DNA from: Amoebophrya sp. A120
Lineage: Eukaryota > Protista > Dinoflagellata
Reading direction: 5' to 3'
Length of the DNA stretch: 64,000 nucleotides
Assembly (NCBI GenBank): GCA_905178155.1
Contig: CAJINV010000002.1
Coordinates: forward strand, 10,272,146-10,336,145
Shown here: piece after piece, positions 1 through 64,000 of the stretch
Layout of the letters: each line of letters begins with the position of its first letter
How positions within the stretch are numbered: position 1 is the first letter of the stretch
Notes under the pieces: generated by a model
What the model was told of the DNA's origin: nothing
The model's database searches: none
Seen by the model: only the letters and a program-made list of their open reading frames with translations
Translations under genes and position numbers: made by a program

Positions 1-841
1 TCGACTGGACGAGGGTCGGCCAGCAGAACTTCCCGTAGTCGTCGCGGCCATAGCTCGGGGCGTGGGCATTGGCGGGGCTAGTTCGGTCGCGACAGAGGAC
101 TTTCGTTTCTTTTTCTTTTCCTTTTTGTCCTTCGCGTCAGAACTGCTGTCCTGAGCGGCCGAGGAGCTGTGTAGAGTTGTTGCACAGATGGACAACTACC
201 GTGGAAACTCAAATTTTTACTTCAGAAAGCACATACGTGTCACAGTCAGAATCCTGGCCACGATTTCGCACGAGGACGCAGTGCCTCTGCTACGCGTTTG
301 TTCACTTCTCTATTTCTTTTTTTGCCATGAATTATGCTACTTAACAATCCATGCATCTATTTTTTGTATCTATTGGTTCGTCTTCGACCCGTTTATTGCA
401 GTTGCACTACTAAAAACCGTCGCCCAAACTACAGCAGTACTACCGCTTCCCTGCCTGTGCCTGAATGGCGATCTGGTCCCGCTTCTTCTTTTCCTCGTCG
501 AAGACTTTCCGGTAGTGTTCGTCGCACGGGTGGTCCCAGACCGAGTCGCCGGTCTCGAAATTGAAGTAGAAGATCTCCCCCTCCTGCGTCTGGCAAGGTT
601 TCCACGGGTTGGGAAGCGGAGCTTTCAGGCCTTCCTTCGCGATCCAGAGGAGGTCCTTGTCCTTTTCCAGATCCATTCCCAGCCACGCGGCGTACTCGGC
701 AATTTCTTCCTCCGTAGGTTCGTAGTTCTCGTCCATTTCCTCTTCGAGAACAAGGTTGTTGTTCTGTTGTTGCTGCGGTTGCCCGGCACCAGCACCCCCA
801 TTCTGGTGCAGCGGCCCGCCCAACTGCTGTTGCGACTGCAT
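1..841 (-). CDS. CEP164-like WW-domain protein, 5' part; continues off the left edge of the window
   Basis: ORF 440..841 has LEEEMDENYEPTEEEIAEYAAWLGMD...LLWIAKEGLKAPLPNPWKPCQT..GEIFYFNFETGDSVWDHPCDEHYR, matching the CEP164 N-terminal WW region. A probable GT-AG intron at 167-443 joins it in frame to an exon (SSAAQDSSSDAKDKKEKKKKRK...) that is open to position 1. Confidence 0.8.
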
Positions 842-1900
842 CTTATTTCCCCTTGCAGACCGCAGGAGCCCCGGCAGCTTCCCTTCTGTTCCAACTAGCT
901 ATATGGTTTTCGTAGTTCCAGGTCCTCAACCTTGACGATCATACAAGACGGCTTGTCGATATTCATTGTTCATCTCGGCAGAAAATCATCTTCGGATCGT
1001 CGTCCATGGATGGATTTGAACCACGTCGCTCCTCGTTTCTTGATGCGACTCTGCATAAAGATGAAAGTCGCGATTACTGCTCCGCTGCGTAGGTTGGGTC
1101 ACGCGGCAACTCCTTGCATCTTGCGCCCTTTATTCGCTGCGCGATTGGTGAGAGAACCTCCTTTTACGAAGTGGTGCAAGATCCTTCTTTTTTTTGACAC
1201 AGCCACAGATCAGAGTTGTTTAACAAAGGAAAAAGATGAAAGACCGAAGAAAAGCAGACGAAGACTTCTTGTACACTGGAATTCTGTACTCGATGCAAGG
1301 TAGCTTCTCGTTTTCTCATGTGCAAGTGAGCTAACAGTACCCGCGCCGCCTCAATTTATCTGTCTCATCTCACGAGTTCCATTTCCAACATTGCCATGCA
1401 TTGCTGGACATAGTTCTTGTGTACGAAAACGCATAATGGTCGGCTGAAAAATACCGCAGAACCACCTCCCACGGCTGGGGGAGCTGTACATTGTGCTCCT
1501 GCTAAAAGTAACCCTACACTTTTAGTGTGCTTCGGGACTGAAACAAGGAATGACTTTGCATGCTTAGATTTCAGGTGCAATGTTCTGTTTCGGTGACGTT
1601 GGAACCGTCAACATCAAGGAAAGTTGTATAGGGAATTGGGGAATCGGGATCGCATCCTCCCTGGGATCGATCATACTCATACGCAAGGTAATTCTAACTC
1701 CACATGAAGATGAACGGATGAAACGGATGAAGCAAGAGCTTGGTAGTAATACTAGTTGAGTGAATAGTCTAAATCTACTTTAGAAACAGAATGCACAACG
1801 AAAGCCTTCTGATTCCGAAGAAGCGCAAGAGAAACGCAGAGTCAAAAAAAAAACAAAGTTCTCCCCTGCCGGCAACTCGATTGAGCACGAAGCCTTCGAA

Positions 1901-4900
1901 TTATTTCGCCCCATCCGCATCGCGTTTTTTCATTTTTTGCGCGGCTTGCTCTCGTATTTTTTTCCTTCTGTCTTCCTTGGCGTCCCCGATCATTCCGGAG
2001 TAATTATATTGCTGAAACCCGTTGCTTGTCAAGTCGGATATCGGTACCATCGAATTGCCCTGCGCGGATGTCAAAGACGTCATTGAACTGTTCGGCGGCT
2101 GAAACAGAGACGAGCCCACCATGCTCGGCATGTTTGACTCTGAAAGCTCGTCAATAGGTCGTGAGACAACTGCAGTAGATTCCTGCCCCTCGTCCCCGGG
2201 CTGCATTGATATCGCCTTCTGTGTCGTAGACGCCGTTGCTGGTGTGGCTGCAGCTACTTTTTTCTTTTTCTTTCCTTTTGTTTTGCGGTCACTGCTGTCG
2301 ACCTGTTCCCGTTCCTGTTCCACTGGCGAACCTGCTTCAGCAGCAACGACACCACCAGTTAGCTCTTCTGTGGTGGCGTCCTCTACAACCTCCTCGGGCC
2401 CACCGGTGGTTTTCTTGATCTTCTTTGGCAATGAAGTTTTGCTCTTCGGCTTTTTCGTCGGCTTTACTTTTTCCCCAGGACCAGTGCCTCGAGGCGACGA
2501 GTCACCTGCAAGAGAGCCCCCGCCGGAGGCTTCCGCTCGGTTATCCTTCTCGTCCAGCACGACGTGCAACGGAGTCACCGTGCCTACACTCTCGTGCGTC
2601 GGCCGCGGGCTTGTGCCTGTGGGCGGGCGCGGCGTCATCATCATCTTGGGCACTTTTACAACGTTTTGGTTCATCTGCTGGCGCTGGAGGAAACAGCAGC
2701 AAAAGCATTGCTGGAGAAAACTGGGTTCCTGGCTTTCCCGCTGCCGCTCTTCCTGAACCAATCCTTTCAGACGCGCCACCTGCTGCTCGCGCGTTCTTTT
2801 CTTCGCGAATGTTTTTACCTCAGTTTTCAGCAAATTCTTCAACTGATTGTGAGACACAACTGGCTTCGACGAAACCGATTCCGCCGGCGTAGTCGCACCC
2901 GCCGCTGACATCCGTGGTTGATGGTCTCCTCCTGCCGCTGCCGCGTTCTTTATAGAAGGCATTGGTACAACAACTGCACTTCCGCTAGTGCTACTTCTAC
3001 GCCTGCTGTCAGCCTCATCACCGCCCCCCGCCATGAAACCCAATGCTGCGGCCTCAAACTCTTTGTCGTCGGCACCAGCATCCATTCCAAGCCTTGTCTC
3101 TTTATTCTGCAGGAAGATCCGATCCATTTTCTCCCGGTCCTCGTCGCCCGCCTCGGCCAGCACCTCGGACACCTGGCGCGGTTCCTCGTGCAGCACCGCT
3201 TTGGCGACTTTTTTCGCAAACACGGGGGTGAGGCCCTGGAGCACGAAGAAACGCTCCGACTGCCCCAACTCCAGGTCCGCGCACGTGGTTGACAGATCCA
3301 GCTATCAAAATGAAAAAACCCCCCTCCCCATATCGAAACGCAGTCCGTGATGCTGGATTTGCGTACACAAATCAGATTTGTCTTGCTGAAGAGGACTGCA
3401 GGCCCACTGCAAGCTTGAGGAGCGAGGTTTTGGCGTAGGCGCTTAGCATGGGAAACGTCTGCGCTGTAGGCCAAACAGCATCACAAACCGCCTGCATAAT
3501 GCGGCGGAGCCTGTGGAGTTGCCTTCTTGCAGGACAGAGATGACTTGTGGTCGCAAATTAGCATTGCAAATTTTCTGCGACGTACCTTTTCGATATGGAG
3601 AGGGGGGATTTTTCCCTGCGATACCAGCAGCTGGGTGTTCAACCTGTGCACGTCGCCGGAGGTCACGTACTTCTTCTCCGCAACTCGTCGCTTCGTCCAT
3701 TCCGCCAGCGTAGCGTGGGTCTGCAAATCCCGCACGTGCTCCGCCTCCCCGAAGGTCGGGTCGTCGACCGTGAGCACCCCAAATTTCTGCAGAAGAGTCA
3801 AATCAGTCTCCGTCATGGCGGTGTCCGAAAGGTCAAGAACCTTCGCTTGTTCTTGGTCGGTGGACGAGATAGCAACAGCTTTATCTTTGTCTTGTTGGTC
3901 CGCTTTTTGTTGTTCTACCACGTGTTCTTCTCCCGCATCTAATGTGGAGGTTTCTTGTAGCACATCAGAGAGGGCGAGCTTTTTAGCAACCGCCGGAGAA
4001 AACCCGGCTTCCCGCAGGGCAGACTCGTAGTCGTCGGCCGTGAAGAGGACTTCCTTACCGGGAAGATTATCATGGGCCGGTTCAATGTCTAACTTCCAAT
4101 TTCCGTTTTCGTCGTGTCCGAACTTTTCTTTGAACTTCTGCTCGAACAAAAGCTGCAACTTTTCAACGGAGTCCACGTCGCCGTACGTTCGCAGCTGCTC
4201 CAAAATCTGCAAATCCGCGGTCGTCGGCTCGGCTTGTAGCTGAGAATCATCATCATCTGTGTGCCCTTCCACTGGTCCACCGGTGGATTTGCTTTTGTTC
4301 GCGCCGACAAACCCCCTCGTGAGACTGAAGCGCAGTGGCGCAGCAGCACTCCTATCGATTGATGGGCCATCAGACAGTGGGAGTTCTTGCGTCGTCAGGC
4401 CGTCGCCGACGTCCACCCTTGCGACCGCCGATGCCAGCGCCTTTGCGTAGTTTGCGGAGAGGCCCAGGGAAAGCAAGGCCATCTCTGCGGTCTCGAACGT
4501 GCAGGGTGGCAGCACCGGGCCCACGGTTTCTGCGTGCAGTGTGGGACCCGAGCGGGCCGCCCCTGCGCTCCCGCCAGAGACAAGGCTCGCGTTGGTCCGG
4601 CTCTTGTTCACGCTCTTGATGCTCTTCAGACTCGCACCCGACGTGCGCACCGCACTTTCCGCCGGCCCGGTTCGGAGTAGGTCGAGGGACTGCTCGGTAG
4701 TACCAAGGACGTGGTCGTGGTCCGCACCGGTATGATGAAGAATGCCCTCCTGTTGTCGTTCCGCAGCCGAGGCTCGTGCTGCAGTCCTGCCTGCCGGCAT
4801 GGCTTTGTCCCCCGCGATGAGAACCGGGGACTTTACGATGACAACCACTTTCGGCCGTCGCGCTCCAGCCGGCAGCACGGCGCGACGATCCTCCGCCTGT

Positions 4901-7900
4901 TGACAGCAGAAGCACGCGACCAGGACCCCTACCAGGACGAGAACAACGATACACACGGTAATCAACAGCAAAAGGTAACTGGAAGACAGCAGCTGCAGCT
5001 GTTTCTGCTCCCTCTCCGCCTCACGATTCTCGTCCAGGATGTGCTGTCCCAATCTTGAAAGTTTCCCTTTTCCGCCGCCTCTTCCTCCAGGGGCACTCAG
5101 CTCCGTGCTGTCGTCCTCCAGGTTTTTCGCGCTACCAGCACTTGTCGCGAATACTTGTTGCGCGACCGCCCTCTCGGCCTCGTCAAACTTGAGGCACCCC
5201 GGAAGCAGTTCGTCGGCCTCTTGCAGCATTTCTTCCAGATGAACTCCCTCTTCTTCGCTTCTAGTTTCATTCCTTTTCATCTGTTTTCTGATTGCGGGCG
5301 GGATAAACGGCAAACCCGGCGGAATCCGACCCAACGCAGGGCCGTATGCCATCGGATCGATACTTGTGTCGAGCAAAGGGTACGGATCGACTGCCGGGTA
5401 GTACGCCTCCCCCGCACCCGCGGCCCACTCGTGTTTAAAGTCGGTTCTGCTGCTTTTACACCTTGCCTCCGCTGCCTCCGCCGTGCATCTGTCGCTTTCC
5501 GAGGCCGTTGCTGTGCGATTCTGGATTTTGCGCGCCACTGCGTCTTCGTAGAGCGACCGGCCCGTGGTCGCGTCCACGAAGCTGCACTTCATGTGCGTCC
5601 AGGAGGGATAGCCGAGCACGAAGGCGAGGTTCGCGCAAAACAACCCGCGGGCCGGGCCTACGCCGAGCTGATACTGGGACAGGTCGGGGGCGGCACTCGA
5701 CGTAGATGCAGAAGTAGTTGTAGCGCTACTAGTGCGCCGCTGCGCGTCCACTGCAGCCTCCTTCATGTCAACGAGGTTTCCGGAGTGCTCGCCCGCCAGG
5801 TCCACTTGGATGCACGCCAGCGGGCCGGTGAGACCCCTGTTATTACTGCTTCTTTTCGCGATCTTCGGGTCCGGGATCTCGGGCGAAGACCAGTACACGG
5901 ACGAGGGGGCAGATTCAGTGTAGTTCTCACCGTCCTCATCGAGAGCCCCTCGCTTGCCGCCCAGGACGTCTATGAAGAAGCGCGTGAACGTCCACCCGGT
6001 CTCTTCCAGTGCACTAGTTCGCACGAAATAGGCCTTCCCGTTCCACCGTTTCGCCAGGGTCTCGTCGTACGCACGCACTTCTTCCACGGCTTTGGCCAAC
6101 TCTGCTCGACTGGCACTGGTCTTGCGCGGTGTGTAGTCCTCCTGCCCGGCTGAAGATGCGATCGCGGTGCTTGCGCCACTTGCATGAGGACTAATACTGC
6201 CGGAAGATGAACTGCTCGTTCCTGCTAACGGCCGGAGCACAAACACGAACAGCTTCAAAACGTCGAGCTCGGGCGGGAACCACTTCTCTAACAGGGCCAG
6301 CTTCTCGGCCATGTTCTCCTGCACCATCCCAGGCCGCTTCCGAATCTCCGCGCTCTTGGTTGTCCACAGCCGACTGCGCATGTACCGCAGCGGGGGCGCG
6401 TCGGTCAGTAGCACTACGGTGGATTCGCAAAAGTCCGCGGCTTGCAGGCAGTCTCCCGCGAGCGGCGCCGGCGGCTTCTTAAACGCGGTGCCGGGGAAGC
6501 CGCCGGCCACCTCCAGGTCCGCGATCTGGTCGAACACGTGGCGCCACGGCTCCGGCAGCACGCCGAAGAAGGCGAGGGCCATGGCCGGGGCCAGCACGTA
6601 GAACAGGTCCGTGCCGCCCATGGGGGTGCCCAGATGCCGCAGCCACAGGCGGGCGTGCAAGACGTTCGCCGCGGTGGCGGGGAGGAGCTCGAAGCTGCTG
6701 AGTTGCAGCGAGTCCGTGTAGGCCACGACCGCGAACCGGTCCGTGGGCTGCAACGCCTCGAGCAGCCCCGTCGCGGCCAGACACGCCTGCGCCCAGGCGT
6801 CGAACTGCCGCATGCTCTTCGAGCGGTCCAGGACGATCACGATGTTTTTGCGCTTCGGGGAGGTCATCCCGCCCAGGAACCAACCCGGGTGGTTATACTT
6901 CGCCATCGCGTTCTCCCGCCGGTCCAAGTCGACGTTCTCTCCGTCTGTTGAGTGGATGAAGTTGGCGTAATTCGTGCGCGCTTTCACAAATCCCTCTAAT
7001 TCATCCGCCTCGCTTGTTTCTCCTACATTGTTCGCAGAACGGTCTTGCTGGTAGTCCTGCTCCTGCTGGTGCGCTAGCGTTAGAAAAGAGGTTTTGCTGG
7101 GAGGTTTTGCGGGCGTGGGAACAAGTGGCTTGTGATGTCCTACATTCGACCACAGCGGCCAATTCAGTTGTGTCAAGGAGTGGTCCCGGGTTAGCGCGTC
7201 CGTGTAGAAACCCAGCCCGGCAGCGCCCTCGGAATTCTTGTTGGCACTGAGGATCGACTCCCGACCGTAGGGTGTGGGCGCCCACTTGCTGTCCTGCGTG
7301 TGGCTCACAGAATGCCCTCGCCCGCCAGAGTTTGCAGCCAGAAGACCATGGAAAGTGTAGTTTCTCGCCGCGGCCTGATGGTCAACGTCCGGGGTCTTAT
7401 CATTATTTTCGTCCGTGCTTAACAACGATGCACCTGTACGACGACCCTCCTCATCTTCGACAACGTAAACAAAGTTTTGCCCCTCGCGCCGCAAAAACCT
7501 GGCCATTTGCAGCAAACAGCGTTGCTTCTCTTTGTCTTTCGTGAAGGTCGTTGTTGCGGACGACGACCCCGGTGGGGAGAGTAAAACCTTCTTCACCTCT
7601 ACCCATCTGTTGTCCTTGGACGCTGAAGCTGCAGCCGCGTGCTCTTCGGCCTCTCGTGCGGGTTCTGCCTGTTCTGTTCTCCTTTGCGTGAAGCTGCTTG
7701 TTGCAGTCGATGTACCACTAGCAGGACTCCCCTTTGAAGGTGATGGCGTTGAAGTAACCTTCCATTCCTGCCAGGCTTTGTAATCCGTTGTCGCTTCTGC
7801 TTCTGCCGCCTTTCGTCGCTTCTCCTTTGCGTCGCTTCCGTACCACTCGAAAAGCACCCTGTTCAGCCTATCTTCCACCGTCGCACCGACGGCGTCCTCA

Positions 7901-8782
7901 GCAACAAGCAGGTCCCAAGGATCAACGTCTTCTCCTGGTCGATCCAAGTACGGATTGGCCAACACCAAATGAGTTTTGAACGCAACCGTCCGCTCCTTGC
8001 CGCCGCTTGCGTCCTTCGGCGCCAGTTTGGTGATGCCGCGGTGCTGCATCGTGTTCAGTCCCTTGGCAAAGTCTTGCTCCAGCTGGGGGTACCAATCACA
8101 CAGGTGCTGCGAAAACTTGCGTACGTCCTGCAAGTAGGTCTCCACCCAGTCGAGGTGCATATCAGCGTCCTCTGCAGCGAAAGATAAATTTTCGTTCGCT
8201 GCTTGGCTCTGATCGTCATTCGCGAGAGTCTTTGATGTTCCTGCGTCCCTTCTGCGGAGGAAACTGGTACTCCGCTTACTGTTTTTACTTCGCAACGAAG
8301 TCAGCCTATTCCGCGACAGGTCAAGAGATCTCTGGAGCTCCTGACGCTCTTTTCTTGCAGTTGGAGTTGCACTACTCGTCGTCGCACCTGTACTTAGTAT
8401 CCTCGTCGGTGAAAACGCGCGAGCTTTTCTCTGCAGCTGCTGCATCTGGCACATCTGTTCCAAGTGGCTGTTCACGATCAAAAGCGCCGGCATTTTCTCT
8501 TTCAGAACGACTCCCAGGTTCCGCCTCGCGGTCGAGAATAGCAGCGGGCTCCGCACTTCCTACTGAGCCTTTGATTTCCGTGACGGTTTTTTTCTTTTGC
8601 AGGAAGGAAATTGCTGCGGGGCTCATTTGCTCTCGCTCTGCCGCAAGACGAGAAACTTTATCTCTCGGCTGAACGGCGTCATCCTTTTTGCGTCGCTGCA
8701 AGATAGGCGTCAGACAAAGACTCTCCGGGGCTGCCAGCAAAAATATTACCAGCGCAAGGTAGTAGGTGTAGGCGTTGTACAT
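1901..8782 (-). CDS. Large single-pass membrane protein with an alpha2delta/CACHD1-like vWA domain (>2100 aa)
   Basis: GWFLGGMTSPKRKNIVIVLDRSKSM (DxSxS MIDAS)...LEALQPTDRFAVVAY and a TM segment LLLLITVCIVVLVLVGVLVACFCC. ORFs 3481..8556 and 1901..3268 join in frame (NTQLL|DLSTTCADLELGQSERFF) once element 3303-3623 plus one CCAGC is removed. The signal-peptide-like start MYNAYTYYLALVIFLLAA (ATG 8782) is in another frame, so the 5' structure is uncertain. Confidence 0.7.
3303..3623. mobile_element. Introner-like TIR element, family C (321 bp), TSD CCAGC
   Basis: CCAGC at 3298-3302 and 3624-3628. Ends are TATCAAAATGAAAAAACCCCCTCCCCATATCGAAA / TTTCGATATGGAGAGGGGGGATTTTTCCCTGCGATA. Homologous to 37944-38264 and the same length. 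Confidence 0.93.
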
Positions 8783-9612
8783 AGATAGCAAAGAGAAAAT
8801 CCTAGCAGAACGTCTCCGCGGAAGAAGGCTAAACATATTGCCCTTTGAAGTAGTGAATGGAGAAGGGCAGCTACATGCGATCGAGATGCGCTTTTTGCAA
8901 ATGGTTATGTAAATTTTGCAGAGCACAACAAGTGGATGAAGGGAGCGAGGGCATTCTTGCTGTTTACCTTACATTCCTTCTACGTAACCAATTTCGTATT
9001 CCCTGTCATCTTAATTTGTGTTCTTTTGAAAATTCTTGTGAACTTCATCACATCGCAGAGCCAGGAGTGGGAGGACCTAAGCAAGGAGAGGGCACGACAG
9101 GTGGCAACCAACACATGAGAAATATAGTCCGCACAGCCCGGCGCACGATGTCCATTGCTTTTCCGGTGGACTGCAGCAATGGTTTTGAACGACGAAAAGA
9201 TGAAGGGACGATTTTACGATTAGGAACTAATTACACACAAGCCGGATGGCAACGAGCTGAGTTCATTCGGACGATAAACGATGTGCACTACGTGAAGAAA
9301 CGACATTCGTAACGAAAACTTCGTAACTGCAGACTTGCTTCTTACACACACTTCGCTCCCGGAGCAAAAATCCATTTCGGGTGACGATTGCATGTGATTT
9401 CTCATATTGCAATTTCATTTTCTCGCTGGGGCTGACTCCCACCGCATATCGAACGACGCCAGCATGATCGTCCGCGTCGGCTTTGATTTTAATCAAGCAA
9501 CTAAATGCAACTGCTTGCTTCTGGTTCTGGGATAGTATTTATACAAGGAAACACTTTCTTCATTGGGCTTTTCTACTTCAAGTTCAAAATGTTCTGGTTG
9601 CAGGGATCATCT

Positions 9613-11553
9613 TCATTTCTCCTTGCCGCCCACATCATCCTCTTTCGCCCCGCCATAGTGAAACGTTTTCCAGTGCTCGAGCAACGTATCCACTTTGGAA
9701 GCGAAGGAAGGCGCGTCTCGCTGCAAAACTTCCCCGGTCTGGGTGTCTATGAGATCGCCACCATGCCAGAACCAGTTCCAGTTGTCGAAAATCTGGTCGA
9801 ATTGCGCCCTCGTTTTTTCCGCCGTCTCTTCCAACAAAAGACCATCCCCTCGTGTCCCAGAATTTCCACCACCACGACCTGCGAAGGAGGCTGACCCTTC
9901 TATTTTCTGCAAGACAGCGTCGCCAGCGAGTCGAGCTTGCCTCTGCAACTTTGCGTGTTCGGATTCGAGCAGATCGGCGATCGATGAGGTATCGGACTGA
10001 ATATTTGCACACTTAGCATCTTTCTCCTGCAGCTCTTTTTCCACTGCCGCGAATAATTTATCCTGCTCCGCGTCCTCGGCAGCGAGCATGTGCGTCAACT
10101 TTGCGACCTCGGTTTGCAGATCTGCCAACTCCGCGGCCAGGTTTTTTCTTTCTTCCGGGTTTAATTTCATATTGCTGCTCTCGTTCGCAGCGCTCCCGTC
10201 CCTTTTTATGCCCTCTGGAAGAGCCTCGGGCAATTGTTCTTGCGTGTGAATGTGATGATCCCTCAGATAGTGGTTAGCTTTTCGCTTCATTTCCGTCCGG
10301 GCCCTGATGGTTCCTTCGCTTGGGGCCGAAACTACATAGCCTCGCGCCAGAGTGCTCAGGCAAAAATCAATGTGCGCACAGGTGGGTGACGCCGGTTGCA
10401 GCTCGTCTTCCGGCCCAAGCTCCACCGGAACTACACGAGCTACTCGCGTGAGCGGTCTTTCGGACCTTGAACGGTTTCGCAGGTCCAGCTCCAGCTGCAC
10501 GCACTCATACTGCGATGCTACTTCACCTTTTTTGAAGTTGGAGGGAAGAAGATGCTTATCGGCGGTGGTCCTGCTGCGTGGTCGAATGCACCTCGAGTTA
10601 ACAACGTCTGACCACAGCCTTCCGATCTTTGGGCCAATATTTTTGCTCAAATGATTCCGAACCCTGCGACACTGCATCCTCGGGGGGTCCACATTCCTCG
10701 TGTCCTCGATCTCTGCGAAGGCCGAAGTCGCTCTGCCGTCTGCAATTTTACTTCTGTCAGTGGTCCCATCTTCTCCTGACCGCGCACCGGCCAGTTCTTC
10801 TACTTCTACGTCGAGGTGGTTCTTATCACCACCATCGGCCTCGTTCCGTCCGCTCACCCCCACCACCGACCAGCTCGGCGTTTCTGTAGCAGTTCTTGGC
10901 GCTTCTTTCGCTGTAATCATGTACCTACTTGTGCCCACGAGCTGCAAACATTCCAGCACCTCAGGACACATCGGACTTGGAGTGAAACTGGTAGTTGTAC
11001 TAGCTCCCGCCCCTATCCGCGGTTCTGTCGTGTGGACCGGCTTCCCGACAGTCTCCGGGTTCTGAAACTTCGCAACAGGTGCCATGGGAATGCATTCAAA
11101 CTGGTCCGCCTCCTCGCCGCCGCGAGGACCGCCGGTCTTTGTGCCGTCATGAAAGAACTTCCTGCGAATGCAATCCCCTGGATCGTCGCACCACAAGTGC
11201 TTTTTTACTCGTGGCGCGCGGAAAGAACGAGCCTGCAGACCCTGAAAAAATGTTGATTTTGTTGCCCGCGTCACTCCGCGCCCGGCGGTCGTCGTCTTGT
11301 GCAGCTGCTCCTCTTTTGCTTTGTTTTCTGTTGTTACAGCAACTTTTGCACCTCGCATTTTGCGATCTTTCAACATCGTACCAGGAGAAACTGTTGCGGC
11401 TACTAGACGCGGTCCTCCGACACTTTTTCCATCTTGAAACCATGGAAATTCCGGTGGTCTAGTGGAGTGCTGCAACATGGAAAAATACGACAGTGAGAGT
11501 AGGCAGGAGTGCCACGACGTCGCGGTCGCCGGCGAATAAAGTAAACTCCTCAT
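9613..11553 (-). CDS. Hypothetical, possibly secreted protein (646 aa) with two Cys-patterned segments and a coiled coil
   Basis: Long ATG-initiated ORF with a hydrophobic N-terminus. CIR...FECI...P.C...CL and CIR...YECV...P.C...CL occur as two repeats; heptad region LAAELADLQTEVAKL. No family recognised. Confidence 0.65.
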   Translation of the reverse strand: MRSLLYSPATATSWHSCLLSLSYFSMLQHSTRPPEFPWFQDGKSVGGPRLVAATVSPGTMLKDRKMRGAKVAVTTENKAKEEQLHKTTTAGRGVTRATKSTFFQGLQARSFRAPRVKKHLWCDDPGDCIRRKFFHDGTKTGGPRGGEEADQFECIPMAPVAKFQNPETVGKPVHTTEPRIGAGASTTTSFTPSPMCPEVLECLQLVGTSRYMITAKEAPRTATETPSWSVVGVSGRNEADGGDKNHLDVEVEELAGARSGEDGTTDRSKIADGRATSAFAEIEDTRNVDPPRMQCRRVRNHLSKNIGPKIGRLWSDVVNSRCIRPRSRTTADKHLLPSNFKKGEVASQYECVQLELDLRNRSRSERPLTRVARVVPVELGPEDELQPASPTCAHIDFCLSTLARGYVVSAPSEGTIRARTEMKRKANHYLRDHHIHTQEQLPEALPEGIKRDGSAANESSNMKLNPEERKNLAAELADLQTEVAKLTHMLAAEDAEQDKLFAAVEKELQEKDAKCANIQSDTSSIADLLESEHAKLQRQARLAGDAVLQKIEGSASFAGRGGGNSGTRGDGLLLEETAEKTRAQFDQIFDNWNWFWHGGDLIDTQTGEVLQRDAPSFASKVDTLLEHWKTFHYGGAKEDDVGGKEK

Positions 11554-14500
11554 TATAAGCGTTGTAGCGTTTTATCTTTTATCTTCCGGAATGCAAGAAC
11601 TTTTAAGAAACTACACTCCGGCCGCAGTTGTTTCGAACGAAATTAGATTTTGAAAGCAGGGGTGCCACGTGCGGGTTTCCTTCCCTGCGAAAATATTTTC
11701 GTAAAGAGTGCAGCGTCGTCAAATTTCTTGCATGATCTGGTGTGAACCTAGCCGTAATCAGGATAAAAACAAAAGCGGGTTTACATGGAAGGACGATAAG
11801 AACGACTTGCGGTGAAGAGCAGTAGACTCATAAACGAGAACGACTAAAAAATATTATTCGAAATGAGGACCATGTTGCAGCACGAAAGGCAAAGCACGAT
11901 AAAAGATGAATTGTACGCATTTCCGTCACAAAAACGAACACGATTACCACGAGCGTGATTCCTTTGGTGAAATCGAAACCGTAAAATCGGACGAGTCGTT
12001 ACTTTCTTAGACAGGTAACGACAGACATAGCTCCTGCGCACGAGAACACCAAAGGAGTGGCCCACTCTAGTACAGCAATGTAGCAACCGGTAGCAGCTCC
12101 TACATCCTTAGACCAAGCTTTCCATCGTTTTTAGATTTTTTTATTTTTACAGGAGGGTCTTCAAAGAAAATTGTGCACGAAATAATGTACTGCGATTGTT
12201 CAATTTCTGTCATCATCTTGACTTCAAGGCCCAAAGATCTTAGCATCATCCAAGATTCGGCAACCGCTGCCGAATCGCATACCATTCTTGTTTTTGATTT
12301 TGTTTTTTTATCCTTTATTTCATTAAATTGAAATTGTTCAAGCCCAGAGGAGAAACCCCTACTCAGCGTAGACCGTCGGCAACAACGCCCAATCCCAATT
12401 AAACGAAGCGTGCCTGAGACTGATAAGGATCTTGCTAAGTTCGTTGTAAAAGTCTCCTACAATCATATAATTGGAGCTATTGTATCATGCACGACTGAAG
12501 ATTTCCCGGTCAAGATTCTTTTTCTTCCCAACGTACTTACTTGCAATCGATCCTCGTTTCACTTTTTCCTCCCTTTGTGTTAAATTCTGAAGCTGCTTCA
12601 GCTTCTTTTTTTTGATTTGATATCTCACAGAGCCTCAATGGACTGCTCCGCAATGTGAGTTGAAATCCGGGTAGAAAAAGGGCTACGCTGGAAAGTTGCT
12701 TTCTGTTGGAATTATTTCTTTGGGCAGCTACGTCGCAGACATCGTCCATGCTCGCAATTCTATAAAGGCGAAACAACTGGGGTAAAGAGATTCTTAGTAA
12801 ATGGGGTGAAGGTGGTGCGAAAAAGGTATATGGTTCTCGGTCGAATAAATGTGTATGTTGTTCACCTTTTTGTGTTTCTTTGAAGAGAGCACAGGCTTTG
12901 CAAGAATCGACGGACTCCAGGGACATTGGTACTAGAAGTGAGTAGTTGCTTCAACATGTGGAAGACAACCGCTCACTTATTTGAAAGCACCGAGTCATCG
13001 GCGAGGTAAATTCCGGTTTTATAGTCCGTGTGCTCACTCGAAGGTTTCCGTTTCCCTTTCTTTGTGTTGCATAAAACGACTTATGCGCTTCGTATCTTAT
13101 TCCCATAGCTTATGATTCTACAGTGGCGTTGCAATTTCTTACCCAAAATCATATTTTACAGGCAAACAAACGTAGACGCTACACTTTCCTCTAGAGATCG
13201 TTGTTCTATTTTCGCTACAGGCCACGACAACTTGAATTCCCTGCTGCTATACCGCAGCACTGTCGAGTTGTGGAGTCTTTCACTATCATCTTGAAAAATT
13301 GTCCACGACAATGAGGAATTTCCACGACAATGAGGAATTGACCGGTCATCTGAAGAAAATCTGAGTACTTCTGTGCTAAAAATAGCCTCTTCTTGCCCAT
13401 TGACGTCCTGCTTAACCACGGCTATTATCGTAAAGTACCTTTTCTCCGGCGTGGAAAGGCTACCACGCACAGGCTTTTTATTCGAAAATAACGTTTGTAG
13501 CGAGAGGGCGAATTCTCAAATCGAAATCAGAATCGATCTGAAAATAACCATGCAACGCTTCGATCTCTTACAACTGGAGCGCGATCGTACGGACGACCTA
13601 TGCACCCTAGACCGCACTTCCAGTTTTTACCTTTAGCAGCTTAAGCGCATACCAAATCTTTATACAAATAAAGTCGTTCTGGTTCTTCTGCCTTGACGGA
13701 TTTTTCATAATACTTGTGATCCCGCGTCTGCGCGACCTAAACCTAAAAACCGTCACCAGGGTCAAGGTGGTCAACAGTAAATTTTGTACCGTGATCACCT
13801 TCATTTATTCTTCCCTCTTTCCCTTCATCCATTGCTGCAAGTACTTACCCTTCAACAGGTCTGCCTGGAGCTCGAGCTCCCGCAGCCCAGAGCAGTATGC
13901 ACATGCAGCTGCGTCGAGGTCTGCTTTGATTTGGTTCGATGAAAGAGAGTGAGAGAAAAAAAATGCCAGTGCCGTCTGTAACTGGATGAAGGCAATGCAG
14001 ACGTCAAGGCAGAGCTGAAAAAACATCATAGAGCACTTTAACAACAAAAAACTACTGACGAAATTCTGTTTGTCAAAGGATACTGATACGTAGAGATAAA
14101 GAACAAACTTCAATACTAAAAACTTTGGATAAGTAGAATGAAAAAGATTAGGACCAAACTTTGTGGAGGTTTTTGCCTTACGTTGTAGTTGTACCAGTCC
14201 GAATCTTTGATGGACGAGGAAAAAAAAAAAGATAAAAAGACTTCGAAGATCAATCCTTTCGTGTTAGCGCACTTCCAACAGCGGCGCCCCTGGCCGCAAG
14301 ATAATCTACATAAAAACAAGAATTGGCTTTAACAGTCAACGCACGTACAAAAGTGAAGATTGATCATTTTCAGAAGCAAAACCGGTCACATCAGATCACC
14401 TTGGCACGCGGCTACTGCTATAAAAAAAACGATCTCCGCTGTAATGAAGTCTACCTCGAATAGGACACTTTTCATCTTCTTCTCGCTACACCTTCACTGT

Positions 14501-14570
14501 CTTACCCACAGCACTCAAACTGCTTGCGCTTCGACGAAGAAGTACCTCCACGACTGCTCTACTGAGTAAC

Positions 14571-17500
14571 TCATTCCATCCTGTGTGTGGGGCTGGGTGT
14601 CGCCGAGCCGTGGGCCGACATAGAAGCGTTGTGTAGAGCCAGAGCGTTGGCGAGCTGCTGGGCGTAGACCGACTTGTACTGCCCTCCACCGTCCGCAGCC
14701 TGCGGTCCGCCAAGTCCGTACAGATCGAAGCCGGAAGCAGAGCTGTGGGCGCCCGGGGCGAACTGTGCCGCATTCGCGTTCAGCGTGCTGCTGTTCCCAC
14801 CTGGGGCCAGACCACCAGCACCGCCCGCCGCGCTCTGCGCCGCGGCGAGGGCGTGGAGCTGGGAGGTGAGGGAACCCGGCATCGCGTTCAACGAAGTCAA
14901 AGAATTCACGGAAGGGCTGTGTGTGTTCGAAGGTGGTGGTACACCTCCTACAAGACTGCTCGGGTGTTGACCACTGGGCGCCGCGCCGGCCCCATAGATA
15001 TTATGGTGCGGCTGGTGTTGGTGGTGCTGTTCCATCAGTTTGTTGCTCAGCAGCGCGCTCGCCAACGCGTTGCTGGCCGCGAGGGTGCTCTGCGTCGCCG
15101 CCGTGCCGGTTAACAGGTTGTTCGTGGCTGCAAACGGAAGGTTCGGTGCCGCGCCGAACTGTTGCTGCTGCTGCACACGGGCGGCAGCCGCGAAGGCCGA
15201 CTTTTGCTGCGGGTCCATCGCTGCAGCGATTAACGCGGGGTTCAGGCCCGCTTGAGACGCGGCGGCGCTCGCGAGCGCAAACTGCGTCAGCAGGTCGTTC
15301 GACGGGAGGGTGCCCGTGGGCGCCCCATACGGGAGGTTCCCGGGAGCCAACGGCGGCAACAAGTTCGTGTTCGGCGGGAGGCCCGCGGACAGGGCCGCCT
15401 GCTCCAGCGCGGCCTGGAACCCGGAGGGGTCGAGATAGCTAGCCGGAGGTGCTCGCGGGTCCACGGCTGCGCCCGGACCGCCCGGCGCTGCGCCAAAGCC
15501 GTTTTGGTGGTTCTGCGCGGCAGCGGCTCCGATCGCGTGCTGCTGCAGATTGAAGCTTCCGTAGTTTGCCGCGGCCGCAGCAGCGGCGTTGGAACTGGAA
15601 CCGTTCCAGTTGCCGTTCTTCCCTCCGCCAGCCTTGCTCGCAGCTCCTGCGTTGTTGCTCCAGGATCCTTTTTTGGACTGATACTGTTGGGCAGCCCCAC
15701 TGCCATGCTTGCCTCCGTACATCGAATTGCCTCCCGCAGCGGATGTTCCCGGGAAGAGCGTCGACGTGGTGTTTGCGGACCCTTTGCCGCCACTCTTGTC
15801 TGCCGTGGCTCCGGACGACCCACCTTTGCCGTAGCTCTTGTAGTACGAGTTGGAAGTTGCCGACCCGGCCCAGCTAGTGCGCGGTTGTGGTTGTCCGGCA
15901 CTGGTACTATTATTACCCTTGTGCGGCTGTCCGGCGCCCTTCGGCGGATTGTATTGGTGGTACGGGTTGCTGCTGGTGCCGCGGTTGATGCTCTTTCCAA
16001 CGACCGGCGCTGTGCCCTGATTGGACGTCGCTCCCACTTGCGACAGCGCTCCACCGGTGCCGCTGTGACTTTCGTCTTCGCCCGTAGCTCCCGACTGGTG
16101 GCTCGTGGGAGAGAAATTTGTAGCGCCGGCGGTCGTGGTGGTGCTGTTATGGCTTCGCGCGTGGTGGTTGTTTTTGCTCATGTTCTGCTCGACCGCTTCG
16201 CTCACCGTCATTCCGGCCTCCGTTTGTTCCACTTGTTCACGATTCGTTTCCATAGGCAAAGATTCTCCCCCGCCGGATATGTTCGTGTTTCCCCGCCCAC
16301 GCTGCGTTTCGTCGCCTCCGTCTGTGGAGGCGGCGGACCCAGCCGCTGCATTGATCCGGTTTGATGTGCCGGTGTGATTTCGGACCCGGCCCTTGTTGTC
16401 CTCGATAAATTTGTCGACCAAACACGGCGTCATGTACCCCTGTTCCTTCAGCGCGAAGACAATGTGGCGGCCGAAATTGGACTTCTCGATGGTCGGCAGA
16501 TATCGCAGCAGCCGCCGCATCAAATTGCCGCACGGCTCCTCGGGTAAGGTGTTCAGCAACTTTTGCACGATGTAGTTCCCGAAGGGATCCGTGGTGATGT
16601 CCACCAGTTTGTCCGACTCCTGCAGCGCTTTGGCCACAGCAATGACAAACTCCGCGTTCGTTTTGTCCCCTGCGTTCACCAGCGTCGCCTTGGCCGCGTC
16701 GTCGATCAACTTCTCGAGAATGTTGGACGCAAACTTGTGCCCGCAGAACTCGACGATGTTGTCCAGCGCCAACTGCCGCAAATCCTGCAGCGAGCTGGAC
16801 TCCACGAAGGACACGTAGTACTGCAAAACGTAGTTCCCGTACTTGTGGTAGGACAGCTTCAACACCTGCTCCCCGATCTTCTTCATCATCAGCTTGCTGC
16901 TCCGGCCCTGCAGCTCGACGAGGCGCTGCAAGACCCGGCACCCGTACACGTGCGTCGCGATCTCCACCACGTGGTCCTCGAAAACCGGCTCGAACACCCA
17001 GGTCGCCTTGGTGCTGGAGAAACACCGCTGCACGACGTGGTTCGCGTTCTGGTCCAGCGCGAGCTTGTAGCTGAAGTTCGCCAGGCGCTCGCCGCACTTC
17101 ACGATGTCCTCCTCCTCCGGCGTGCACTGCAGGAACTTCTGCAGCACCCGGCAGGAGTAGGTGCCGCGGGCCAGCCGCACGATCACGTCCTCCAGAGACT
17201 CCTTCGCCAGGGCTTTCGACTTCTCCTCGGAGGCCGCGGTGTTCAGGCTGCCCTCCTGTTGGTGCAGCATCAACTTGTTGGCGTCGTGGCCCTTGTTGCG
17301 GCTCATGCCTACGGGCTCCAGCAAACCCGAGCTGTTGGGCGCCTCGCCGTCCGGGCCCCACATGTCCGCGGTGGTCGCGGAAAAGATGAAGTCCCCCAAC
17401 TCGCGCCGCTCGTTGGCGTCCGCGGTCTCGATCAACTTTTGACACACGTAATTCCCGCACACGTCGCACGACAGGTACAGAAAATGCTTGATCAACGGCT

Positions 17501-20500
17501 TCACAATCATCGACCGCTGCTGCCGCCCCAGCATGTCGCTGGAAGACGTCCACGCGAGCAGGTCCATCACTTGCTGCGACAGTTCGCTGTAATTGTGATT
17601 TTTTTTCGTTTTTTAAATACTTGCATGGGATAAAAGCGATGCACCGCTAAAGAACTCTCTGCACTTGCTAGTAGAGAGCTAGTATCTCTATCTTCTATCA
17701 TGATGATGCAAAAAATACGTCTGCTCGCAGCTGCTTGTTAGGGTATTATACACCATTCAAGGTTAACATGAATTTGAATTTGCTCTACTTTTATAGAATC
17801 TTCTAGCAGCAAGTTGTAGATTCAAAATCCTATACCCTTTCCTCGCCATTTGCGGCAGCATGGCGACTCCGTGGTCCTGGACGTGAATCCAGCCGACCGG
17901 GGGCTTCCCGTGCCACGGCAGCATCTGGTGCAGCTCGTTGGCCGGAACGACCTTTCCGTCCTTGATCATGGTGGCCGTGTTGTTGAAGAAGGAGGAGATT
18001 TTTCCCAAATCGTTGCCGTTGGTCATCTTCGAGAAGCTGGCCTGCGTAATCCCGTCCACCGTCTTCGGGTTCTGCGACAGGGTCGTCCCGCAGCCCGCCT
18101 GCTGGTGCTGCGGCGCGCTGCCCTTTGCGATACTGCCGGTGGTGCCGTTCGCACCGCGGGACGCGGAGGTGTTTGCCGTGTTCTGGAAGAAGGCAGCGTT
18201 CCCGCCCTTCACATTGTACTGGAACATGGACTTGTTGTGCCGGGTTTGTCCCTGGTGCTTCCCGCCCCAGTTGTACTTGCTGTAGGGGTTCCCCTTGGAA
18301 CTTTGCTGGTGGTGCAACTGTGCCTGCGTGTAGTAGGGGTTGGAACTACCCTTCACGCTGTCCGTCCCGCTAGACGGCTGGCCGTTCACGCCCAAGCCGA
18401 GCCCCGTGTAGGCGTTGTCGATCGCGTTGGAGTCCATCACATTCATCTTGTCCTGCTTCTCGACCTGCATGCGCCCGCCCTGCGTATCCGCCGGTCGGCA
18501 AAGGTCGTACCTGGAAAGTAGAATTAGAAAGGTGGATTTGATAGTGTTCATTTTTCCGAATCACGCACTCCTGTTGTCAAACTAGAACAGAAACGAAATG
18601 TCAATCTCCGCATACTCATTTGCACAACAAATCGATCATGCGGCAAATGAACCTCGCTAAAAAGGAGCTACAAGAACTACAACGCTTATGGGTCATGATG
18701 CACAAGCACAACTCCTCGAAAGCGTATTACCTGCGTGGCTTGTCCTTGTCACCCTCGGCTTCCTTTTTGGCGGACGAAGTCGAACTTTGTGGTTCCGCGG
18801 CTGAAGGACTGGTGTTCGCGGACGTTGCCGAGGAGGTGCGTACGGGTTTTACATTCTTGTCCTCTTCCACGGCCTCCGCGGAGGGCTCAGCGGCAGCTGG
18901 AGAACCAGCAGTCGTCCCAGATCCATCCTTCGCTTCCTCAGCGCCACCTTCCGCCGCATTCTCTTCTCCCACAGGAGTTGGCTCGCTGTATGACGCCGCA
19001 CTGTGCGGGTCCTGCAGCGGCGGCCGGGGCTCCGGATGGGAAAACGGGGGCTGGGCGGCGTTTGCTGCCGCTACCGCGGCAGCGGCCGCCTGAGTTGCCG
19101 CGGCACCCGCCCCGGCGCCGACCAAGGCGGTGTACGCGTTCTGCACGGCAAAGTGGTGCTCCAGCTCCTGCGCGGTCGCCTGTGCCGCGGCGGTCACCTG
19201 CAGCTGCTCCAGCAACTGTTGCTGCTGCGCAGCGGCCGCGGCCTGAGCGGCCACCAGCGTGGACGCGGCCGCGGCATGGATGGTCTGTTGCAGCAGGTCG
19301 TCCGCGGATTTCCCACTGCCGTAGTACTCCGCAGCCGCCGGATTCAACGACGTGGCGGACGAGGAGGCCGAGGAGGAGGGGATCGCGTGGTCCAGGTGGT
19401 CCGTCCCCGCGCCGGTCTGGGAAAACGCTGTGGCCGCAAAGGGAACGTACGCCGCGTCCAGGGCCGCTGCACCCGCCGCGGCATCCACGGACGTGGCGGA
19501 TTCCAGCATGTGATGCGCGGCCGAGCCAACTCCGGAATTCGTGCGCGACAGCGACGCCATCGCCTCCTGGTGCTGCGCCGAGGCGGCAGCCGCAGTCATC
19601 AGGTACTGCTGCATCAGGTCGTACTGCCCAACCTCCTCGTGCGCGGTCACGTGCGAACTCGCCACGCTGACGCGACTCCCCAGGTGCTGCTGCTCGTAGT
19701 GGTTGTGCCCAGCAGCGTGATGCTGCTGCGCGGCCGCGGCGGCGGCGGCGAAGTAGGCAGCGTTCTGTTCGTGCAGGGGGGAGGCCATCAACCCGGTCCC
19801 AGCCGGCTGCTCCCCGGAGCCCGGCACCAGCGGGTCGTTACCGGTCGTGGCGGTCCGCGAGATCCCGTTGGTAGTTGTTCCGTAGTCCGTCGAGGCGCGA
19901 CCGGCGGCTTGCTTTAGATCCACGACGCTACCGGTAGCGGTGCTCATACCGAGGGGCGCGGTGCCCAGACTGCAGACCGCCTCCTCGGTGAGGGTACACA
20001 ACCCCCGGTCGTCGGTCGCCCCGCCACTGTAGTTTTGCGCGGCGAGCGACTGCTCCAGTGTTATGGATTGCAAAAATGTCTGGGTCTGGAAGATTGCAAC
20101 TTGTGATGCTGAATCCGAATCATGCAAAAATCTGTGTTGCATAAGTGCCAAAAGCTATCCCCTTTCGATCAAGTTGGGAGGGAGATTCTCATGCAGGAGA
20201 GGCATGGCAGAGACCTCACAGACTCTGTCATGCTAGGTCCTGCATTCCAGACCTCATGGGGCATGGAAAATATGCATGACAAATCTGCATTTTCCAGACC
20301 CAGACATTTTTGCATTTGATAAGTGTCGTGGCAGACCCAGTCAGCGAGAACTCGCCCCCGTAGTTGGCGTACACGCTCGACCGCCGCGGGTCGTTAAACA
20401 CGGGCAAGGACGCCGGAGAGTCCACGGAGCTCACGCCCGACATCTGCCGGCTCATCGGATGAAACCGGGTGGAGACCGAGCGACTGAAGTGCTTCGGCTT

Positions 20501-21981
20501 GGCAGAAGTACTCGTAGTTTGTTCCACCGCCTTTGTAGTTGCACTAGTAGTGCCAGCTGCTGTTGTCGCACCAGCACTGGTCGTGTTCTTGCCCGGAACT
20601 ACTACTGCAGCCGCAGGGGCTCCTGCTGTGGCGGCAGGAGAGGGGGTAGCAGCAGCCAAGGTGACGTCCTCGTTGCTTTGTTCAAGAACGCCATGATCTT
20701 TCGAAGTGCTCGCGTTGGTCTCCGGAGCGGAAATCGTGCGCGCAGCGGGTTCGTCCGCAGTTTCATCTTTTTCCCCTACGTAATCCAGCTCCGCCGTGCG
20801 GCTCTGCTGGATGGTGGTCTTGATGCGGTTTGCCGCAAACGTCGCGGTGACTTTCTTCTCATCCGCCTGCTGCTCGTTCTCTTGCATCGCAGGGGCCAGA
20901 ACCAGCTCCGGGTGATCACCGCTTTCTATTGTGGTCTGCTCCTCGAGTTCTTTACTTTGCGGAGCAGAAGCGGCAGCGCTTTCTCCGGGAAGATGTTGAA
21001 TCGACGTCGAGGTCTGCTCTGCGGTAGTTGTACTTGGAATGCAAGATGTTGAACCACCACGGCCACCTCGTCCCGCATCACTTGCACAAGTGCTGCGGGA
21101 TCTCTCCTCCGTTGATGTCATAGGAGAAGCAACCGCCGCGACGTTTATCCTGAGTAAAAACGTCCCCACACCAGAGTTGTCATGCAGATTTGCAATGACA
21201 GGAACATTTGTAATGCGCATCGCCAGGAGAGGCATTTTTAGTCGTGTTTTGGAATTTGTAATGCTGTAAACAGGATGAGTAGATGGATTTCTGATGCAGC
21301 TGGCCTTGCGAACCTGCACTACACTACGGACTGCAACTACTTGTGATGCGTGACCCCCAAAAGTTCTAGGTTTGTGTTGCAAAATCCCCATCTTGACTCT
21401 GGTGTGGGGATGTTTTTACTCAGGATAACGTTGGTCATTTCGTTGTTCAGCTGGCTGCTGTTCTGCAGCAGGCCAAAGGGGCTCGAGGGAGTGATCGTGG
21501 ACCCGGACTTGTTTTCGATCCCCGTCGACGCGGTGGTGGGGCAGTCATCACTGGTGAAGAACTTTTTCGACGGCGGTGGCGTATCGGAGGTTGGCGAGGA
21601 GGTTTTGTGCAGGACAAAACTCTCCGCCGAATTGGAGGAGGTGAGCGTCTTCAGCGTGGAGATAGAAGAATCCGTGTTGCACTTGGAATGCACCTCCAGA
21701 GGCACGGCCGTGCTCGCCTCCAGGGAATCCTCGCACCCACTGCCAGCAGTTGCCAACGCCTTACTATTTGGTGCTCTGCCGTTGAGGCTGCTGTCAGCTT
21801 GTTGCGACAGCATTTTGATCTTATCTGCTGCGTTATTCTCCATTTTGATATTGACGGTCGGCGACAGCTGCACCGGCTGGTAGGCTTCTGCCGTTTTTTT
21901 TGCGGTCGAATCTACTTGTTCCGCGAAAAGATTCTTGCTTTCCAGCAGTGCTTGTTCTACCACTGGTGTAGGAGATGACAT
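14571..21981 (-). CDS. Pumilio/PUF RNA-binding protein, 5 exons, ~2129 aa, with long low-complexity regions
   Basis: PUF repeats (CGNYVCQKL, YSCRVLQKF, NANHVVQRC, YGCRVLQRL, YGNYVLQYY, FASNILEKL, FGNYIVQKL). Exons 21428-21981, 20322-21140, 18731-20056, 17836-18510 and 14571-17586 sum to 6390 nt. They are separated by two introners and two phase-matched GT-AG introns (18511-18730, 17587-17835). Confidence 0.88.
20062..20321. mobile_element. Introner-like TIR element, family A1 (260 bp), TSD AGTGT
   Basis: AGTGT at 20057-20061 and 20322-20326. TIR TATGGATTGCAAAAATGTCTGGGTCTGGAA / TTCCAGACCCAGACATTTTTGCATTTGATA. Removal gives GSATT|LEQSL in frame. Confidence 0.95.
21146..21427. mobile_element. 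Introner-like TIR element, family B (282 bp), TSD ACGTT
   Basis: ACGTT at 21141-21145 and 21428-21432. 32-bp TIR TATCCTGAGTAAAAACGTCCCCACACCAGAGT with 1 mismatch. Removal gives NEMTNV|AAVASP. Homologous to 41875-42153. Confidence 0.95.
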
Positions 21982-24900
21982 ATTAATTCAGATTTTCCTA
22001 CGTGCGCGGCACAGGAAAACCTTTACTTCTCAATCAATATCGCAAGTTCTGTGTTGATCCTCTGCTACTTCTGTTGCAAAGACCTTTTGTTCAATGGGAC
22101 TTGGTGCTCACGATCTTTTCTTTTGCGTTATGTAGTTCTTTCCATAAGGCTAGCCAAGTAGCGTGATCCTCCTTCTCAGTGATTCAGATTTTAGTACTAG
22201 TACGTTGATTGTTCTCGTCGTTGGTACTATGTGGCAACGGGATGCCACGTTTATAGGCGAAAGGAGTTTTTGTAGATGTAGGTCAAGGAATTGTACACGG
22301 TTGTAGCTAGTGGTGTTTATAGAGAAAAATAATAAAAGGGAGCCACTCGATGAATTTTGACACGTCTCTTTACGTGCAGCTCGTCGGGTCCTAGTTTTCT
22401 AGCTTCGAGGGCTACGCGTGGTCAAGTTGGTTTATTCTCTTCGAAGAAAATAATCAGGGGAAAGTGGTAGTGCTAGTACTCCTGTCCGCCCCTCCTTCGT
22501 AGTTCTCTACGCAAAGAGAACTTTTGGTCGTGTTCTTCTGCGACACAGAGTCTATATTGTCCAGTATGTTTGTCACAGACTACTTATGAAGGTTGGTGTC
22601 ATTCGCTTCCTTCTTTCTTTCGCAAGTTGCGCACAGACACGAAGACCGCTTTTCAAACAATTAGTGTTCTCAGGTCTGCGGTTGAGTAAAATGCTGTAGG
22701 CGCTGGGAAATATTCTTTCCCAACTGTTGTATTTGAAGATCCTACAAGTGTACGAAACTAATTCCAAAAAAGGGCAGAAGTTCTTTGAAAAAACTGTTCT
22801 TTCTTGAGTCAAGGTTTGTGTTAACAAGCTATATCGCCTAGATAGCTCAGAGCCAGACAGAATTGATATTGAACCTGCTGGATAATAAAAAGACAAAAAG
22901 GCGCAGGCAATGAGATACAACTTGGTATCTATGGTTGACAAAAAAGTCGTTTCAATTTTTCAATTTCTCCAGTTGTGACTAGCTATAATCTTTTCTATGC
23001 AGCTGCCGCTACTAACGCGCGTACTCCGCTATGATGAATATGTCGGTGTTATTGTTCCTCTATTTTGCTTAGTACAAATTCTCCACGTGGTCGTCGAGGA
23101 TAAATACGTACTACTTCCTACAAGCACAACGCAGCGGCTTCAATCGACGAAAGTTTCGATTTACGATTCCTTCATGAAAGCTGCTGGTGTGGCAGATAGG
23201 GGTCGCGATATGGTACACTAATTATGCTAACGCTGCTTCTGAAGCGTGTGGAGGAATCAAAGTCTTTCTTGCAAACCTGCACCCCTGCGCCTCAGTTTGT
23301 CCAAATTGGAAATAAATAACCAGAAGATGCGTGCTTTGGCGTTGCAAAGAAAACTGTGACAGTTACTTAGCAGCCAGAAGTTGTACTATATCGCTCTATT
23401 GTAAAACCTCGCGGTCGCACTTTGATTATAAATCGTTTTCCTCCTTGATACATTTAACAACGGTTACAGTCGTTTTTTTCGTTCTCTTACGTTGTGCTTG
23501 GTTGTAAGGCTTGCGATGCCACTGCTCCGGGAATCCTGGAGGGAATTCAGTTGCCAACAAACAAAAAGACTCTACAGAACTACTGCTTCGTTTTTCAGAA
23601 GAATTGCTTCGCAGCACGGCCACAGTCTACTGACAATGCGTATCTTCGAGAAAGATCTGCGATAAGGATGAGTTCGGCTTTAAAGGGGTAAAAACTTATA
23701 CGTGGTAAAGAAAAATCCTTAGGCACGACTTCAGATTAAAATGGGGGTCAATTTTACAAATGAAAAATCACGGAACTGAGGGCATTGTAAATCTTCTGCA
23801 AAAAGAGTGTGAAAGACTTTGCCGCTAGGTGTTGTGTGGCGTTTTTATTTTTTTTTGTCAAAATCTACCTGTGTTCGCGTGTGTGTGTACTGAAGTGTGA
23901 CTCTACGACTATCTTTTGCGATGTCAGCTTGTCGTAAACTAGGGCAGTAACTCGATAGAAGAATCCAACACTAAGCTACAACACTTGTGTGCCGGTAGAT
24001 TTTTTGTTCGCGTTTTATTTTTTTACTACCATTCAGGGAAAGACTTCGGGAAAAAAAAATTTTGCGAATATTCGTGATGGTTTGACAGATTGTGGGATTA
24101 ATGATCATACAGAAATCTTACAATCGTACAAACGAGTAGTAAAATTCGAATCCTCGCAGATTTACATTGCGACGGTCTCGGTCACTGGCAACATTTGGAA
24201 AAGAAAATAAGAACGTAAAATTGCGACACAACCCTCAAGAAATGCCGTCAAGATCTTTTCTGGGCTCTGCGTTCCTCGCGGGACCTTAGAAGCCATATAT
24301 CATTGGCATTTGAAAAATCTTTACAGAACAACGAGCACACTTGGGATCATTTCAATTCTCTCCCGAAGCGGGGAATTCGCTGCGTGTCTGATCTCGCGGA
24401 CAATGAGTGCAAACATTTCATCTAGAGGAAGATCTCGATACGGGCATTTTTTGGCAACGCAAAAAGATCCTTAGCGTGATGCCTCATTTAGGGGCTGGTC
24501 AGGCTCTGATGTACAACGACTTCAGCGGAACTTTTGCAAAAATACGTACAAGTACTTGATGATCTTCCAGATCTCTGTATCGAATTTAAATTCTCGCAAT
24601 GACACTGAATTTTCTCATTCTTTAAGAAGCGGCTCGGCTCATGCTCTATTGTTTCAAGAAGCGTGCGTCTTTCTCATACATCGAAATTGGAGTTACTCAT
24701 ACAGAATCCACAAGCCAAGGTCTGTGTACGAGGTGGTGGTCAAATGGTGGAACACGAGTTTTTAGATTTTTTTTTCAGCTTCCTTTGTTATTTGACATCA
24801 TGATGGTGCTGATGACGTTCTTTTTCAGATTTTAGAGTAGACATAGTAGTCCTTCAACGTTTACTAGCTTTTTTGTTTCTTTACCAGCGCAGTTTTTCTC

Positions 24901-25055
24901 AGGTACAGGTTCAAAGTGGCTCTGTCAAGCTAGTTTTTTTCTCGAAGTACCGCTAGAAACACGAGAGAGATGACACAATCTTCCGCGCGTATCCGATGAA
25001 AGTTTGAGTTTCACAAATACACTAATAGCTTGTTGCTACAACTTGCCCTGGGGGA

Positions 25056-28000
25056 CTAGGACCCGAGCTTCGGGACCGCGGGCGGGACAGGGGCTTGGTA
25101 TATCCTTGGAGCGACGTGCGGCCCCTGTTCGCCGGACAGTATGGAGGTGGAGAGGTCGTTCTGCAGCATCCCCGGGGCCTCCCCCGGTTGCTCGGCGGAC
25201 AAGACATTTGGATCTCGGATCTGCCGGTCATTCGACCGACACGAAGCCGTAGACAGGTCGTAGCTGATCGGACCGCTGTGGTTCACCACCGCGTACAATG
25301 AGTCCGGGTGGTTTTCCGGATTGTAGTTGAACATCGCCGCCTATGCATTGCAAATATGTCTGGGTCTGGAAACTTGTGATGCAAGAAAGGGAATAGTGAA
25401 CTCACTATGATGCGTTGCCAAGCATGACAAGTTTTTTTCATGGTTCTGAGTTGCGTACTCCGCATCACAAGCTGCGTTTTTGCATGACAGGGAGGAGGAG
25501 CTCTTCGCGGCCATGCAGCACAGAGTTCAGAGTCATGCCAGACTAGCATGACGAATCTCGCAATCTCCCAGACCCAGACACTTTTGCATTTGATACCGCC
25601 CACTCTCGAATTCGCGCCTGTTCTTGGTCGCCACGCGCCGCCGCCTGCCGCAGACCCCCACGGTCGGCGCTCTGTTCGGAAACGTCGTAGGAGCCGACTC
25701 TGGGAGGTTCCCTATTGTCATTGTATCCATCAAGGCAACGCTGGTAGTAAAAGTAATGCACAACCGCCAGAGCGGCGCTGATTAAAGCGAAACCGGAGAG
25801 ACCCGCCAGGACATGCAGGGCGGTGCTAGTGCCCCCATGACTGCCAAACGACGTCGGACCGGGTGCCGCCCAGCTTTCGTGTGAGTGGTCTACCTCTGGC
25901 ACATGTGACTTCGACGCTGGATCCGTTGAACTTGGATTTGCACGACCCCCGCCTGTCTGATTTTGCTTTTCCCCGAGCGTGCTTGAAGAGGCTGGCAACA
26001 AGAAATTATAAAGATTGTGACTTTGATTCTTTCCCTTTCCTTTTCCTTTTCCCTTTCCTTTTCCCGCCGGCGCCTCTGTTGTTTCACCCCATGGGAGGTT
26101 CCCGCCGTCCGCGCCCCCAGAAGCTGACTCACGACTTCCATTGCTCTGCGCCGTTGTGCTAGTTGTTAAAAAAGGCGGTGGGAAGTCGACACCGCAGGAC
26201 AAACTACCCGTGTGTCTTTCGAAGACAGGGGTATCATAGATGTGCCTGTCCGTCTGTGCCTTGTCTTCGACTGCAAGAAGGTCCTCCACTCCCTTGCCAT
26301 AAAAGCGGATCACGTCCCGGGGAAACGGGCGCAGGAGGCAGTAAGGAACCTCTGCGTCGGCATCCAGTGTGAAGGATCGGCAGCCGCTGGTGATGCGACA
26401 CAGCAGCTCGCAGGCAAAAAAACCCTGGGGGGGCCCCAGTATAGCGTAGGTCTGACTCGCAAGCAAGTGGACGGGCCGCTCTTGTTCATCTCTACTTACC
26501 ACCTGCTCCGCCAGCTGCGATCCTTCTTTCTTCATCTCGGCCAGAAGTCCTTCCCACTGCGCGACCGTTTTATCGTACCTCCACTCGGCCTTGCTCCACC
26601 GCGTCCACATGTTCCTCCACTGCACGGGTACGGCTGCAGGACCCAGCGGGACGATGTGCGAAATCCCCGACAGAAGCTCCTCCCCTTCCCAGGCTTCCCG
26701 CCACGAGGACTTCCGTACCATGTCAAACCGGTAGGCCTCTCCGCGTCGTGCGTCTTCCTCTAAGTTGCACTCCTTCCAGGCGCGCTGGCGGGGCGAACGC
26801 AGCGGACGAGGGTCGTCCTCCGAAAATGCACCATCCGCCGATGGTGCGAAATTCTTTTGCTCCTGCCCGACACGATGATCCGTGTGGCCGTCCTTTCGTT
26901 TCTTATCCGTTTTGCTGCCCTTGCTGATGTCCACCTTGTTGGGGCCATTCTTCTCCTCGCCCTTGTATTCACCAGCGGTAATTATCCAGGTAGTGGCGTC
27001 ACAAGGGAAGCCAACCGCTGTAGTATCCGGCTCCCGGTTGTAGTCACGACCGTCAGGCCTTTTATCATCCCTTAATCCATCGTGCACGACGAGCTCCACT
27101 CTGTCGGGCGGCTTGGAGAACAGCCGGCATCGCCAGCCTTCGTGATGCAAGACAGCCGGCAACTCTGTGTCTCGGATGCTATTTCGCGAACGAAACACCT
27201 CCCAACCGCGGCACGTGGCGGCCGGGATGCCGGGGAGTGAATGTTGATAGCCGGCGGGAAAAAGGGCGCAGGCGAGGGCGCACTTTTGCCGTGCGTGCGA
27301 GGCCGCAGCCTTCCTCCCCTCGTCGCTGGACTCGTTTTTTTGCGGGCACCAGAAATTCTGCCTTCCCATGTAGTTGTAGAGCCACTGCTTTCTCACGTTC
27401 TTTCCAACATCCGCGCCAGCCTGTTCGACCTCGGGAAGCGAATCCAGCAGCTTTGTGAAGTTGCTGGATACTTCCGCACCTTCAAGGTCCACCCAGCCGG
27501 CAGCATTGTCCCGAAATAAATTCACCCCGTCCACGTAGGTGACGACCTTTCCCTGCTTGTGTGCGCAGAGCTTCCGGTCGCTGCGATCTACAAAATCCAC
27601 GAGCCCCTCAGCTTCTCCCGCCGTCGTGCGGGACCCGGAGAGCGGAACCTCCAGCAGCATTACCGCCGGCACGTGTGCACTCTGCATCCCCTCCTCCGTT
27701 CGCGCGGCTTCCCGAAAGCCCGGCAGCTTGTCGTCCGCACCAATCACTTCATATCCGGATCCCGTTTCATACAAACCCGTCGGATAGGTGTCGACCGAGC
27801 AGCTACGCGGGGCAACAGAACCTTCTAGCACCTCATGTTCCATAGCATAGCTGGCAAAAGCATTCTCCCTCTCCACGTCTATGGAAATTCCGTCTCGGAC
27901 CTGCGGATACAGTAGCAGCCCGTTTCTTTTCCTCGGGTACTCCGGGTCACTCTCATCGCCCGTGAATTTACAACACAAGCACATGACATTTTTTTCGTTT

Positions 28001-28737
28001 GTGCATCCCTCGTACTTCCGCCCCGTGAAGTCAAAGGGAAACAGTAACTCGTGGTTGAAATAAGTAGCATCACGTTGGTCGCGGCCGTACCACCAAGGCG
28101 CCTCAACTATCTTTACGTTGGAATCAGGCTGATGTGTGCGCCACCATTTTGCAGAAGAAGCCGGTATACGGGCGGTCCAATGCCGCAAAACGAAGCCAGG
28201 TTGCAACGCACAGGATGCTGCCTCGTCGGCTGGAGCGTTATACCAATGGTGGCATTTCCAGCGCTGCGCAGTTGTACTGCTCGAAGAGGAAAAGTGTTCG
28301 CCTCCTGCAAGGGCTGTTGAGTGTCCTCGTTCCCCTCGTGCAGCGGAGCCAGATGCTAGGAAGGACGCAGATGTTGTATTTTTTAACAAGCTATGACGCA
28401 CCTCACGGCTACGTTCTTGTGTTTGCGCCGTTGTCGAGAGTAATCGCTGCTTGCTTTCTAGCAGACTCCGTGTGGTCCTCTCGCGCGGCCGTGCCGTTAA
28501 TGTAGTTGTTTGCAACAAGAAATCCTGCTGGTCCGCCTGCTCCGGCGCTTCAGTCTGCTCCGCTGCGGGGGGTCTATTCGCATTTATTTTCGATAGCAGA
28601 GGTCCGTCACTTTTCTCATTCTGGTTCGACAACAGAAGCCCGACTGCTTTCGTTAGCTCACGTCCCGGAAAAAAAACAGCCGCAATAAGGGAACGCCGCT
28701 TGACGAAACAAATCTTGGGGCACGCGAAGCGAGACAT
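25056..28737 (-). CDS. Type I membrane protein with PAN/apple-like Cys modules (~1140 aa)
   Basis: CALAC...TCRGWEV...CRLF and CELLCRITSGCRSFTL...CLLR patterns; TM segment VLAGLSGFALISAALAVVHYFYY. Joins ORF 25056..25334 (RIREWA|AMFNYNP) after removal of 25342-25595. Confidence 0.65.
25342..25595. mobile_element. Introner-like TIR element, family A2 (254 bp), TSD CCGCC
   Basis: CCGCC at 25337-25341 and 25596-25600; family A TIRs (TGTCTGGGTCTGG core); interior similar to 51321-51574. Confidence 0.95.
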
Positions 28738-30021
28738 GGTTCTTCACACGCACAAGTTTGACAAACAAGACTTTTACTGATGACAAACACAAAAAGGATG
28801 AGGCTGCAACTACCACTTCGTTCGCTGTACACCAGCGGCACCAAGGATGAGAGAGACTGCTCCTTCGTTCGTTGTGAAGCCAAATAAATGTTGAGACGAA
28901 TACCTGTAGTCCTCCGGGTACATAAAAATTTGAAGTGTTGTACATAAATGTCCCGCAGCAGAGCCACAAAAATGTCGATGTCCTCATTTGACATATAACC
29001 ATTTCACCACACGAAGAGATGAAGATGAAGAACGACCTGGACGATAAATACGAATTCGCTGAACGATACGACATCGACACCCGTGTCGTGCGCTTACTTT
29101 CAGAGGATGTAATAACAATAAGAAAAAGTTGGGTGCACGAAAGAAATAAACGCCGATATGAGTACGAGAATGTGCAAGCTACTGACTTCTTGGCAACACT
29201 TTACAATCCTCAGAACTGTTAAAGTTAGACGAAACGACAAGAAGTTCTTACAACGCAGAGAGGACGACATCAACGAGACAAGAAAGCTACATGCAGTATC
29301 GATCCTCCTTGACGTCTTCAGTAACATAACAAACAAAAACTTTGCAACCAATTTGCAACAAGCAGACGAAGCGCCAGCCTGCTAGGAAAGACAATGAAAG
29401 CAGGTACTAACTTTCTGGCAAAGATTCTTTTTCAATCCGCGTATTTATATGTAAGCAACAGGTTGCGTTTCGCATCTTGGATCATATCAGGTGCAAATCA
29501 GGGTGCTAAGCCGATGGCTTCTGCCCGCCTGAAATGCAAAAAAAAGGTGCAGTAGTGTCGCAAAATAGTGCAGTCGTATCGGGCGAAAGTCAGGCCACGA
29601 CTGGAGTGTTGCTGTTCCTCAAACAAGAGCAAGACGCAAGCAGACGAGAGGTGTTAAGGGAACTCGTAGTGGAAAGGGTCACAACATAGAAAGATCAAGC
29701 ACTTTGTTCTCCGGTGATAAAACAAAACAGCCACTCACTCTTGCAATGCGTAATTACTAATGCGTTCTTTGTTCTCCACGAGGTGCCTAAGAACAAAGCC
29801 TCTCGACGCAACTTTGTTGATGCTTATTTGGCTGAAAATAAGTACAGCAGATCGAGCATCATAGCAGCCGCAAAAAAGAGCAAAATGTCACGGTGGTCGT
29901 AGTCGTTGTCGTAAAACAAGGGGGGCAAAATCAATGTCAGACATCTTCGTGCTTTCATCATTTACGTTGTCGCCTGCGTAGTTTATTCAGACACAGTGGA
30001 AGCAACTCCGGCTTCAAGAGC

Positions 30022-33000
30022 CTAAGCTGCCGGTTTTTTCGCGGAAACTTCCCTGAACGCCCTGGCGGCGGCCTCAGGGTTTTCCATTTTCCCGCCGGCT
30101 TCGCTGATGTAATAGTTAAAAAGTCGCTTGATCTCGTCTTTTATCTGCTGCCGTTGCTCCGGACTCGGTCCCCCGGACGTAGGCCTGGCCGGCGGGGCGA
30201 AGGACGCTGCAGCGGAGGTCGCCGTCGCCTCCTTCCGCACTGCTCCTCGGGTGCACACGCCATCCGGCGTACAGGTCGTCACCATGTCGCCGTCTTGTCC
30301 GCTAGTGGAGGTGCTAGAAGTGTTGGTCGGTGGTATGACTGTTCCGCCAGTGGCAGCGGTGCCACTCGTGCAAGTCGCTGTAGATGCGCAAGCTGCTGCT
30401 CCTCCGTCGTTCTTCGACGCGCCGCTAGTAAAAGTCTCCTTCTCCGTGGCAGAAGTGGAGGAAGCGCTCGACGCGGATGTTGTGTCGACCGTGGAGGTCG
30501 TCGTTTGAGCTGCTTCTTTTTCTTGTTCCTTTCTGTACACCACTCCGATGTTGTGCACGTGGCCGCCGAAGCCCCCGTAGAGGCCGCAAATGTCCTTGCC
30601 CTCGAAGCAAAACTTCTCACCGCCCGTGGACGCCCCAGCGCTGATCTGCTGCCCCGCGGAGGTGTGAATCTCCAGTCGATCCACGATCGCCCCGGCGCCG
30701 CCGCAAACCTTGACGATCCTCTCGCCAGGCGCAAGCGTGATCTCCTTCCTCTTGCAGTCCGCAGCATCGCCGTTCCAACGCGGCGGGTGTTTGGAGCTGG
30801 GCACGTCGCGGTAGATTAGCTGAAAGTGGATTTTTTCAAATTCAGCTTCTTCGGGGGTTCTTTACAGAAGTAGTCAACACCAGATGAATACTTATACTAC
30901 TTACACTATGTATAATCATTTTGCAAAAAAAACACTCAATAGAAGAACAAGAACTCCAGTGGTAATAAGACTTTTGCATCTTCACTTCTGTCAACAGTGA
31001 AGTGCAAGTTCCAGACACTCCCCAAATCGTATAGATACCTGCAATCCATGGCAAAACTGGCCGTCCCAGATGATGACTTTCGCTACTTCCTTTTCTTGTT
31101 CTTCGTCCGCGAAGGTTTTTGTATCTGCGTGGCTGCCGCCAAAGTTAGTTTTCCCCAACTCTCCGCGCCCTCTTCTCCACGCCTGGTCGCCCGATTCGCG
31201 GGCATTCAGGTTTTTCGCGTCGATCTCGCCCGCATTGTACTTTTCGAAGCAATTTTCCAGCAGTTTCTGTTCCCCTGTTCGGCGCTTGTCCAAAAACGCA
31301 CGCCGCTTGTTCTTCACGTCGTCGCCCCCGTCGAGGCTCGCCAGATCCTCGTCCTCACAATGCGACCGGACCACCGTGAAGAGTCGCTTCACCTCGTTCT
31401 CATCGGCAAAAAAGTTTCGCGTCAGCGCGGGCAGACCCTTCTTGGTGTAGCGCCTGGAGACGTCTTCGCAGTGGTCGCGCGCGTAGGCGAACAGATACTC
31501 CAGATTCTTTCCCCAACCTGAATATATTGAAAAGATTTTGATGCTTGCATACAATGCACTGATCTTGGTCGTGTTGGGACCACCATAAGTACAGTGAGCT
31601 ACGAAGAATTGTAGCGAGCCTCCACCTCTCCTGCTTGCTAACCAATAACATAGTCATGTGGGCCTTGATTCAAGATTGATGACCAGGCGATCGGAAAGAG
31701 AGAAAAAAACTTGTCGTATATTTTTCGCGGAAAATCATCAATACCTTGCTCATAGAGCAACGGCGCATCAATCGTGGCTTCGCAACTGTCCACGTGGATC
31801 CATTCTTCCCTACTTTTCAGCCACACTTCGTTCCACACGTGGTCGGTAAAATCCACGATGTAGCGGGTCTCGAACCCCACGGCCCGGAGCATCGCCGCGA
31901 AGCAGTTGGCCCACTCGCCGCACCGGCCGAGCCGGGTCTGCAGCAGTTTGAAGACGTTGTTGTAGCGCGGAAAGCGCTGCTCTTTGCCCGTCGTGTCGCA
32001 ACGATAAAGTTCCGTGTTGTGGCTCGCGAAAATGGCCTCCGCTTCATTTGACCGGCAGCCGCCGACGCCGGAGCACACTCCGTTTTCAACGTGAATCGAC
32101 TTGGGCTTCGCCGCAGGCCACGAGAAAAATTCGTGCTTGAACCTAAGTTTTTGATATTACATGATGGATTCGACATTCAAGGAATTCTTGTGTGTGAGTG
32201 AGACTGCCGCGATAAGGGAGGTATGCCCATTCTTATACCCTTGATTAGTACAAAGCCACACTTACGTCGCGGGAGCAGCATTCGGCATGACGTTATACTG
32301 GATAAATTCAAAAGATTGATTTGTTCCCCGATGTCGATGGTATTGCAATGAATCATGACCCCATTGTGAACATCAAATTGATGAATACCACTTGACTAAG
32401 ACGTCCAGAAACGCCTGATCGAAGGCCATGGTGCCGGACTTCGCCCTTTCCAGTGCAGTTTCGTACAGCTTCGGGATCGGGATCTGTAGCAAGCACGCGG
32501 TCTGCATTTCCCGATCCTCGTACCCGCGGACCTTCGTCGCATCGCCGAACACGCGGCTCCACTTGTGCGGGGCCAAGTTCAGCGCCCCGGCCTTCGCCTG
32601 CAGCATCGCCTGCATCTGCTGTTTGGTTTGCAGGTCTGGGTCGACCACCTTGCCGGCGAACTGAAACGGGTCGTCTTCGCTGCCGGAGAAGTTTCCCAAA
32701 ACGTAAACTTTCACCTTCCTCCCCTGGTGCTGCGCCTCCTTCAATTGGTCGAGGATTGCAAAAAAGTCCGACAACCCCGGATCTACCGTGCAGGAGGTGG
32801 ACGCCGCTCCCTCTGCGGCTATCCCGTCGAAGAACACGCGCTGCTGCTCGGGCTCGATGTTGGTCAGCGAAAACAACTGGTAGCGGAAGGTCGTGAGCGC
32901 CTCCTCCTCAGTCTGGCTCGGGTCCACTTCGATGGAGAAAGGTTCGGAAATGCTCTCCCCGAGCTCTTCCCCGATCGCTTTCGGGTCCGTGAAAATTACT

Positions 33001-36000
33001 TCGGCGTCGATCTGCTCGGTTTGGGCCAGCTGCGAGATGCGCGACCGAGTGCTGGTTTGGATCACGGGGGACAGCACCGTGCTGGTCGTGTGCCCGGACG
33101 CGACCGAGTCCGTGGACTGCGCTAGGAAGGCGGAGGAAGAAGCCCCTCCGGCTGCACCGATCATCTTCACGCTCTGCAGAAAGTCCGGCTGGGTGATCAG
33201 CTCGCGGCCGTTCACGTCAATCTTCCCGTTTTTCCAGTACAAGACCACGCTCGGCACGCCGCGCAGCCCCAGCTGCTGCATTAACACCTTCGTGCGCTGC
33301 TGGCTCGTCGGGAAATCCAACGCGAGCCACGGCATCAGCCCATAGTATTCGTTCCAGTCAGCCTGGCTATTGTCCAGGGAAGCAAACACGAACTTCACCG
33401 ATTTCCGAAGCAAATGCGCTCGGAGGTGTTTCTCGATCAAACGGGGGGTGAATCTGAGCAGTATTGTAAGAATTTTCGATACTGTAAAAATATTGGTTTT
33501 TAAGTTTTAGATAAATTAATATTATTCCGGAGCGTGTGTGTCGGGAGCGGCGAAAGTCCCCAGACCTGGTATATGATTTTTGTTTTCAATGGTTGTAGAA
33601 ATTAAAAAAAGCATATGTGTTCTATTGCGTTAATTAAATTTGCCACACATGTGCATCAGGTCGCGAATTAACTTCAACATAAACAAGAACTGATAGCAGA
33701 CACACACACACCCTGGGCACATGCAGGCCCACACAGGACAGCCATCAAAAAATATTTTTTTCCTCACACACGATGTTGCCCAAATTATTTTTCTCCAATA
33801 CACACAATCCGGGAACTAATTAATTTCTCAGAAACTCAGTTTCTGAGAAATTAATTAATTCCCGGACCGCCTCTGTGTAGCGCTCCGCTATAAGGAGGTC
33901 GGAACGGCGCCGAGCCGCTCTCCTGCTCGCCCCTGATTTCGGCAAGTTGGCGACGAGCAGGCGACGTTCGTGCGCGTTGGCTGATGGCTTGGCTGCGGCT
34001 TGAATGATCTTCAAAGCCAGGCAACCGGCCAAAGCATGAAGCGGCGCACCCACCGGGCCTGTCATCGGCCAAGGCACGGCGGCGCGCCCCCGCTGGGGCT
34101 GCGCGCCATCGCAGGCTGGCATTTTCCTGCGCCCTCCCGCCCGCGCGCGCAAAGACGGGGCCACGCTTGCGCTCGCCAGTCTGGCGCCCTGCCGGGGATG
34201 CTGGGGCTGCGCCCGGGGACCGATAAACACGCTTGCGCGTGAAGGCTGCAAAGGCCCTCACTTTTCTAGGTTGGGCTGTGTAGCGCACGCTAATCTTCCT
34301 GCGCGCGCTGCGCGCGCGCGCAGGTGGGTCACTGCGGGCGCAAGTGCAACCTCAAGCGCGCTCAGCGAGTACATGCGTGGGCGCAACGGTGAAGCGCGCC
34401 AAATCTTTGCGCGCGCACCAGCCAGACCACCAACACCGGCGGCATCTACTCCAGCGAACCATCAACCAAACGAAACCCAGCGCAGCCTCATGGTTTTCGC
34501 GCTAAAAGCGGCACATAGGTGATACGGATTTGCGATGTATAGGCTACAATGATTAATGGAGATAAGATATTGCAGCTTCGCGGACCGCCTGGCAGCCAGG
34601 AGCGCCGGCCAGCGCCGTCGTCGACTTTGCCCTCGTCCAGCTTGTGGTGGAATCCAGTGGAGGGCAGCGAGGGATCCGGCGCCGCCCCAACCTCCTTCTA
34701 CCTGAAGCGGACACACAGGTCTCCAGGAATTAATTAATTTCTCAGAAACTCAGTTTCTCAGAAATTAATTAATTACTGGAGAACCTGTATCGACGGATAT
34801 TTTTCCCGCCGGATGTGTGTGTTGGAAAAAATATTGCGCCACTGGTTGTGTCTGTCGTCCGAAACCGGCCGCCCCCTCTACCTGTATGGTCCGAAAAACG
34901 CTGCCCCGGGAGGTCTCTGTCCAAAAATGCCGTCTTCGCGGGCGTCGCCTGTCGCCGAAAATCCGCCGCTGCGTTGCGCCCGTCCCGGATCCGCTCCAAC
35001 CCGACAGGGGGACGCCGCTCCCGACACACACGCTCCGGAATGATATTAATTTATCTAAAACTTAAAAACCAATATTTTTACAGCCCCGAATTTTCTGATG
35101 AATGATGTGCGTGAACAAACGTATGAGAACGTCGATCGTGACTACGCACAGCTCACTAGTGGTCTTTGACTTTGACATTGCTAAGCAGGACCACGAAATA
35201 AAATACTTAATGCGGAGGAATCAGAATAGCGGATTCATTTTCAATACTGTCTGCAGGGGGGGCACCAGTGCGCGGAGAAGTACAGGACGACGCAGTCCGC
35301 GTCCTTCAGCTCCTCTTCGGTGTCCACATACACCGATTTCTGCGGGAACTTGTCGTGGTCCACCTTTTTCAACAACCTCGGACCGACCACCGCGCTCATC
35401 GGCATGCGGACGTTCCCAAAAGGATTCACGGACATCAGACTGTTCGAGGTCATTTGGTTGTCTTGTTCGTCGGACGAATTCCGGTCTTCTTCTCCGCTTT
35501 CACCGCTACTCTGTTCGCTCCCTTCACTGCCTTCCTCGTCGTGTCCGCCCTGGTCGTTGTTGCTAGATGATGAAGTAGCTCCTCCACGAACACGCGTGGC
35601 CTGGTCGCTCCTCGGAAGTCGAGCGCCTCCTGCCCGACGGTCTTGCGACTCGTGCTGCTCGACGCTGGTATTATACTCCTCGCTGGAGGAATCCTCGTCC
35701 CGCCGGTGCTCCACACCGGGAAAATGCCCCACGCCGCGGAGCTGGTGCTCGTGCCGTTCCCCGCGGCCGCCCTGCTGAGGTTGTAGTTGCTCTTCGCTAG
35801 AGTTGTTTGCCTCGACGCGAGGGGTAGAACTAGTGGCCGTCCCAGTGGTGGTGGCCGTCCACGTCGAGGAGCTTGAGGAGGAGGAGGCTCGTCCGGCAAT
35901 GCCCTGGAAGAAGTTTAGCAGAGAAAAGCCGCTGGCTCCCGAACGCACGGTGGTACTGCGGGCTAACGGTGGGTCGTCTTCGCGTTCCGGGTCGTGCTCG

Positions 36001-36437
36001 TGGCCGTCTCCTACTACTTGTAATTTGGTCTTAGCAACGGTGAGAGCGGTGACACCTCCTACACCGCCTGTATGATAATTCCTAGTTGAAAGCGATGATG
36101 AATACGGGTCGAGAGCAGGTGATAAAAAACCTAAACCACTGAACGAGCTGGTTGCGCAATAAAGGGCTACTTTGGCAAGGAAATTTCTCGAATGGGTAGA
36201 TGAAGAGGGTGTTGATCCACCACTTTTGTGGGCCGAAGAAGTGGTCTCGGACAAAGACTTCTTTGTGCCGTTCTTGTTGCAATTATACTGGGTAGTATTT
36301 GTTCTAAAAGTTGTTTTTGGGTAGGTCTGAGTATTTTTTGGGGTTACTCCTGTAGAGGCGGAGGTCCTGCCGCCACGTTTGGGAGTTGAAGAAAGAGGCG
36401 AAATAGAACGACCGCAATCAAGAAGAGCAGGAGCCAT
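30022..36437 (-). CDS. PNG1: Peptide:N-glycanase (NGLY1/Png1 family) fused to an N-terminal WCPPC thioredoxin and UBL-like segment and a C-terminal jacalin-like lectin (~1309 aa)
   Basis: RFPRYNN...TRLGRCGEWANCF...DHVWNEV...WIHVDSCE...YEQGWGK...SGDQAWRRGRGE (Cys-His-Asp triad). Also LYFSAHWCPPCRQFTP, FRYQLFSLTNIEPEQQRV, and GERIVKVCGGAGAIVDRLEIHTS...GLYGGFGGHVHNIGV. GT-AG introns 33454-35247, 32143-32388, 31518-31744 and 30820-31038 give 3930 nt in frame. Confidence 0.9.
33808..33866. repeat. Long hairpin/palindrome, copy 1 (28-bp arms, TCA loop)
   Basis: TCCGGGAACTAATTAATTTCTCAGAAAC-TCA-GTTTCTGAGAAATTAATTAATTCCCGGA, 1 mismatch. Confidence 0.9.
34715..34788. repeat. Long hairpin/palindrome, copy 2 (same core, different outer arms)
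   Basis: ACAGGTCTCCAGGAATTAATTAATTTCTCAGAAAC-TCA-GTTTCTCAGAAATTAATTAATTACTGGAGAACCTGT. Confidence 0.9.
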
Positions 36438-37380
36438 TTTTTGAATTGTCTCTTGCTTCGTCTGAGAATAGAAGTTCAAGTTTCTTCGAGACGTGCTGAA
36501 TATGCATATGCATTTAGAATCGTCCTAACTTCTCGCTCGAGTTTCGTTAAAAATATTTATGAGATGAACGCCCCAAAATCTGATATTCCAATTTGAGTTC
36601 TCCACCTATCACTGGTTCCTATTAAATTGGTTTTTGATTTTTGATGAGAGGAATATCTGAATCGACGTTGTTAGAGTCGAACTTTGCGTTTTTTTACCTG
36701 CGCGATTATTTTCTTCCAGAAGTGGTTTTCTACGAGATGTGGAAAGCGTAGAGCAACAAGGTCCTGCACTTCATCAAGTGAAAACTGACTGCGCAGTCGG
36801 CAAGTTACTTATAATTTGTACGTGGACGGAGACGGTGGGTCAAAAATGTCAAGAAACGCACGTACGATGAATTTGTAAAAACGCATCAACAAAAACACCG
36901 CGTAGAATTATGCGCCTCCAGTGATTCAATGATAAGTAGGGGTAGCAAAAGCAAGCTATCTCTATGAAAGGTAGGGGTTTTTCTATCTCTATAGTAGCGG
37001 TAGGAGTGCTCCACTAGGACAGAGTCAGAAACCAGGTGATCTTGTTTTACAGAGGTTCCCACACGAAAACCTGTGCCAGTATTTGTTATCAACAAATTAC
37101 ACTTGAGCTTTTGCGCACTGTTGTCAAAACCACGAAGGCCGGGAAATGCGACGGCATACAGGACTTGATCGAAATTTCAAAAAAGCTGCGGATCTTCGTA
37201 AGATTGCTGATTTCATTGGCACCAATACCGAAGTCTTGATGATCTTACCGAACAAAAAAAAACCTGTTTAAAACACAAACATCAATCATGCCGTCGATTT
37301 TCCTTGCATTTGATCGAGACGTGCGACCGAGGCTGAGAAAGAGAGTTTCCTCCTTTTTGCTTCTTTAGGTTGATCGAAAT

Positions 37381-40024
37381 TCATTGAAACAAAGTGAGCA
37401 TCTTTCTTTTTTCCTCGGACATTTGTTTCAGAGGGAGACAACAGAAGTCTTCCATCCTAAACCGAAAAACATTGTGGGGATAAAAATACGACTGATCTTC
37501 TCTTTTATCATTCACCGCGTTTTTCTCGCTCGCCAAAGACATATCTGCGGTTGCGGTGCAAGAAGTACCACTACCTGTGGCCGCACCAGTCCCCGCAGCA
37601 GCATTTGTTACCTCGGGTTTTTGTTTTTCCACAACTTTCGTGTACTCCCCCACTTCGGGCCTCTCCACGGTTTTGTAAAAGCCATTAATCGCCATCTCCG
37701 GAATACTCTTCTCCTTGCACCGCGCCCGCACGACGTTAAAGTGGACCGCGTACTCTCTCGGAACATCGAAATGAATGACGGAGCAAGTTACGGTGACGAA
37801 GTTACTAGTGCTCTTCTGCTCGTCCCCTTCTTGCTTGGACCGGAATGACGCGATCAGGTCGTAATAGTCTTTTCTGGTTTTCACATCCCGGTTGGTGTTG
37901 TCCACCAAGCAGTTTTTCTTCTCTTCAAACAACCCCTTCTTGCTATCAAAAGGAAAAATGCCCCCTCCCCATATCGAAACGAAGTTTCTGATGCTGGATT
38001 TTCGTACACAGATCGGATGCGTCTTGCAGTAGAGGACTGGAGGCATATGCCAAGCCGGAGCCGAGGGGTTTTGACGTAGGCGCCTAACATGACAAATGTC
38101 TATGCTGTAAGCCGAGCAGCATCACAGACCGCCTGTATAATGTGGCGGACTCTCTGGGCTTGCCCTCTTGCAAGACAGACAGGATTCGTGGTCACAAACC
38201 TGCATCGCAAATTTTGAGAGGGATGCGCTTTCAATATGGGGACGGGGGATTTTTCCTTACAATACTTGCACCGCGCCACACACGCGTCGCGCGACTTTAG
38301 CGTCTCCTGGTTCACGTAGATCCACGCCTTGCTGTCCGGGTTGCTCTCCTGGTCGAAAAAGAGCTGCTCAGCCAGCGTGGATTTCCCGGACCCGGGGGAA
38401 CCGACCAGGAGAACCAGGTGGAGGTTTGTACTAGAAGTGTTTCTGCTGTCATCGTTGCTGTTGTTCACCCCTACTTGTTCTTCAGAAGTGGCTGCACGAG
38501 CAGGACGGCCCAAAATCTGCTCTGTCACTTGCTTTCGAAACGAGCCTGCTTTTGTTCTCGTCGTGTTTTGCTCGTTTTGCTCAACTTCTCCTTGATGCGG
38601 GTCGTGTTCCGGCGATTCTCCCTGCTCCTGCTCTCGACTGCTCGCGTTTTTGAGCTGCGTCACCGATGGCACGAAGAATTTCCGCGGATCGAACCCCCCG
38701 AAGGAGTAGAACTTCTCGTCCTTTTCCTGCAGAAACCACTTCTCCGGGCTGTAGAACGTCCAACCCAGGTTCAGCGCAAACTTGTAGTCGGAACTGGAAA
38801 AGTCCTTCTTCGCAATTCCGGCCCGCTCCGGCCGGCCCGCGGCGTCGCCGACGTAGAAGGAAGTGCGCGTGTCAATCTCGAAGTTTGGATTTCTTTTCTT
38901 CATCTCTTGCACCACAAACTCGTACCCACCGGTGCCCGGCTTCCGGCAGTAGTTCTCCCCCAGTGCGGCGATGATGACGACTCGGTCCCTCGTTTTCTCG
39001 TCCAATTTCGACAAAATTTGCTCGCATTTCCACTTCCAGTCGTTCAACCTTAGTTCCTGCTGTTTCCGGTTGTTTTTGTGCAGCGAAAGCCCGTTTTGAT
39101 TTGTGAAAATCCAGATTTGAGTTGTAAAAGTAGATGAACTCGTGTTGGGTGGATTCGAATCTGATTTTACTTCGCAAACCAGCTCATTCAACCGCTTCAC
39201 CACCATATTATTCGGATATAACCACTGCCAGTCGTGCTTATCCTTGGGAAAAACCTTGTATAAGCTGCTCAGGTGTTACAATCTCAAACGTTACAATAGA
39301 ATCTGGAATTTGTGTTGCAAGAAGCGCATTATCTAGCTTACTCCCATAGGATTGCGCATGACAAGTTCTGGAGTCCCAATCCGCACTACAATCTGGCGAA
39401 ATTTGTATTGCAGAAAGTGGAATGCTGTCCGAGTCTGTCATGCTCATCATGCAATACAAAACCCAGACTCTATTGTAACATTTGAGATTGTAACGTTTGA
39501 GCGGGTCATACCTTGCCGGATGAAGTTTTGATCAAAGTGTTGTCCAGGTCGAAGGCGGCCACTCGAAGGCGGTTCTTATTTTGCTTGTTTACATTTGCCT
39601 CCACTGGTTGCCCGTATGCAACGACTGGGTCGTTGATGTTTTCAGGCAAGTGTTCTAGCGTTTTCGCCCCAAAGTAAATGTGCAGAGAATCGTGGTAAAA
39701 CGACTTCCACAACTGCGGTGACGGATTGGTCGAGGACGCAGACGTGGCTTTTCCCGCGATTATGTTGTTGCCCCCGCCAATAGTTCCCGGCATCCCGAAG
39801 ATACGGACAGGCTTTTTCGTGGGTGGGTGGGGGCCGCCAACGGCGGTATGTTGAGTCGTGCCATTTGTTCCGGGAGCATTTTGTTCCGCAGCTGGTCGCT
39901 TCAAGGAAGATGTCGAGCTGGCAGAAGCGCCTGCAACTGCTTCCTGTGGATCCTGTTGCGGCGGAACTGCTGCTTCCTTCGATGGCATGCCTTCTTTATT
40001 TTCGGTCACCCTTTCTTGATGCAT
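37381..40024 (-). CDS. PNKP: Bifunctional polynucleotide 3'-phosphatase/5'-kinase (~686 aa; start codon uncertain)
   Basis: AAFDLDNTLIKTSSGK|VFPKDKHDW, IFTNQNG, RKPGTG, FYVGDAAGR, KDFSSSDYKFALNLG, P-loop GSPGSGKST, VDNTNRDVKTR. Two introners split these motifs; exons 39511-40024, 38265-39253 and 37381-37938 total 2061 nt. Confidence 0.93.
37944..38264. mobile_element. Introner-like TIR element, family C (321 bp), TSD CTTGC
   Basis: CTTGC at 37939-37943 and 38265-38269. Removal gives CVARCK|KGLFEEKKNCLVDNTN. Confidence 0.95.
39259..39510. mobile_element. Introner-like TIR element, family D (252 bp), TSD CCTTG
   Basis: CCTTG at 39254-39258 and 39511-39515. ~48-bp imperfect TIR containing GTTACAATCTCAAA(C/T)GTTACAATAGA. 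Removal restores the conserved SGKVFPKD motif. Confidence 0.95.
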
Positions 40025-40665
40025 CTGCCGGTAGGGTGGAATAAATGATGTATCCTTACTGATCAAGTTGAATGAGTCGTGATGTAGATGTTTACAACTA
40101 TTACGAACATAAAAAAGCGCACAAAGACAAGAAAGGACTGGCAATGTCTGATGGATAAATGATCACCACGAAGACATACTCCCGCCAAATGATGAAGTAA
40201 ATCCAGTGAAGATCATAAATTGAAAATTGCCTGACAAAACCAAACCTGAGCCTCATGAAACAGTGTAAGATCAACGAAGGTGGTGTTCAGAGAAGGAGAA
40301 GCAAGGCCATCTCAAAAAAAAGTCGGATCGCGAATTTCCAGAACGCCCTCAGAAGATTATCATTCTGTCCGCAGGTTTTTCAAGGTCCCTGCTCAGAAAA
40401 GTGCACCGTGTCCACCTTCAGACAGTTTGAGAAGTTTGATGTGCTGGTACAGATACAACTGTGTGTCGCACGATGGATGAAAAAGACTTTCGTTTTTGTG
40501 GTGGTCGCTCTGAATCAATGACAGGTCGTGGTCGGTTCATTCTAAAGTTAACATCAATTTTTTGTGCTGCACGGCGATGCAGGGAGGCGGCGCAGGTAGT
40601 CGAAGATGCGGCGAAAATCAAAATGAAACCTATCAAGAACAGGTGATAAAAGTAAACGAATCGCT

Positions 40666-42729
40666 TCATCTAAAGTTCGTTAACCCGAAAGTTCCGCCCC
40701 AGCTCCCGTTCATTGCGCGATTGTCGTTGACGCCGCCACTCCCCGAGACGCGGCCGGCGGCCACACCGATTAGATTCGCATACTTTATCTCACCTGAAGC
40801 GTCTTCCCACTGCCAGCGCAGGTTCTCGTGTTCCGTAAAATACTTTATTGGGATGCCCCGCTTCTGGATCTTGGTGGATACTGAGGCTGTGCTTGTTTTC
40901 GTCGTAGTACAATTCTGCGACAAGCCTTTCGACCCGGCCCCAGGCTGTTGAAGATCATTGCTGGAGACAGGATCTTTAATTTTTGAGCTAGAGGATGACT
41001 GTTCTACTCCGACAGGACCGCCATCGCTGTTCGATACTCCCTCCATCATGCCGCTGCTATCGAGCAACGGATCGACGGCCGGGCTTTCTTCTGCGGTGGC
41101 GTCAGCCGTGCTTTGCAACGACATGGTGCTTTTCATCAAGTCTCGATTTGCGCTCTTCAAGTTTTTGTTACTCTCCTCCGGCGGCGTCGGGGGTGCGGCG
41201 GTCGATTTCGTCTCCAGCCCGGCGTGCGTCAGCGGGTTTGTTTTCGAAATTTCGTTGATCGTAGCGGCACTCACCACGTTGTTGGTGGGCAACGTTATTG
41301 TGTTCAGTGGCGCAAGCGTCACTTTGTTCGATTTGCTATTTTTCAGCTGCGCGGCGTTTTCCTCAAGCATTTCGACGAAAGCGGGCGACCAGGTCGGTTT
41401 CGGCTCGACGAATTCGCCCGGGGCGATCGACTCCGTATTGTCGAGGGGGACTTTCTTCAGGTATGGAAGCAGAAAACACGTGTGCGCGTCACTACGAATC
41501 ATCTCGTCGGCAAGTTTCCTGTTTTGATGTGGGGGGATGGAGCATCATGTGATAAGCACAGAGGATCTTCAGATTTGTATTTTCATCTGCTGGATCAGGA
41601 TTTCTTCTGCTGCAACTTTTGCTCCTTCACGAAAGGGCCACTTACTGAAAGAGGTCCTGGAGGCGACAAATCGGTATTGCATGCGAATCAAAGGTGCGGA
41701 ACCACTTGTCCTCGGGCATCGTATCAAGTTGTAAGTAGCCTACTTTGTTCTTTTCGTTTGATCATTTCATTGAGGAACCAATAAGACGTATAATACCGGA
41801 ACTTCCTTTCCCGGATCGCGGTCCTCCTGCCCTGGGCGTCGGGCGACAGCTTGGGGTCGTCAAGCTCGAAAAGGTATCCTGGGTAAAAACGTACCCACAC
41901 CAGAGTTGTAATGCAGGTTTGCAATGACAGGACCATTTGTAATGCGCATCCGCATGAGAGCCATTTCCAATCGTGTTTTGAAATTTGTAATGCTGTAAAC
42001 AGGATGAGTAGATGGATTTCTGACGCAGGTGGCCTTGCGAACCTGCACTACACTGCAGAGTGCAACTTGTCATGCGTGACTCACAAAAATCCTATGTTTG
42101 TGCTGCAAAATCCCCATCCTGACTCTGGTGTGGGTACGTTTTTACCGAGGATAAAAGGTCAATTTGAGACATCTCGTCCCGCTGCAAGAACGAGGAGAAA
42201 TCGGAGCCCATACTGACGTATGAATTGCAAAAATGTCTGGGTCTAGAAGATTCCAAACTTGTAATGCTGTCTCTGGATTCTAAAAAAATGTGTATTGCAT
42301 GACCAGCAAGAGCACTCCACTTAGTGCTACGCGAAGAGGGCATTTCTCATGCGGTAGAGGCATCGCAAACTCCTCTAAAAATATGTGATGCTAGGGCATG
42401 CATCACAGACATCATGGGCCATACAAAATATGCATGACAAACCTCCACTAGGGCCGTGCATACAAAATAAACATGTCGATCGATTGTGCCACTAGGGCCT
42501 TGTGTTCCGGCTATTCCGGATCGCAATCGATGGAGGGCGGGACCTGCACCGGCGACAGGCGCTACCCAACCAACCAACCAACCAAACCTGGCAATCTTCC
42601 AGACCCAGACACTTTTACATTTGATATGACGTCTTTGTCCGAAGGATCCGCAGCACCGCCCGCGCACCACTTCGCGCAGGATCGGGACGTTTGGTTCTGA
42701 AAGGCAAAATGCTCGCGATCCGGGACCAT
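40666..42729 (-). CDS. Hypothetical multi-exon protein interrupted by two introners
   Basis: MVPDREHFAFQN...DKDV|SMGSDF...SQIDL|FELDDPKLSPD reads through once both elements are removed. A GT-AG intron at ~41519-41645 leads into ORF 40666..41502. One junction near 41740-41800 is unresolved. Confidence 0.55.
41875..42153. mobile_element. Introner-like TIR element, family B (279 bp), TSD AAAGG
   Basis: AAAGG at 41870-41874 and 42154-42158; TIR TATCCT(G/C)GGTAAAAACGTACCCACACCAGAGT. Confidence 0.95.
42219..42626. mobile_element. Introner-like TIR element, family A1 (408 bp including a nested insertion), TSD TGACG
   Basis: TGACG at 42214-42218 and 42627-42631; family A TIRs; 263 bp without the nested insert. 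Confidence 0.93.
42445..42582 (+). mobile_element. SINE-like retroposed insert (138 bp) with (CCAA)n tail and 7-bp TSD CAAACCT
   Basis: CAAACCT at 42438-42444 and 42583-42589; (CCAA)5 at 42566-42585. Removing it restores the family A1 length. Confidence 0.7.
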
Positions 42730-45333
42730 CCACTTTTTTTTCGTTGCTTACTGCAGAAAGGACAAAGAACGAGCAATCTATCTAGATGTAGTTGCCGATG
42801 GTTACTACCAAGCTGTACTTATCCGAAGGATCAAAAATGCACGGCTCCGGTATTTTGGCGAGCGGCCTTCTTTTTTGCTTTTCTAACTTCTACCGAAAAG
42901 AATATGAAAAAAATGTCGCTTGCCTTTCTAACGAACTGAAAATTTCATTTTGCACATAACATTGTTGTAGTCACTATGAAAAGTAAGTTCTTGTCAACTA
43001 GCAGCGATGCTGAAAAGCTTCCTCCGTGCGCGCACGCCGCTTGTTCTCACAGACAGGCTCTTGAAAAGGATCTGTTTCTGTTTGGCGAGTTGAGAAGCGC
43101 AAGAACTATAAACGCCACAATGACTAAGTCTTTAGATCCTTGTTGGTTGTCCGTGACAATGCCGGGGAACTTCGTCCTCCGCACGAACAAAACTCGTCCT
43201 CCGCGCACGATGGTTCCTGGAGGCGACGCCTTCAAAAGTAGGACCACTTTCGCCTACGAGTCCTTTCGTCACAGGTAGTAGTATATTATTTTTCGATGCT
43301 GCAGTGGCTGAGAGTTTAGGTTTAGGTGTTTTTTCTGAAATAGGTAAAAATTTTCAAATACAGAAGTACAATCGATATAATTGGAGTTTTGTCTCTGTTT
43401 AACAAATTGTGCCGTCAATACTTTTTTAAAACTTTGCTTTTTTGTCAGATTGTGATTCAAGAGAGCTTTTTTTTCTTGTGCTTCCGTAGCCGAAATTCTT
43501 GTTTCTGCCTTTTATTGCAGCACAAACAAAAATCTGTTGAGCTACTTCGTTGTAATTCCGAATATCAGTTGTAACATACGTAAGAAAACGACGGCAGCAG
43601 CCTTCCGGTTCCGCCATGCAAAAGCACTACCACCGCCCTACACTCTAGTGTTTGACTATACAAAAGTTTTATCTGTAACAATCAACAATCGGTAAACCTA
43701 TCTGATAGAATTAAACTGAATAGAATCTCAAACTTCAAACAATGCCAGCCTTCCGGCATTACTGATTTTTGATGATAAATCTTCTTACTCGAATAAGATG
43801 TTCCTAAGTTTTTTTTCTGAGACCAACAAAATTCGGCCGCACTTCCTTCTAAAGTGCGACTCAGCACCCCGTTGCTGGGCAACTAGATAAGATCTATGAA
43901 TTGGTTCCACCACATCGTGCTCCAGAAGGGAAGCAGAGTAGGTGCCGCTTGAAATTATTGCATACGCTCCGCTGCGAAAAGCTTGGTGATTCCGGCCCCC
44001 GAGCCAAATCAACATCAGTATAAAGTATCACGCAGGAGTACTTCCTTATTGTCTTCAAACGAAAACGCGTCGTCGACCTCGCTGCGCTACTATTGACCTC
44101 CCGTCGTAAATCAATAAATCAGTAGCTCGAAACTACTCAATTTTCGTGCTAGGCACAAGGGTAACAATACTAGAGCTTATTATATCTTTTTTTGCTCGCC
44201 ACAGATTCAGTTCAGAATGCAAATATTATTACCGCCGGGTGCGAGATAATTATCAGCATCTTGGATGATAAAAAACGCACAACGAATGCTACAGGAAAGA
44301 ATAAACCGCCTCCGCCTCCTTGCGGTCGTTGATACATAAGATCTAGGAAGAAAAATGTTCATCGCAATCGAAGCGAGGTGAAGATAGCACCCTCGAATCA
44401 TACTGCTTTGAGTCTGTCTCTGTTTTTTGCAAACTTGGTGATCGTCCCAATCGGGTCTACTTGCTGCCATAAGAATCTGTAATTACACCAGGTCTGGCAC
44501 CTTCCTAAAACCACTACCGTCCATCTTCGCTGTAGCACGGGCGACCAGACCCGATAATTCCAAAGTCAGTTCAGAATTTGTGACGCTATTGTCCTTTCTC
44601 CAGGCGTTCGGCGTTGTACCTCATCGTGGAGGATAAGGAAATGTCCATCGTGCCTGCTCTGACTATGAAGTATAATTTCACCTGTTCTAATTTTGCTGTT
44701 GTGACTCCGAAATATTTTGTTACATCGACTTCTTCACTTCTCATGTTCATCTTTGAATATCTGCGTACGTAGCTATGAGTAGAGGAAACTGTATCTTTAT
44801 CTCTGATCTGCCGTGTAGTAGTTGCGGTGTGGCTTTTAAGAAATATGTTGCCTTTATACCAAATACATTTTTCGTCCACGCCAATTCAAATACAGAGCTC
44901 AGTAGGAAACCATACTTGTACAAATTTCATGGTCGTGTGTAGAAGAAGTTCTTGTTGGCCAGCTTCCCAGAAACGTAGCACAGTCGCAGAACGACTATAC
45001 TGCGCCTCTGCGGACCTGTCCAATAGAGCCGGTGTCCGTAGAGGATTCAGGTTGTCGCAAGCAACTGCAAACTTCAGAGAGGTTGTCACTCCGCCGCTCT
45101 ACTAGAAGCCTCTTTTTGTTTACATCTTTTTTTTTCTTTCGTTTGATAACAAAGTAACATCTTCTACCATCATCCTCTACTTCTTTGTTTGTCCGACATA
45201 CCAGGCACAGAAGACCGTGATCATCCAGCCGAGGATCATCAACAACCACGGGCTGCGCAGGGTAAGCTGCTGGTTAGCGATCACGAGAGAGCTGTTTTGC
45301 CAGCCGATCAGGACGTTTCCACTGTTCGAAGTA

Positions 45334-46923
45334 CTAGAGGACGCGGCATCGGAGGTCGGTGCACCCGAGTCCCCGTTCCCACCGTTCGCTCCAGCCGCAC
45401 CGGAGGGAGCACCGGCAGTCTGTTGATTTGTACCATTTGCAAGTGAGTGAACAGTATTGGTAAAAACAAATTGAACAAACGCCCATGATTTCCATTATTT
45501 CTCTATGATTTATTGATGCAACAAGTTTCCAAGTGACGACCGGACATCGACACAAAAAGTAACTACTTACCCCAATGGCACACTGATCGTTGCCGGAAGA
45601 TGATGCGGCTTGGGCTCCCACCGCTCCAGCCACTTGCGCAGTGGTTCCGTTCCCGGTCACAAGCCCGCCCTTCGTTCCCGGGGCACCAACACTCCCGACC
45701 ATAGACATAGTGCGCACATCGACACTTCCCATCCCGCCACGCTGCAGCACCTGCGGACGGCCGCGCTCTTTTAGGGAGCACCCGCTCCGATACAGGTCCG
45801 GGGGGTGGGCCCAGCCACACTTGTCACCCTTTTCGCACTTTCCGATCTTCCAGAAGTAACACAGAGTTGTCGAGGTGTCCTTCTGCCCTGGCTTCCTGTG
45901 AGTATTCGCACCGCCCGCCATTGGGCACACGATGCCAGGAGTTCCATCGAAATTTGTCGCTTGGGCCGCAGCTCCATTAGTTCCGCTTCCGCCCGCCTGC
46001 TGTGCGGTAGACTGCTCTCCGGAGGAGGTGTTTTCCGGATCGTCCGGCTTCTTTGACGGGCTCCCGGTGACCGGGCCGCTTTTCGGCGTCGGGTTGCCCG
46101 AGTTCCCGCCCGCATCGGCACCCGCGTTAGCAGTGCCCGCAATCGCCGCTCCACCTGCGCTGTTGTCACCAGCAGGGGCTGTAACTGATCCTCCGGGAAC
46201 CGCCCCTTTTCCCTGGTTGTTCATCTTGTCGGTGAGATGGTGTCCACCTTTGTACATCTGCTGACTGTAGGAATTCTGGTACTGGCGGCCCCCCTTGCCG
46301 TAGCCGTAAGCGTTCTGGGCTCCGTACTGGTAGTTTCCGTACGAACCGTGATACCCGCCGTGGTACGAAGAGCCCCCGTACCCACCGTACGCGCCCTGCC
46401 CGTAGCCCGCGCTCGGAACGTTATACGACGAATAGTTCGGCGACGGATGCTGGGCACGCTGCCCGTGCGGCATCTGCTGATGTCCACTCGGCGCGTTTTG
46501 CGGCCGCATCTGCGGACTCGCGCCGGAAGTCGGATTCTGGCTTCCGCCGGTGTTTCCCCACTCGCCGCTCCCATTACGCGAGTTCGGCTCCGAGCCGATC
46601 GCGATGGGGATGTTGCGGTCGTTGATGTTGGGCCGGGCGTGGTAGCCCTCGGGGATCTGGTGCGCCCACTCGCAGTAGGTCCCCTTCACGCAGTTCCCAC
46701 GCCACCAAAAGCGGCACACCATGTTCATCGTGATCCCATTGCCTCGCTGGTGGAAGGACTGCTGCTGCGACGGATGCACCGGCGGCTTGCCGCGGTGCGG
46801 GTACGCCACCCCTCCTGGCGCACCAGCGCTGGCGGACTGCTGGGTGCTGGTGCGCGGCAGAGCTCCTTCCGGGGGCACGTGGGTGGAACTGTGGTGGTTC
46901 GATCGATTTTTGCAGAACAACAA
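45334..46923 (-). CDS. CCCH (C3H1) zinc-finger RNA-binding protein exon; probably part of a larger gene reaching to ~49456
   Basis: CRFWWRGNCVKGTYCEWAH and CYFWKIGKCEKGDKCGWAH, with a G/Y/Q-rich linker. A GTAAGT donor at ~45569 means the ORF ends are not the true exon ends. Confidence 0.8.
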   Translation of the reverse strand: MLFCKNRSNHHSSTHVPPEGALPRTSTQQSASAGAPGGVAYPHRGKPPVHPSQQQSFHQRGNGITMNMVCRFWWRGNCVKGTYCEWAHQIPEGYHARPNINDRNIPIAIGSEPNSRNGSGEWGNTGGSQNPTSGASPQMRPQNAPSGHQQMPHGQRAQHPSPNYSSYNVPSAGYGQGAYGGYGGSSYHGGYHGSYGNYQYGAQNAYGYGKGGRQYQNSYSQQMYKGGHHLTDKMNNQGKGAVPGGSVTAPAGDNSAGGAAIAGTANAGADAGGNSGNPTPKSGPVTGSPSKKPDDPENTSSGEQSTAQQAGGSGTNGAAAQATNFDGTPGIVCPMAGGANTHRKPGQKDTSTTLCYFWKIGKCEKGDKCGWAHPPDLYRSGCSLKERGRPQVLQRGGMGSVDVRTMSMVGSVGAPGTKGGLVTGNGTTAQVAGAVGAQAASSSGNDQCAIGVSSYFLCRCPVVTWKLVASINHREIMEIMGVCSICFYQYCSLTCKWYKSTDCRCSLRCGWSERWERGLGCTDLRCRVL

Positions 46924-47395
46924 AATCGAAGAGCAACAACGCGATCACGCAGGGCGAGTCTTCAAAACGAATACCTACACAACATTGCGAATAATTTCTT
47001 CAAAGTTTGTATCGCCCTCTACTGTACTACTACTAGTACTAGGAAGATATAAGTTTCGCAATTTCTTTACCCATCCGCAAGGTCCTCCAAGCTTCCCAAC
47101 GACCCCGCATTGGTTTCTTCCAGCATCGGCAAGGCCTCCATACACTGCAACTCCTCGAACTTCTGGGTAAAAACCGTGGGTTGATCCAGCGGACTTTCGT
47201 CCAGATTCCGCGAGGCCGGAGTCTGTACAGCGTTTGTTGTACTGGTCTAATAAAAATTTGTTCGAGAATTATAAGTACCCAACGGACAGCACGTTTTCAA
47301 ACAGTTCAACATCCTTCCATGGATCGACATTCAGCATCGTGTTCTTGCTCCAATTATTCCAAAGGAAACACAAAAAAAAACTAGATCATGTTACG

Positions 47396-48301
47396 TTAGT
47401 TTACCTGCTCACTGATGATCTTCATCCATGCCTCTTCCGGGGTTTCCGGGCTCGCCTCACCCTGCGGTTCCTCGAACCCGCAGATGGGCGACACCACGCT
47501 GGTGTCCTCCTGCTCGTGGCCCGTGCTCTTCCGCCCGTGGGCCGTGGTGTCCTCCGACTCCGCCAGAGACTTGTCCAAATTCAGAGCCTGCTGCAAACCC
47601 TCGATCCGTTTAGTAGCGTTGGTGCCCTCTCCTGCTGTCGTCGTGGTGCGCTCGCCGGTGCCCGGCGTCGTGGAGGTACCCTTCTTGTTGGACAGCTGCT
47701 TCTTTTTCTTGTTCGACTGCTCGATGACCATGGCCTCGGCCGGGGTGGGAAACTTGTTAGCGTAGGAGTTCACGCGGGCCGGCGGCGTTTTGGTCCCCGC
47801 CGCGGGTTCTTCGGTAGTCGCATCGTGGTCCCCTCCAGCCGCGGCGCGATAGTACTCAACGGCGTAGTCCTCGGGACTGTCGGCCCGGGGCAGCAGCTGC
47901 GGCAACGTCGTCGACCCGGCGGTTGTTGCGGGCACGGAGTAGCTCCCGTCCGTCGTAGATTTACTGAAGTCATCGTGGCTCTTCGAAGAAATGATACCGC
48001 CGGGGTAGGACGTCGGACTATGCGCAGCTGCTTCGTCGAGAGAAACGTGTTCTAAGTCCTTCTTCTTGCCGCTACCGCTGTAGTCGCCCCCACCGATCAC
48101 CGAGAGGACATCCGGGCTTGCTTGTTCTCCTGTCAGCGCGCCGTCCACTTTCTTCGGCGGCTCCGAAGTAGTGGTGTTGGATTCGCCAGAAGTGGTTCCG
48201 CCGGTAGCGAACTTCGTCCAGTCAAAATCCATGTTTTCTGTTGCGGTTTTCATTTTTATAAAATCACAGTTTCTAGAGGACAAAAAATGAAGAGCGGCCA
48301 C
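47396..48301 (-). CDS. Low-complexity T/S/E-rich exon, probably spliced to the CCCH gene
   Basis: 301-aa ORF ending at a donor-like CAG|GTAAAC. A further open segment at ~47070-47230 ends in GG|GTAAG. Confidence 0.55.
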   Translation of the reverse strand: MAALHFLSSRNCDFIKMKTATENMDFDWTKFATGGTTSGESNTTTSEPPKKVDGALTGEQASPDVLSVIGGGDYSGSGKKKDLEHVSLDEAAAHSPTSYPGGIISSKSHDDFSKSTTDGSYSVPATTAGSTTLPQLLPRADSPEDYAVEYYRAAAGGDHDATTEEPAAGTKTPPARVNSYANKFPTPAEAMVIEQSNKKKKQLSNKKGTSTTPGTGERTTTTAGEGTNATKRIEGLQQALNLDKSLAESEDTTAHGRKSTGHEQEDTSVVSPICGFEEPQGEASPETPEEAWMKIISEQVN

Positions 48302-48365
48302 AGCCGTGTGTAAGATGTTGAAACGGAGAGGAGCAAGAAACGTTCTACCACCTTTTCTTCTACAC

Positions 48366-49456
48366 AGTCACAGCAGGGAAAAAACAAACCAAAACAGAAA
48401 GACAACAAGAAAAACACCACCTCCTCCGTTTTCCTGCGGGCCTGGGTAAAAGTCCTCGTACTGCTCGTGGTCGTAACCGGCGGCCGCCTGCATGTAGTAG
48501 TCCTGCATGTTGGCATATGGCGAGCAAAAAGTGTTTCACTGTAAGGATTTTGGCAGGTTTGCATCACAAGTTCCTTACACATGACAAAGAAAACTTGCCA
48601 TGCGAGATCCCTAAGGGAAAACAGAGCTAACAACTCAATGTCTTGCATGTGTAGCAAGACAAATGCGTCTTTGTTCCATTCTATGCATCACAAGTTTCCA
48701 GTGAAACAGTTTTTTCTCACGATATGGCAGCCGCGGCCCCCGCCGCACCGTACATGTCGGTCGCGTCTGCGCTGTATCAAGTGCAAAAGTGTCTGGGTCT
48801 GGAAGGATGCGAGGTTTGTCATGCGTGTCTGCCATGACTGAAGAGTTTGTGATGCGTGTCCAAGAAGAGACCCTCTTGCTTGTCATGCAAAACGCAGTTT
48901 CTCATGCGGAAAGCGCAACACTAAGCAGCGAAAATGTTTCTCATGCTTGGCTGTGCATTACAGAGAGTTCACTATTAACAACTCAGCATTACAAGTTTCC
49001 AGACCCAGACATATTTGCATTTGATACGCTGTTAAAATTTCCCATATTCGCCATCGCCGCCGCCATATTGGCCATCATGAAGTTCGTCGCCGGATCCGCT
49101 GCGCCCCCGCCCGGCGCCGCTCCCTGCGCCGCGGCGGCGTACATGCTGGCCAGCGCATTCGGGTCCATGGCAGCAGCAGCAGGATTTTGCTGTTGGTGCT
49201 GTTGCGCCGCCGGGTCAAAATAGGAAGGGTGCTGCAGCCAGGAGGAGTGCTGTTGCTGCTGCTGCGCATCGTGGTACCACTGCGCATTCTGGTCCTGCGC
49301 TGCGTAAAACATACCCATTTGCTGTTGAAAACTGTTGCCCTGTTGTTCCTGCTGTGTCTCACCCTTCTGCTGGCCCTGGTGTTCCATCATCTTCTCCTTC
49401 TGGTGCTGACGCTGTTCTTCGGCAGCCGCCGCCGCTGCCATGCCTGTTTGCATCAA
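48366..49456 (-). CDS. Q/A-rich low-complexity coding region split by two introners
   Basis: MMQTGMAAAA...MGNFNS|ADATDMYGAAGAAAA|NMQDYYMQAAAGYDHEQY reads in one frame with uniform composition after both elements are removed. The 3' end is uncertain. Confidence 0.6.
48516..48724. mobile_element. Introner-like TIR element, family E (209 bp), TSD TGGCA
   Basis: TGGCA at 48511-48515 and 48725-48729. Left end TATGGCGAGCAAAAAGTGTTTCACTG versus reverse complement of right end TATCGTGAGAAAAAACTGTTTCACTG. Confidence 0.9.
48775..49026. mobile_element. Introner-like TIR element, family A2, reverse orientation (252 bp), TSD CGCTG
   Basis: CGCTG at 48770-48774 and 49027-49031. The interior is the reverse complement of the 25342 and 51321 copies. 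Confidence 0.95.
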
Positions 49457-50699
49457 AATTCAAACATCATGCACAGTGAAATTGACAAATTTTTTCATTT
49501 CATTTCCATAACGAAAAAAAAAACGTCGCCGCAGATGCAAAACGGTCTGGAGCAACATTCCGCAAATGAGAAAAAGCTTCTAATATAATCACCTCCGTCG
49601 GATGGAATCTCCATCTCTACTTCGCCCTAGTCGCCCGTATTTCTACTTTCTGTCTTTCTAGGATCTCGTCACCGATGTTGTCAAAGATAGATTTCTTGCC
49701 TGCGAACTTGGTTCTCGTCTTGCTTTCACTGCATAATCCAGTACTGTTGCCGATGTTGTCACTGTTGTACCATTGGCCCACTTTCCGTAGCTTGGTGTAT
49801 CAGCTACACGATCGCGGTACCGTCTCCTCGAATGATATCTTGTTTTCTCGTTCCTTTCTAATACTCCGTTACTGATGTTTTCGTGTTGCCGCTATGCAGC
49901 CCTACTTTTCTACCAGTTTGCAACTAATACAATTTGATTTATGCATTGAGCACACGTTGACCTTTTACTCGAATTTTTCATTCTACTTCTAACCTTTGCG
50001 GATTTACTATCAAGCGCACTGAAACATGAAACGCACAACATCTTCAACATCACGCCTGTCAAGAGGATATAAAAACTTTTTCTAAATGAGTCCAAAAATG
50101 ATCTTAGGCCCACTTTGATTTCGATATCTTTTGCCGACGCAGACAGCTTTGACAAAACTTCTTTTCGTGAGGACACAACTATGAGTACACAGGCAACTTA
50201 CTTCTACTTTCGTATTTTTTATTTTTCCGTCGCAGTCCTCATGTACGCATTACGAAAACTCCAGATACTTGCTTCTCTTTCACGCCTTTCACAGTCGTGC
50301 AACCATGATTCAACATCACTTATCAACGGTTTTCGATTTTCAGGAGAAATTACACTGCATAAAGAACGCTTTTTTCCCCTACATCTCGGTGGAACCGGAA
50401 GGTGAACATCTGACACAACACTTCGAGGAGCAGAAGGATGCAATTGAAAGACAACACGGCTCCACCAATAGAACAGACGAATTTAGCGTTTCTTTTATAT
50501 CGATAACCCCCTTAAAACAGTTTCTTCGAACAGGATGAAATTCTGCGGGTTTTTGTGTTTCCTCCCGCCCTCGATATCATCAGCGGTTAGACCTATCATA
50601 TTCGATTAAACTTCTCCTTTGCACATCTGCAATATGGCGGGCGAGGCCTCTTCTCCTAGGTATGCAAACGAACAGCACGGTGCGTCGCATGCAACGTTT

Positions 50700-53600
50700 T
50701 CAAAACACGTCGTCAATCTCCTCATCCAGCGCATCCAGCCCCATGCGCTCCCTTTCCATTGGCTCGTACGCCGACATGAACTTTTCGATCGCACCCCACT
50801 TCCCTCGGTTCCAGCCGTCCTGTTTTCAACGTTGTTTCGCATAGCACCCGAACGATGGCATGAGCATGAAAAAATGGAACTATCATACACTGGCAGCATT
50901 TCACATACCGAACTACTTCGCGTCTCTTTTCCAGCGAAACCACTTGCTTCTATACCTCTGTTTTTGCCATCAGTTTATGGTTGATGATATCCAGCTATCA
51001 AATGTAAAAATGTCTGGGTCTGGAAGATTGCAACTTGTCATGCTAAATCTGCAGCATGCAAAAATCTGTGTTGCATGATTACCAAAAGCCGCCCAATTTT
51101 GACCAAGTCGGGAGGTAGTTTCTCATGCAGGATAGGCATTAGAAAGTTCTCGCAGAATCTGTCATGCTAGCTCCGGCATTCCAGACCTCATGGGTCATGG
51201 AAAAGCAGCATGACAAATCGCGCATTCTTCCAGACCCAGACATTTTTACACTTGATACCAGCTCGACGACGGTCTCGCCGTATCGGTAAAACCCCTTGTT
51301 AATTCGATGAAACGGCACGGTATCAAATGCAAAAATGTCTGGGTCTGGAAACTTGTGATGCTAAAAATGAATGGTATACGAACTGCATTACGCAGCTATG
51401 CATGACAAATTTTTTGGCTCCCATGTCTTACGTATTCCGCATGGTAAACTGCGTTTTTGCATGACAGGTAAGAGGGCCTTTTCGTGCCTATGTAACACAG
51501 ATTCTCAATTCATGCCAGACAAGCATGACAATAAACTTGCATTCTTCCAGACCCAGACATTTTTACAGTTGATACACGGCGGAGCCGGTCGAATTGTAGA
51601 ACTCAGCCAGGCGATTGTCCACTGGATCACGCAAATCCCATGGCGTGTAGGGAACCTTGTTCCACGTCAAAATTATGTTGGGCACAACTGGTGGCAAAAC
51701 TACGCTACGCTGGGCTACTGCAGCGAGGAGCGCGTGATGACTTGTAGCAACAATCTATTCGGACAGCCGAAGGCGGCGCCTGGAGGTGCTTCTATGCAAG
51801 CATCTCTAGTATTATTTGAAAAAAAATCAGTACCGCTGGCCGTGTGCTCGCATAGAGCTGCCGTGTGTGCAAATGATGCTGCCCGCCACCGCGATTCGCG
51901 CTGTTTCGTGACCCGCCGCTCTGTTTGGTGTTTCATACACAATTCCAGTTATTCAGAGCAGCTTGTCGTTTCTGAGCAATGTTTCGCATGCCACGAAAGC
52001 GACAACGACAAATACTTCACTTTTTACGCACAAGAGCAGGGCGTGTCATTTCTACTTCTTACCGTCGCCGAATATCGGCTTGCATTCTGTTCCCCCGGCG
52101 TTCGCACGACGACTCCCGCACCGGCGTCCCTTTCTGCCAGCATCTTGTGTAGTCTGTCGATCTCCCGTGCCTGTTCCTCGTTTTCGGATTGTAATTCTGC
52201 TACCTGCCGCTGCAACTGCTCCACCTGGTTCATCGCCGCAGATTGCTGCCCGACGGAGAGATTGGTCGTGTTTAGAGAGGTAGAGTTGCGCGACACAGGG
52301 CCGGTAGTTTTGTTGGTCAAGACAGACCTGCTGTTTACATTTGTCATTGCTCCTCCGGTGGTGGTACTGTTTCGCGCGGCTGGTTGCGCGAAGTGTGGCC
52401 CCGATCGGGAAGAGGAGGATCTGGAGTTCCGCGATTGGCTGGCTTGTTCCTGGTGCTCTTGCGGATCCCCTTGTGATGCACTGTGTAGGTGTTGCAGTTC
52501 CTCTTGCTGCGATACTTGATGTTCAGTCACACTGTAGTTGCTCCTGGACGACCCCTGATGTCCTTGACTGAAATTGTTCTGCGTATACGCATTTCCATTA
52601 CGTCTCACCAATCCAGCACCTGACATGTTGAAGGTTCCGGCACTTCCACTACTGGGGAAGAACTGCTGCGGTAGTTGCTGTGGTGCGGGAACCCCAACGG
52701 GCCCGGGTGGCGGCAAGCCTCGGATCACATTGTTCCCTGGTGCGGGCCGGTAGAAGTTCCCGACTTTGTTGCTCGCTGCAGAACTGTTGGCTGTTTCGCC
52801 ACCCACCGATTGCTGTGGCAGCACGAACTGGGGCATAGACTGCTGTGGCTGGTACACGGGAACGCCTCCCGGCACGTTTTGCTGCCCGGGGAAAGATATC
52901 AACTGTAAAAATGTCTGGGTCTGGAAGAATGGAAGATTTGTGATGCAGGTTTTCCATCACCCATGAGTTCTGGAATGCGAGACCCAGCATGACAGATTTT
53001 CTGAGGTCTCTATCATCCCTTTCCTGCATGAGAAACTCCCTCTCAACCTGGTCAAAAGCAGACAGCTTTTGGTACTCACGCAACACAGATTTTTGGATCA
53101 TTCAGATTTAGCATTACAAGTTCTAACCTTCCAGACCCAGACATTTTCACATTTGATAAAAGAGAGCATGGGCTGCTGTAGCTGCGTAGGAACAACTCCA
53201 GGTACGACACGACTGGGCACCTTGACACGGAAACACCTCGACAGTGAACTCCCGACGAATTTTGCAAAACCCCTAGTCGATTCTTTGTCGATTCCTTATC
53301 CAAAACGAAAATCGCACGCACGTGCTCCAATGTCTACGCTCACGACTGTTGTCGTGCGCCACACGGCCAGAGAGAAGGCCGGCGACTTGAAACCACACAA
53401 AGCCAGCGCTTTGCTCCAAGTCGCTGGCAGTTTTTGGCGTCCCCTTTCGGTGTCGAACAATTGCACGCCGCGCTGCGGTTCTACTGTATCGAACCGGCTG
53501 CGCGGCTTTTGCACTGTGCGTCATCTTCCGGCTCGAGCCTTGCTTTGTACACTTGTACGAAATGGAGGCCCCGCTCACCCTGCGGCGTGGCGATTTTGCA

Positions 53601-54599
53601 CAATTGTACGAAAAGCGGCGTGGCACGTGGCGTCACATCGCCACCCTGCGGCGTAGCGATTTCGTACATTACCATCGGGGGGATGGCGGCGCCAGCAGGC
53701 GACGACCTAAAGGAGCAAGCCGCTTTTCGTACAATTGTACGAAACAGGGGACAACACTGTCCGCCACTTTCGCAGGCGTGCTTGCATTCTGCGGGCCGCG
53801 GCAGCGCTGCCCGCGCGCCCAGTGTCCGCGCGCGCCCAAGTGCATCCACAGCAGCGGCGCGGAGCCTCTGTCGATTCCTTGTCGATTCCTTGTCGATTCC
53901 TTGTCGATTCTTTGTCGATTCCTTGTCGATTCCTTGTCGATTCCTTGTCGATTCTTTGTCGATTCCTTGTCGATTCCTTGTCGATTTTTTCTCATTTCGT
54001 ACAATTGTACGAAATCAGCAGCTCTGAAAGAAAATGTCACTTTCCTAATTTCGTACAATTGTACGAAATCAATATTTCTAAAAGAAACAGCGAATTTCGT
54101 ACAATTGTACGAAATTGTACGAAATCGACAAAGAATCGACAAAGAATCGACAAGGAATCGACAAGGAATCGACAAAGAATCGACACGGACTCGACAGAGG
54201 TCACCCCGAAACATGGGCGCAACGAGTGGAATCGACAAGGAATCGACAACGACCACCGAGAAGCAAGGCAGCAGAGCCGTCGCATTAGGCACAAACACTT
54301 GTGCTCTATATTCATGACAACGGTGGTCATGCTTCTCGAACTGTTTATTGTATGCGCTACTTGGGTTGTACACGGCAGTGGACCAAGCACGCAGGCAGAA
54401 AACAAGGAAGATATCGGCCAAAATCGACAAGGAATCGACAGAAAATCGACAGAGAATCGACAGCAATTCGACGACTTCAGCTTGTCGAGGTGTTCCGGTG
54501 CCAAGGCTGCTGTAGCTGCGCAGGAACAACTCCAGGTACGACACGACTGGGCACCGAGGCCTGTCGAGTGCTGGTGGACGTCGATGTGGGGAAAAACAT
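50700..54599 (-). CDS. Protein with a low-complexity N-terminus, coiled coil and C-terminal GAR/Gas2-like domain; carries four inserted elements
   Basis: Reconstructed C-terminus DPVDNRLAEFYNSTGSAV|PFHRINKGFYRYGETVVEL|DIINHKLMAKTE|DGWNRGKWGAIEKFMSAYE resembles GAR domains. N-terminus MFFPTSTSTSTRQAS|VPSRVVPGVVPTQLQQPMLSF|PGQQ. GT-AG intron at 50820-50955. The junction between ~51760 and 52060 is unresolved. Confidence 0.65.
50996..51257. mobile_element. Introner-like TIR element, family A1 (262 bp), TSD CCAGC
   Basis: CCAGC at 50991-50995 and 51258-51262; near-perfect family A TIR. Confidence 0.95.
51321..51574. mobile_element. Introner-like TIR element, family A2 (254 bp), TSD CACGG
   Basis: CACGG at 51316-51320 and 51575-51579; family A TIR. 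Confidence 0.95.
52897..53158. mobile_element. Introner-like TIR element, family A1, reverse orientation (262 bp), TSD AAAGA
   Basis: AAAGA at 52892-52896 and 53159-53163. The interior is the reverse complement of the 50996 and 20062 copies. Confidence 0.95.
53222..54504. mobile_element. 1283-bp foldback-like TIR element flanked by a 51-bp direct duplication of exon sequence
   Basis: 53171-53221 equals 54505-54555 with 1 mismatch. Ends TTGACACGGAAACACCTCGACA / TGTCGAGGTGTTCCGGTGCCAA. Contains internal 11-bp arrays and palindromes. Confidence 0.88.
53869..54249. repeat. Opposed 11-bp tandem arrays (GTCGATTCYTT)n and (AATCGACAARG)n around three ATTTCGTACAATTGTACGAAAT palindromes
   Basis: About 11 units at 53869-53987, inverse units at 54123-54184 and 54230-54249. 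Palindromes at 53994, 54048 and 54094, and a 20-bp copy at 53725. Confidence 0.9.
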
Positions 54600-55139
54600 G
54601 CTCGTTGATGTTCTTAGTGATGAAATATTAAACGCGTATTAGTTCCTTCTTTGTGTCGCTGATTCTGCACGTGCGCGGAAACAAATTTTTCTCACCAAAA
54701 CAAAACACGGAAAAGCCTTAGTGTCTTCCGTACTTTTTTTGCAACCAAATCTGGTAAAATTGCTCTCAAAAGACGTTGCCACGACGACCACAGACAGTCA
54801 TTGCTATAGAGCAAAAACCCGAGGACAGCCTACTTTACCAGCTTTCTTTAGGGTTCCTTTGAAGAACGCCGCTTTTTACCTCAGCACTGTATTGACGACG
54901 TAAAGAAGCTTCACCGAACATGACGCTCTTTGTTCTCGGGCCAAACTGCGCCCAGAACACGAAAGCCGGCTTATTCTTAATGCCGTTTTGTTGTACCAGG
55001 GATGTTCATGTTCTGCGCGAGTGCTTTTGTATTCATGGCGTTCTTTCATGTAATGTCGCAATCAGAAAACTGAATTTCCGTGTTTTTGTCGCTCGTGTAG
55101 AAATGCTTGCCGCGGCGTTTAACAAGCTAAGAATCTCTG

Positions 55140-57030
55140 TTATATCGAGGAAGACAACGGTGCATTCGCGGCTGCAGGTGGGGGAGCCGACTGGTTCGCA
55201 GCCGGAGCAGGAGCAGCTGCCGTTGCTGTGGGGGGTGGATTTCCAGCTCCCGCAGATGGCGCCGCAGGGGCGCCTCCTCCGCTTGTCGGAGCTGGTGCAG
55301 GAGGTGCGGCTACGGTGTCTGGGTGCTGCAGTCTACGCAGCTTGTCAATCACCGTGTTTTTGTCCTGGATGAACTGCTGATCTTGTTGGCGATCGGGTAT
55401 CAGGAAGGTATCCAGGAAGTCCACGAGCCGGTCGCGATTTTGGTGCCTGGCAATTACAGTTTTGTTGAATAAATTCAACACAAGCAATTATTTTCTTTTC
55501 GTTATTGCAGAACTAACGCAACATGTTGAAAACAGCTTCATCTTGACGCAGATGGCACCTGCAGATCATGATAGATAAAGGGTAACAGCAAACAACCAAA
55601 TACAGTATTATCGTGATTTTCCTCGGTTTATTCGGATTTGCGGCGAAGATTTTGAAGACGTGGAAGGCTTCAAACTGGATGGTTTTTGACGACGACCGCA
55701 GAAACGTCATGTGCACCTTCAAGTACTCCTCGGAGTTTATGTATTGCAGCATGATCTGCATGAATTGCCGGTCCAGCAGCATGTCACTCAGCAGCTTCAG
55801 GGATTGGCGCTGGCAAATGTAGAGATCTTCCTGCGCGTTGTGCTCGCTGTACGTGCTCAGCAAAATGTCGTGGTAGTTTCGGAAGAATTCGTCAAAATTC
55901 GCCAAAATCCAGCGCGCGGAAAGCTGCTTCGCGCGGCACAAAAGTTCCTTCACAGACAGAAAAGCGTCTGACGCAAGATCGAAATTGTCGCTGGTGCGCG
56001 CTATTTCGAACAACTGGTAGATGATTTTCTCATCGAGCGCGTGCTTGTTGACCCCTGGACACCGGCAGAGCTCCCGTAGCACGATGCCGTAATTCAGTGA
56101 AATTTCGGGCGACCGCGCGTACCGCTCAGCGATCAAAGGGATCAGCTTTTGCGAGACCTGTGGACGGATGAAAGCAGTCACTCTAGCTATTGAAATTGGT
56201 GATGGCACATAGAAGTTCTTGCACTTAATCAACAATACTAGCTAGAGCTCGGGCACGCTCACTGATGCATCACGATCTGATGAGAGTTGGAACGCCCAAC
56301 GGAATAACCTTATACAGAAGGACGTAGCTCCATCAAAATTCTCTGACTATACCACGTATTGCTCGAACGGCGTGTACTCTGCTTCTGAGTTCACCGGCGG
56401 CCCTGCGGAGGTGGCGCCGCCGCCGGCCGAGGATGGAGCGGTACTGGAGCTGCTGCCGCCCGCGATGCCGGTCTGCGATCGGCAGATGTTGGCGAACAGT
56501 GTCATGACGTCTTTTCGACCTTCAAAGTCGATCTCGGGCAGGGTGACGAGAAGCGGCTGGAGCAGGTTCATCTCGGTCGTTATTCGCGGAATCCAATCCT
56601 GCTGCCGCTCAATCACTTGTGCCAGCTGCCCAACTACTTGTACCAAGTCCCCGACGTTCTGTGCCTGGGAATGGAGATTGGAAATTATCGTATTTGAAAA
56701 TATTGGCAAATTTTCCTGTGCAAGGAAAGAAACTAGAACTCCCGGTGGCGGTACAAAGGCCAAACGTTGAGTAAGTTCTAAGTTCCGGGAGCAGGTGCAG
56801 GATGTCAAAATTTACAAAAAAAAAATCTTTTTTACCTGCAGCGCCACCTGCATTTTCTCGCACAGTTCCACCATCTTTTTGTGCGCGTCGCAGTCGCTTG
56901 AAAATATCGAGATCAGAATAAAAGCCTCAGAGTCGGGGGCCAAGACAAAATTCAGAAAGATATATTTATAACTATGGCAACTACAAACAACAGGGCTCAA
57001 CAACATTGCTCTGCTGAAAAAATTCGCCAA
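55140..57030 (-). CDS. MO25: MO25/CAB39 family scaffold protein, multi-exon (start uncertain)
   Basis: IDFEGRKDVMTLF, ISLNYGIVLRELCR, FDLASDAFLSVKELL, QRQSLKLLSDMLLDR, SKTIQFEAFHVFKIFAANPNKP. Exons are separated by GT-AG introns. Confidence 0.9.
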
Positions 57031-60000
57031 AGAAAGGTAGTACCAAGTTCCAAAAAAATCTAAAAATCGAACATAGTGATGTCACAGTCTACTGACACGG
57101 AACTTGTGCTCAGATCAGATCAGAATATTACATAGCATAGCATAGCATAGCATGGGGTTTGGCGTGTCGGAACTTTAAGAGTGCAGCCGACTTTTTCATG
57201 AACTAGAGCTCGACCACGCGTACTATTCTAGTAGAGGCGGCTAACAGTGATGCTTGTACCCCGCCCGCGATACAAATTCCCCGGGCCGTATAGCATGCCT
57301 ATTGGGTGGGACTGGGAATTTCGGCCACTGAACAAAACCCGACAAGCACACCGAAAGTCTTATACCGGTCGATGCTAAAGCTTCACGCGCCGCAACCAGA
57401 GCACCGGCTGATTACCCTAAACCCTGTTTAAGTTATCAAGCACTTACTTTTTACTATTCGTCTAATACAAGTTCCCATTTGCATGCATCTACACCTCGGC
57501 CTGGATCATTTTGATCTTTTTCTTTTCGTTTTTTTTTTATGTACCCTGAACCCCTCCATCAAACTTCCCATGTACGTGCAAATTGCCCGGCCCACACGGA
57601 CGCTTCTTTTCCCTAGTGGGAATATACTCGTGTACTGGTGGGGACAGCCCGCTGCGCACTGGACTCGCCGATGGGAATTTACGATCTAGTTGTTTTTTGT
57701 TTTTCGTACGAAAACTTTTTGATCTACTTGAACTGCAGCACTGTAACGCTATGTATAAAAAAGAATTTTTACCACCTTCTTGTTTTTTTTGGCCGAGGTG
57801 TCTAAGGCGCTACTAGTGCCACTGATCCGCACAGTGGGCTTCCGCGCTACGAATATTTGTAGGTCGTCGAAGGTGGGCGCTACGCGGAATGTACTACACG
57901 AGCAGGCCTATGGTGGCGGCCACGGCGATGCAGTCACGCAGACCGCCATGCAAAACTAACTAGCCTCGCCATGAGGTCCCCGCGAACGCCACGCCTGTCG
58001 CCGCATCTGCTGACGCAACAGCAGTGCGAGGGATGGACTATGCTAAGCCTCTTCGGGCATAAGTTATTCATCCCTTTTTGTAGTAGTACTACCGGTCGGC
58101 GTGCTATGTACGGTTAAGTCCCTAGAGCACCAGGGGAGCTAAAAAACAAGTTCTTCACCGCCGGGCGCTACACTAGTACGATTGTTTTCCTTTTTTTTAC
58201 TAGAGCTATCGCCAAACCCCTTCACGTTCACGCCTCTGTCTCAAATTCTTTTACGTGTTTCCTTTCACTTTCTCGCACAAAATGTCACTTTTTTTTTGTT
58301 TTCCGCCACGAACCCTTGCTGCTCACAGCTTCCTCAACCTCAAGCGCGTTTTCTTCTTGGAAAACGCAGCACACCGCGTCGCTGCCTAGGGGTCGTCTGC
58401 ATGCCCCCGGGGCACCTTCCGCCTAGATCACGCCGGCCAGCTCCACTAGCGCGCATAACCTGAGATGAAGTTTTTTCCCGCAAAGCAGCACCGCAGTGCT
58501 GCCGCCTGAATGGAAGATCGAGCTCATCCTTCAACTACTATTTTGCATATCTGTGTTTCACATCGATCAATGCAAACTAATCAAGATAAATCAAAGTATA
58601 CTAATCAAAATAAATATAAGTAAACACTACTGCGCATGACAAGATCATATGAATTAGTATCCTTTTTCCGTTTCGCCGCGCGCTCCCTTCGTCTCTCGAT
58701 TGGTATGCCGTCTCGCGTATGTTCTCGCTGTACGGGTTGCGTGTCCTGGTATCAATTGGGTTCCACTTGCTGCACATCAGGTGTCGCATGCAGGTCCAGG
58801 AAGCGTCTTCTGGCAGGTGTGTTGCGTTCGGCCATGTGGAGGTCGACTATAGATCCCGGGGGCAGCAAGCCCGTGCTCTATCGCGGCAAGCCACCTCCCT
58901 GGCGGCGCTTGCGGTGTGTGGCTCCTTTCTCGCGTGCGCGTGCGCGAGAATTACCGTTTGGTATGCTCGCACTCGTTGGTGCGGCGGTACAACAGTTTTT
59001 TTGGAGAGAAACTCAAAAGACCCCCAGTGAGAGATAGATAGATAGATGGAACTGGACAGACTAGTAGAAAGAGAAAACAAAGAAGAAAGAGAGAGAGCTA
59101 CGGTTATCCACTACCTGTGCTGCAAAATAAAAACGCTGTTAGGAGGTAAAGGAAAAGGAAAAAAGACATATTACGATCTTGACTGAGAGCTAGCAATTTT
59201 GTATACAGTTATACTCGTGTGCGAAAAGTACAATTTTAGGTGGGGACCAGGCGAGTTGTACGAAGTCTAGTTTTTGAACTTGTTGTAGTGAGGAGAACTA
59301 ACTTTTTCGTGTAATTTTCGGACCATAGCATGCGGACAAGGCGAGACGTTTCTACTGGCTTTTCCGCGGAGAAGTTTACTTTTAGAAAGCGACACTCTTT
59401 CTGCAGCGAACTATCACTAGACCAGCCTCAGTTTCCACTTTGTTTCCTGTAGCAACACGGCCCTCACCTCCGTTCGCTCGTATGTCTGCGTATCCTTGAA
59501 AAAGAACAGGCTGAACTCGCATATAGCGTTGTGATTTGCAAAACACAAATCACCTACCGCGTGTTCATCCTGGGGGGCTTAGTGTTACCAAATTGCTCCG
59601 CCGTCGTGTGTGAGGGCCGTGTTGCTTGTGACTCTGCATCTACTGCTGCGGGTCCCGCGCGCACCGAGCGCCCTTGGTCCAAAGTCTACTGTCAAAGTCT
59701 ACTGACACGGAACTTCTGGAAGTCGACCGATACAGACGCGGTTTCACGAAATTGAATCTCCGCGATTCAAAGGGAGGCCGCTAAACGGTTTTAGAGAGGT
59801 CTTACAAGACCCTTACAAATGCACGCCGTAGCATCGCGCTTAGAGTTTTACGAGACCCCTTTTAAAGGGGTCCCCTAAACGGAATCGCGATGGTGTCGTT
59901 GCTTTTTGAAAAAAACACATCATAGCACCGCGATCATTAGTGAAAAACCAAATTGGGATCTCATTTAGATTATCACATTCATAATCTGCCACGTGGTGAC

Positions 60001-60120
60001 GCGCGGAAGCTGTGGACAACGGAGGACCAAAACGGAGTCGATTCAGGATGGATATGTGCCTATTTGCTGTCTTAATAAAGATTTTTTTGAATTATTGAAG
60101 TCATAATCCTCCAGACCATC

Positions 60121-60397
60121 TCATATCTTATCTCTTCTCTTGCACACCGTGCAACACAAAATCGGCTTCAACGGGATGTTGCTCGCTTTCGACGGGCTGT
60201 TCGGTAAAACGGATGCTCCTTGGCTGTTTTTCTCACCCGCATTCTTATCTCTTCTCCTGCACACCGTGCAACACAAAACCGGCTTCAACACTTTTCCCCA
60301 AAGAATTTCCTTCACGACAACACTCACGACGAATTGCAACCCAGTATTCACATACACGAAATCGGTAAATTTGTCCAAATAGCTCACCGTCTTCGTC
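60121..60397 (-). pseudogene. Orphan 3' exon fragment (hydrophobic helix plus duplicated LKPxLCCTVCxRRDK), repeated at 61112-61388 and 62103-62379
   Basis: Open frame TKTVSYLDKFTDFVYVNTGLQFVVSVVVKEILW... directly abuts a family A element whose other end and upstream exon are missing. Confidence 0.45.
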
Positions 60398-60642
60398 TAT
60401 CAAATGCAAACATGCCTGGGTCTGGAAAGTTGGAACTTGTAATGCTGGCGTTACATTCCTGCGAAATCTGTATTGCATGACCAACAAAAGCGGCAGCCTC
60501 TCTTGTCATACAAGAACGCTGTTTCTGATGCGGAATTCGGATTTGATAAAACGTTCTGCAAACTTGTCATGCTTTACTGGATAAGAAAATGGTTCCATCA
60601 CGCACATTTTAGCATCACAAATTTCCAGACCCAGACATATTT
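60398..60642. mobile_element. Truncated family A introner; further copies at 61389-61633 and 62380-62624
   Basis: Left TIR TATCAAATGCAAACATGCCTGGGTCTGGAA is intact. The right TIR stops at TTCCAGACCCAGACATATTT, and there is no second TSD. Confidence 0.85.
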
Positions 60643-63389
60643 AGCATCACAAAAATTTTAGCATCACAAATTTCCAGTGCTGTCAAAGTCTACTGACACG
60701 GAACTTCTGGAAATCGACCGATACAGACGCGGTTTCACGAAATTGAATCTCCGCGATTCAAAGGGAGGCCGCTAAACGGTTTTAGAGAGGTCTTACAAGA
60801 CCCTTACAAATGCACGCCGTAGCATCGCGCTTAGAGTTTTACGAGACCCCTTTTAAAGGGGTCCCCTAAACGGAATCGCGATGGTGTCGTTGCTTTTTGA
60901 AAAAAACACATCATAGCACCGCGATCATTAGTGAAAAACCAAATTGGGATCTCATTTAGATTATCACATTCATAATCTGCCACGTGGTGACGCGCGGAAG
61001 CTGTGGACAACGGAGGACCAAAACGGAGTCGATTCAGGATGGATATGTGCCTATTTGCTGTCTTAATAAAGATTTTTTTGAATTATTGAAGTCATAATCC
61101 TCCAGACCATCTCATATCTTATCTCTTCTCTTGCACACCGTGCAACACAAAATCGGCTTCAACGGGATGTTGCTCGCTTTCGACGGGCTGTTCGGTAAAA
61201 CGGATGCTCCTTGGCTGTTTTTCTCACCCGCATTCTTATCTCTTCTCCTGCACACCGTGCAACACAAAACCGGCTTCAACACTTTTCCCCAAAGAATTTC
61301 CTTCACGACAACACTCACGACGAATTGCAACCCAGTATTCACATACACGAAATCGGTAAATTTGTCCAAATAGCTCACCGTCTTCGTCTATCAAATGCAA
61401 ACATGCCTGGGTCTGGAAAGTTGGAACTTGTAATGCTGGCGTTACATTCCTGCGAAATCTGTATTGCATGACCAACAAAAGCGGCAGCCTCTCTTGTCAT
61501 ACAAGAACGCTGTTTCTGATGCGGAATTCGGATTTGATAAAACGTTCTGCAAACTTGTCATGCTTTACTGGATAAGAAAATGGTTCCATCACGCACATTT
61601 TAGCATCACAAATTTCCAGACCCAGACATATTTAGCATCACAAAAATTTTAGCATCACAAATTTCCAGTGCTGTCAAAGTCTACTGACACGGAACTTCTG
61701 GAAATCGACCGATACAGACGCGGTTTCACGAAATTGAATCTCCGCGATTCAAAGGGAGGCCGCTAAACGGTTTTAGAGAGGTCTTACAAGACCCTTACAA
61801 ATGCACGCCGTAGCATCGCGCTTAGAGTTTTACGAGACCCCTTTTAAAGGGGTCCCCTAAACGGAATCGCGATGGTGTCGTTGCTTTTTGAAAAAAACAC
61901 ATCATAGCACCGCGATCATTAGTGAAAAACCAAATTGGGATCTCATTTAGATTATCACATTCATAATCTGCCACGTGGTGACGCGCGGAAGCTGTGGACA
62001 ACGGAGGACCAAAACGGAGTCGATTCAGGATGGATATGTGCCTATTTGCTGTCTTAATAAAGATTTTTTTGAATTATTGAAGTCATAATCCTCCAGACCA
62101 TCTCATATCTTATCTCTTCTCTTGCACACCGTGCAACACAAAATCGGCTTCAACGGGATGTTGCTCGCTTTCGACGGGCTGTTCGGTAAAACGGATGCTC
62201 CTTGGCTGTTTTTCTCACCCGCATTCTTATCTCTTCTCCTGCACACCGTGCAACACAAAACCGGCTTCAACACTTTTCCCCAAAGAATTTCCTTCACGAC
62301 AACACTCACGACGAATTGCAACCCAGTATTCACATACACGAAATCGGTAAATTTGTCCAAATAGCTCACCGTCTTCGTCTATCAAATGCAAACATGCCTG
62401 GGTCTGGAAAGTTGGAACTTGTAATGCTGGCGTTACATTCCTGCGAAATCTGTATTGCATGACCAACAAAAGCGGCAGCCTCTCTTGTCATACAAGAACG
62501 CTGTTTCTGATGCGGAATTCGGATTTGATAAAACGTTCTGCAAACTTGTCATGCTTTACTGGATAAGAAAATGGTTCCATCACGCACATTTTAGCATCAC
62601 AAATTTCCAGACCCAGACATATTTAGCATCACAAAAATTTTAGCATCACAAATTTCCAGTGCTGTCAAAGTCTACTGACACGGAACTTCTGCTAGTGAAA
62701 TGCAAATCTCTGCCATTCCATTTTCCACATCGCAGGGGCTTTTTTTCCGCATCGTGTTGTACTTGTTTCATGCGACGGGTTGCGAAAATGGCTATGGCAT
62801 CAACGGCGCTCAATCAGATTCAGAAAACGAACAACAAAAACTTGGACTTTTCAGGTACTGCGGTATGGGGTTAATCACGTTGGCAATCTTGTTTGACGAG
62901 ATGGAGTAACGGTGCCAATCGGGGGAGGTACGGACAGCAGCATCAGCTTCCGATTTCGAAAAAAATTGACGAATCTTGAATCGAAAGTGAACTAAGCCAG
63001 ATGTTGTGGTGAAAAACCAAGTAGAAAAATCCGGATAGATTCATTGTTTCCAAAAGCAAAAGAATAAAACTCAAATAAACTAGAACTAGTGCTTCAGATG
63101 AACTTGTAGCAGTCTTATTTCAACAAGATGAAAGGTTCCAACCTACACCAGGTATTGATTCATTGATTCGTATCTGTCGATGAGCTACGTTTTTGACATC
63201 TTCTATACTTGTGAGAAAGTTTCTGTTTCGACGATGAACTTGATAGCCTAGTCGACTAATTTCGTCACGGTCGCAAAACAAAAACTCCCAAAGTTGGCGC
63301 CCTCCAAGGAATCTTTTAAAGTGCCCAAGGTACACCGACGTCTGCTTTGTATGGATTTTTTGTATTGCAACTGCAACCTTTGATCCTTC

Positions 63390-63428
63390 TGCTGTCAAAG
63401 TCTACTGACACGGAACTTCTGCTAGTGA
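63390..63428. repeat. Fifth copy of the junction motif (39-bp identity to 62660-62698); a degenerate copy lies at 57080-57110
   Basis: TGCTGTCAAAGTCTACTGACACGGAACTTCTGCTAGTGA; at 57080 the sequence is TGTCACAGTCTACTGACACGGAACTTGTGCT. Confidence 0.9.
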
Positions 63429-64000
63429 GATAATTCTAAGTGATAAAATCTTCCAAGAAAAAAGAGACTCAGTGTCAGCTTTGCTTCCATACAAACTTCA
63501 TCTCTCAGGAATTAACATCGCCAAACAAAGTAGGGCGGGAAAAAAAATAGAGTTGAGTCAGGAAAAACGGAGTACGTGCCAAAAGGCGGGAAAAGTCTGA
63601 CTATTCACAAACAGTCTGCACAAAACCAAAAGCTCAACTTGCTTCGACATAAGGAAGTGCTATAATCTTGTTGCTGTGCTCCAAAAAAAAACCACTTCGC
63701 TGTGTGCGAGGTGGCGAATGAACACACGAAAGGACGCATTTGCTGTTCACTCGAATCTACTTTCCCGGTTGCTCTCTAGAAGAAGCAAAACCGCGCCCGT
63801 CCCCATGCGAAGCCCACGACACCTTCTGCCTACGCAAAGGTTCGCCGTGCGCGGCTCCGTTTCAATTGTTTCAATGCCCGCTCGGAAGGTTTTGATGTTT
63901 CTACGTATCGAGAAGGATGACAAGGCGCACTCGCGGTGCAAAGTGAAAGGCACAGTTGAGCAGTTGTTCACGAATTGATGCCTTTCCATCTTCCCTATCG

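Follow-up and report, generated by a model that had tools for sequence, protein, structure and literature searches.

Introner elements of Amoebophrya sp. A120 have been described by Farhat et al. (2021, PMC7789003). According to the main and supplementary text of that report, they form repeated families, carry ends made of TAT, 7 nt and an A-run, are flanked by direct repeats of 3–5 nt (5 bp in the legend of its Fig. S19), and are non-canonical introns supported by RNA-seq in genes that contain GT-AG introns as well. Integrase-like inverted-repeat elements have also been reported in A120, and the organism removes tens of thousands of introner elements, about 30,000 in all. A related system, SOS splicing, was demonstrated in worm and human cells; it is triggered by paired inverted ends and needs AKAP17A, CAAP1, and RTCB (Zhao et al. 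2025, PMC12779559, whose main text has no occurrence of "Amoebophrya").

We analyzed a 64,000-nt stretch of A120 DNA (hereafter the window), in which an initial annotation had listed 13 insertions inside coding exons and compared them with Amoebophrya introners. The link is closer than a resemblance: The DNA is that of A120, and five of the insertions are introns in deposited gene models. They are almost certainly the elements of Farhat et al., so the feature itself is already known. The organism, repeated families, end pattern, direct repeats, and neighboring GT-AG introns are the same as in the text of that report, with no difference in kind, although the inverted ends are longer than the 8–20 nt motifs given there. 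Our analysis adds a frame test, orientation counts, the bypassing of available GT-AG pairs, and the pattern of repeat mismatches; in the text and supplementary text of Farhat et al. we found no statement on orientation, bypassed GT-AG, or repeat mismatches.

Inverted-repeat insertions in A120 coding sequences

Screening the window for a 5-bp repeat abutting TAT…ATA, at a spacing of 60–3000 nt, gave 30 places. At 13 of them the inverted ends match at 19–24 of 25 positions, compared with at most 12 of 25 at the other 17. These 13 elements are 209–408 nt long, all lie in minus-strand reading frames, and all have an exact 5-bp direct repeat, whereas none was found in any of 30 order-3 Markov sequences. 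The starts, TAT…ATA ends, and duplications reported in the initial annotation were therefore confirmed, and the element ends were mapped; three truncated copies in a noncoding tandem array at 60.4–62.6 kb had been overlooked. The motif of TAT, 7 nt, and an A-run (at least three A) is present at one or both ends of 12 elements, the exception being 39259. Short length, inverted ends, and a target duplication of constant length, as in MITEs, were all found. An Rfam search and a search for the end pattern in viral and prokaryote contigs returned no match.

The element at 3303..3623 (321 nt, sense repeat GCTGG) belongs to the same family as 37944 and lies in a 2,110-aa frame with a VWA match. It is followed by 20062..20321 (260 nt, ACACT), a member of the largest family, by 21146..21427 (282 nt, AACGT), which is 88% like 41875, and by 25342..25595 (254 nt, GGCGG). 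Two elements interrupt a minus-strand frame (37384..40162) for polynucleotide kinase 3'-phosphatase (PNKP; PF08645), whose best match is Amoebophrya AT5.2 g9452.t1: 37944..38264 (321 nt, GCAAG) in the kinase domain and 39259..39510 (252 nt, CAAGG) in the phosphatase domain. The gene of the deposited A120 protein P0124 (40669..42729, minus strand) contains 41875..42153 (279 nt, CCTTT) and 42219..42626 (408 nt, CGTCA), for which the deposited model removes 284 and 413 nt, as well as one GT-AG intron (41796–41519). Further along are 48516..48724 (209 nt, TGCCA) and 48775..49026 (252 nt, CAGCG), the latter in the orientation opposite to its relatives 25342 and 51321. The gene of P0121 (CAD7936156.1; 50703..54599, minus strand) has three GT-AG introns (52062–51921, 51833–51656, and 50955–50820) and three elements, 50996..51257 (262 nt, GCTGG), 51321..51574 (254 nt, CCGTG), and 52897..53158 (262 nt, TCTTT; orientation opposite to 20062 and 50996), removed in the model as 267, 259, and 267 nt. 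Ordinary GT-AG introns in the same genes, as the initial annotation had proposed, were thus found in two genes (four introns).

For comparison, 270 further elements were taken from one public assembly, giving 283 unique elements, among which 15 families have at least three members and relatives are up to 95% identical. When end pairs were collected without requiring a repeat, 230 of 321 had an exact 5-bp repeat, and in the loci 123 of 145 partner ends had the direct repeat at the boundary; imperfect repeats occur in 45 of the 283 elements. Repeats start in excess at codon position 3 (79/175), which may reflect a target preference. The TAT is conserved no better than the inner core (138–141 vs. 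140–144 of 145), so no extra selection on it is visible. Because the target duplication is 5 bp long, the insertions were probably made by a cut-and-paste transposase; no autonomous partner with a transposase was found when the long candidates were examined in loci totaling 371 kb.

Exact removal independent of GT-AG

The elements are short noncoding inverted-repeat insertions that are removed exactly at the sites that can be checked. After deletion of the element and one repeat copy, the joined minus-strand frames are open at all 13 (2,110, 902, 1,142, 732, 108, 206, 92, and 334 aa), in agreement with the initial annotation. Outside support from homologs, deposited proteins, or contigs is available for seven (37944, 39259, 41875, 42219, 50996, 51321, and 52897); for the other six (3303, 20062, 21146, 25342, 48516, and 48775), the basis is frame joining and the coding model only. 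With 37944 and 39259 removed, PNKP is colinear with all 11 aligned homologs, and P0121 without 50996 and 51321 shows no gaps against its AT5 ortholog. The spliced window products match deposited P0121 and P0124 at 100%, and these transcript-guided models already remove 41875, 42219, 50996, 51321, and 52897 exactly. In a residue-level test, exact removal fits six of seven junctions (two each in PNKP, P0121/AT5, and RPB1 of locus L066). The exception is KIN17 (locus L028), which comes out one residue longer than the human protein and Pfam and counts against the explanation favored below. A Pfam search of 82 flank pieces provided two usable pairs.

The initial annotation had expected transcripts to retain one repeat at each junction. 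Among contigs guessed to be RNA, this holds for one whole junction, the GT-AG-compatible one of 39259, where 257 nt are skipped; for 37944 and 52897 there are edges only, at 38265 and in a piece beginning at 52891. This transcript-level total is thin and is counted against our best explanation. Raw RNA runs, partly placed, gave 221 and 3 reads, nearly all on element ends and uninformative for these genes.

Frame relationships were also analyzed in the larger set. With 150-nt flanks and an independent frame call on both, 94 of 96 elements fit the length of the element plus 5 modulo 3; the rest of the 283 were left out as too short (19), unclear (160), or in strand conflict (8). An earlier frame model, now superseded, had called 37 elements, of which 36 fit. 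Unspliced read-through is possible in only 3 of 175 oriented elements, and the other 172 carry stops or frameshifts.

Removal does not depend on GT-AG. The initial annotation had named eight repeats without GT-AG at the boundaries; these were verified, and the case is stronger than claimed, since among the 13 only 39259 allows an exact GT-AG and only 25342 an exact GC-AG, leaving 11 with neither. In-frame GT-AG pairs lie within 25 nt for seven of the eight, but they would leave or remove other bases. At 3303, 25342, 37944, and 50996, a GT-AG is on offer whose use would leave 3 extra bases. At 37944 the 3-nt addition fits neither PNKP homologs nor the putative RNA contig edge, and at 50996 the additional residue is at odds with the AT5 ortholog, so an available GT-AG is bypassed at these two sites, which favors our best explanation. 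Exact GT-AG is possible in only 13 of the 175 oriented elements, and for 150 none of the equivalent cuts yields GT-AG, GC-AG, or AT-AC; whatever the register, two or more of the four terminal bases are unconstrained. The cut register was not located from the coding score of imperfect repeats (25 cases, flat). At elements with mismatched repeats, the cut could be mapped directly from RNA reads that already exist.

Candidate routes of removal

Whatever removes the elements must read a strand-symmetric signal, override ready GT-AG sites, and tolerate mismatched repeats. Our best explanation, which we hold tentatively at slightly below an even chance, is hairpin-triggered cleavage and ligation on RNA outside the spliceosome. 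The inverted ends would pair into a stem and bring the two repeats together, a nuclease or an RNA-catalyzed step might cut within the repeats at a fixed spacing from the TAT/ATA ends, and the exons could be joined by an RtcB-type ligase. SOS splicing (PMC12779559) and the nonconventional introns of Euglena (PMC12501133) provide precedents, but the imprecision of SOS splicing counts against this explanation. RtcB has no mention in the supplementary text of Farhat et al. (PMC7789003).

The two largest families use both orientations relative to the host gene equally (32/32 and 16/13); the other families of at least four members have 6/6, 3/5, 4/4, 3/3, 5/0, 2/2, and 2/2 (nine families, 138 of 175 elements). 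In predicted folds of all 13 window elements, the number of end pairs formed, out of 30, is 20–29 for the sense strand and 19–29 for the antisense strand. Several observations count against the hairpin explanation. The outermost pairs are unformed in the predicted folds of 3303, 20062, and 42219. Stem mismatches are G-U in 114 cases and A-C in 111, and with these counts equal, selection for RNA pairing is not evident. Moreover, A120 keeps 83 of 89 spliceosome proteins, according to the text of PMC7789003.

Of 31 mismatches between the two copies of a repeat, 20 are synonymous, while a fixed cut would give a synonymous share of at most 0.42–0.45 (P = 0.01–0.025). The excess is borderline (P = 0.01–0.11 over five settings, 0.052 at the highest transition weight) and suggests, weakly, that the position of the joint may vary within the repeat. 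It is possible, albeit with considerable doubt, that most A120 introns are removed by a precise, spliceosome-independent, orientation-blind system, a perfected form of SOS-type cleavage and ligation, which reads only the transposon hairpin and the 5-base repeat, with crossover possible anywhere in the repeat, and that new exonic insertions are harmless. With regard to the second excision system suggested in the initial annotation, precise removal without GT-AG stands, whereas action beside the spliceosome is a favored reading: A spliceosome with relaxed signals could also serve, because at the inverted ends it would meet an identical sequence whichever way the element lies.

Such a modified major spliceosome, doubtful but the strongest of the alternatives, would use an adaptor on the inverted ends in place of U1 and cut by distance with less stringent demands on the terminal bases; the cuts might lie, for instance, one base upstream of TAT and four downstream of ATA. 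It would agree with the text of Farhat et al. (PMC7789003), in which U1 snRNA is undetected and nearly all spliceosome proteins are present, and has a precedent in Fritillaria (PMC11282704), but introns of the latter keep a fixed AG-A(N) pattern. The N|TAT boundary resembles positions +2 to +4 of the GTAT donors of local introns, which also counts against the hairpin route, and T-runs lie within the 3' end whichever way the element is oriented. A mild excess over chance is seen for exact GT-AG (13 found, 7.2 expected, P = 0.03), again to the disadvantage of the hairpin route. NNAGG is mildly in excess too (7 vs. 3.1, P = 0.04 without correction), as is CT, the antisense mirror (13 vs. 7.2), and T is depleted at the fourth position of the repeat (15 vs. 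26.4; P = 0.004 without correction, in one of 13 tests). On the other hand, the base that would come first shows no enrichment of G (51 vs. 45.3, P = 0.18), and a modified spliceosome would have to ignore the ready GT-AG at two sites. No strand-specific branch motif was found: Branch-like motifs in 124 elements had no sense-strand excess (18 vs. 26; 8 vs. 9), although a signal located within the inverted ends would appear on both strands alike, and only 1 of 429 5-mers was strand-skewed (P = 4e-4), which is not significant once corrected.

Polymerase skipping, in which the template strand would form a fold between the inverted ends, the growing transcript would shift its alignment from one repeat to the other, and nothing would be excised, is improbable. 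It would account for one retained repeat, strand symmetry, free boundaries, and the synonymous mismatches, as if both repeat copies were sometimes translated, but that excess is borderline and the repeats are imperfect in 45 elements. We know of no comparably efficient skipping by RNA polymerase II.

Excision of ciliate internal eliminated sequences leaves one repeat copy, and the elements might similarly be cut from DNA in an expressing stage. The transposon-like ends, the single repeat left behind, and the indifference to orientation would suit such a DNA reaction, which is nevertheless very improbable: The seven DNA contigs listed from one run extend at least 23 bases into element ends without a break at the repeat, and of the 15 joints listed (there are 832 more) not one skips a single element, contigs being known to drop rare forms. 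It is scarcely credible that the junctions arose from template switching by reverse transcriptase at short repeats next to a hairpin, in genes that are broken or retain the elements, since 172 of 175 elements would then leave stops or frameshifts and conserved RPB1 and PNKP motifs are split with intact flanks, even though junction repeats of at least 3 nt are a standard flag for this artifact (10.64898/2026.04.03.716279) and all RNA-derived evidence here could be cDNA.

Relation to known systems

MITE-type introners of Micromonas, Aureococcus, and Polarella are likewise nonautonomous and gene-enriched, with inverted ends and target duplications, but they carry or recruit canonical or GC-AG sites (PMC9860276, PMC12130899, PMC11282704). 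Non-canonical introns of Fritillaria borealis also have inverted ends and target duplications, and their positions are recent and species-specific; unlike the A120 elements, they have fixed AG-AC/AG-AT boundaries and are removed by an adapted spliceosome (reviewed in PMC11282704). Nonconventional introns of Euglena likewise have paired ends and unconstrained terminal bases, their sites are placed by distance from a paired motif, they occur alongside GT-AG introns, and a MITE origin has been proposed for them; excised circles have been reported (PMC12501133; review PMC11282704). Their signature N3CDG…CH'GN5-6|R differs from the TAT…ATA found here (PMC12501133).

In SOS splicing, exonic DNA transposons are removed from mRNA at sites which are rarely GU-AG, and inverted ends are paired, as in the predicted folds of the window elements (PMC12779559). 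SOS splicing is imprecise and leaves indels, whereas removal of the A120 elements is precise by frame calls and residue tests. Should the A120 system prove to be SOS splicing in a precise form, it would represent a second general route of mRNA splicing and would explain how transposons can crowd into essential genes, RPB1 among them, and do no damage.

Thirteen insertions and their published counterparts

The thirteen element positions claimed in the initial annotation (elements are named here by their start coordinates) all proved correct: each element begins with TAT, ends with ATA and is flanked by an exact 5-bp direct repeat. Inverted ends matched at 19–24 of 25 positions in 13 of the 30 repeat-flanked TAT...ATA pairs in the window and at no more than 12 in the other pairs, and 30 runs of Markov controls yielded no elements. 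Deletion of each element plus one repeat copy joined open minus-strand frames in every case, as had been proposed. Given that about 51% of the remaining window is coding (from a hand-drawn exon list), the location of all 13 inside frames has a P-value near 2e-4. Every window gene examined is on the minus strand.

Two deposited proteins of Amoebophrya sp. A120, CAD7936156.1 (50703–54599, minus strand) and P0124 (40669–42729, minus strand), are identical to the spliced products of the window with five elements already removed, which confirmed the suggested link to Amoebophrya introners. The nucleotides absent from them number 267 (52897), 259 (51321), 267 (50996), 413 (42219), and 284 (41875), each equal to the element plus 5; both proteins together also require removal of four GT-AG introns. 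According to the sections of Farhat et al. available to us (PMC7789003), the deposited A120 gene models are transcript-based, 65% of introns are non-canonical, and 29,850 introner elements have direct repeats of 3–5 nt and ends that open with TAT, followed by seven less strictly conserved bases and then an A-run; in these sections U1 snRNA is undetected and the removal mechanism is left open. Introns of other Amoebophrya strains are mostly GT-AG (PMC12005148, available portion). Based on the deposited models and this introner description, the window insertions are a real and previously published feature.

Several other structures were observed. The CAD7936156.1 model implies a 1289-nt intron (54507–53219, minus strand) whose inverted ends, ~25 nt long, differ from TAT...ATA; it has a 3-base repeat and holds 11-nt arrays internally. 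Because it is flanked by two ~50-nt copies of an exon segment, it could alternatively be read as a GT-AG intron whose excision takes one of the copies with it. A thioredoxin-like gene has a GT-AG intron interrupting its WCPPC region, and within this intron lies a 1.6-kb element (33469–35096) that bears inner palindromes and inverted ends of ~84 nt; no relatives of the element were found in the additional loci described below. Three non-coding 991-bp tandem units (59700–62690) each have a main-family element copy without its right end (60398, 61389, 62380). The orthologs of PNKP and CAD7936156.1 in another strain, AT5, are numbered g9452 and g9455, which suggests that gene order is conserved over 37384–54599.

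Exactness of removal

The initial annotation expected transcript junctions to retain one repeat copy, and this was observed at 39259, where a 2190-nt contig of sequencing run X3 (contigs, RNA by guess) skips 257 nt. The following piece of this contig ends at 38265, matching exact removal at 37944, whereas the GT-AG alternative predicts 38266. In another X3 contig, a piece begins at 52891, matching exact removal at 52897. The GT-AG intron at 45420–45570 is also skipped in X3; these runs may not be independent from either the window or the annotation. At both element sites, PNKP (37384–40162, minus strand) is colinear with homologs (11 aligned of 120 listed); its best hit is an Amoebophrya AT5.2 protein. 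The AT5 ortholog of CAD7936156.1 is gapless across 51321 and 50996, implying that a ready GT-AG at 50996 is also unused. Among the 13 window elements, exact GT-AG boundaries occur only at 39259 and exact GC-AG only at 25342; at four sites, G|TAT...ATA|G offers a GT-AG that leaves three extra bases.

Two further observations concern these runs. An X3 contig extends ~2 kb beyond the stop of a CCCH zinc-finger gene (43298–45419), a long 3' untranslated region. In run X9 (raw RNA reads), ~200 reads carry an element end related to 53072–53158 fused to foreign sequence, pointing to a partial element copy kept in expressed RNA of another locus or strain.

A larger sample and the removal signal

A single pattern scan provided 147 loci (371 kb), all belonging to one assembly (records JACKZZ01) and skewed to one family. 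They contain the same families as the window, up to 95% identical, without overlapping its genes, and may come from the same organism. Window and loci together hold 283 unique elements, 45 of which have imperfect repeats. With each flank called independently, frames could be assigned for 96 elements and 187 stayed uncallable. Removal of element plus 5 fits in 94 of the 96; one of the two misses is 52897, whose upstream flank enters the next annotated intron. Read-through is possible in only 3 of 175 oriented elements. Conserved motifs of RPB1 are split by elements: at L066:3524–4495 the pieces stop at human residue 1091 and restart at 1092, and Pfam numbering continues unbroken across another such site. 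KIN17, one residue too long after exact removal, was the sole miss in seven residue-level tests. RPB1 bears five elements within ~6 kb (L066 779–4495, L068 3075–4335), among them a 972-nt element containing additional internal sequence and another whose repeat is mismatched. In locus L016 (3243–3483), a tandem array of a 17-nt unit that also occurs in inverted copies produces false end-pair calls.

Exact boundary pairs of the 175 oriented elements were GT-AG in 13 (7.2 expected, P = 0.03), GC-AG in 4, AT-AC in 8, and none of these in 150. At least two terminal bases are free in every register, family orientations are balanced (32/32, 16/13, 6/6) with the exception of one small family (5/0), and branch-like motifs showed no sense-strand preference; hence only the symmetric element ends, either as sequence or as stem, can serve as the signal. 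A stem is predicted on both strands. G-U mismatches in it equal A-C mismatches and thus give no indication that RNA pairing is under selection.

Of 31 mismatches between repeat copies, 20 were synonymous; the expected share is 0.27 under neutrality and no higher than 0.42–0.45 with one copy always intronic (P-value 0.01–0.11 across five overlapping settings, among many exploratory tests). This unexpected excess, if real, hints that both copies are translated at times, the joint sliding inside the repeat; full-genome data are required.

Possible mechanisms

Our tentative preference is that a hairpin of paired element ends would trigger RNA cleavage followed by ligation, the spliceosome not being involved. 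Ranked next, as a possible and less probable reading, a relaxed spliceosome excises the elements; this has been suggested for Amoebophrya and demonstrated for Fritillaria (PMC11282704, available portion), and N|TAT resembles the GTAT donors of local introns. Since end sequences are identical in each orientation, their symmetry is compatible with the spliceosome too; thus, of the earlier claim of removal without standard signals, precise removal without GT-AG stands and independence from the spliceosome remains tentative. Polymerase skipping, DNA excision (X1 DNA contigs extend into element ends), and a cDNA artefact behind the junctions are less likely.

No autonomous copy was found among long candidates in the 371 kb of loci; A120 inverted-repeat elements with integrase-like frames have been reported (PMC12130899), and the datasets of that paper or the figures of Farhat et al. 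may already include statistics on element orientation or target sites. Related sources are PMC9860276, PMC12621601, and one preprint on template switching (all available in part). The literature searched, which excludes most subscription papers, yielded no published mechanism or link between Amoebophrya and SOS splicing. The present results make the removal mechanism easier to test.

In the portions available to us, Euglena introns are described as having their sites set by distance from a paired motif, the machinery being unknown (PMC12501133), and SOS splicing as removing animal transposons via paired inverted ends and RTCB (PMC12779559). The latter works in the way preferred above for the A120 elements but is imprecise, whereas removal here was exact in six of the seven residue-level tests.

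Follow-up and report, generated by a model that had tools for sequence, protein, structure and literature searches.

The introners of Amoebophrya sp. A120 have been described as elements whose ends start with TAT, followed by seven variable bases and then by at least three As (Farhat et al. 2021, PMC7789003, section 11). They were defined there through RNA-seq junctions compared with genomic DNA, and section 10 of the same paper reports that U1 snRNA went undetected in both A120 and A25. Its authors identified no transposase in A120 and contested the idea of a general transposase-driven mobilisation (PMC7789003). The introners of A25 have TTA ends. Another A120 element, family 38, carries terminal inverted repeats (TIRs) together with ORFs with Copia/Gypsy homology (Gozashti et al. 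2025, PMC12130899), and its entry in supplementary file 8 reads "5-bp TSD, TA/TA Termini". This family may provide a candidate enzyme type, already in print, for TAT...ATA elements. Such elements number in the tens of thousands, in a cell with undetected U1 snRNA.

The window analysed here, a stretch of 64,000 nucleotides of the A120 genome, contains 13 elements (Table 1) that are almost certainly A120 introners, i.e., non-canonical introns. An earlier note on this DNA had missed this status: the elements interrupt reading frames and correspond to the published introners. The organism, the terminal inverted repeats, the hairpin, the many families and the non-canonical borders are common to both. 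The elements also fit the direct repeats of 3-5 nt at exon borders and the length of about 240 nt given in the 2021 text, from which they show no difference in kind (PMC7789003). The end code itself, known since 2021, adds nothing to that description. Probable additions to that paper (PMC7789003), some of which its figures may show, are a duplication of exactly 5 bp abutting TAT, an inverted repeat of about 30 bp, four families devoid of the A-tract, insertion in both orientations and an internal motif. The shared motif, TGTVWTGC, may be the sole new item.

Table 1. Introner-like elements and the PNKP host gene in the window
Feature	Positions	Strand	Size	5-bp repeat	Observations
Family C element	3303..3623		321 bp	CCAGC	Interrupts a minus-strand frame; removal with one repeat gives 1643 + 467 open codons
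Family A element	20062..20321		260 bp	AGTGT	Interrupts a minus-strand frame; removal gives 458 + 444 open codons
Family B element	21146..21427		282 bp	ACGTT	Same gene as the element at 20062; removal gives 185 + 717 open codons
Family A element	25342..25595		254 bp	CCGCC	Removal gives 1047 + 95 codons; GC-AG register possible
PNKP host gene	37381..40024	-	686 aa		Two elements inside; exact match to P0001 after removals
Family C element	37944..38264		321 bp	CTTGC	PNKP intron 2; no GT-AG or GC-AG register
Family D element	39259..39510		252 bp	CCTTG	PNKP intron 1; no A-tract; GT-AG register possible through the repeat
Family B element	41875..42153		279 bp	AAAGG	
Family A element	42219..42626		408 bp	TGACG	Internal (TTGG)n expansion
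Family E element	48516..48724		209 bp	TGGCA	In frame within a minus-strand gene
Family A element	48775..49026		252 bp	CGCTG	In frame; same minus-strand gene as the element at 48516
Family A element	50996..51257		262 bp	CCAGC	
Family A element	51321..51574		254 bp	CACGG	
Family A element	52897..53158		262 bp	AAAGA	

The elements were detected by a scan requiring an exact 5-bp direct repeat, identical first three bases at both ends and at least 20/30 inverted matches, TAT not being assumed. Fifteen matches were obtained, namely the 13 TAT...ATA elements and two inside a single AT-rich palindrome internal to another element. Each of the 13, 209-408 bp long, is flanked by an exact 5-bp direct repeat, and its two ends match at 24-29 of 30 positions of the inverted repeat. 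The predicted RNA folds of the two PNKP elements give z = -10.2 (family D) and z = -6.4 (family C). A wider set of 292 elements (584 ends, 18 families) was assembled from the window and from 614 kb of loci of a related assembly. Three of the 295 scan matches were removed before counting: one lay inside a family B element, and two were long pairs (1864 and 6197 bp) attributed to chance. Relatives of all five window families (A to E) are present in these loci, with copies up to 95% identical to those of the window; an RPB1 exon of this assembly has a best match of 86%, none being identical among the best 120. A second scan, of the wider material and again not assuming TAT, gave 791 raw matches, mostly internal or cross-element pairs, and was used solely to count repeat lengths and first triplets. 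The longest direct repeat is 5 bp in 260 of its 272 TAT...ATA matches. This duplication directly adjoins TAT, no strong target-sequence preference is seen at the insertion sites of the wider set, and among family A elements 17 share the strand of the gene and 20 lie opposite to it, observations that speak for insertion at the DNA level. The traits of MITEs, or non-autonomous TIR transposons, are thus found together: TIRs, a fixed duplication length, no coding capacity and many copies.

The earlier note had proposed that families with unrelated TIRs share one end code, TAT-N7-AAAAA. The family ends quoted in it do sit where it had placed them, and families with different TIR cores indeed share TAT ends, the 5-bp duplication and, mostly, the A-tract. 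In the window, TAT is found at 26/26 ends, AAA at positions 11-13 at 23/26 and the full AAAAA at positions 11-15 at 18/26; family A has four As in the tract at 6/14 ends, and family D, as previously noticed, keeps TAT only, both its ends being devoid of the tract. Conservation of the tract is firm only at positions 11-13, since positions 14 and 15 differ between the ends of one element in 3/13 and 4/13 cases. The variable region, placed by the note at positions 5-10, is confirmed, but position 4 also varies (it differs between both ends in 6/13 elements) and at position 9 G predominates in the window (family-weighted 0.95, versus 0.53 in the wider set). The window has 24 matches to TAT-N7-AAAAA, six of them outside elements, versus 2.26 +/- 1.47 in 100 shuffles; spacers of other lengths (3 to 12) give 4-10 matches each. 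In the wider set, TAT is nearly invariant (576/584 ends), and TAT, seven variable bases and at least three As are found at 494/584 ends. The earlier note would have been refuted by a tract no more conserved than its neighbours; in this larger sample, drawn from the window and the 614 kb of loci rather than genome-wide, the tract is the better conserved part, the information content over the 18 families being 0.71-1.40 bits at positions 11-15, versus 0.11-0.58 at positions 4-10 and 0.00-0.65 at positions 16-30.

The families are not unrelated, because TGTVWTGC is present in all 292 elements and alignments between several pairs of families extend over the greater part of the elements. The motif is found in only 24-41 elements in 20 shuffles, and its 1093 copies compare with 24-46 in the same controls. 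Shuffles were chosen because the flanks, positive in 126/291 cases, are probably inflated by undetected elements. There are about 3.7 copies per element, the first inward one usually lying 33-45 bp from an end.

Several of these features would agree with the proposal of the earlier note that one enzyme or factor acts on all families, recognising TAT and the A-tract as two contacts one helical turn apart. TAT is almost constant, there is one duplication length, AAA occupies positions 11-13 in 14/18 families and one motif is found everywhere. However, the tract can hardly be a required second contact, as it is missing from 4/18 families, each of them present in several copies with TAT ends and 5-bp duplications. 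The segment at 16-30 differs from family to family yet is well conserved, both inside families (0.78-0.95) and between the two ends of an element. Such segments are expected in TIR transposons when every family is served by a protein of its own. The tract does behave as a DNA-end feature. The family-specific segment fits several related transposases equally well, and shared descent accounts for the code without a shared enzyme. A single enzyme is therefore doubtful, whereas one transposase lineage behind all families is moderately probable.

No enzyme of this kind was found in the window or in the loci. As far as Pfam can detect, and in line with the earlier note, none of the 136 stop-to-stop frames of at least 120 aa in the window matches a transposase, integrase or recombinase, as was the case for 25 window frames searched before. 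The 130 longest of the 149 locus frames of at least 230 codons gave no transposase either, nor was any autonomous partner bearing one seen in the window or the 614 kb of loci. The longest element found (1104 bp, locus L016) has short reading frames of low complexity, as judged by eye, and the family A end has no match in viral contigs.

The intron status of the elements is illustrated by PNKP. The exon at 38271-39206 matches P0001, annotated as a protein of Amoebophrya sp. A120, at 100% identity, and P0001 fits only one of 81 combinations of removal lengths, that of the element plus 5 nt at both sites. After these removals, alignments with the A25 orthologue and with six further PNKPs run across both junctions without gap. 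Similarly, removal of the element plus 5 nt at another locus (L067) fuses the RPB1 matches (P0121 residues 213-649, 759-1132 and 1194-1397) with no added gap; extra gaps appear with lengths of +2 or +8, and the frame is lost with +4 or +6. Among 244 testable elements, 129 have a flank that does not score as coding. The other 115 include 101 same-strand cases, 95 of which have equal frames on both flanks, according to a codon model whose training frames were drawn from the same spliced loci. This analysis supersedes an underpowered orientation test based on stop-free frames. A model-free check agrees with it, with 81/226 junctions stop-free after +5 removal versus 26-40 at out-of-frame lengths. 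The host frame is not settled for five of the 13 window elements (41875, 42219, 50996, 51321 and 52897). The elements are likely excised from pre-mRNA together with one duplication copy, removal at the RNA level resting on the annotated protein, the homologue alignments and the 2021 paper (PMC7789003). In practical terms, the annotation rule for genes of this lineage is to delete the element plus five bases.

Most of these introns lack canonical borders: a GT-AG, GC-AG or AT-AC register is available in 12 of the 95 in-frame elements and in none of the other 83. A G preceding TAT was considered as part of a GT donor and rejected, G occupying the last repeat position in 37/95 cases, similar to other positions. 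The idea that the tract-less families need canonical borders was likewise discarded, since a GT-AG or GC-AG register exists in 2/10 of their in-frame copies versus 6/85 of the others (Fisher p = 0.20).

The end code could itself be a splicing signal rather than a transposase contact, elements surviving in exons only if each end bears TAT-N7-A-tract. On the 3' side, the tract would then appear as consecutive Us lying 11-15 nt ahead of the junction, resembling a polypyrimidine tract, and the symmetry of the code would permit either orientation. Insertion into the essential genes PNKP and RPB1, in both orientations, is consistent with this idea, as are the undetected U1 snRNA (PMC7789003) and the lack of a transposase in the window and locus frames. 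Yet AAAAA shows no 5'/3' asymmetry, being equally frequent at both transcript ends (52 versus 52 of 95). Nor is the tract better kept in exonic in-frame copies (divergence from the family consensus of 0.067 at positions 11-15) than in the remainder (0.058). In addition, a GT-AG or GC-AG register is missing from 8/10 in-frame copies of the families devoid of the tract, so that the tract does not appear to be needed for non-canonical removal. All these tests are weak, given that the copies are young and that the remainder includes unrecognised exonic ones. A splicing role of the code is unlikely, and the code looks more like the DNA-end signature of one transposase lineage.

Removal from DNA instead of RNA would resemble the elimination of sequences in ciliates. 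The TA-bearing ends, the lack of splice signals, the indifference to orientation and the single repeat copy left behind would all suit such a process. It is nevertheless highly improbable, as both assemblies retain the elements at high density and the 2021 definition relies on RNA-seq junctions against genomic DNA (PMC7789003). In addition, no germline/soma split is known in this group. As for chance, or the selection of AT-rich ends, its probability is negligible: the six matches outside elements do exceed the 2.3 expected from shuffles, but a chance origin is refuted by the 24 matches versus at most 6 in any shuffle and by the scans presupposing no TAT, which return it in 13/15 and 264/284 matches, and the code was independently published (PMC7789003).

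The reading retained here, to which we give a probability of roughly 80%, is that these elements are A120 introners, inserted as DNA by related transposases and removed from pre-mRNA with one duplication copy. Its anatomical part, the organism, the restored frames, both orientations and the shared motif are direct observations. Insertion would proceed through a 5-bp staggered cut made by integrase-type transposases that form one related lineage and have their genes elsewhere, TAT being the presumed cleaved end. The A-tract at 11-15, the family-specific segment at 16-30 and TGTVWTGC would be putative protein-binding sites derived from a common ancestor. In the transcript, both ends may pair as a long stem that places the two duplication copies together; a cut in any of six registers would then restore the pre-insertion sequence without GT-AG signals. 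A bolder version, quite unlikely in its entirety, is that all A120 families stem from one unclassified TAT...ATA lineage with a Copia-like integrase, and that a dedicated factor, blind to orientation, cuts the duplication by reading the paired ends and TGTVWTGC, with neither splice-site signals nor U1. The search for the missing transposase and for the splicing factor can use as specific probes the exact 5-bp duplication, the two orientations, the families without a tract and the internal motif.

Among known systems, Transib/RAG-type ends combine CAC termini, an A-rich second site and a 5-bp duplication; membership was rejected here, the termini being TAT. A120 family 38 is also an intron-generating TIR element with a 5-bp TSD and TA/TA termini; by description, it is about 808 bp long and bears ORFs, whereas the window elements are non-coding and 209-408 bp long (PMC12130899). 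MITEs and other non-autonomous TIR transposons, including the introners of Micromonas, Aureococcus and Fritillaria (PMC11282704), share with them the TIRs, a fixed-length duplication, the absence of coding sequence, many copies and intron gain, but the copies studied here mostly lack a canonical register (83/95), lie in either orientation and have no known autonomous partner. Ginger elements move by cut-and-paste with a transposase resembling Gypsy integrase, and two of them, TDD-4 and TDD-5, duplicate 5 bp as here (Bao et al. 2010, PMC2836005). However, Ginger has TGTNR ends and mostly 4-bp, sequence-specific targets, as opposed to TAT and unspecific 5-bp targets (PMC2836005). Membership in this group was rejected on the TAT found at 576/584 ends, only the duplication length of TDD-4/5 being compatible. 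Finally, the nonconventional introns of euglenids, as described in PMC11282704, have ends paired by inverted repeats, repeats at their junctions and no GT-AG, as do the A120 elements, from which they differ by CAG/CTG at +4 to +6 and by their lineage.

The element ends quoted in the earlier note are present in the window, and the end code that it described, TAT-N7-AAAAA, is confirmed. A scan for inverted ends with an exact 5-bp direct repeat beside them, their first bases left free, gave 15 matches: 13 TAT...ATA elements and two within a single unrelated palindrome. The 13 elements measure 209-408 bp and fall into five families (A 7, B 2, C 2, D 1, E 1). The code occurs 24 times in the window versus 2.26 expected (at most 6 in 100 shuffles), and element ends account for 18 of these matches. 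All 26 ends start with TAT, 23 carry AAA at positions 11-13 and 18 carry AAAAA at 11-15. The family A spacer (positions 4-10) does not vary freely, since a few variants recur (CAAATGC/T, CAACTGT, GGATTGC, GCATTGC), often differing between the ends of a single copy; it forms an internal loop close to the base of the RNA stem.

A wider sample was obtained from a second assembly by a pattern scan with a family-A end, which returned at least 150 stretches among an estimated 520, forming 146 partly overlapping loci (613,620 bases) biased towards the neighbourhood of family A. Matches between window and loci are confined to the window's elements. Copies in the loci reach 95% identity with those of the window and have a median of 87.5% among themselves; this similarity indicates that the second assembly is from a close relative, perhaps A120 itself. 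Calls with a 5-bp repeat start with TAT in 264 of 284 cases, and five is the longest repeat in 260 of 272 TAT...ATA calls. A search that asked only for TA ends, a 5-bp repeat and inverted matches at 19 of 30 positions yielded 295 elements, the window's 13 included, of which three were dropped. Among the 584 remaining ends, TAT starts 576, AAA is found at 11-13 in 494 and AAAAA in 324. Over 18 families of at least two members each, which are not independent, positions 11-15 hold 0.71-1.40 bits, versus 0.11-0.58 for positions 4-10 and 0.00-0.65 for 16-30; in this sample the tract does stand out from its neighbours, contrary to the refuting outcome named in the earlier note. It is absent from four families (26 elements with one singleton), whose ends read TCAA., TCAGG or CACAA.

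The window contains minus-strand eukaryotic genes, among them PUF, PNK3P, Torus, Mo25 and a thioredoxin-like gene. One frame is 100% identical to P0001, a PNKP protein of Amoebophrya sp. A120 by source name; the second-best match, the orthologue from Amoebophrya A25, reaches 34%. The 686 residues of P0001 can be read in only one of 81 combinations, in which both elements of the gene are removed, each with exactly five additional bases, and both junctions align without gaps with the A25 orthologue and six other PNKPs. The same removal fuses long frames at four further window elements; by the codon model, 8 of the 13 are in frame and five unsettled. Of 244 testable elements, 115 have coding-like flanks on both sides; strands agree in 101 of these, and frames in 95 of the latter once the element and five bases are removed. 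A model-free check of 240 bases per side found 81 of 226 junctions stop-free at +5, versus 26-40 at out-of-frame lengths, and in locus L067 matches to RPB1 fuse without added gaps at +5 only. The elements thus appear from sequence to be introns in effect. Owing to the 5-bp duplication, sequence alone does not reveal the precise cut, six registers giving one product. A GT-AG, GC-AG or AT-AC register of any kind is available in only 12 of 95 elements. Strong RNA hairpins are found in two window elements (z = -10.2 and -6.4).

Insertion by reverse splicing is disfavoured by orientation: family A lies 17 times along the gene strand and 20 times against it, which points to insertion as DNA.

The families had been described as having unrelated TIRs, which is true for positions 16-30 only, since a common motif and long alignments link them elsewhere. 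TGT[ACG][AT]TGC is present in all 292 elements, versus 24-41 in 20 shuffles; with the terminal 30 bp left out, it totals 1093 copies, versus 24-46, although the shuffles give a check of size rather than a blind test, the motif having been chosen from the same elements. An inward copy ending in C or T begins at positions 16-70 in 368 of 584 ends, mostly at 33-34 or 41-45, and the motif is absent from six of the seven other RPB1 introns in L067. Several family pairs align across most of their length; the families are related.

The A-tract could alternatively be a splice signal, in which case asymmetry between ends or better conservation in exons would be expected. Weak tests lean against this: AAAAA is equally frequent at both transcript ends (52 versus 52 of 95), exonic copies are no better kept (deviation 0.067 versus 0.058), and in 8 of the 10 cases where a tract-less family interrupts a frame, canonical borders are missing. 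These tests lean towards a putative role of the tract at DNA ends. The best reading would be a lineage of related transposases cutting at TAT, inserting with a 5-bp stagger and putatively binding the tract, a family segment and the internal motif; RNA removal would likely proceed via end pairing, which would bring both repeat copies side by side. The interpretation in the earlier note is partly supported; a single enzyme might serve all families. Searches of 136 window frames and of 130 of the 149 long locus frames detected no transposase, which for the window agrees with the earlier note.

The 991-bp triplet either arose by tandem duplication or is an artefact of assembly, and the AGTCTACTGACACGGAACTT-core motif may mark its recombination point.

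Positions of individual features in the window and in loci (L) of the second assembly
Position	Feature	Observations
window:33483-35082	1.6-kb element, unlike the others	70-bp near-perfect inverted ends (TGTAAAAATATTGG...); two internal AT-rich palindrome copies; target duplication not evident; within an apparent GT-AG intron of a thioredoxin-like gene, directly past the WCPPC motif; none of its frames matches Pfam; its end has no exact copy among the 146 loci
window:38271-39206	PNKP frame identical to P0001	
window:53222-54504	11-bp unit in two opposed arrays	~1.3 kb; repeated TTTCGTACAATTGTACGAAA palindromes
window:53172-53221, 54505-54551	~50-bp near-exact duplication bounding the arrays	exon-like in appearance
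window:57077-63431	~22-nt motif, core AGTCTACTGACACGGAACTT	at 57083, each 991-bp unit border and 63396; weaker copy near 23615
window:59689-62660	991-bp unit, tandemly repeated in three identical copies	each with a family-A element, right end without terminal TAT segment
L013:591-2090	C-5 cytosine DNA methylase frame	PF00145, E 1.7e-37
L016:505-1608	element, 1104 bp, among the two longest	ends and 5-bp repeat retained; short low-complexity frames only
L067:625-11767	RPB1 locus	seven elements of three families; ordinary-looking introns
L067:7024-7995	element, 972 bp, among the two longest	ends and 5-bp repeat retained

The TAT/A-tract feature is already known: Farhat et al. 2021 describe ends of A120 introners with TAT, seven variable bases and three or more As. 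Neither the internal motif nor the orientation result is mentioned in the literature searched, including the words of the 2021 text; its figures and Roy et al. 2023 could hold them. Both make the question of mobilisation and splicing slightly more testable. According to the text portions of Farhat et al. 2021 (PMC7789003), neither U1 snRNA nor a transposase was detected in A120, and the same Amoebophrya picture is repeated in the corresponding part of a review (PMC11282704). In the sections concerned of Gozashti et al. 2025 (PMC12130899), many A120 families are classed as TIR elements of undetermined family; within 41 of the 58 A120 rows of its supplementary file 8, family 38, which has Copia/Gypsy-like ORFs, is listed with '5-bp TSD, TA/TA Termini'. 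Ginger elements, as described in the relevant excerpts of PMC2836005, have TGTNR ends and 4-bp targets, which disagree with those of the A120 elements.

Follow-up and report, generated by a model that had tools for sequence, protein, structure and literature searches.

Inverted-repeat introners inserted in both orientations in two Amoebophrya sp. A120 genes are very probably removed at the RNA level

The window, meaning the whole 64,000-nt stretch of Amoebophrya sp. A120 DNA that was analyzed, contains two neighboring genes interrupted both by ordinary GT-AG introns and by short inverted-repeat elements (Table 1). Host gene 1 yields a 1043-codon open frame running from 49626 to 45180 once four GT-AG introns and two elements are excised; a fifth GT-AG intron-like skip is included in this frame count. 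The frame of host gene 2 opens after excision of three GT-AG introns and three elements, and the 5′ end of this gene probably lies further upstream than the RNA contigs. The assignment of the host genes to the minus strand in the first-pass annotation is borne out by CT..AC introns in the same RNA contigs and by a coding model that reads minus at all 13 sites, 11 of them with a clear margin. An Mo25 frame in the window has its best named relative in Amoebophrya sp. A25 (70% identical, E 3e-82).

Table 1. Genes and inverted-repeat elements of the window (positions are those of the window; elements are named by their first position)
Feature	Position	Length	Strand or orientation	Duplication copies	Context and observations
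Family B element	3303..3623				Flanked by minus-strand frames (1643 and 466 codons)
A1 element	20062..20321		As 50996		Removal joins two minus-strand frames
Family C element	21146..21427				Family-blind scan
A2 element	25342..25595		As 51321		GC..AG register on minus strand
Family B element	37944..38264				Family-blind scan
Family D element	39259..39510				GT..AG register on minus strand; without A-tract at arm positions 11-13
Family C element	41875..42153				GT..AG register on plus (non-coding) strand only; skipped in X3
A-type element	42219..42626	408 nt			No RNA joint among the 15 of 19 X3 rows listed
Host gene 1	43268..50048 (RNA-contig cover)		Minus		CCCH/Torus zinc fingers
Family E element	48516..48724	209 nt			Host gene 1; end design as A elements; skipped in X3 and X4
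A2 element	48775..49026	252 nt	Inverted vs 25342 and 51321	48770-48774, 49027-49031	Host gene 1, coding exon; skipped in X3 and X4
Host gene 2	50482..53217 (RNA-contig cover)		Minus		422-codon open frame
A1 element	50996..51257	262 nt		50991-50995, 51258-51262	Host gene 2; skipped in X3 and X4
A2 element	51321..51574	254 nt		51316-51320, 51575-51579	Host gene 2; skipped in X3 and X4
A1 element	52897..53158	262 nt	Inverted vs 50996 and 20062	52892-52896, 53159-53163	Host gene 2; skipped in X3 and X4

The four insert copies at 48775, 50996, 51321, and 52897 are elements of about 255 nt with terminal inverted repeats of about 30 nt (TAT..ATA), each flanked by an exact 5-nt target-site duplication. 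When the window was scanned without regard to family, 16 matches combining an inverted repeat with a 5-nt direct repeat were obtained, 13 of which start with TAT, whereas ten shuffled controls gave 0-6 matches each and none starting with TAT. The inverted repeat begins with TAT, seven variable bases, and at least three A residues in all four copies and in 12 of the 13 window elements (39259 is the sole one without the A-tract), and the two arms of window elements match at 24-29 of 30 positions. An exact 5-nt duplication accompanies all seven intact A copies of a ten-copy list and 110 of 127 A-type copies elsewhere; among 206 strong arm pairs, the direct repeat measures 5 nt in 147 and 2, 3, or 4 nt in 18, 4, and 2, respectively.

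Copy statistics were drawn from 149 loci (about 0.48 Mb with overlaps, one assembly), which were collected by searching 15 of 64 parts for a single exact 20-nt arm motif and include more than 100 full-length matches to 50996. In the roughly 0.48 Mb covered, elements of 457-1104 nt number 6 of 244, and the longest stop-free frame spans 238 codons (locus L018). Viral contigs gave no element match. Being short, non-coding, bounded by inverted repeats, flanked by a fixed-length duplication, and present in many copies, the elements have the features of MITEs, and they would have spread by DNA transposition, with a putative transposase making 5-nt staggered cuts. They are almost certainly the Amoebophrya A120 introners already published (PMC7789003), a point on which the first-pass annotation was silent.

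Removal at the host genes was judged from assembled contigs of two samples, X3 and X4, which are taken as RNA because GT-AG introns are absent from them; the raw reads of runs X9-X11 gave no coverage of these genes. In both samples, the contigs missing these introns also skip the four A copies and 48516. Each skip leaves one copy of the duplication, the lost segment comprising the element plus one 5-nt copy (257, 267, 259, and 267 nt for 48775, 50996, 51321, and 52897, respectively). Joints occur at six of the seven elements within the covered range of X3 (42219 is not among the rows listed) and at five of five in X4, and retention of any one of the five skipped elements breaks the long host frame. 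In X4, the interior bin of 52897 has a depth of 0.35, compared with 26.4 for its host exons; a perfectly matching 88-nt stretch from inside an element is present at a depth of 5.9, with intergenic bins empty, and might derive from an identical copy at another site. We consider removal at the RNA level, of whatever kind, to be very probable. A hairpin with a short direct repeat is a known recipe for false introns, and the joints could alternatively reflect a reverse-transcriptase jump over the hairpin during library making, with the cell coping otherwise, for example by ribosome hopping between repeats. In favor of this reading, the 5-nt repeat always contains one whole codon and its mismatches lean to third positions; however, given the interior depth of 52897, the jump would need to be nearly complete, and in two samples, and RPB1 is among the genes interrupted by copies (locus L072). 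We rate this reading as extremely improbable.

After trimming of 32 nt at either end, identity between 50996-51257 and 52897-53158 is 80% in reverse complement and 59% in the same sense, while 48775 matches 51321 at 72% in reverse and 58% forward, and 25342 at 73% and 58%; 25342 and 51321 are 75% identical forward. Comparing each copy with its own reverse complement gives a background of 58-62%. The earlier claims that the two A1 copies are inverted within one gene and that A2 copy 48775 is inverted relative to both other A2 copies are therefore correct, and a single RNA contig covers both A1 copies in X3 as well as in X4. It had also been claimed that removal looks symmetric, which agrees with the loss of both orientations in the contigs of X3 and X4, one direct-repeat copy being left, and with the finding of a canonical register in 0 of the four copies. 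Among 126 further stranded copies, orientation relative to the host gene is unbiased (A1 19:17, A2 10:13). Orientation-blind removal, as proposed from the symmetry of the insertions, thus appears to extend to this larger set, but concluding from that symmetry that the process is non-polar or acts on DNA is not supported, because inverted repeats present the same terminal stretches of about 30 nt whichever way the element lies and because spliceosomal introners in Polarella and Aureococcus undergo splicing in both orientations. The argument against the normal spliceosome comes from the missing dinucleotides, not from the symmetry.

On the coding strand, no GT/GC/GA-AG or AT-AC register was found for the five elements skipped in both samples, and a canonical register was present in 0 of the six elements with an X3 joint. 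Splice sites derived from the element or the duplication, as in Aureococcus and Polarella introners, were found in none of the four window copies (48775, 50996, 51321, 52897). Across 126 copies, the composition of the duplication follows the exon background at all five positions, with G as the last base in 43 of 126 against a background of 30.5%, and a euglenid-type pyrimidine-purine junction consensus is absent; the G enrichment at the final repeat base in the window (7 of 13) was gone in this set. A GT-AG register occurs in 7 sense versus 5 antisense cases among the 126 copies, and a GH-AG register in 16 versus 10. Because orientation is unbiased and the duplication sequence tracks the exon background, removal appears blind to both orientation and splice dinucleotides.

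A modified U2-type spliceosome, in which the arm or its stem would replace U1 and the GT/AG signals, would make orientation irrelevant, the arms being alike. This route was proposed by Farhat et al., who found all but 6 of 89 spliceosomal proteins in A120 together with U2, U4, U5, and U6, but no U1 (PMC7789003). The spliceosome of Fritillaria handles transposon-derived non-canonical introns (PMC11282704), spliceosomal introners in both orientations exist (10.1101/2020.10.14.339549), and a constant end (TA) is possible in two of the six registers. However, at least one end is free sequence of exon-like composition, no sites are recruited here in the manner described for Polarella and Aureococcus, and the arms are unlike the signals of the host's own introns (n=8), which read GTA..ACAG with A-rich 3′ ends. 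We regard a modified spliceosome as possible but rather doubtful.

Stems are predicted for both orientations, at -129 kcal/mol (z -11) for 50996 and -108 kcal/mol (z -6) for 52897. In 126 copies, the transcribed strand gave no indication of selection for an RNA stem (G-U 115 versus A-C 102, p 0.42), and the sense strand has the lower folding energy in only 7 of 13 window elements; a coding-strand G-U excess of 15:9 in the window was gone in the larger set. The two arms agree at position 4 in only 77 of 126 copies and at position 7 in only 59, and the terminal TAT is therefore often cut off from the stem. Coding context was found for 10 of 19 copies with an altered TAT, 7 of 17 with an imperfect duplication, and 49 of 109 intact copies. 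Because damaged copies are not depleted from coding context, these counts give no support to the terminal TAT or a perfect duplication as a requirement. Such tolerance of imperfect repeats also argues against skipping of the element by RNA polymerase in the cell, in which the template would fold at the arms and the nascent end would re-pair from the first to the second repeat copy. Although polymerase skipping would need only the arms and the direct repeat, would be blind to orientation and sequence, and has an analogy in hairpin-assisted slippage deletion, we know of no precedent for near-complete skipping on 5 nt of homology and judge it highly improbable.

Where the two duplication copies differ, 52-74% of mismatches are synonymous, compared with at most 45% under a fixed cut (p 0.001-0.2). 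The counts are 14 of 19 with the first frame caller and 24 of 40 to 26 of 50 with a more inclusive one; the effect, spotted post hoc, is significant at all three thresholds with the former and weaker with the latter. We take this excess as a borderline hint that fits a fixed cut poorly, and conversion from empty alleles could be an alternative source. A join inside the 5-nt repeat with either copy kept, at the RNA level, is unlikely. Table S5 of Farhat et al. places 23% of the apparent RNA-DNA differences in A120 no more than 10 nt from an intron end, a figure that agrees with joins keeping either base but does not demonstrate them (PMC7789003).

The same hint, as if either copy were kept, would suit an IES-like excision from DNA templates in the intracellular stage, with repair via the 5-nt repeat and an uncut copy going to the dinospores. 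This process would also account for the precise return to one repeat copy without strand or sequence bias and for arm mismatches without strand bias, and mRNA alone cannot separate DNA from RNA removal. However, DNA run X1 shows flank-into-element continuity at a depth of 27-29 at seven junctions, six of which have overlaps of 23-26 letters, below the 31-letter rule. The three DNA-like runs, analyzed as contigs, represent one sample, which may be the source of the window, and no empty-site joint was found in this sample among the 15 of 135 joint rows listed, in a table dominated by other copies. Head-to-tail arm joints, considered as DNA circles, have 28-39 letters between the arms in the rows listed and were read as neighboring genomic copies. 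Further evidence against excision is that element sequence is present in RNA runs, that A-type copies 72-89% alike have persisted in DNA, and that Farhat et al. found no transposase in A120 (PMC7789003). One trophont nucleus divides to give sporont nuclei and then about 100 dinospores, and the accessible part of this life-cycle account describes no separate somatic nucleus (PMC9478091); since a single nucleus yields all dinospores, excision there would be inherited. With flank-to-element DNA contigs at single-copy depth and one nucleus for all dinospores, DNA excision is not supported, and we rate it as quite improbable. A homology-directed join inside the 5-nt repeat on DNA, with either copy kept, transient edited templates transcribed, and unedited chromosomes passed to spores, is very improbable; if true, tens of thousands of insertions would be edited out of DNA, amounting to genome editing of the ciliate kind but with no distinct somatic nucleus.

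The reading we favor, with about even confidence, is that the elements are removed from pre-mRNA by a cut-and-join reaction directed by the terminal inverted repeats and not by normal splice sites, that is, by a non-spliceosomal RNA route. The arms would fold into the predicted stem of about 30 bp, identical in either orientation, and bring the duplication copies side by side. A dedicated endonuclease/ligase activity, distinct from the spliceosome acting on the GT-AG introns in these genes, would then read the arm through its terminal TAT, A-tract, and inner stem and join the exons inside the duplication, in the way suggested for euglenid nonconventional introns. The euglenid introns, likewise bounded by inverted repeats and by ends resembling duplications, are released as full-length RNA circles (PMC11282704); the present data revealed neither an enzyme nor an intermediate, circle, or lariat. 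How Amoebophrya, a parasite of marine algae, removes about 30,000 introner insertions lacking GT-AG has been a question since 2021. The counts reported here narrow the mechanism, in that the machinery appears to ignore orientation and junction sequence, unlike that acting on Polarella and Aureococcus introners, and must read the inverted repeats. If a distinct RNA cut-and-join system is responsible, it would be a counterpart of the euglenid one and a means of rendering nearly any transposon insertion harmless. The cut could be mapped directly in existing reads from copies whose two repeats differ by one mismatch.

Among known systems, ciliate IESs share the precise removal of transposon-derived genic inserts with one short-repeat copy left. 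Their excision depends on a germline nucleus distinct from the somatic one and on a domesticated transposase. The non-canonical introns of Fritillaria, which constitute most introns of that genome, are likewise miniature-transposon introns with inverted repeats and duplications, but they differ from the Amoebophrya elements in having splice sites that the element itself encodes and that belong to preferred classes, AG-AC and AG-AT (PMC11282704, 10.1101/2025.08.15.670264). The introners of Polarella/Symbiodinium and Aureococcus have the same transposon origin, target-site duplications, and, in several classes, introns formed in either orientation, whereas their GT/GC/GA and AG sites are supplied by the element or the duplication and their orientation is biased, neither of which was seen here (10.1101/2020.10.14.339549). 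Euglenid nonconventional introns share non-canonical ends, inverted repeats that join the ends (a stem that is predicted here), duplication-like repeats, and coexistence with ordinary introns (PMC11282704, PMC6221363); they leave later than the ordinary introns and carry a short CAG/CTG stem motif and pyrimidine-purine junctions, in contrast to the long family-specific arms and free junction sequence of Amoebophrya (PMC11282704). Literature searches found no paper on the orientation or DNA excision of Amoebophrya introners, and the orientation balance, unbiased repeat sequence, and synonymous-mismatch hint do not appear in the searched text of Farhat et al., whose figures S19-S25 may bear on orientation or cut position. 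From the introners described there for A120 (PMC7789003), the present elements show no difference in kind: both have TAT, seven variable bases, and AAA at their ends, direct repeats (3-5 nt in that account), a length of about 240 nt, non-canonical ends, many families, and removal seen in RNA, with arms of about 30 nt here compared with the 8-20 nt reported.

The transcripts of both host genes lack their introner elements, whichever way these are inserted. A ~255-nt element is present in four copies, at 48775, 50996, 51321, and 52897, and a fifth copy, at 48516, belongs to another family; all five start with TAT, end with ATA, carry arms (terminal inverted repeats) that match at 24-29 of 30 positions, and are bordered by an exact 5-nt direct repeat drawn from the local sequence. 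A family-blind scan of the window recovered 13 TAT..ATA elements in about six families, compared with none in 10 shuffles. The first-pass annotation had described 50996 and 52897 as mutually inverted within one gene, and 48775 as inverted relative to 25342 and 51321, and it was correct on both counts: with arms trimmed, the first pair shares 80% identity as reverse complements versus 59% in the same sense, and 48775 shares 72-73% with the reverse of the other two versus 58%, the background being 58-62%.

In run X3, taken as RNA, each host gene is represented by a single contig lacking both its CT..AC introns (eight in all, GT-AG on the minus strand) and the elements at 48516, 48775, 50996, 51321, and 52897, and a third contig lacks element 41875 (15 of the 19 X3 joints were among those listed). 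X4, a separate sample, gives identical structures, and gaps in its record correspond exactly to small exons (45, 94, and 59 nt). The length missing from RNA is the element plus 5 nt in every case. After joining, the host genes carry minus-strand open frames of 1043 and 422 codons, which are broken or truncated if any element is retained. On the coding strand, these five elements offer no GT/GC/GA-AG or AT-AC register; of all 13 window elements, 2 have a canonical one. Both orientations are thus precisely removed within one gene, and cryptic canonical sites are not used.

Features of the window and of two outside loci sharing the arm motif (L018, L072)
Feature	Position	Description
Element, family A2	25342	
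Element, family C	41875	
Element, family E	48516	Host gene 1
Element, family A2	48775	Host gene 1
Element, family A1	50996	Host gene 2
Element, family A2	51321	Host gene 2
Element, family A1	52897	Host gene 2
GT-AG introns (examples of eight, RNA-supported)	45420-45570, 50820-50955	A-rich 3' ends, mostly ACAG; pyrimidine tract absent
End of A1 element	53072-53158	~190 raw RNA reads (run X9) with the final 87 nt, four differences, foreign flanks on both sides; X3 contigs share the four differences; possibly a one-armed A1 copy retained in a transcript
Fold-back element	53171-54555	~1.28 kb; inverted ends, inverted arrays of an 11-nt unit; 51-nt direct repeat on flanks, one mismatch (53187)
GT..AG segment, minus strand	53221-54554	Removal extends host gene 2 to ATG 54599 (438 codons); likely a canonical intron from duplication plus insertion, judging by sequence
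Separate fold-back element	33469-35096	1.6 kb; 84-nt inverted ends (93%), inner pair of 59-nt palindromes
Frame between two elements	38100-39275	Matches polynucleotide kinase 3'-phosphatase (PF08645); no link to removal implied
Mo25 frame	55516-56241	Top named relative from Amoebophrya sp. A25, 70%
Tandem units	59689-62700	Three identical units of 991 nt, one A-type element each (60398, 61389, 62380), right end rearranged, without 5-nt repeat; long frame absent nearby
Dispersed motif, ~30-40 nt	57077, 59687, 60678, 61669, 62660, 63390	Borders the 991-nt units and recurs nearby
Long A1 copy (L072)	5014-5985	972 nt, inside RPB1 coding frame; ~700 nt extra internal sequence, arms and repeat intact
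TAT..ATA element (L018)	505-1608	1104 nt; stop-free frame of 238 codons, repetitive look

These elements are the already known introner elements of strain A120, for which the consulted parts of Farhat et al. (2021, PMC7789003) describe inverted repeats that open with TAT followed by seven variable bases and then an A-tract, direct repeats of 3-5 nt, a length of ~240 nt, and 29,850 copies. Those authors suggest that the elements derive from transposons and that an altered splicing machinery, without U1, is involved, leaving the mechanism open. By word search, their main text and supplement use "orientation" for genes only, the words "strand" and "excision" are absent from the main text, and our literature search found no report of orientation balance or of a DNA-excision test for Amoebophrya introners.

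The orientation observation generalises beyond the window. With one arm motif, 149 loci were collected from a single assembly in a metagenome collection, and their copies reach 95% identity to those of the window. In these loci, 244 distinct elements are bordered by an exact 5-nt repeat, compared with none in three shuffles. After training on the window, a coding model (cross-validation: 478 of 481 calls correct) assigned a strand to 126 of the 244, whose removal is deduced from the restored frame rather than from RNA. Orientations relative to transcription, among the 76 of these assigned to a family, were 19:17 for A1, 10:13 for A2, 2:5 for B, 7:1 for C, and 2:0 for E. Across the 126 stranded copies, base composition at each of the five repeat positions is that of exons; copies with a GT-AG register number 7 on the sense and 5 on the antisense strand. 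The gene for the largest subunit of RNA polymerase II (L072) is interrupted by two A1 copies, whose sense-strand orientation corresponds to the antisense one at 50996. Insertion among the 126 is uneven over the three codon phases (23:52:51), which may reflect preferred targets or may stem from the frame caller.

From this symmetry, the first-pass annotation had argued for a non-polar or DNA-level process, a step that does not follow. Since the arms are inverted repeats, an element's first and last ~30 nt in the transcript are identical whichever way it lies, so that any arm reader, polar or not, would be orientation-blind; moreover, in Polarella and Aureococcus, spliceosomal introners are reported to be spliced in both orientations (10.1101/2020.10.14.339549, consulted in part). 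More weight attaches to the junctions, at least one of which is free sequence, and to the arms, which are unlike the host GTA..ACAG signals. The transcribed strand folds into a predicted stem of ~30 bp in both orientations (z -11 and -6), and a stem directing removal is plausible. Mismatches between arms, frequent at positions 4 and 7, show no lean towards G-U on the transcribed strand (115:102), and a protein recognising a two-part arm would fit as well. Coding context is as frequent for copies whose TAT is altered or whose repeat is imperfect as it is for intact copies.

We consider excision from DNA improbable. In run X1, classed as DNA from its even cover of introns and intergenic sequence, contigs at depth 27-29 continue from flank into element at seven junctions (one of the seven overlaps satisfies a 31-letter rule), and no empty-site joint occurs among the 15 of 135 joints listed. 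Because X1, X7, and X8 derive from one sample and contigs lose rare forms, these data establish the filled site, which does not make the empty site absent. If chromosomes of the trophont lineage underwent excision, the loss would be passed on and the elements purged, whereas copies 72-89% alike are still present; excision would otherwise require separate throw-away templates, and no sign of these was found. X4 contains an exact 88-nt match to the interior of 50996 (depth 5.9, intergenic bins empty), a piece that may represent intron RNA or come from another copy. According to the portions of PMC9478091 consulted, one trophont nucleus gives rise to sporont nuclei and then to ~100 dinospores, and the earliest stage is transcriptionally quiet; dinospore RNA may therefore be carry-over and alone would not settle the level of removal. 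Overall, removal very probably takes place at the RNA level.

Imperfect repeats give a hint of how the join works. With a fixed cut, one copy of each repeat base is discarded and free to change, so that at most 41-45% of mismatches should be synonymous, compared with 58-68% if both copies are read. Among 51 imperfect-repeat elements, synonymous mismatches numbered 18/28, 14/19, and 12/16 with the first frame caller (p 0.001-0.035) and 26/50, 24/41, and 24/40 with a more inclusive one (p 0.01-0.21), in a small sample and a test conceived after the pattern was noticed. Conversion from empty alleles could mimic this excess, which we regard as a lead.

The orientation and junction counts narrow the open removal mechanism, and the repeat mismatches offer a direct test; the A-type elements of the tandem units provide a natural control on the need for both ends. 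With middling confidence, we favour a dedicated activity, directed by the arms, that would cut the RNA and join the exons. Removal by a modified spliceosome, in line with the altered machinery proposed by Farhat et al., is a possible and less probable alternative; the dedicated cut-and-join is preferred to it because the junction sequence is unconstrained and because euglenid introns, as far as the consulted part of PMC11282704 goes, set a precedent for such an activity.

Follow-up and report, generated by a model that had tools for sequence, protein, structure and literature searches.

Motif copies between unrelated inserts upstream of Mo25/CAB39 in Amoebophrya sp. A120: likely a repair scar with captured DNA

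The window analysed here is a 64-kb (64,000-nucleotide) stretch of the genome of Amoebophrya sp. A120, a parasitic dinoflagellate, and the features of the locus that we studied are listed in Table 1. Directly upstream of a gene for Mo25/CAB39, the best protein match of which is from Amoebophrya sp. A25 (70% identity), lies an array in which a 30-37-base motif recurs at one locus. Exact copies of the 30-mer start at 59689, 60680, 61671, 62662 and 63392, and a sixth copy with three mismatches starts at 57079; the window thus holds six matches, compared with none in 100 shuffles. All of the copies named in the original prediction were found, i.e., five motif copies, a degenerate copy, and a partial duplicate at 59680, which shows a 13-bp period. 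The copies separate three unrelated inserts, designated E, A and B. We agree with the earlier argument that simple tandem duplication is insufficient, since unrelated cargo lies between the motif copies. The further insert E (57111-59679, 2.6 kb), which also lies between two motif copies, had been missed.

Table 1. Features of the array and its surroundings (window coordinates).
Feature	Coordinates	Strand	Remarks
Mo25/CAB39 gene, two open frames	55513..56811	-	Pfam PF08569; start probably near 57000
M0, degenerate target copy	57075..57110	+	presumed native left flank retained
Microsatellite tail of E	57110..57153	-	(TCAGA)3 then (ATAGC)4 on + strand; varies among family copies
E body	57154..59679	-	multicopy; likely non-autonomous retroelement
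Re-copied motif snippet, right junction of E	59680..59688	+	9 bases
M1	59689..59718	+	30-bp copy
Cargo A, copy 1	59719..60675	-	likely 3' untranslated region, last exon, truncated introner and re-copied introner snippets
M2	60676..60709	+	with native left flank AGTG
Cargo A, copy 2	60710..61666	-	
M3	61667..61700	+	
Cargo A, copy 3	61701..62657	-	
M4	62658..62701	+	with right-hand extension common with M5
Cargo B	62692..63391	+	likely from a gene present elsewhere: intron end, last exon, 3' untranslated region
M5	63390..63431	+	with presumed native right flank
Right flank C	63432..64000	.	diverged relatives elsewhere in the genome

The length common to the motif copies varies with the junction, from 30 to about 41 bases, and junction positions differ by up to 11 bases. 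Left edges agree within 4 bases, and right edges scatter over 7. M0 shares 33 of 36 bases with the copy at 62658-62693, and all three substitutions set it apart from the remaining copies. The native left flank is kept on M2-M4, and the right-hand extension of M4 and M5 is common to 41 of 42 bases over 62660-62701. The junctions also have a polarity, in that re-copied snippets occur at the right ends of E and A and at none of the left ends. When its distribution was judged by contig depth arithmetic, with a filter that removes some contigs, the motif showed no excess depth in the sequencing runs and looks confined to the array locus. Exact scans of metagenome contigs and of viral contigs gave no match to the motif core. 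The motif also agrees over 10 bases with the end of an element at 53222, which we judged likely to be chance.

The three 991-bp units were found to be bounded by the motif, as had been predicted, and differ by a single base (59722). Contig depth over the unit was 127.5 and 133.8 in run X1, versus 44.5 for a single-copy contig, and 88.4 and 93.2 in run X2, versus 28.8-30.1. These ratios of 2.9-3.2 indicate a copy number of 3, with X1 and X2 representing one sample, possibly the source of the assembly as well. A contig from another sample (run X3) spans the unit-to-unit junction, and an X1 contig crosses M4 into B. Within the first copy of A, the introner is truncated (60398 to about 60642) and its right terminal repeat is short of the last ~10 bases, confirming the broken introner described originally. 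Re-copied introner snippets occupy 60643-60677, with two introner restarts at the right end. The "orphan exon" of that description corresponds to a stop-free frame of 91 codons (60124-60396, minus strand), which is presumably the last exon of A; it had no Pfam match, and a search of the longer candidates, itself weak evidence, found no protein.

The suggestion of captured chromosomal cargo was borne out in that both units match DNA elsewhere in the genome. Variant-bearing contigs near single-copy depth were observed over the 991-bp unit in runs X1 and X2, and paralogous contigs of 15,971, 5,593 and 2,685 bases were found for B, the 730-bp unit. B appears to contain an intron acceptor at 62854 and a 17-codon last exon (62856-62909), and a loose contig end lies at 62855. 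An X3 contig related to B runs on past 63376 as ACTCTCCTTCTGCGTGAACTAGTGAGATCG, without the motif. This string matches the right flank at 10 of 10 bases and, across a short gap, the last 6 bases of the motif (chance of such a 10-mer match within 20 positions, 1.9e-5), so that the relative has 16 bases of interrupted homology to the right edge of B, as read from a 30-base loose end; this end belongs to a single contig, and the RNA nature of the run is a guess. Both A and B retain intron sequence, have no tail and lie in opposite orientation relative to their inferred genes; being intron-bearing and facing opposite ways, they indicate DNA templates.

E is likely a non-autonomous retroelement. 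Its summed depth reaches 467, versus a baseline near 29, and a Pfam scan of its ORFs gave no coding match. An E-related RNA contig (a loose end in run X9) has the dinoflagellate spliced leader joined at 59119-59121, and the leader string occurs in 28 publications; run X10 covers only parts of E, at a depth of 2. Over 61660-64000, runs X11 (raw RNA reads) and X9 are uninformative, as they gave no reads and no contigs, respectively. Variable microsatellites precede a common end in all four aligned copies (E and three related ones). The motif is absent from both relatives of E that we compared (L001, 90%; L002, 95%), with best matches having 12-13 mismatches of 30. The copy of E at this locus is flanked by M0 and M1, and neither relative has a flanking direct repeat of at least 13 bases within 4 kb, their far ends being undefined; long duplications are therefore at most a putative property of E. 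Two further inserts in the window lie between 47- and 51-bp direct repeats. A stem-loop in the terminal part of E has no folding advantage over shuffled sequences (z 0.38-0.65). The idea that the motif is a spliced-leader relic was dropped, as it does not match the leader seen on the E-related RNA contig.

A dyad core of the motif, with arms kept in the degenerate copy, had also been proposed. The dyad TGTCA-N8-TGACA is indeed present six times, once per motif copy, but it is at chance level. Of the 30-mers sampled from the window (n=9139), 14% also have a dyad with 5-bp arms, as do 19% of the 36-mers (n=9138), and survival of the dyad in M0 has a P of 0.36. The arms are 5 bp without extension, and the motif folds no better than shuffles (z 0.06-0.72).

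Altogether, the array is likely a repair scar, in which the landing site was re-copied with each DNA patch taken into the break. We regard it as an even call whether, more specifically, the motif is ordinary host DNA that repair of a staggered break turned into a target-site duplication, the inserts being copied in by microhomology-primed synthesis and not by a recombinase. Microhomology and re-copied snippets are found at the array junctions, as expected for microhomology-primed templated insertion. Breaks with 3' overhangs are reported to yield tandem duplications (PMC8355091), and templated genomic DNA is reported at L1 reciprocal ends (PMC11702581).

From the observed motif copies, inserts, relatives elsewhere and junction letters, we infer the following order of events. 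The staggered break would have had 3' overhangs of ~36 bases. Two nicks ~36 bases apart would have opened the site, probably in a target-primed insertion of E, the tail of which abuts M0. The free right-hand end would then have used two templates: the source of B, where the 16 bases of interrupted homology served for priming, and that of A, where a 2-base microhomology did so and restarts were abortive. Following each capture, the strand would have returned to its own filled-in end, re-copied the motif and run off at one common left edge. The close agreement of the left edges, and the presence of the snippets on that side, would be explained in this way. An extra slipped re-copy (59680) would have accompanied the joining of the end to the 5' terminus of E, and the motif-bounded 991-bp unit would have tripled recently, by slippage or unequal exchange.

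Several observations stand against this explanation, among them the lack of long flanking repeats in the two relatives of E mentioned above. The substitutions found only in M0 have a P of 0.019, given equally old, neutrally mutating copies, and a single event would therefore need junction-linked mutation or an earlier, separate insertion. Furthermore, A and B are 700-960 bp long and distant in origin, whereas at L1 insertions templated pieces of <250 bp and local origin are typical (10.1101/2024.08.27.596794). We saw neither an empty allele nor, among the contigs listed, the E-M1 junction. A literature search, which left subscription papers mostly uncovered, returned no description of this locus or of such an array in Amoebophrya.

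Alternatively, a sequence-specific endonuclease, e.g. that of an R1-like retroelement, might recut the site serially, with each round adding a retro-copy or captured DNA together with a copy of the target. This is unlikely in our judgment, but deserves consideration: the architecture fits that of R1 arrays, separate events would accommodate the diverged M0, and the cut positions concur within 4-7 bases. However, the target is apparently single-copy and has no RNA family match, unlike the known multicopy targets. Rfam gave no match at gathering score in the window, and a tRNA search found no tRNAs; six weak snoRNA matches in Rfam (E 4.1-4.6, within 56500-64000) were judged to be chance. A and B are tailless and keep their introns, and the native left flank on M2-M4 forces growth at the M0 end, which would make M0 the youngest and yet the most diverged copy. 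None of the 78 ORFs scanned in the window is a nuclease gene, although action from elsewhere is conceivable. It is rather improbable that a sequence-specific staggered cutter revisits a single-copy 36-base site upstream of Mo25, each round capturing kilobase-scale host DNA and regenerating the site, which would amount to a polar, CRISPR-array-like acquisition locus in a eukaryote.

We consider it similarly improbable that the locus is a patchwork of duplicated segments, in which separate junction repairs added the motif copies as filler, with another copy close by as template. Right flank C likewise has relatives elsewhere, and M5 can be interpreted as M4 copied in place of 5 bases between two microhomologies. 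Nevertheless, this requires that the same 30 bases served as filler on at least three occasions and that 16 bases of homology arose by chance within 730 bases of M4, and it leaves the common polarity unexplained.

Helitrons typically capture gene fragments and form tandem arrays, and CTAG followed by T does occur after M4 and M5, 11 bases past the dyad. A Helitron-like 3' terminus (hairpin, CTAG, then T) capturing flanking DNA is nevertheless very improbable: CTAG is present in only two of the six copies, the hairpin is no better than shuffles, the motif lacks excess depth and is missing from the two E relatives, and the same CTAG-containing 10-mer is found after the B relative, where there is no dyad.

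The original prediction named first an att-like, integron-like site for the integration or amplification of DNA circles; the enzyme at work would be a tyrosine or serine recombinase. An identical motif beside different cargo, with a 5-8-5 dyad, was in its favor. We now think it scarcely credible, as the dyad does not exceed chance, the sequence after the B relative (one loose end) lacks the motif, and the junctions are variable, with re-copied snippets at two and no fixed crossover point; this junction heterogeneity largely refutes it. The proposed search for recombinase genes near the motifs was also negative, with none of the 78 ORFs scanned in the 64-kb window, which ends 580 bases past the last copy, matching a recombinase, transposase or reverse transcriptase family.

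Finally, a dispersed repeat driving unequal crossover, or an assembly artefact, was suggested by the near-perfect identity of the three units and, for the artefact, by the possibility that X1 and X2 are the assembly's own sample, but it is barely tenable given the depth ratio of about 3 in two runs, the X3 and X1 junction contigs described above, and a motif depth that lends no support to the abundant repeat originally considered. Unequal exchange brings in no new cargo; it probably did triple A.

Among known systems, the R1 non-LTR retrotransposon arrays of Drosophila rDNA have target duplications of 14 or 33 bases between the elements, and further R1 copies enter an existing duplication (PMC2718515, 10.1101/158386). 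The present array resembles them in the apparently duplicated target between inserts, the rearranged target at 5' junctions and the probable later expansion by unequal exchange. The differences are that R1 arrays repeat a single element within a multicopy gene, whereas the target at this locus seems to be single-copy and intron-bearing host fragments without a tail account for two of its three inserts. Complex L1 insertions share with our proposal the staggered nicks with 3' overhangs, target duplication, microhomology and templated DNA on the reciprocal end, with duplications mostly of 12-18 bases and templated pieces mostly <250 bases and local (PMC11702581, 10.1101/2024.08.27.596794). The repeated return to the target between captures that we propose is not described in the passages of the L1 papers that we consulted. 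In tandem duplication at breaks with 3' overhangs, and in templated insertion by polymerase-theta-type end joining, an overhang of tens of bases is likewise duplicated, with microhomology (PMC8355091). In the array, by contrast, the captured pieces measure 700-960 bases, and there are six occurrences of the duplicated segment. Abortive priming cycles and restarts are a feature of polymerase-theta-type end joining. Prokaryotic insertion with long target duplication is reportedly recombinase-free, between long landing-site copies, and is said to involve a single insertion per site, whereas here there are several. Integron attC/attI and tyrosine-recombinase att sites also place a repeated short site between unrelated cassettes, but we found no recombinase, fixed crossover, motif on the cargo relative or significant dyad.

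On the repair-scar reading, the locus is an unusually legible record of a break end capturing gene fragments, in a lineage whose DNA repair has been little studied. It also exposes a spliced-leader-capped, non-coding, retroelement-like family. A general tendency of this genome to form long target duplications (30-50 bases) is suggested, as two other inserts in the 64-kb window also lie between long direct repeats. If the hits were instead serial and site-specific, an unknown nuclease would be building arrays of host DNA at one address, which would be new.

The array is real, and its order is M0-E-M1-A-M2-A-M3-A-M4-B-M5-C, in which six motif copies (M0-M5) separate E, a 2.6-kb element running from the degenerate copy M0 to M1 at 59689, the cargo of the three 991-bp units (A), the cargo of the 730-bp unit (B) and the right flank (C). 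The 30-mer motif was found in five exact copies and one copy with three mismatches (6 matches versus 0 in 100 shuffles). The partial motif duplicate at 59680 and the dyad TGTCA-N8-TGACA of the original prediction were both recovered, the dyad in all six copies. Likewise, the sequence agreed with three motif-bounded 991-bp units, differing among themselves by a single base, and contig depth was ~3x single-copy. Per contig, unit depth was 127.5-133.8 versus 44.5 in sequencing run X1 and 88.4-93.2 versus about 29 in X2, a ratio to reference of 2.9-3.2 across these two runs, which represent the same sample and possibly the source of the assembly itself. The unit-to-unit junction lies on a 1021-base contig in X3, from a different sample, and a contig likewise of 1021 bases spans the unit in X6. 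The sole difference among the units, position 59722, is G in unit 1 and A in all X2 and X6 contigs listed; this G may reflect a mistake in the assembly or a variant that was collapsed.

The 991-bp cargo had been proposed to be a captured fragment with an orphan exon and a broken introner (an inverted-repeat intron-generating element). A does contain a truncated introner and was shown to have relatives elsewhere in the genome (variant contigs covering parts of it at depth 41-49, among contigs listed); the proposed exon amounts to a 91-codon minus-strand frame, for which Pfam and protein comparison found no homolog. Two X1 contigs matched B: one of 15,971 bases at 62711-62938, with 17 differences and 6 gap letters, and one of 5,593 bases at 62909-63376, with 3 differences and likewise 6 gap letters. 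An X3 contig matched B over 62855-63376, and the point where it departs coincides with an AG preceded by pyrimidine-rich sequence (62854), in the fashion of a spliced exon, downstream of which a 17-codon frame ends in a stop; among the 40 of 60 rows listed, the three differences within this frame (62885, 62894 and 62908) were silent or stop-to-stop. Because of these features, B likely contains the 3' portion of a plus-strand gene, intron included. Since intron sequence is kept and the orientations are opposite, the sequences argue for A and B having been copied from DNA templates. The Mo25/CAB39 gene adjoins the array (best protein match, Amoebophrya sp. A25, 70%), and every long frame with a Pfam hit in the window is on the minus strand. 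Upstream of Mo25, at least 7 kb is gene-free. Flank C (63440-64000) has diverged relatives elsewhere in X1 and may itself be a duplicated segment.

E is multicopy, with summed depth, a rough guide only, rising to 467 at 57132-57247 and 417 at 58872-58987 versus a baseline near 29. A metatranscriptome contig from X9 matched 58671-59121 with one difference and then continued into a loose end, which, reverse-complemented, is the dinoflagellate spliced leader (the same string occurs in 28 papers); its junction with E resembles a minus-strand splice acceptor. Relatives of E occur at two metagenome-contig loci (L001 and L002; 90% and 95% identity), and differing microsatellites precede its conserved end in 4/4 aligned copies, an arrangement typical of 3' tails in non-LTR retroelements. 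In four X2 contigs the tail is joined to 58950, a short form with an internal deletion, and a perfect 17-base inverted repeat (arms 142 bases apart) lies inside E at 59451-59626.

Coordinates of repeat families and repeat-flanked inserts
Feature	Position	Characteristics
E family	window 57110-59679; L001:2275-4120; L002:3269-4124	non-coding; RNA spliced-leader-capped; variable microsatellite tails
Insert between long direct repeats	53171/54505	51-base repeats, 50/51 identical
Insert between long direct repeats	60126/60243	47-base repeats
~255-base introner family	48775-49026, 50996-51257, 51321-51574, 52897-53158	ends TATCAA...TTGATA

Long direct repeats also flank other inserts in the window. 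The 1.28-kb element at 53171-54555 has terminal inverted repeats of ~24 bases and contains an 11-base unit arrayed in inverted orientation; its direct repeats far exceed the 2-11 bases that cut-and-paste transposons usually leave. At 60126-60289, and also in units 2 and 3, the repeats flank a 70-base insert, and the 117-base period leaves a putative minus-strand frame open. An element with long inverted ends lies at 33500-35075, where a pair of palindromic direct repeats, each 59 bases long (33808-33866 and 34722-34780, 92% alike), flanks 855 bases. The introner family carries a 5-base flanking direct repeat at 4/4 complete copies examined; its summed depth in X1 exceeds 100,000, an extremely high abundance. 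Introners with inverted repeats, as in this window, are reported for Amoebophrya in PMC7789003, and together with the Mo25 match they suggest an Amoebophrya host; PMC12130899 and PMC11453091 give background on introner classes and retroposition.

Because the motif stands on both sides of unrelated inserts, has slightly variable edges and is missing from the inserts' relatives, its copies look like target-site duplication. The shared sequence begins at -4 (M2-M4), -2 (M5) or 0 (M1) and ends at +30 (A), +32 (E) or +37 or more (B). At its right end, E has 9 bases of the motif re-copied, A has introner sequence restarted twice, and B has an 8-base word in common with the opposite end of the motif. 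The X3 relative of B reads on as ACTCTCCTTCTGCGTGAACTAGTGAGATCG, without the motif; this continuation matches the motif's last 6 bases and, past a short gap, flank C at 10/10 bases (chance of such a 10-mer match, P=1.9e-5). By hand estimate, ~1 such interrupted 16-base match is expected per genome of roughly 100 Mb, which we take to be the host's size, and this homology is consistent with what a broken end seeking homology would find. Furthermore, the motif does not belong to E, as its best match in L001 and L002 had 12-13 mismatches of 30.

The explanation of motif recurrence that we favour, and wholly infer, is one event of many cycles, in which the right-hand end would capture cargo, loop back to its own filled-in end, re-copy the motif and run off again. 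Staggered nicks with 3' overhangs are described in PMC8355091 as giving duplications of tens of bases, and PMC11702581 and 10.1101/2024.08.27.596794 indicate that templated genomic DNA can join ends made by retroelements. We favour the multi-cycle event because it would account for the common polarity and explain why M1-M5 are identical and why M2-M4 carry the native left flank. It is weakened by the three substitutions, all of which separate M0 from the other copies (P=0.019 under equal age), and by a flanking direct repeat of at least 13 bases at 0/2 relatives of E. Its chief competitor is serial insertion, in which the target would be regenerated and hit again, much as happens in R1 arrays, whose elements are separated by 14- or 33-base duplications (PMC2718515 and 10.1101/158386).

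The att-like site of the original prediction was not supported: background sampling of the window gave perfect dyads of at least 5 bases at rates of 14% (9139 30-mers) and 19% (9138 36-mers), the sparing of the dyad arms by all three substitutions was at chance (P=0.36), motif folding was at shuffle level, and recombinase, transposase or reverse transcriptase families matched 0/78 ORFs scanned (40 in 55.5-64 kb and 38 chosen long ones elsewhere; 136 were listed at 120 codons or more). An abundant dispersed repeat is excluded by residual depth at the motif bins, a test whose filter drops some contigs: in X1, the M3 bin kept 4 depth-bases, i.e. no residual depth, once the one listed contig was subtracted, and the M4 and M5 bins kept 927 and 2520, close to the depth expected from local copies plus the contig of the locus itself (by hand); the M1 bin in X2 kept 1938, less than local copies could contribute (by hand). 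No exact match to the motif turned up in scans of metagenome contigs or of viral contigs; the motif looks locus-specific, though it may have a few extra copies.

Altogether, we consider it probable that one of the two target-duplication readings, the multi-cycle event or serial insertion, is correct; serial, site-specific insertion in its boldest form seems quite unlikely. The component parts of the array are already known from other systems; in the literature searched, we found no description of a target confined to one locus whose six copies surround three inserts unrelated to one another, including two host fragments.
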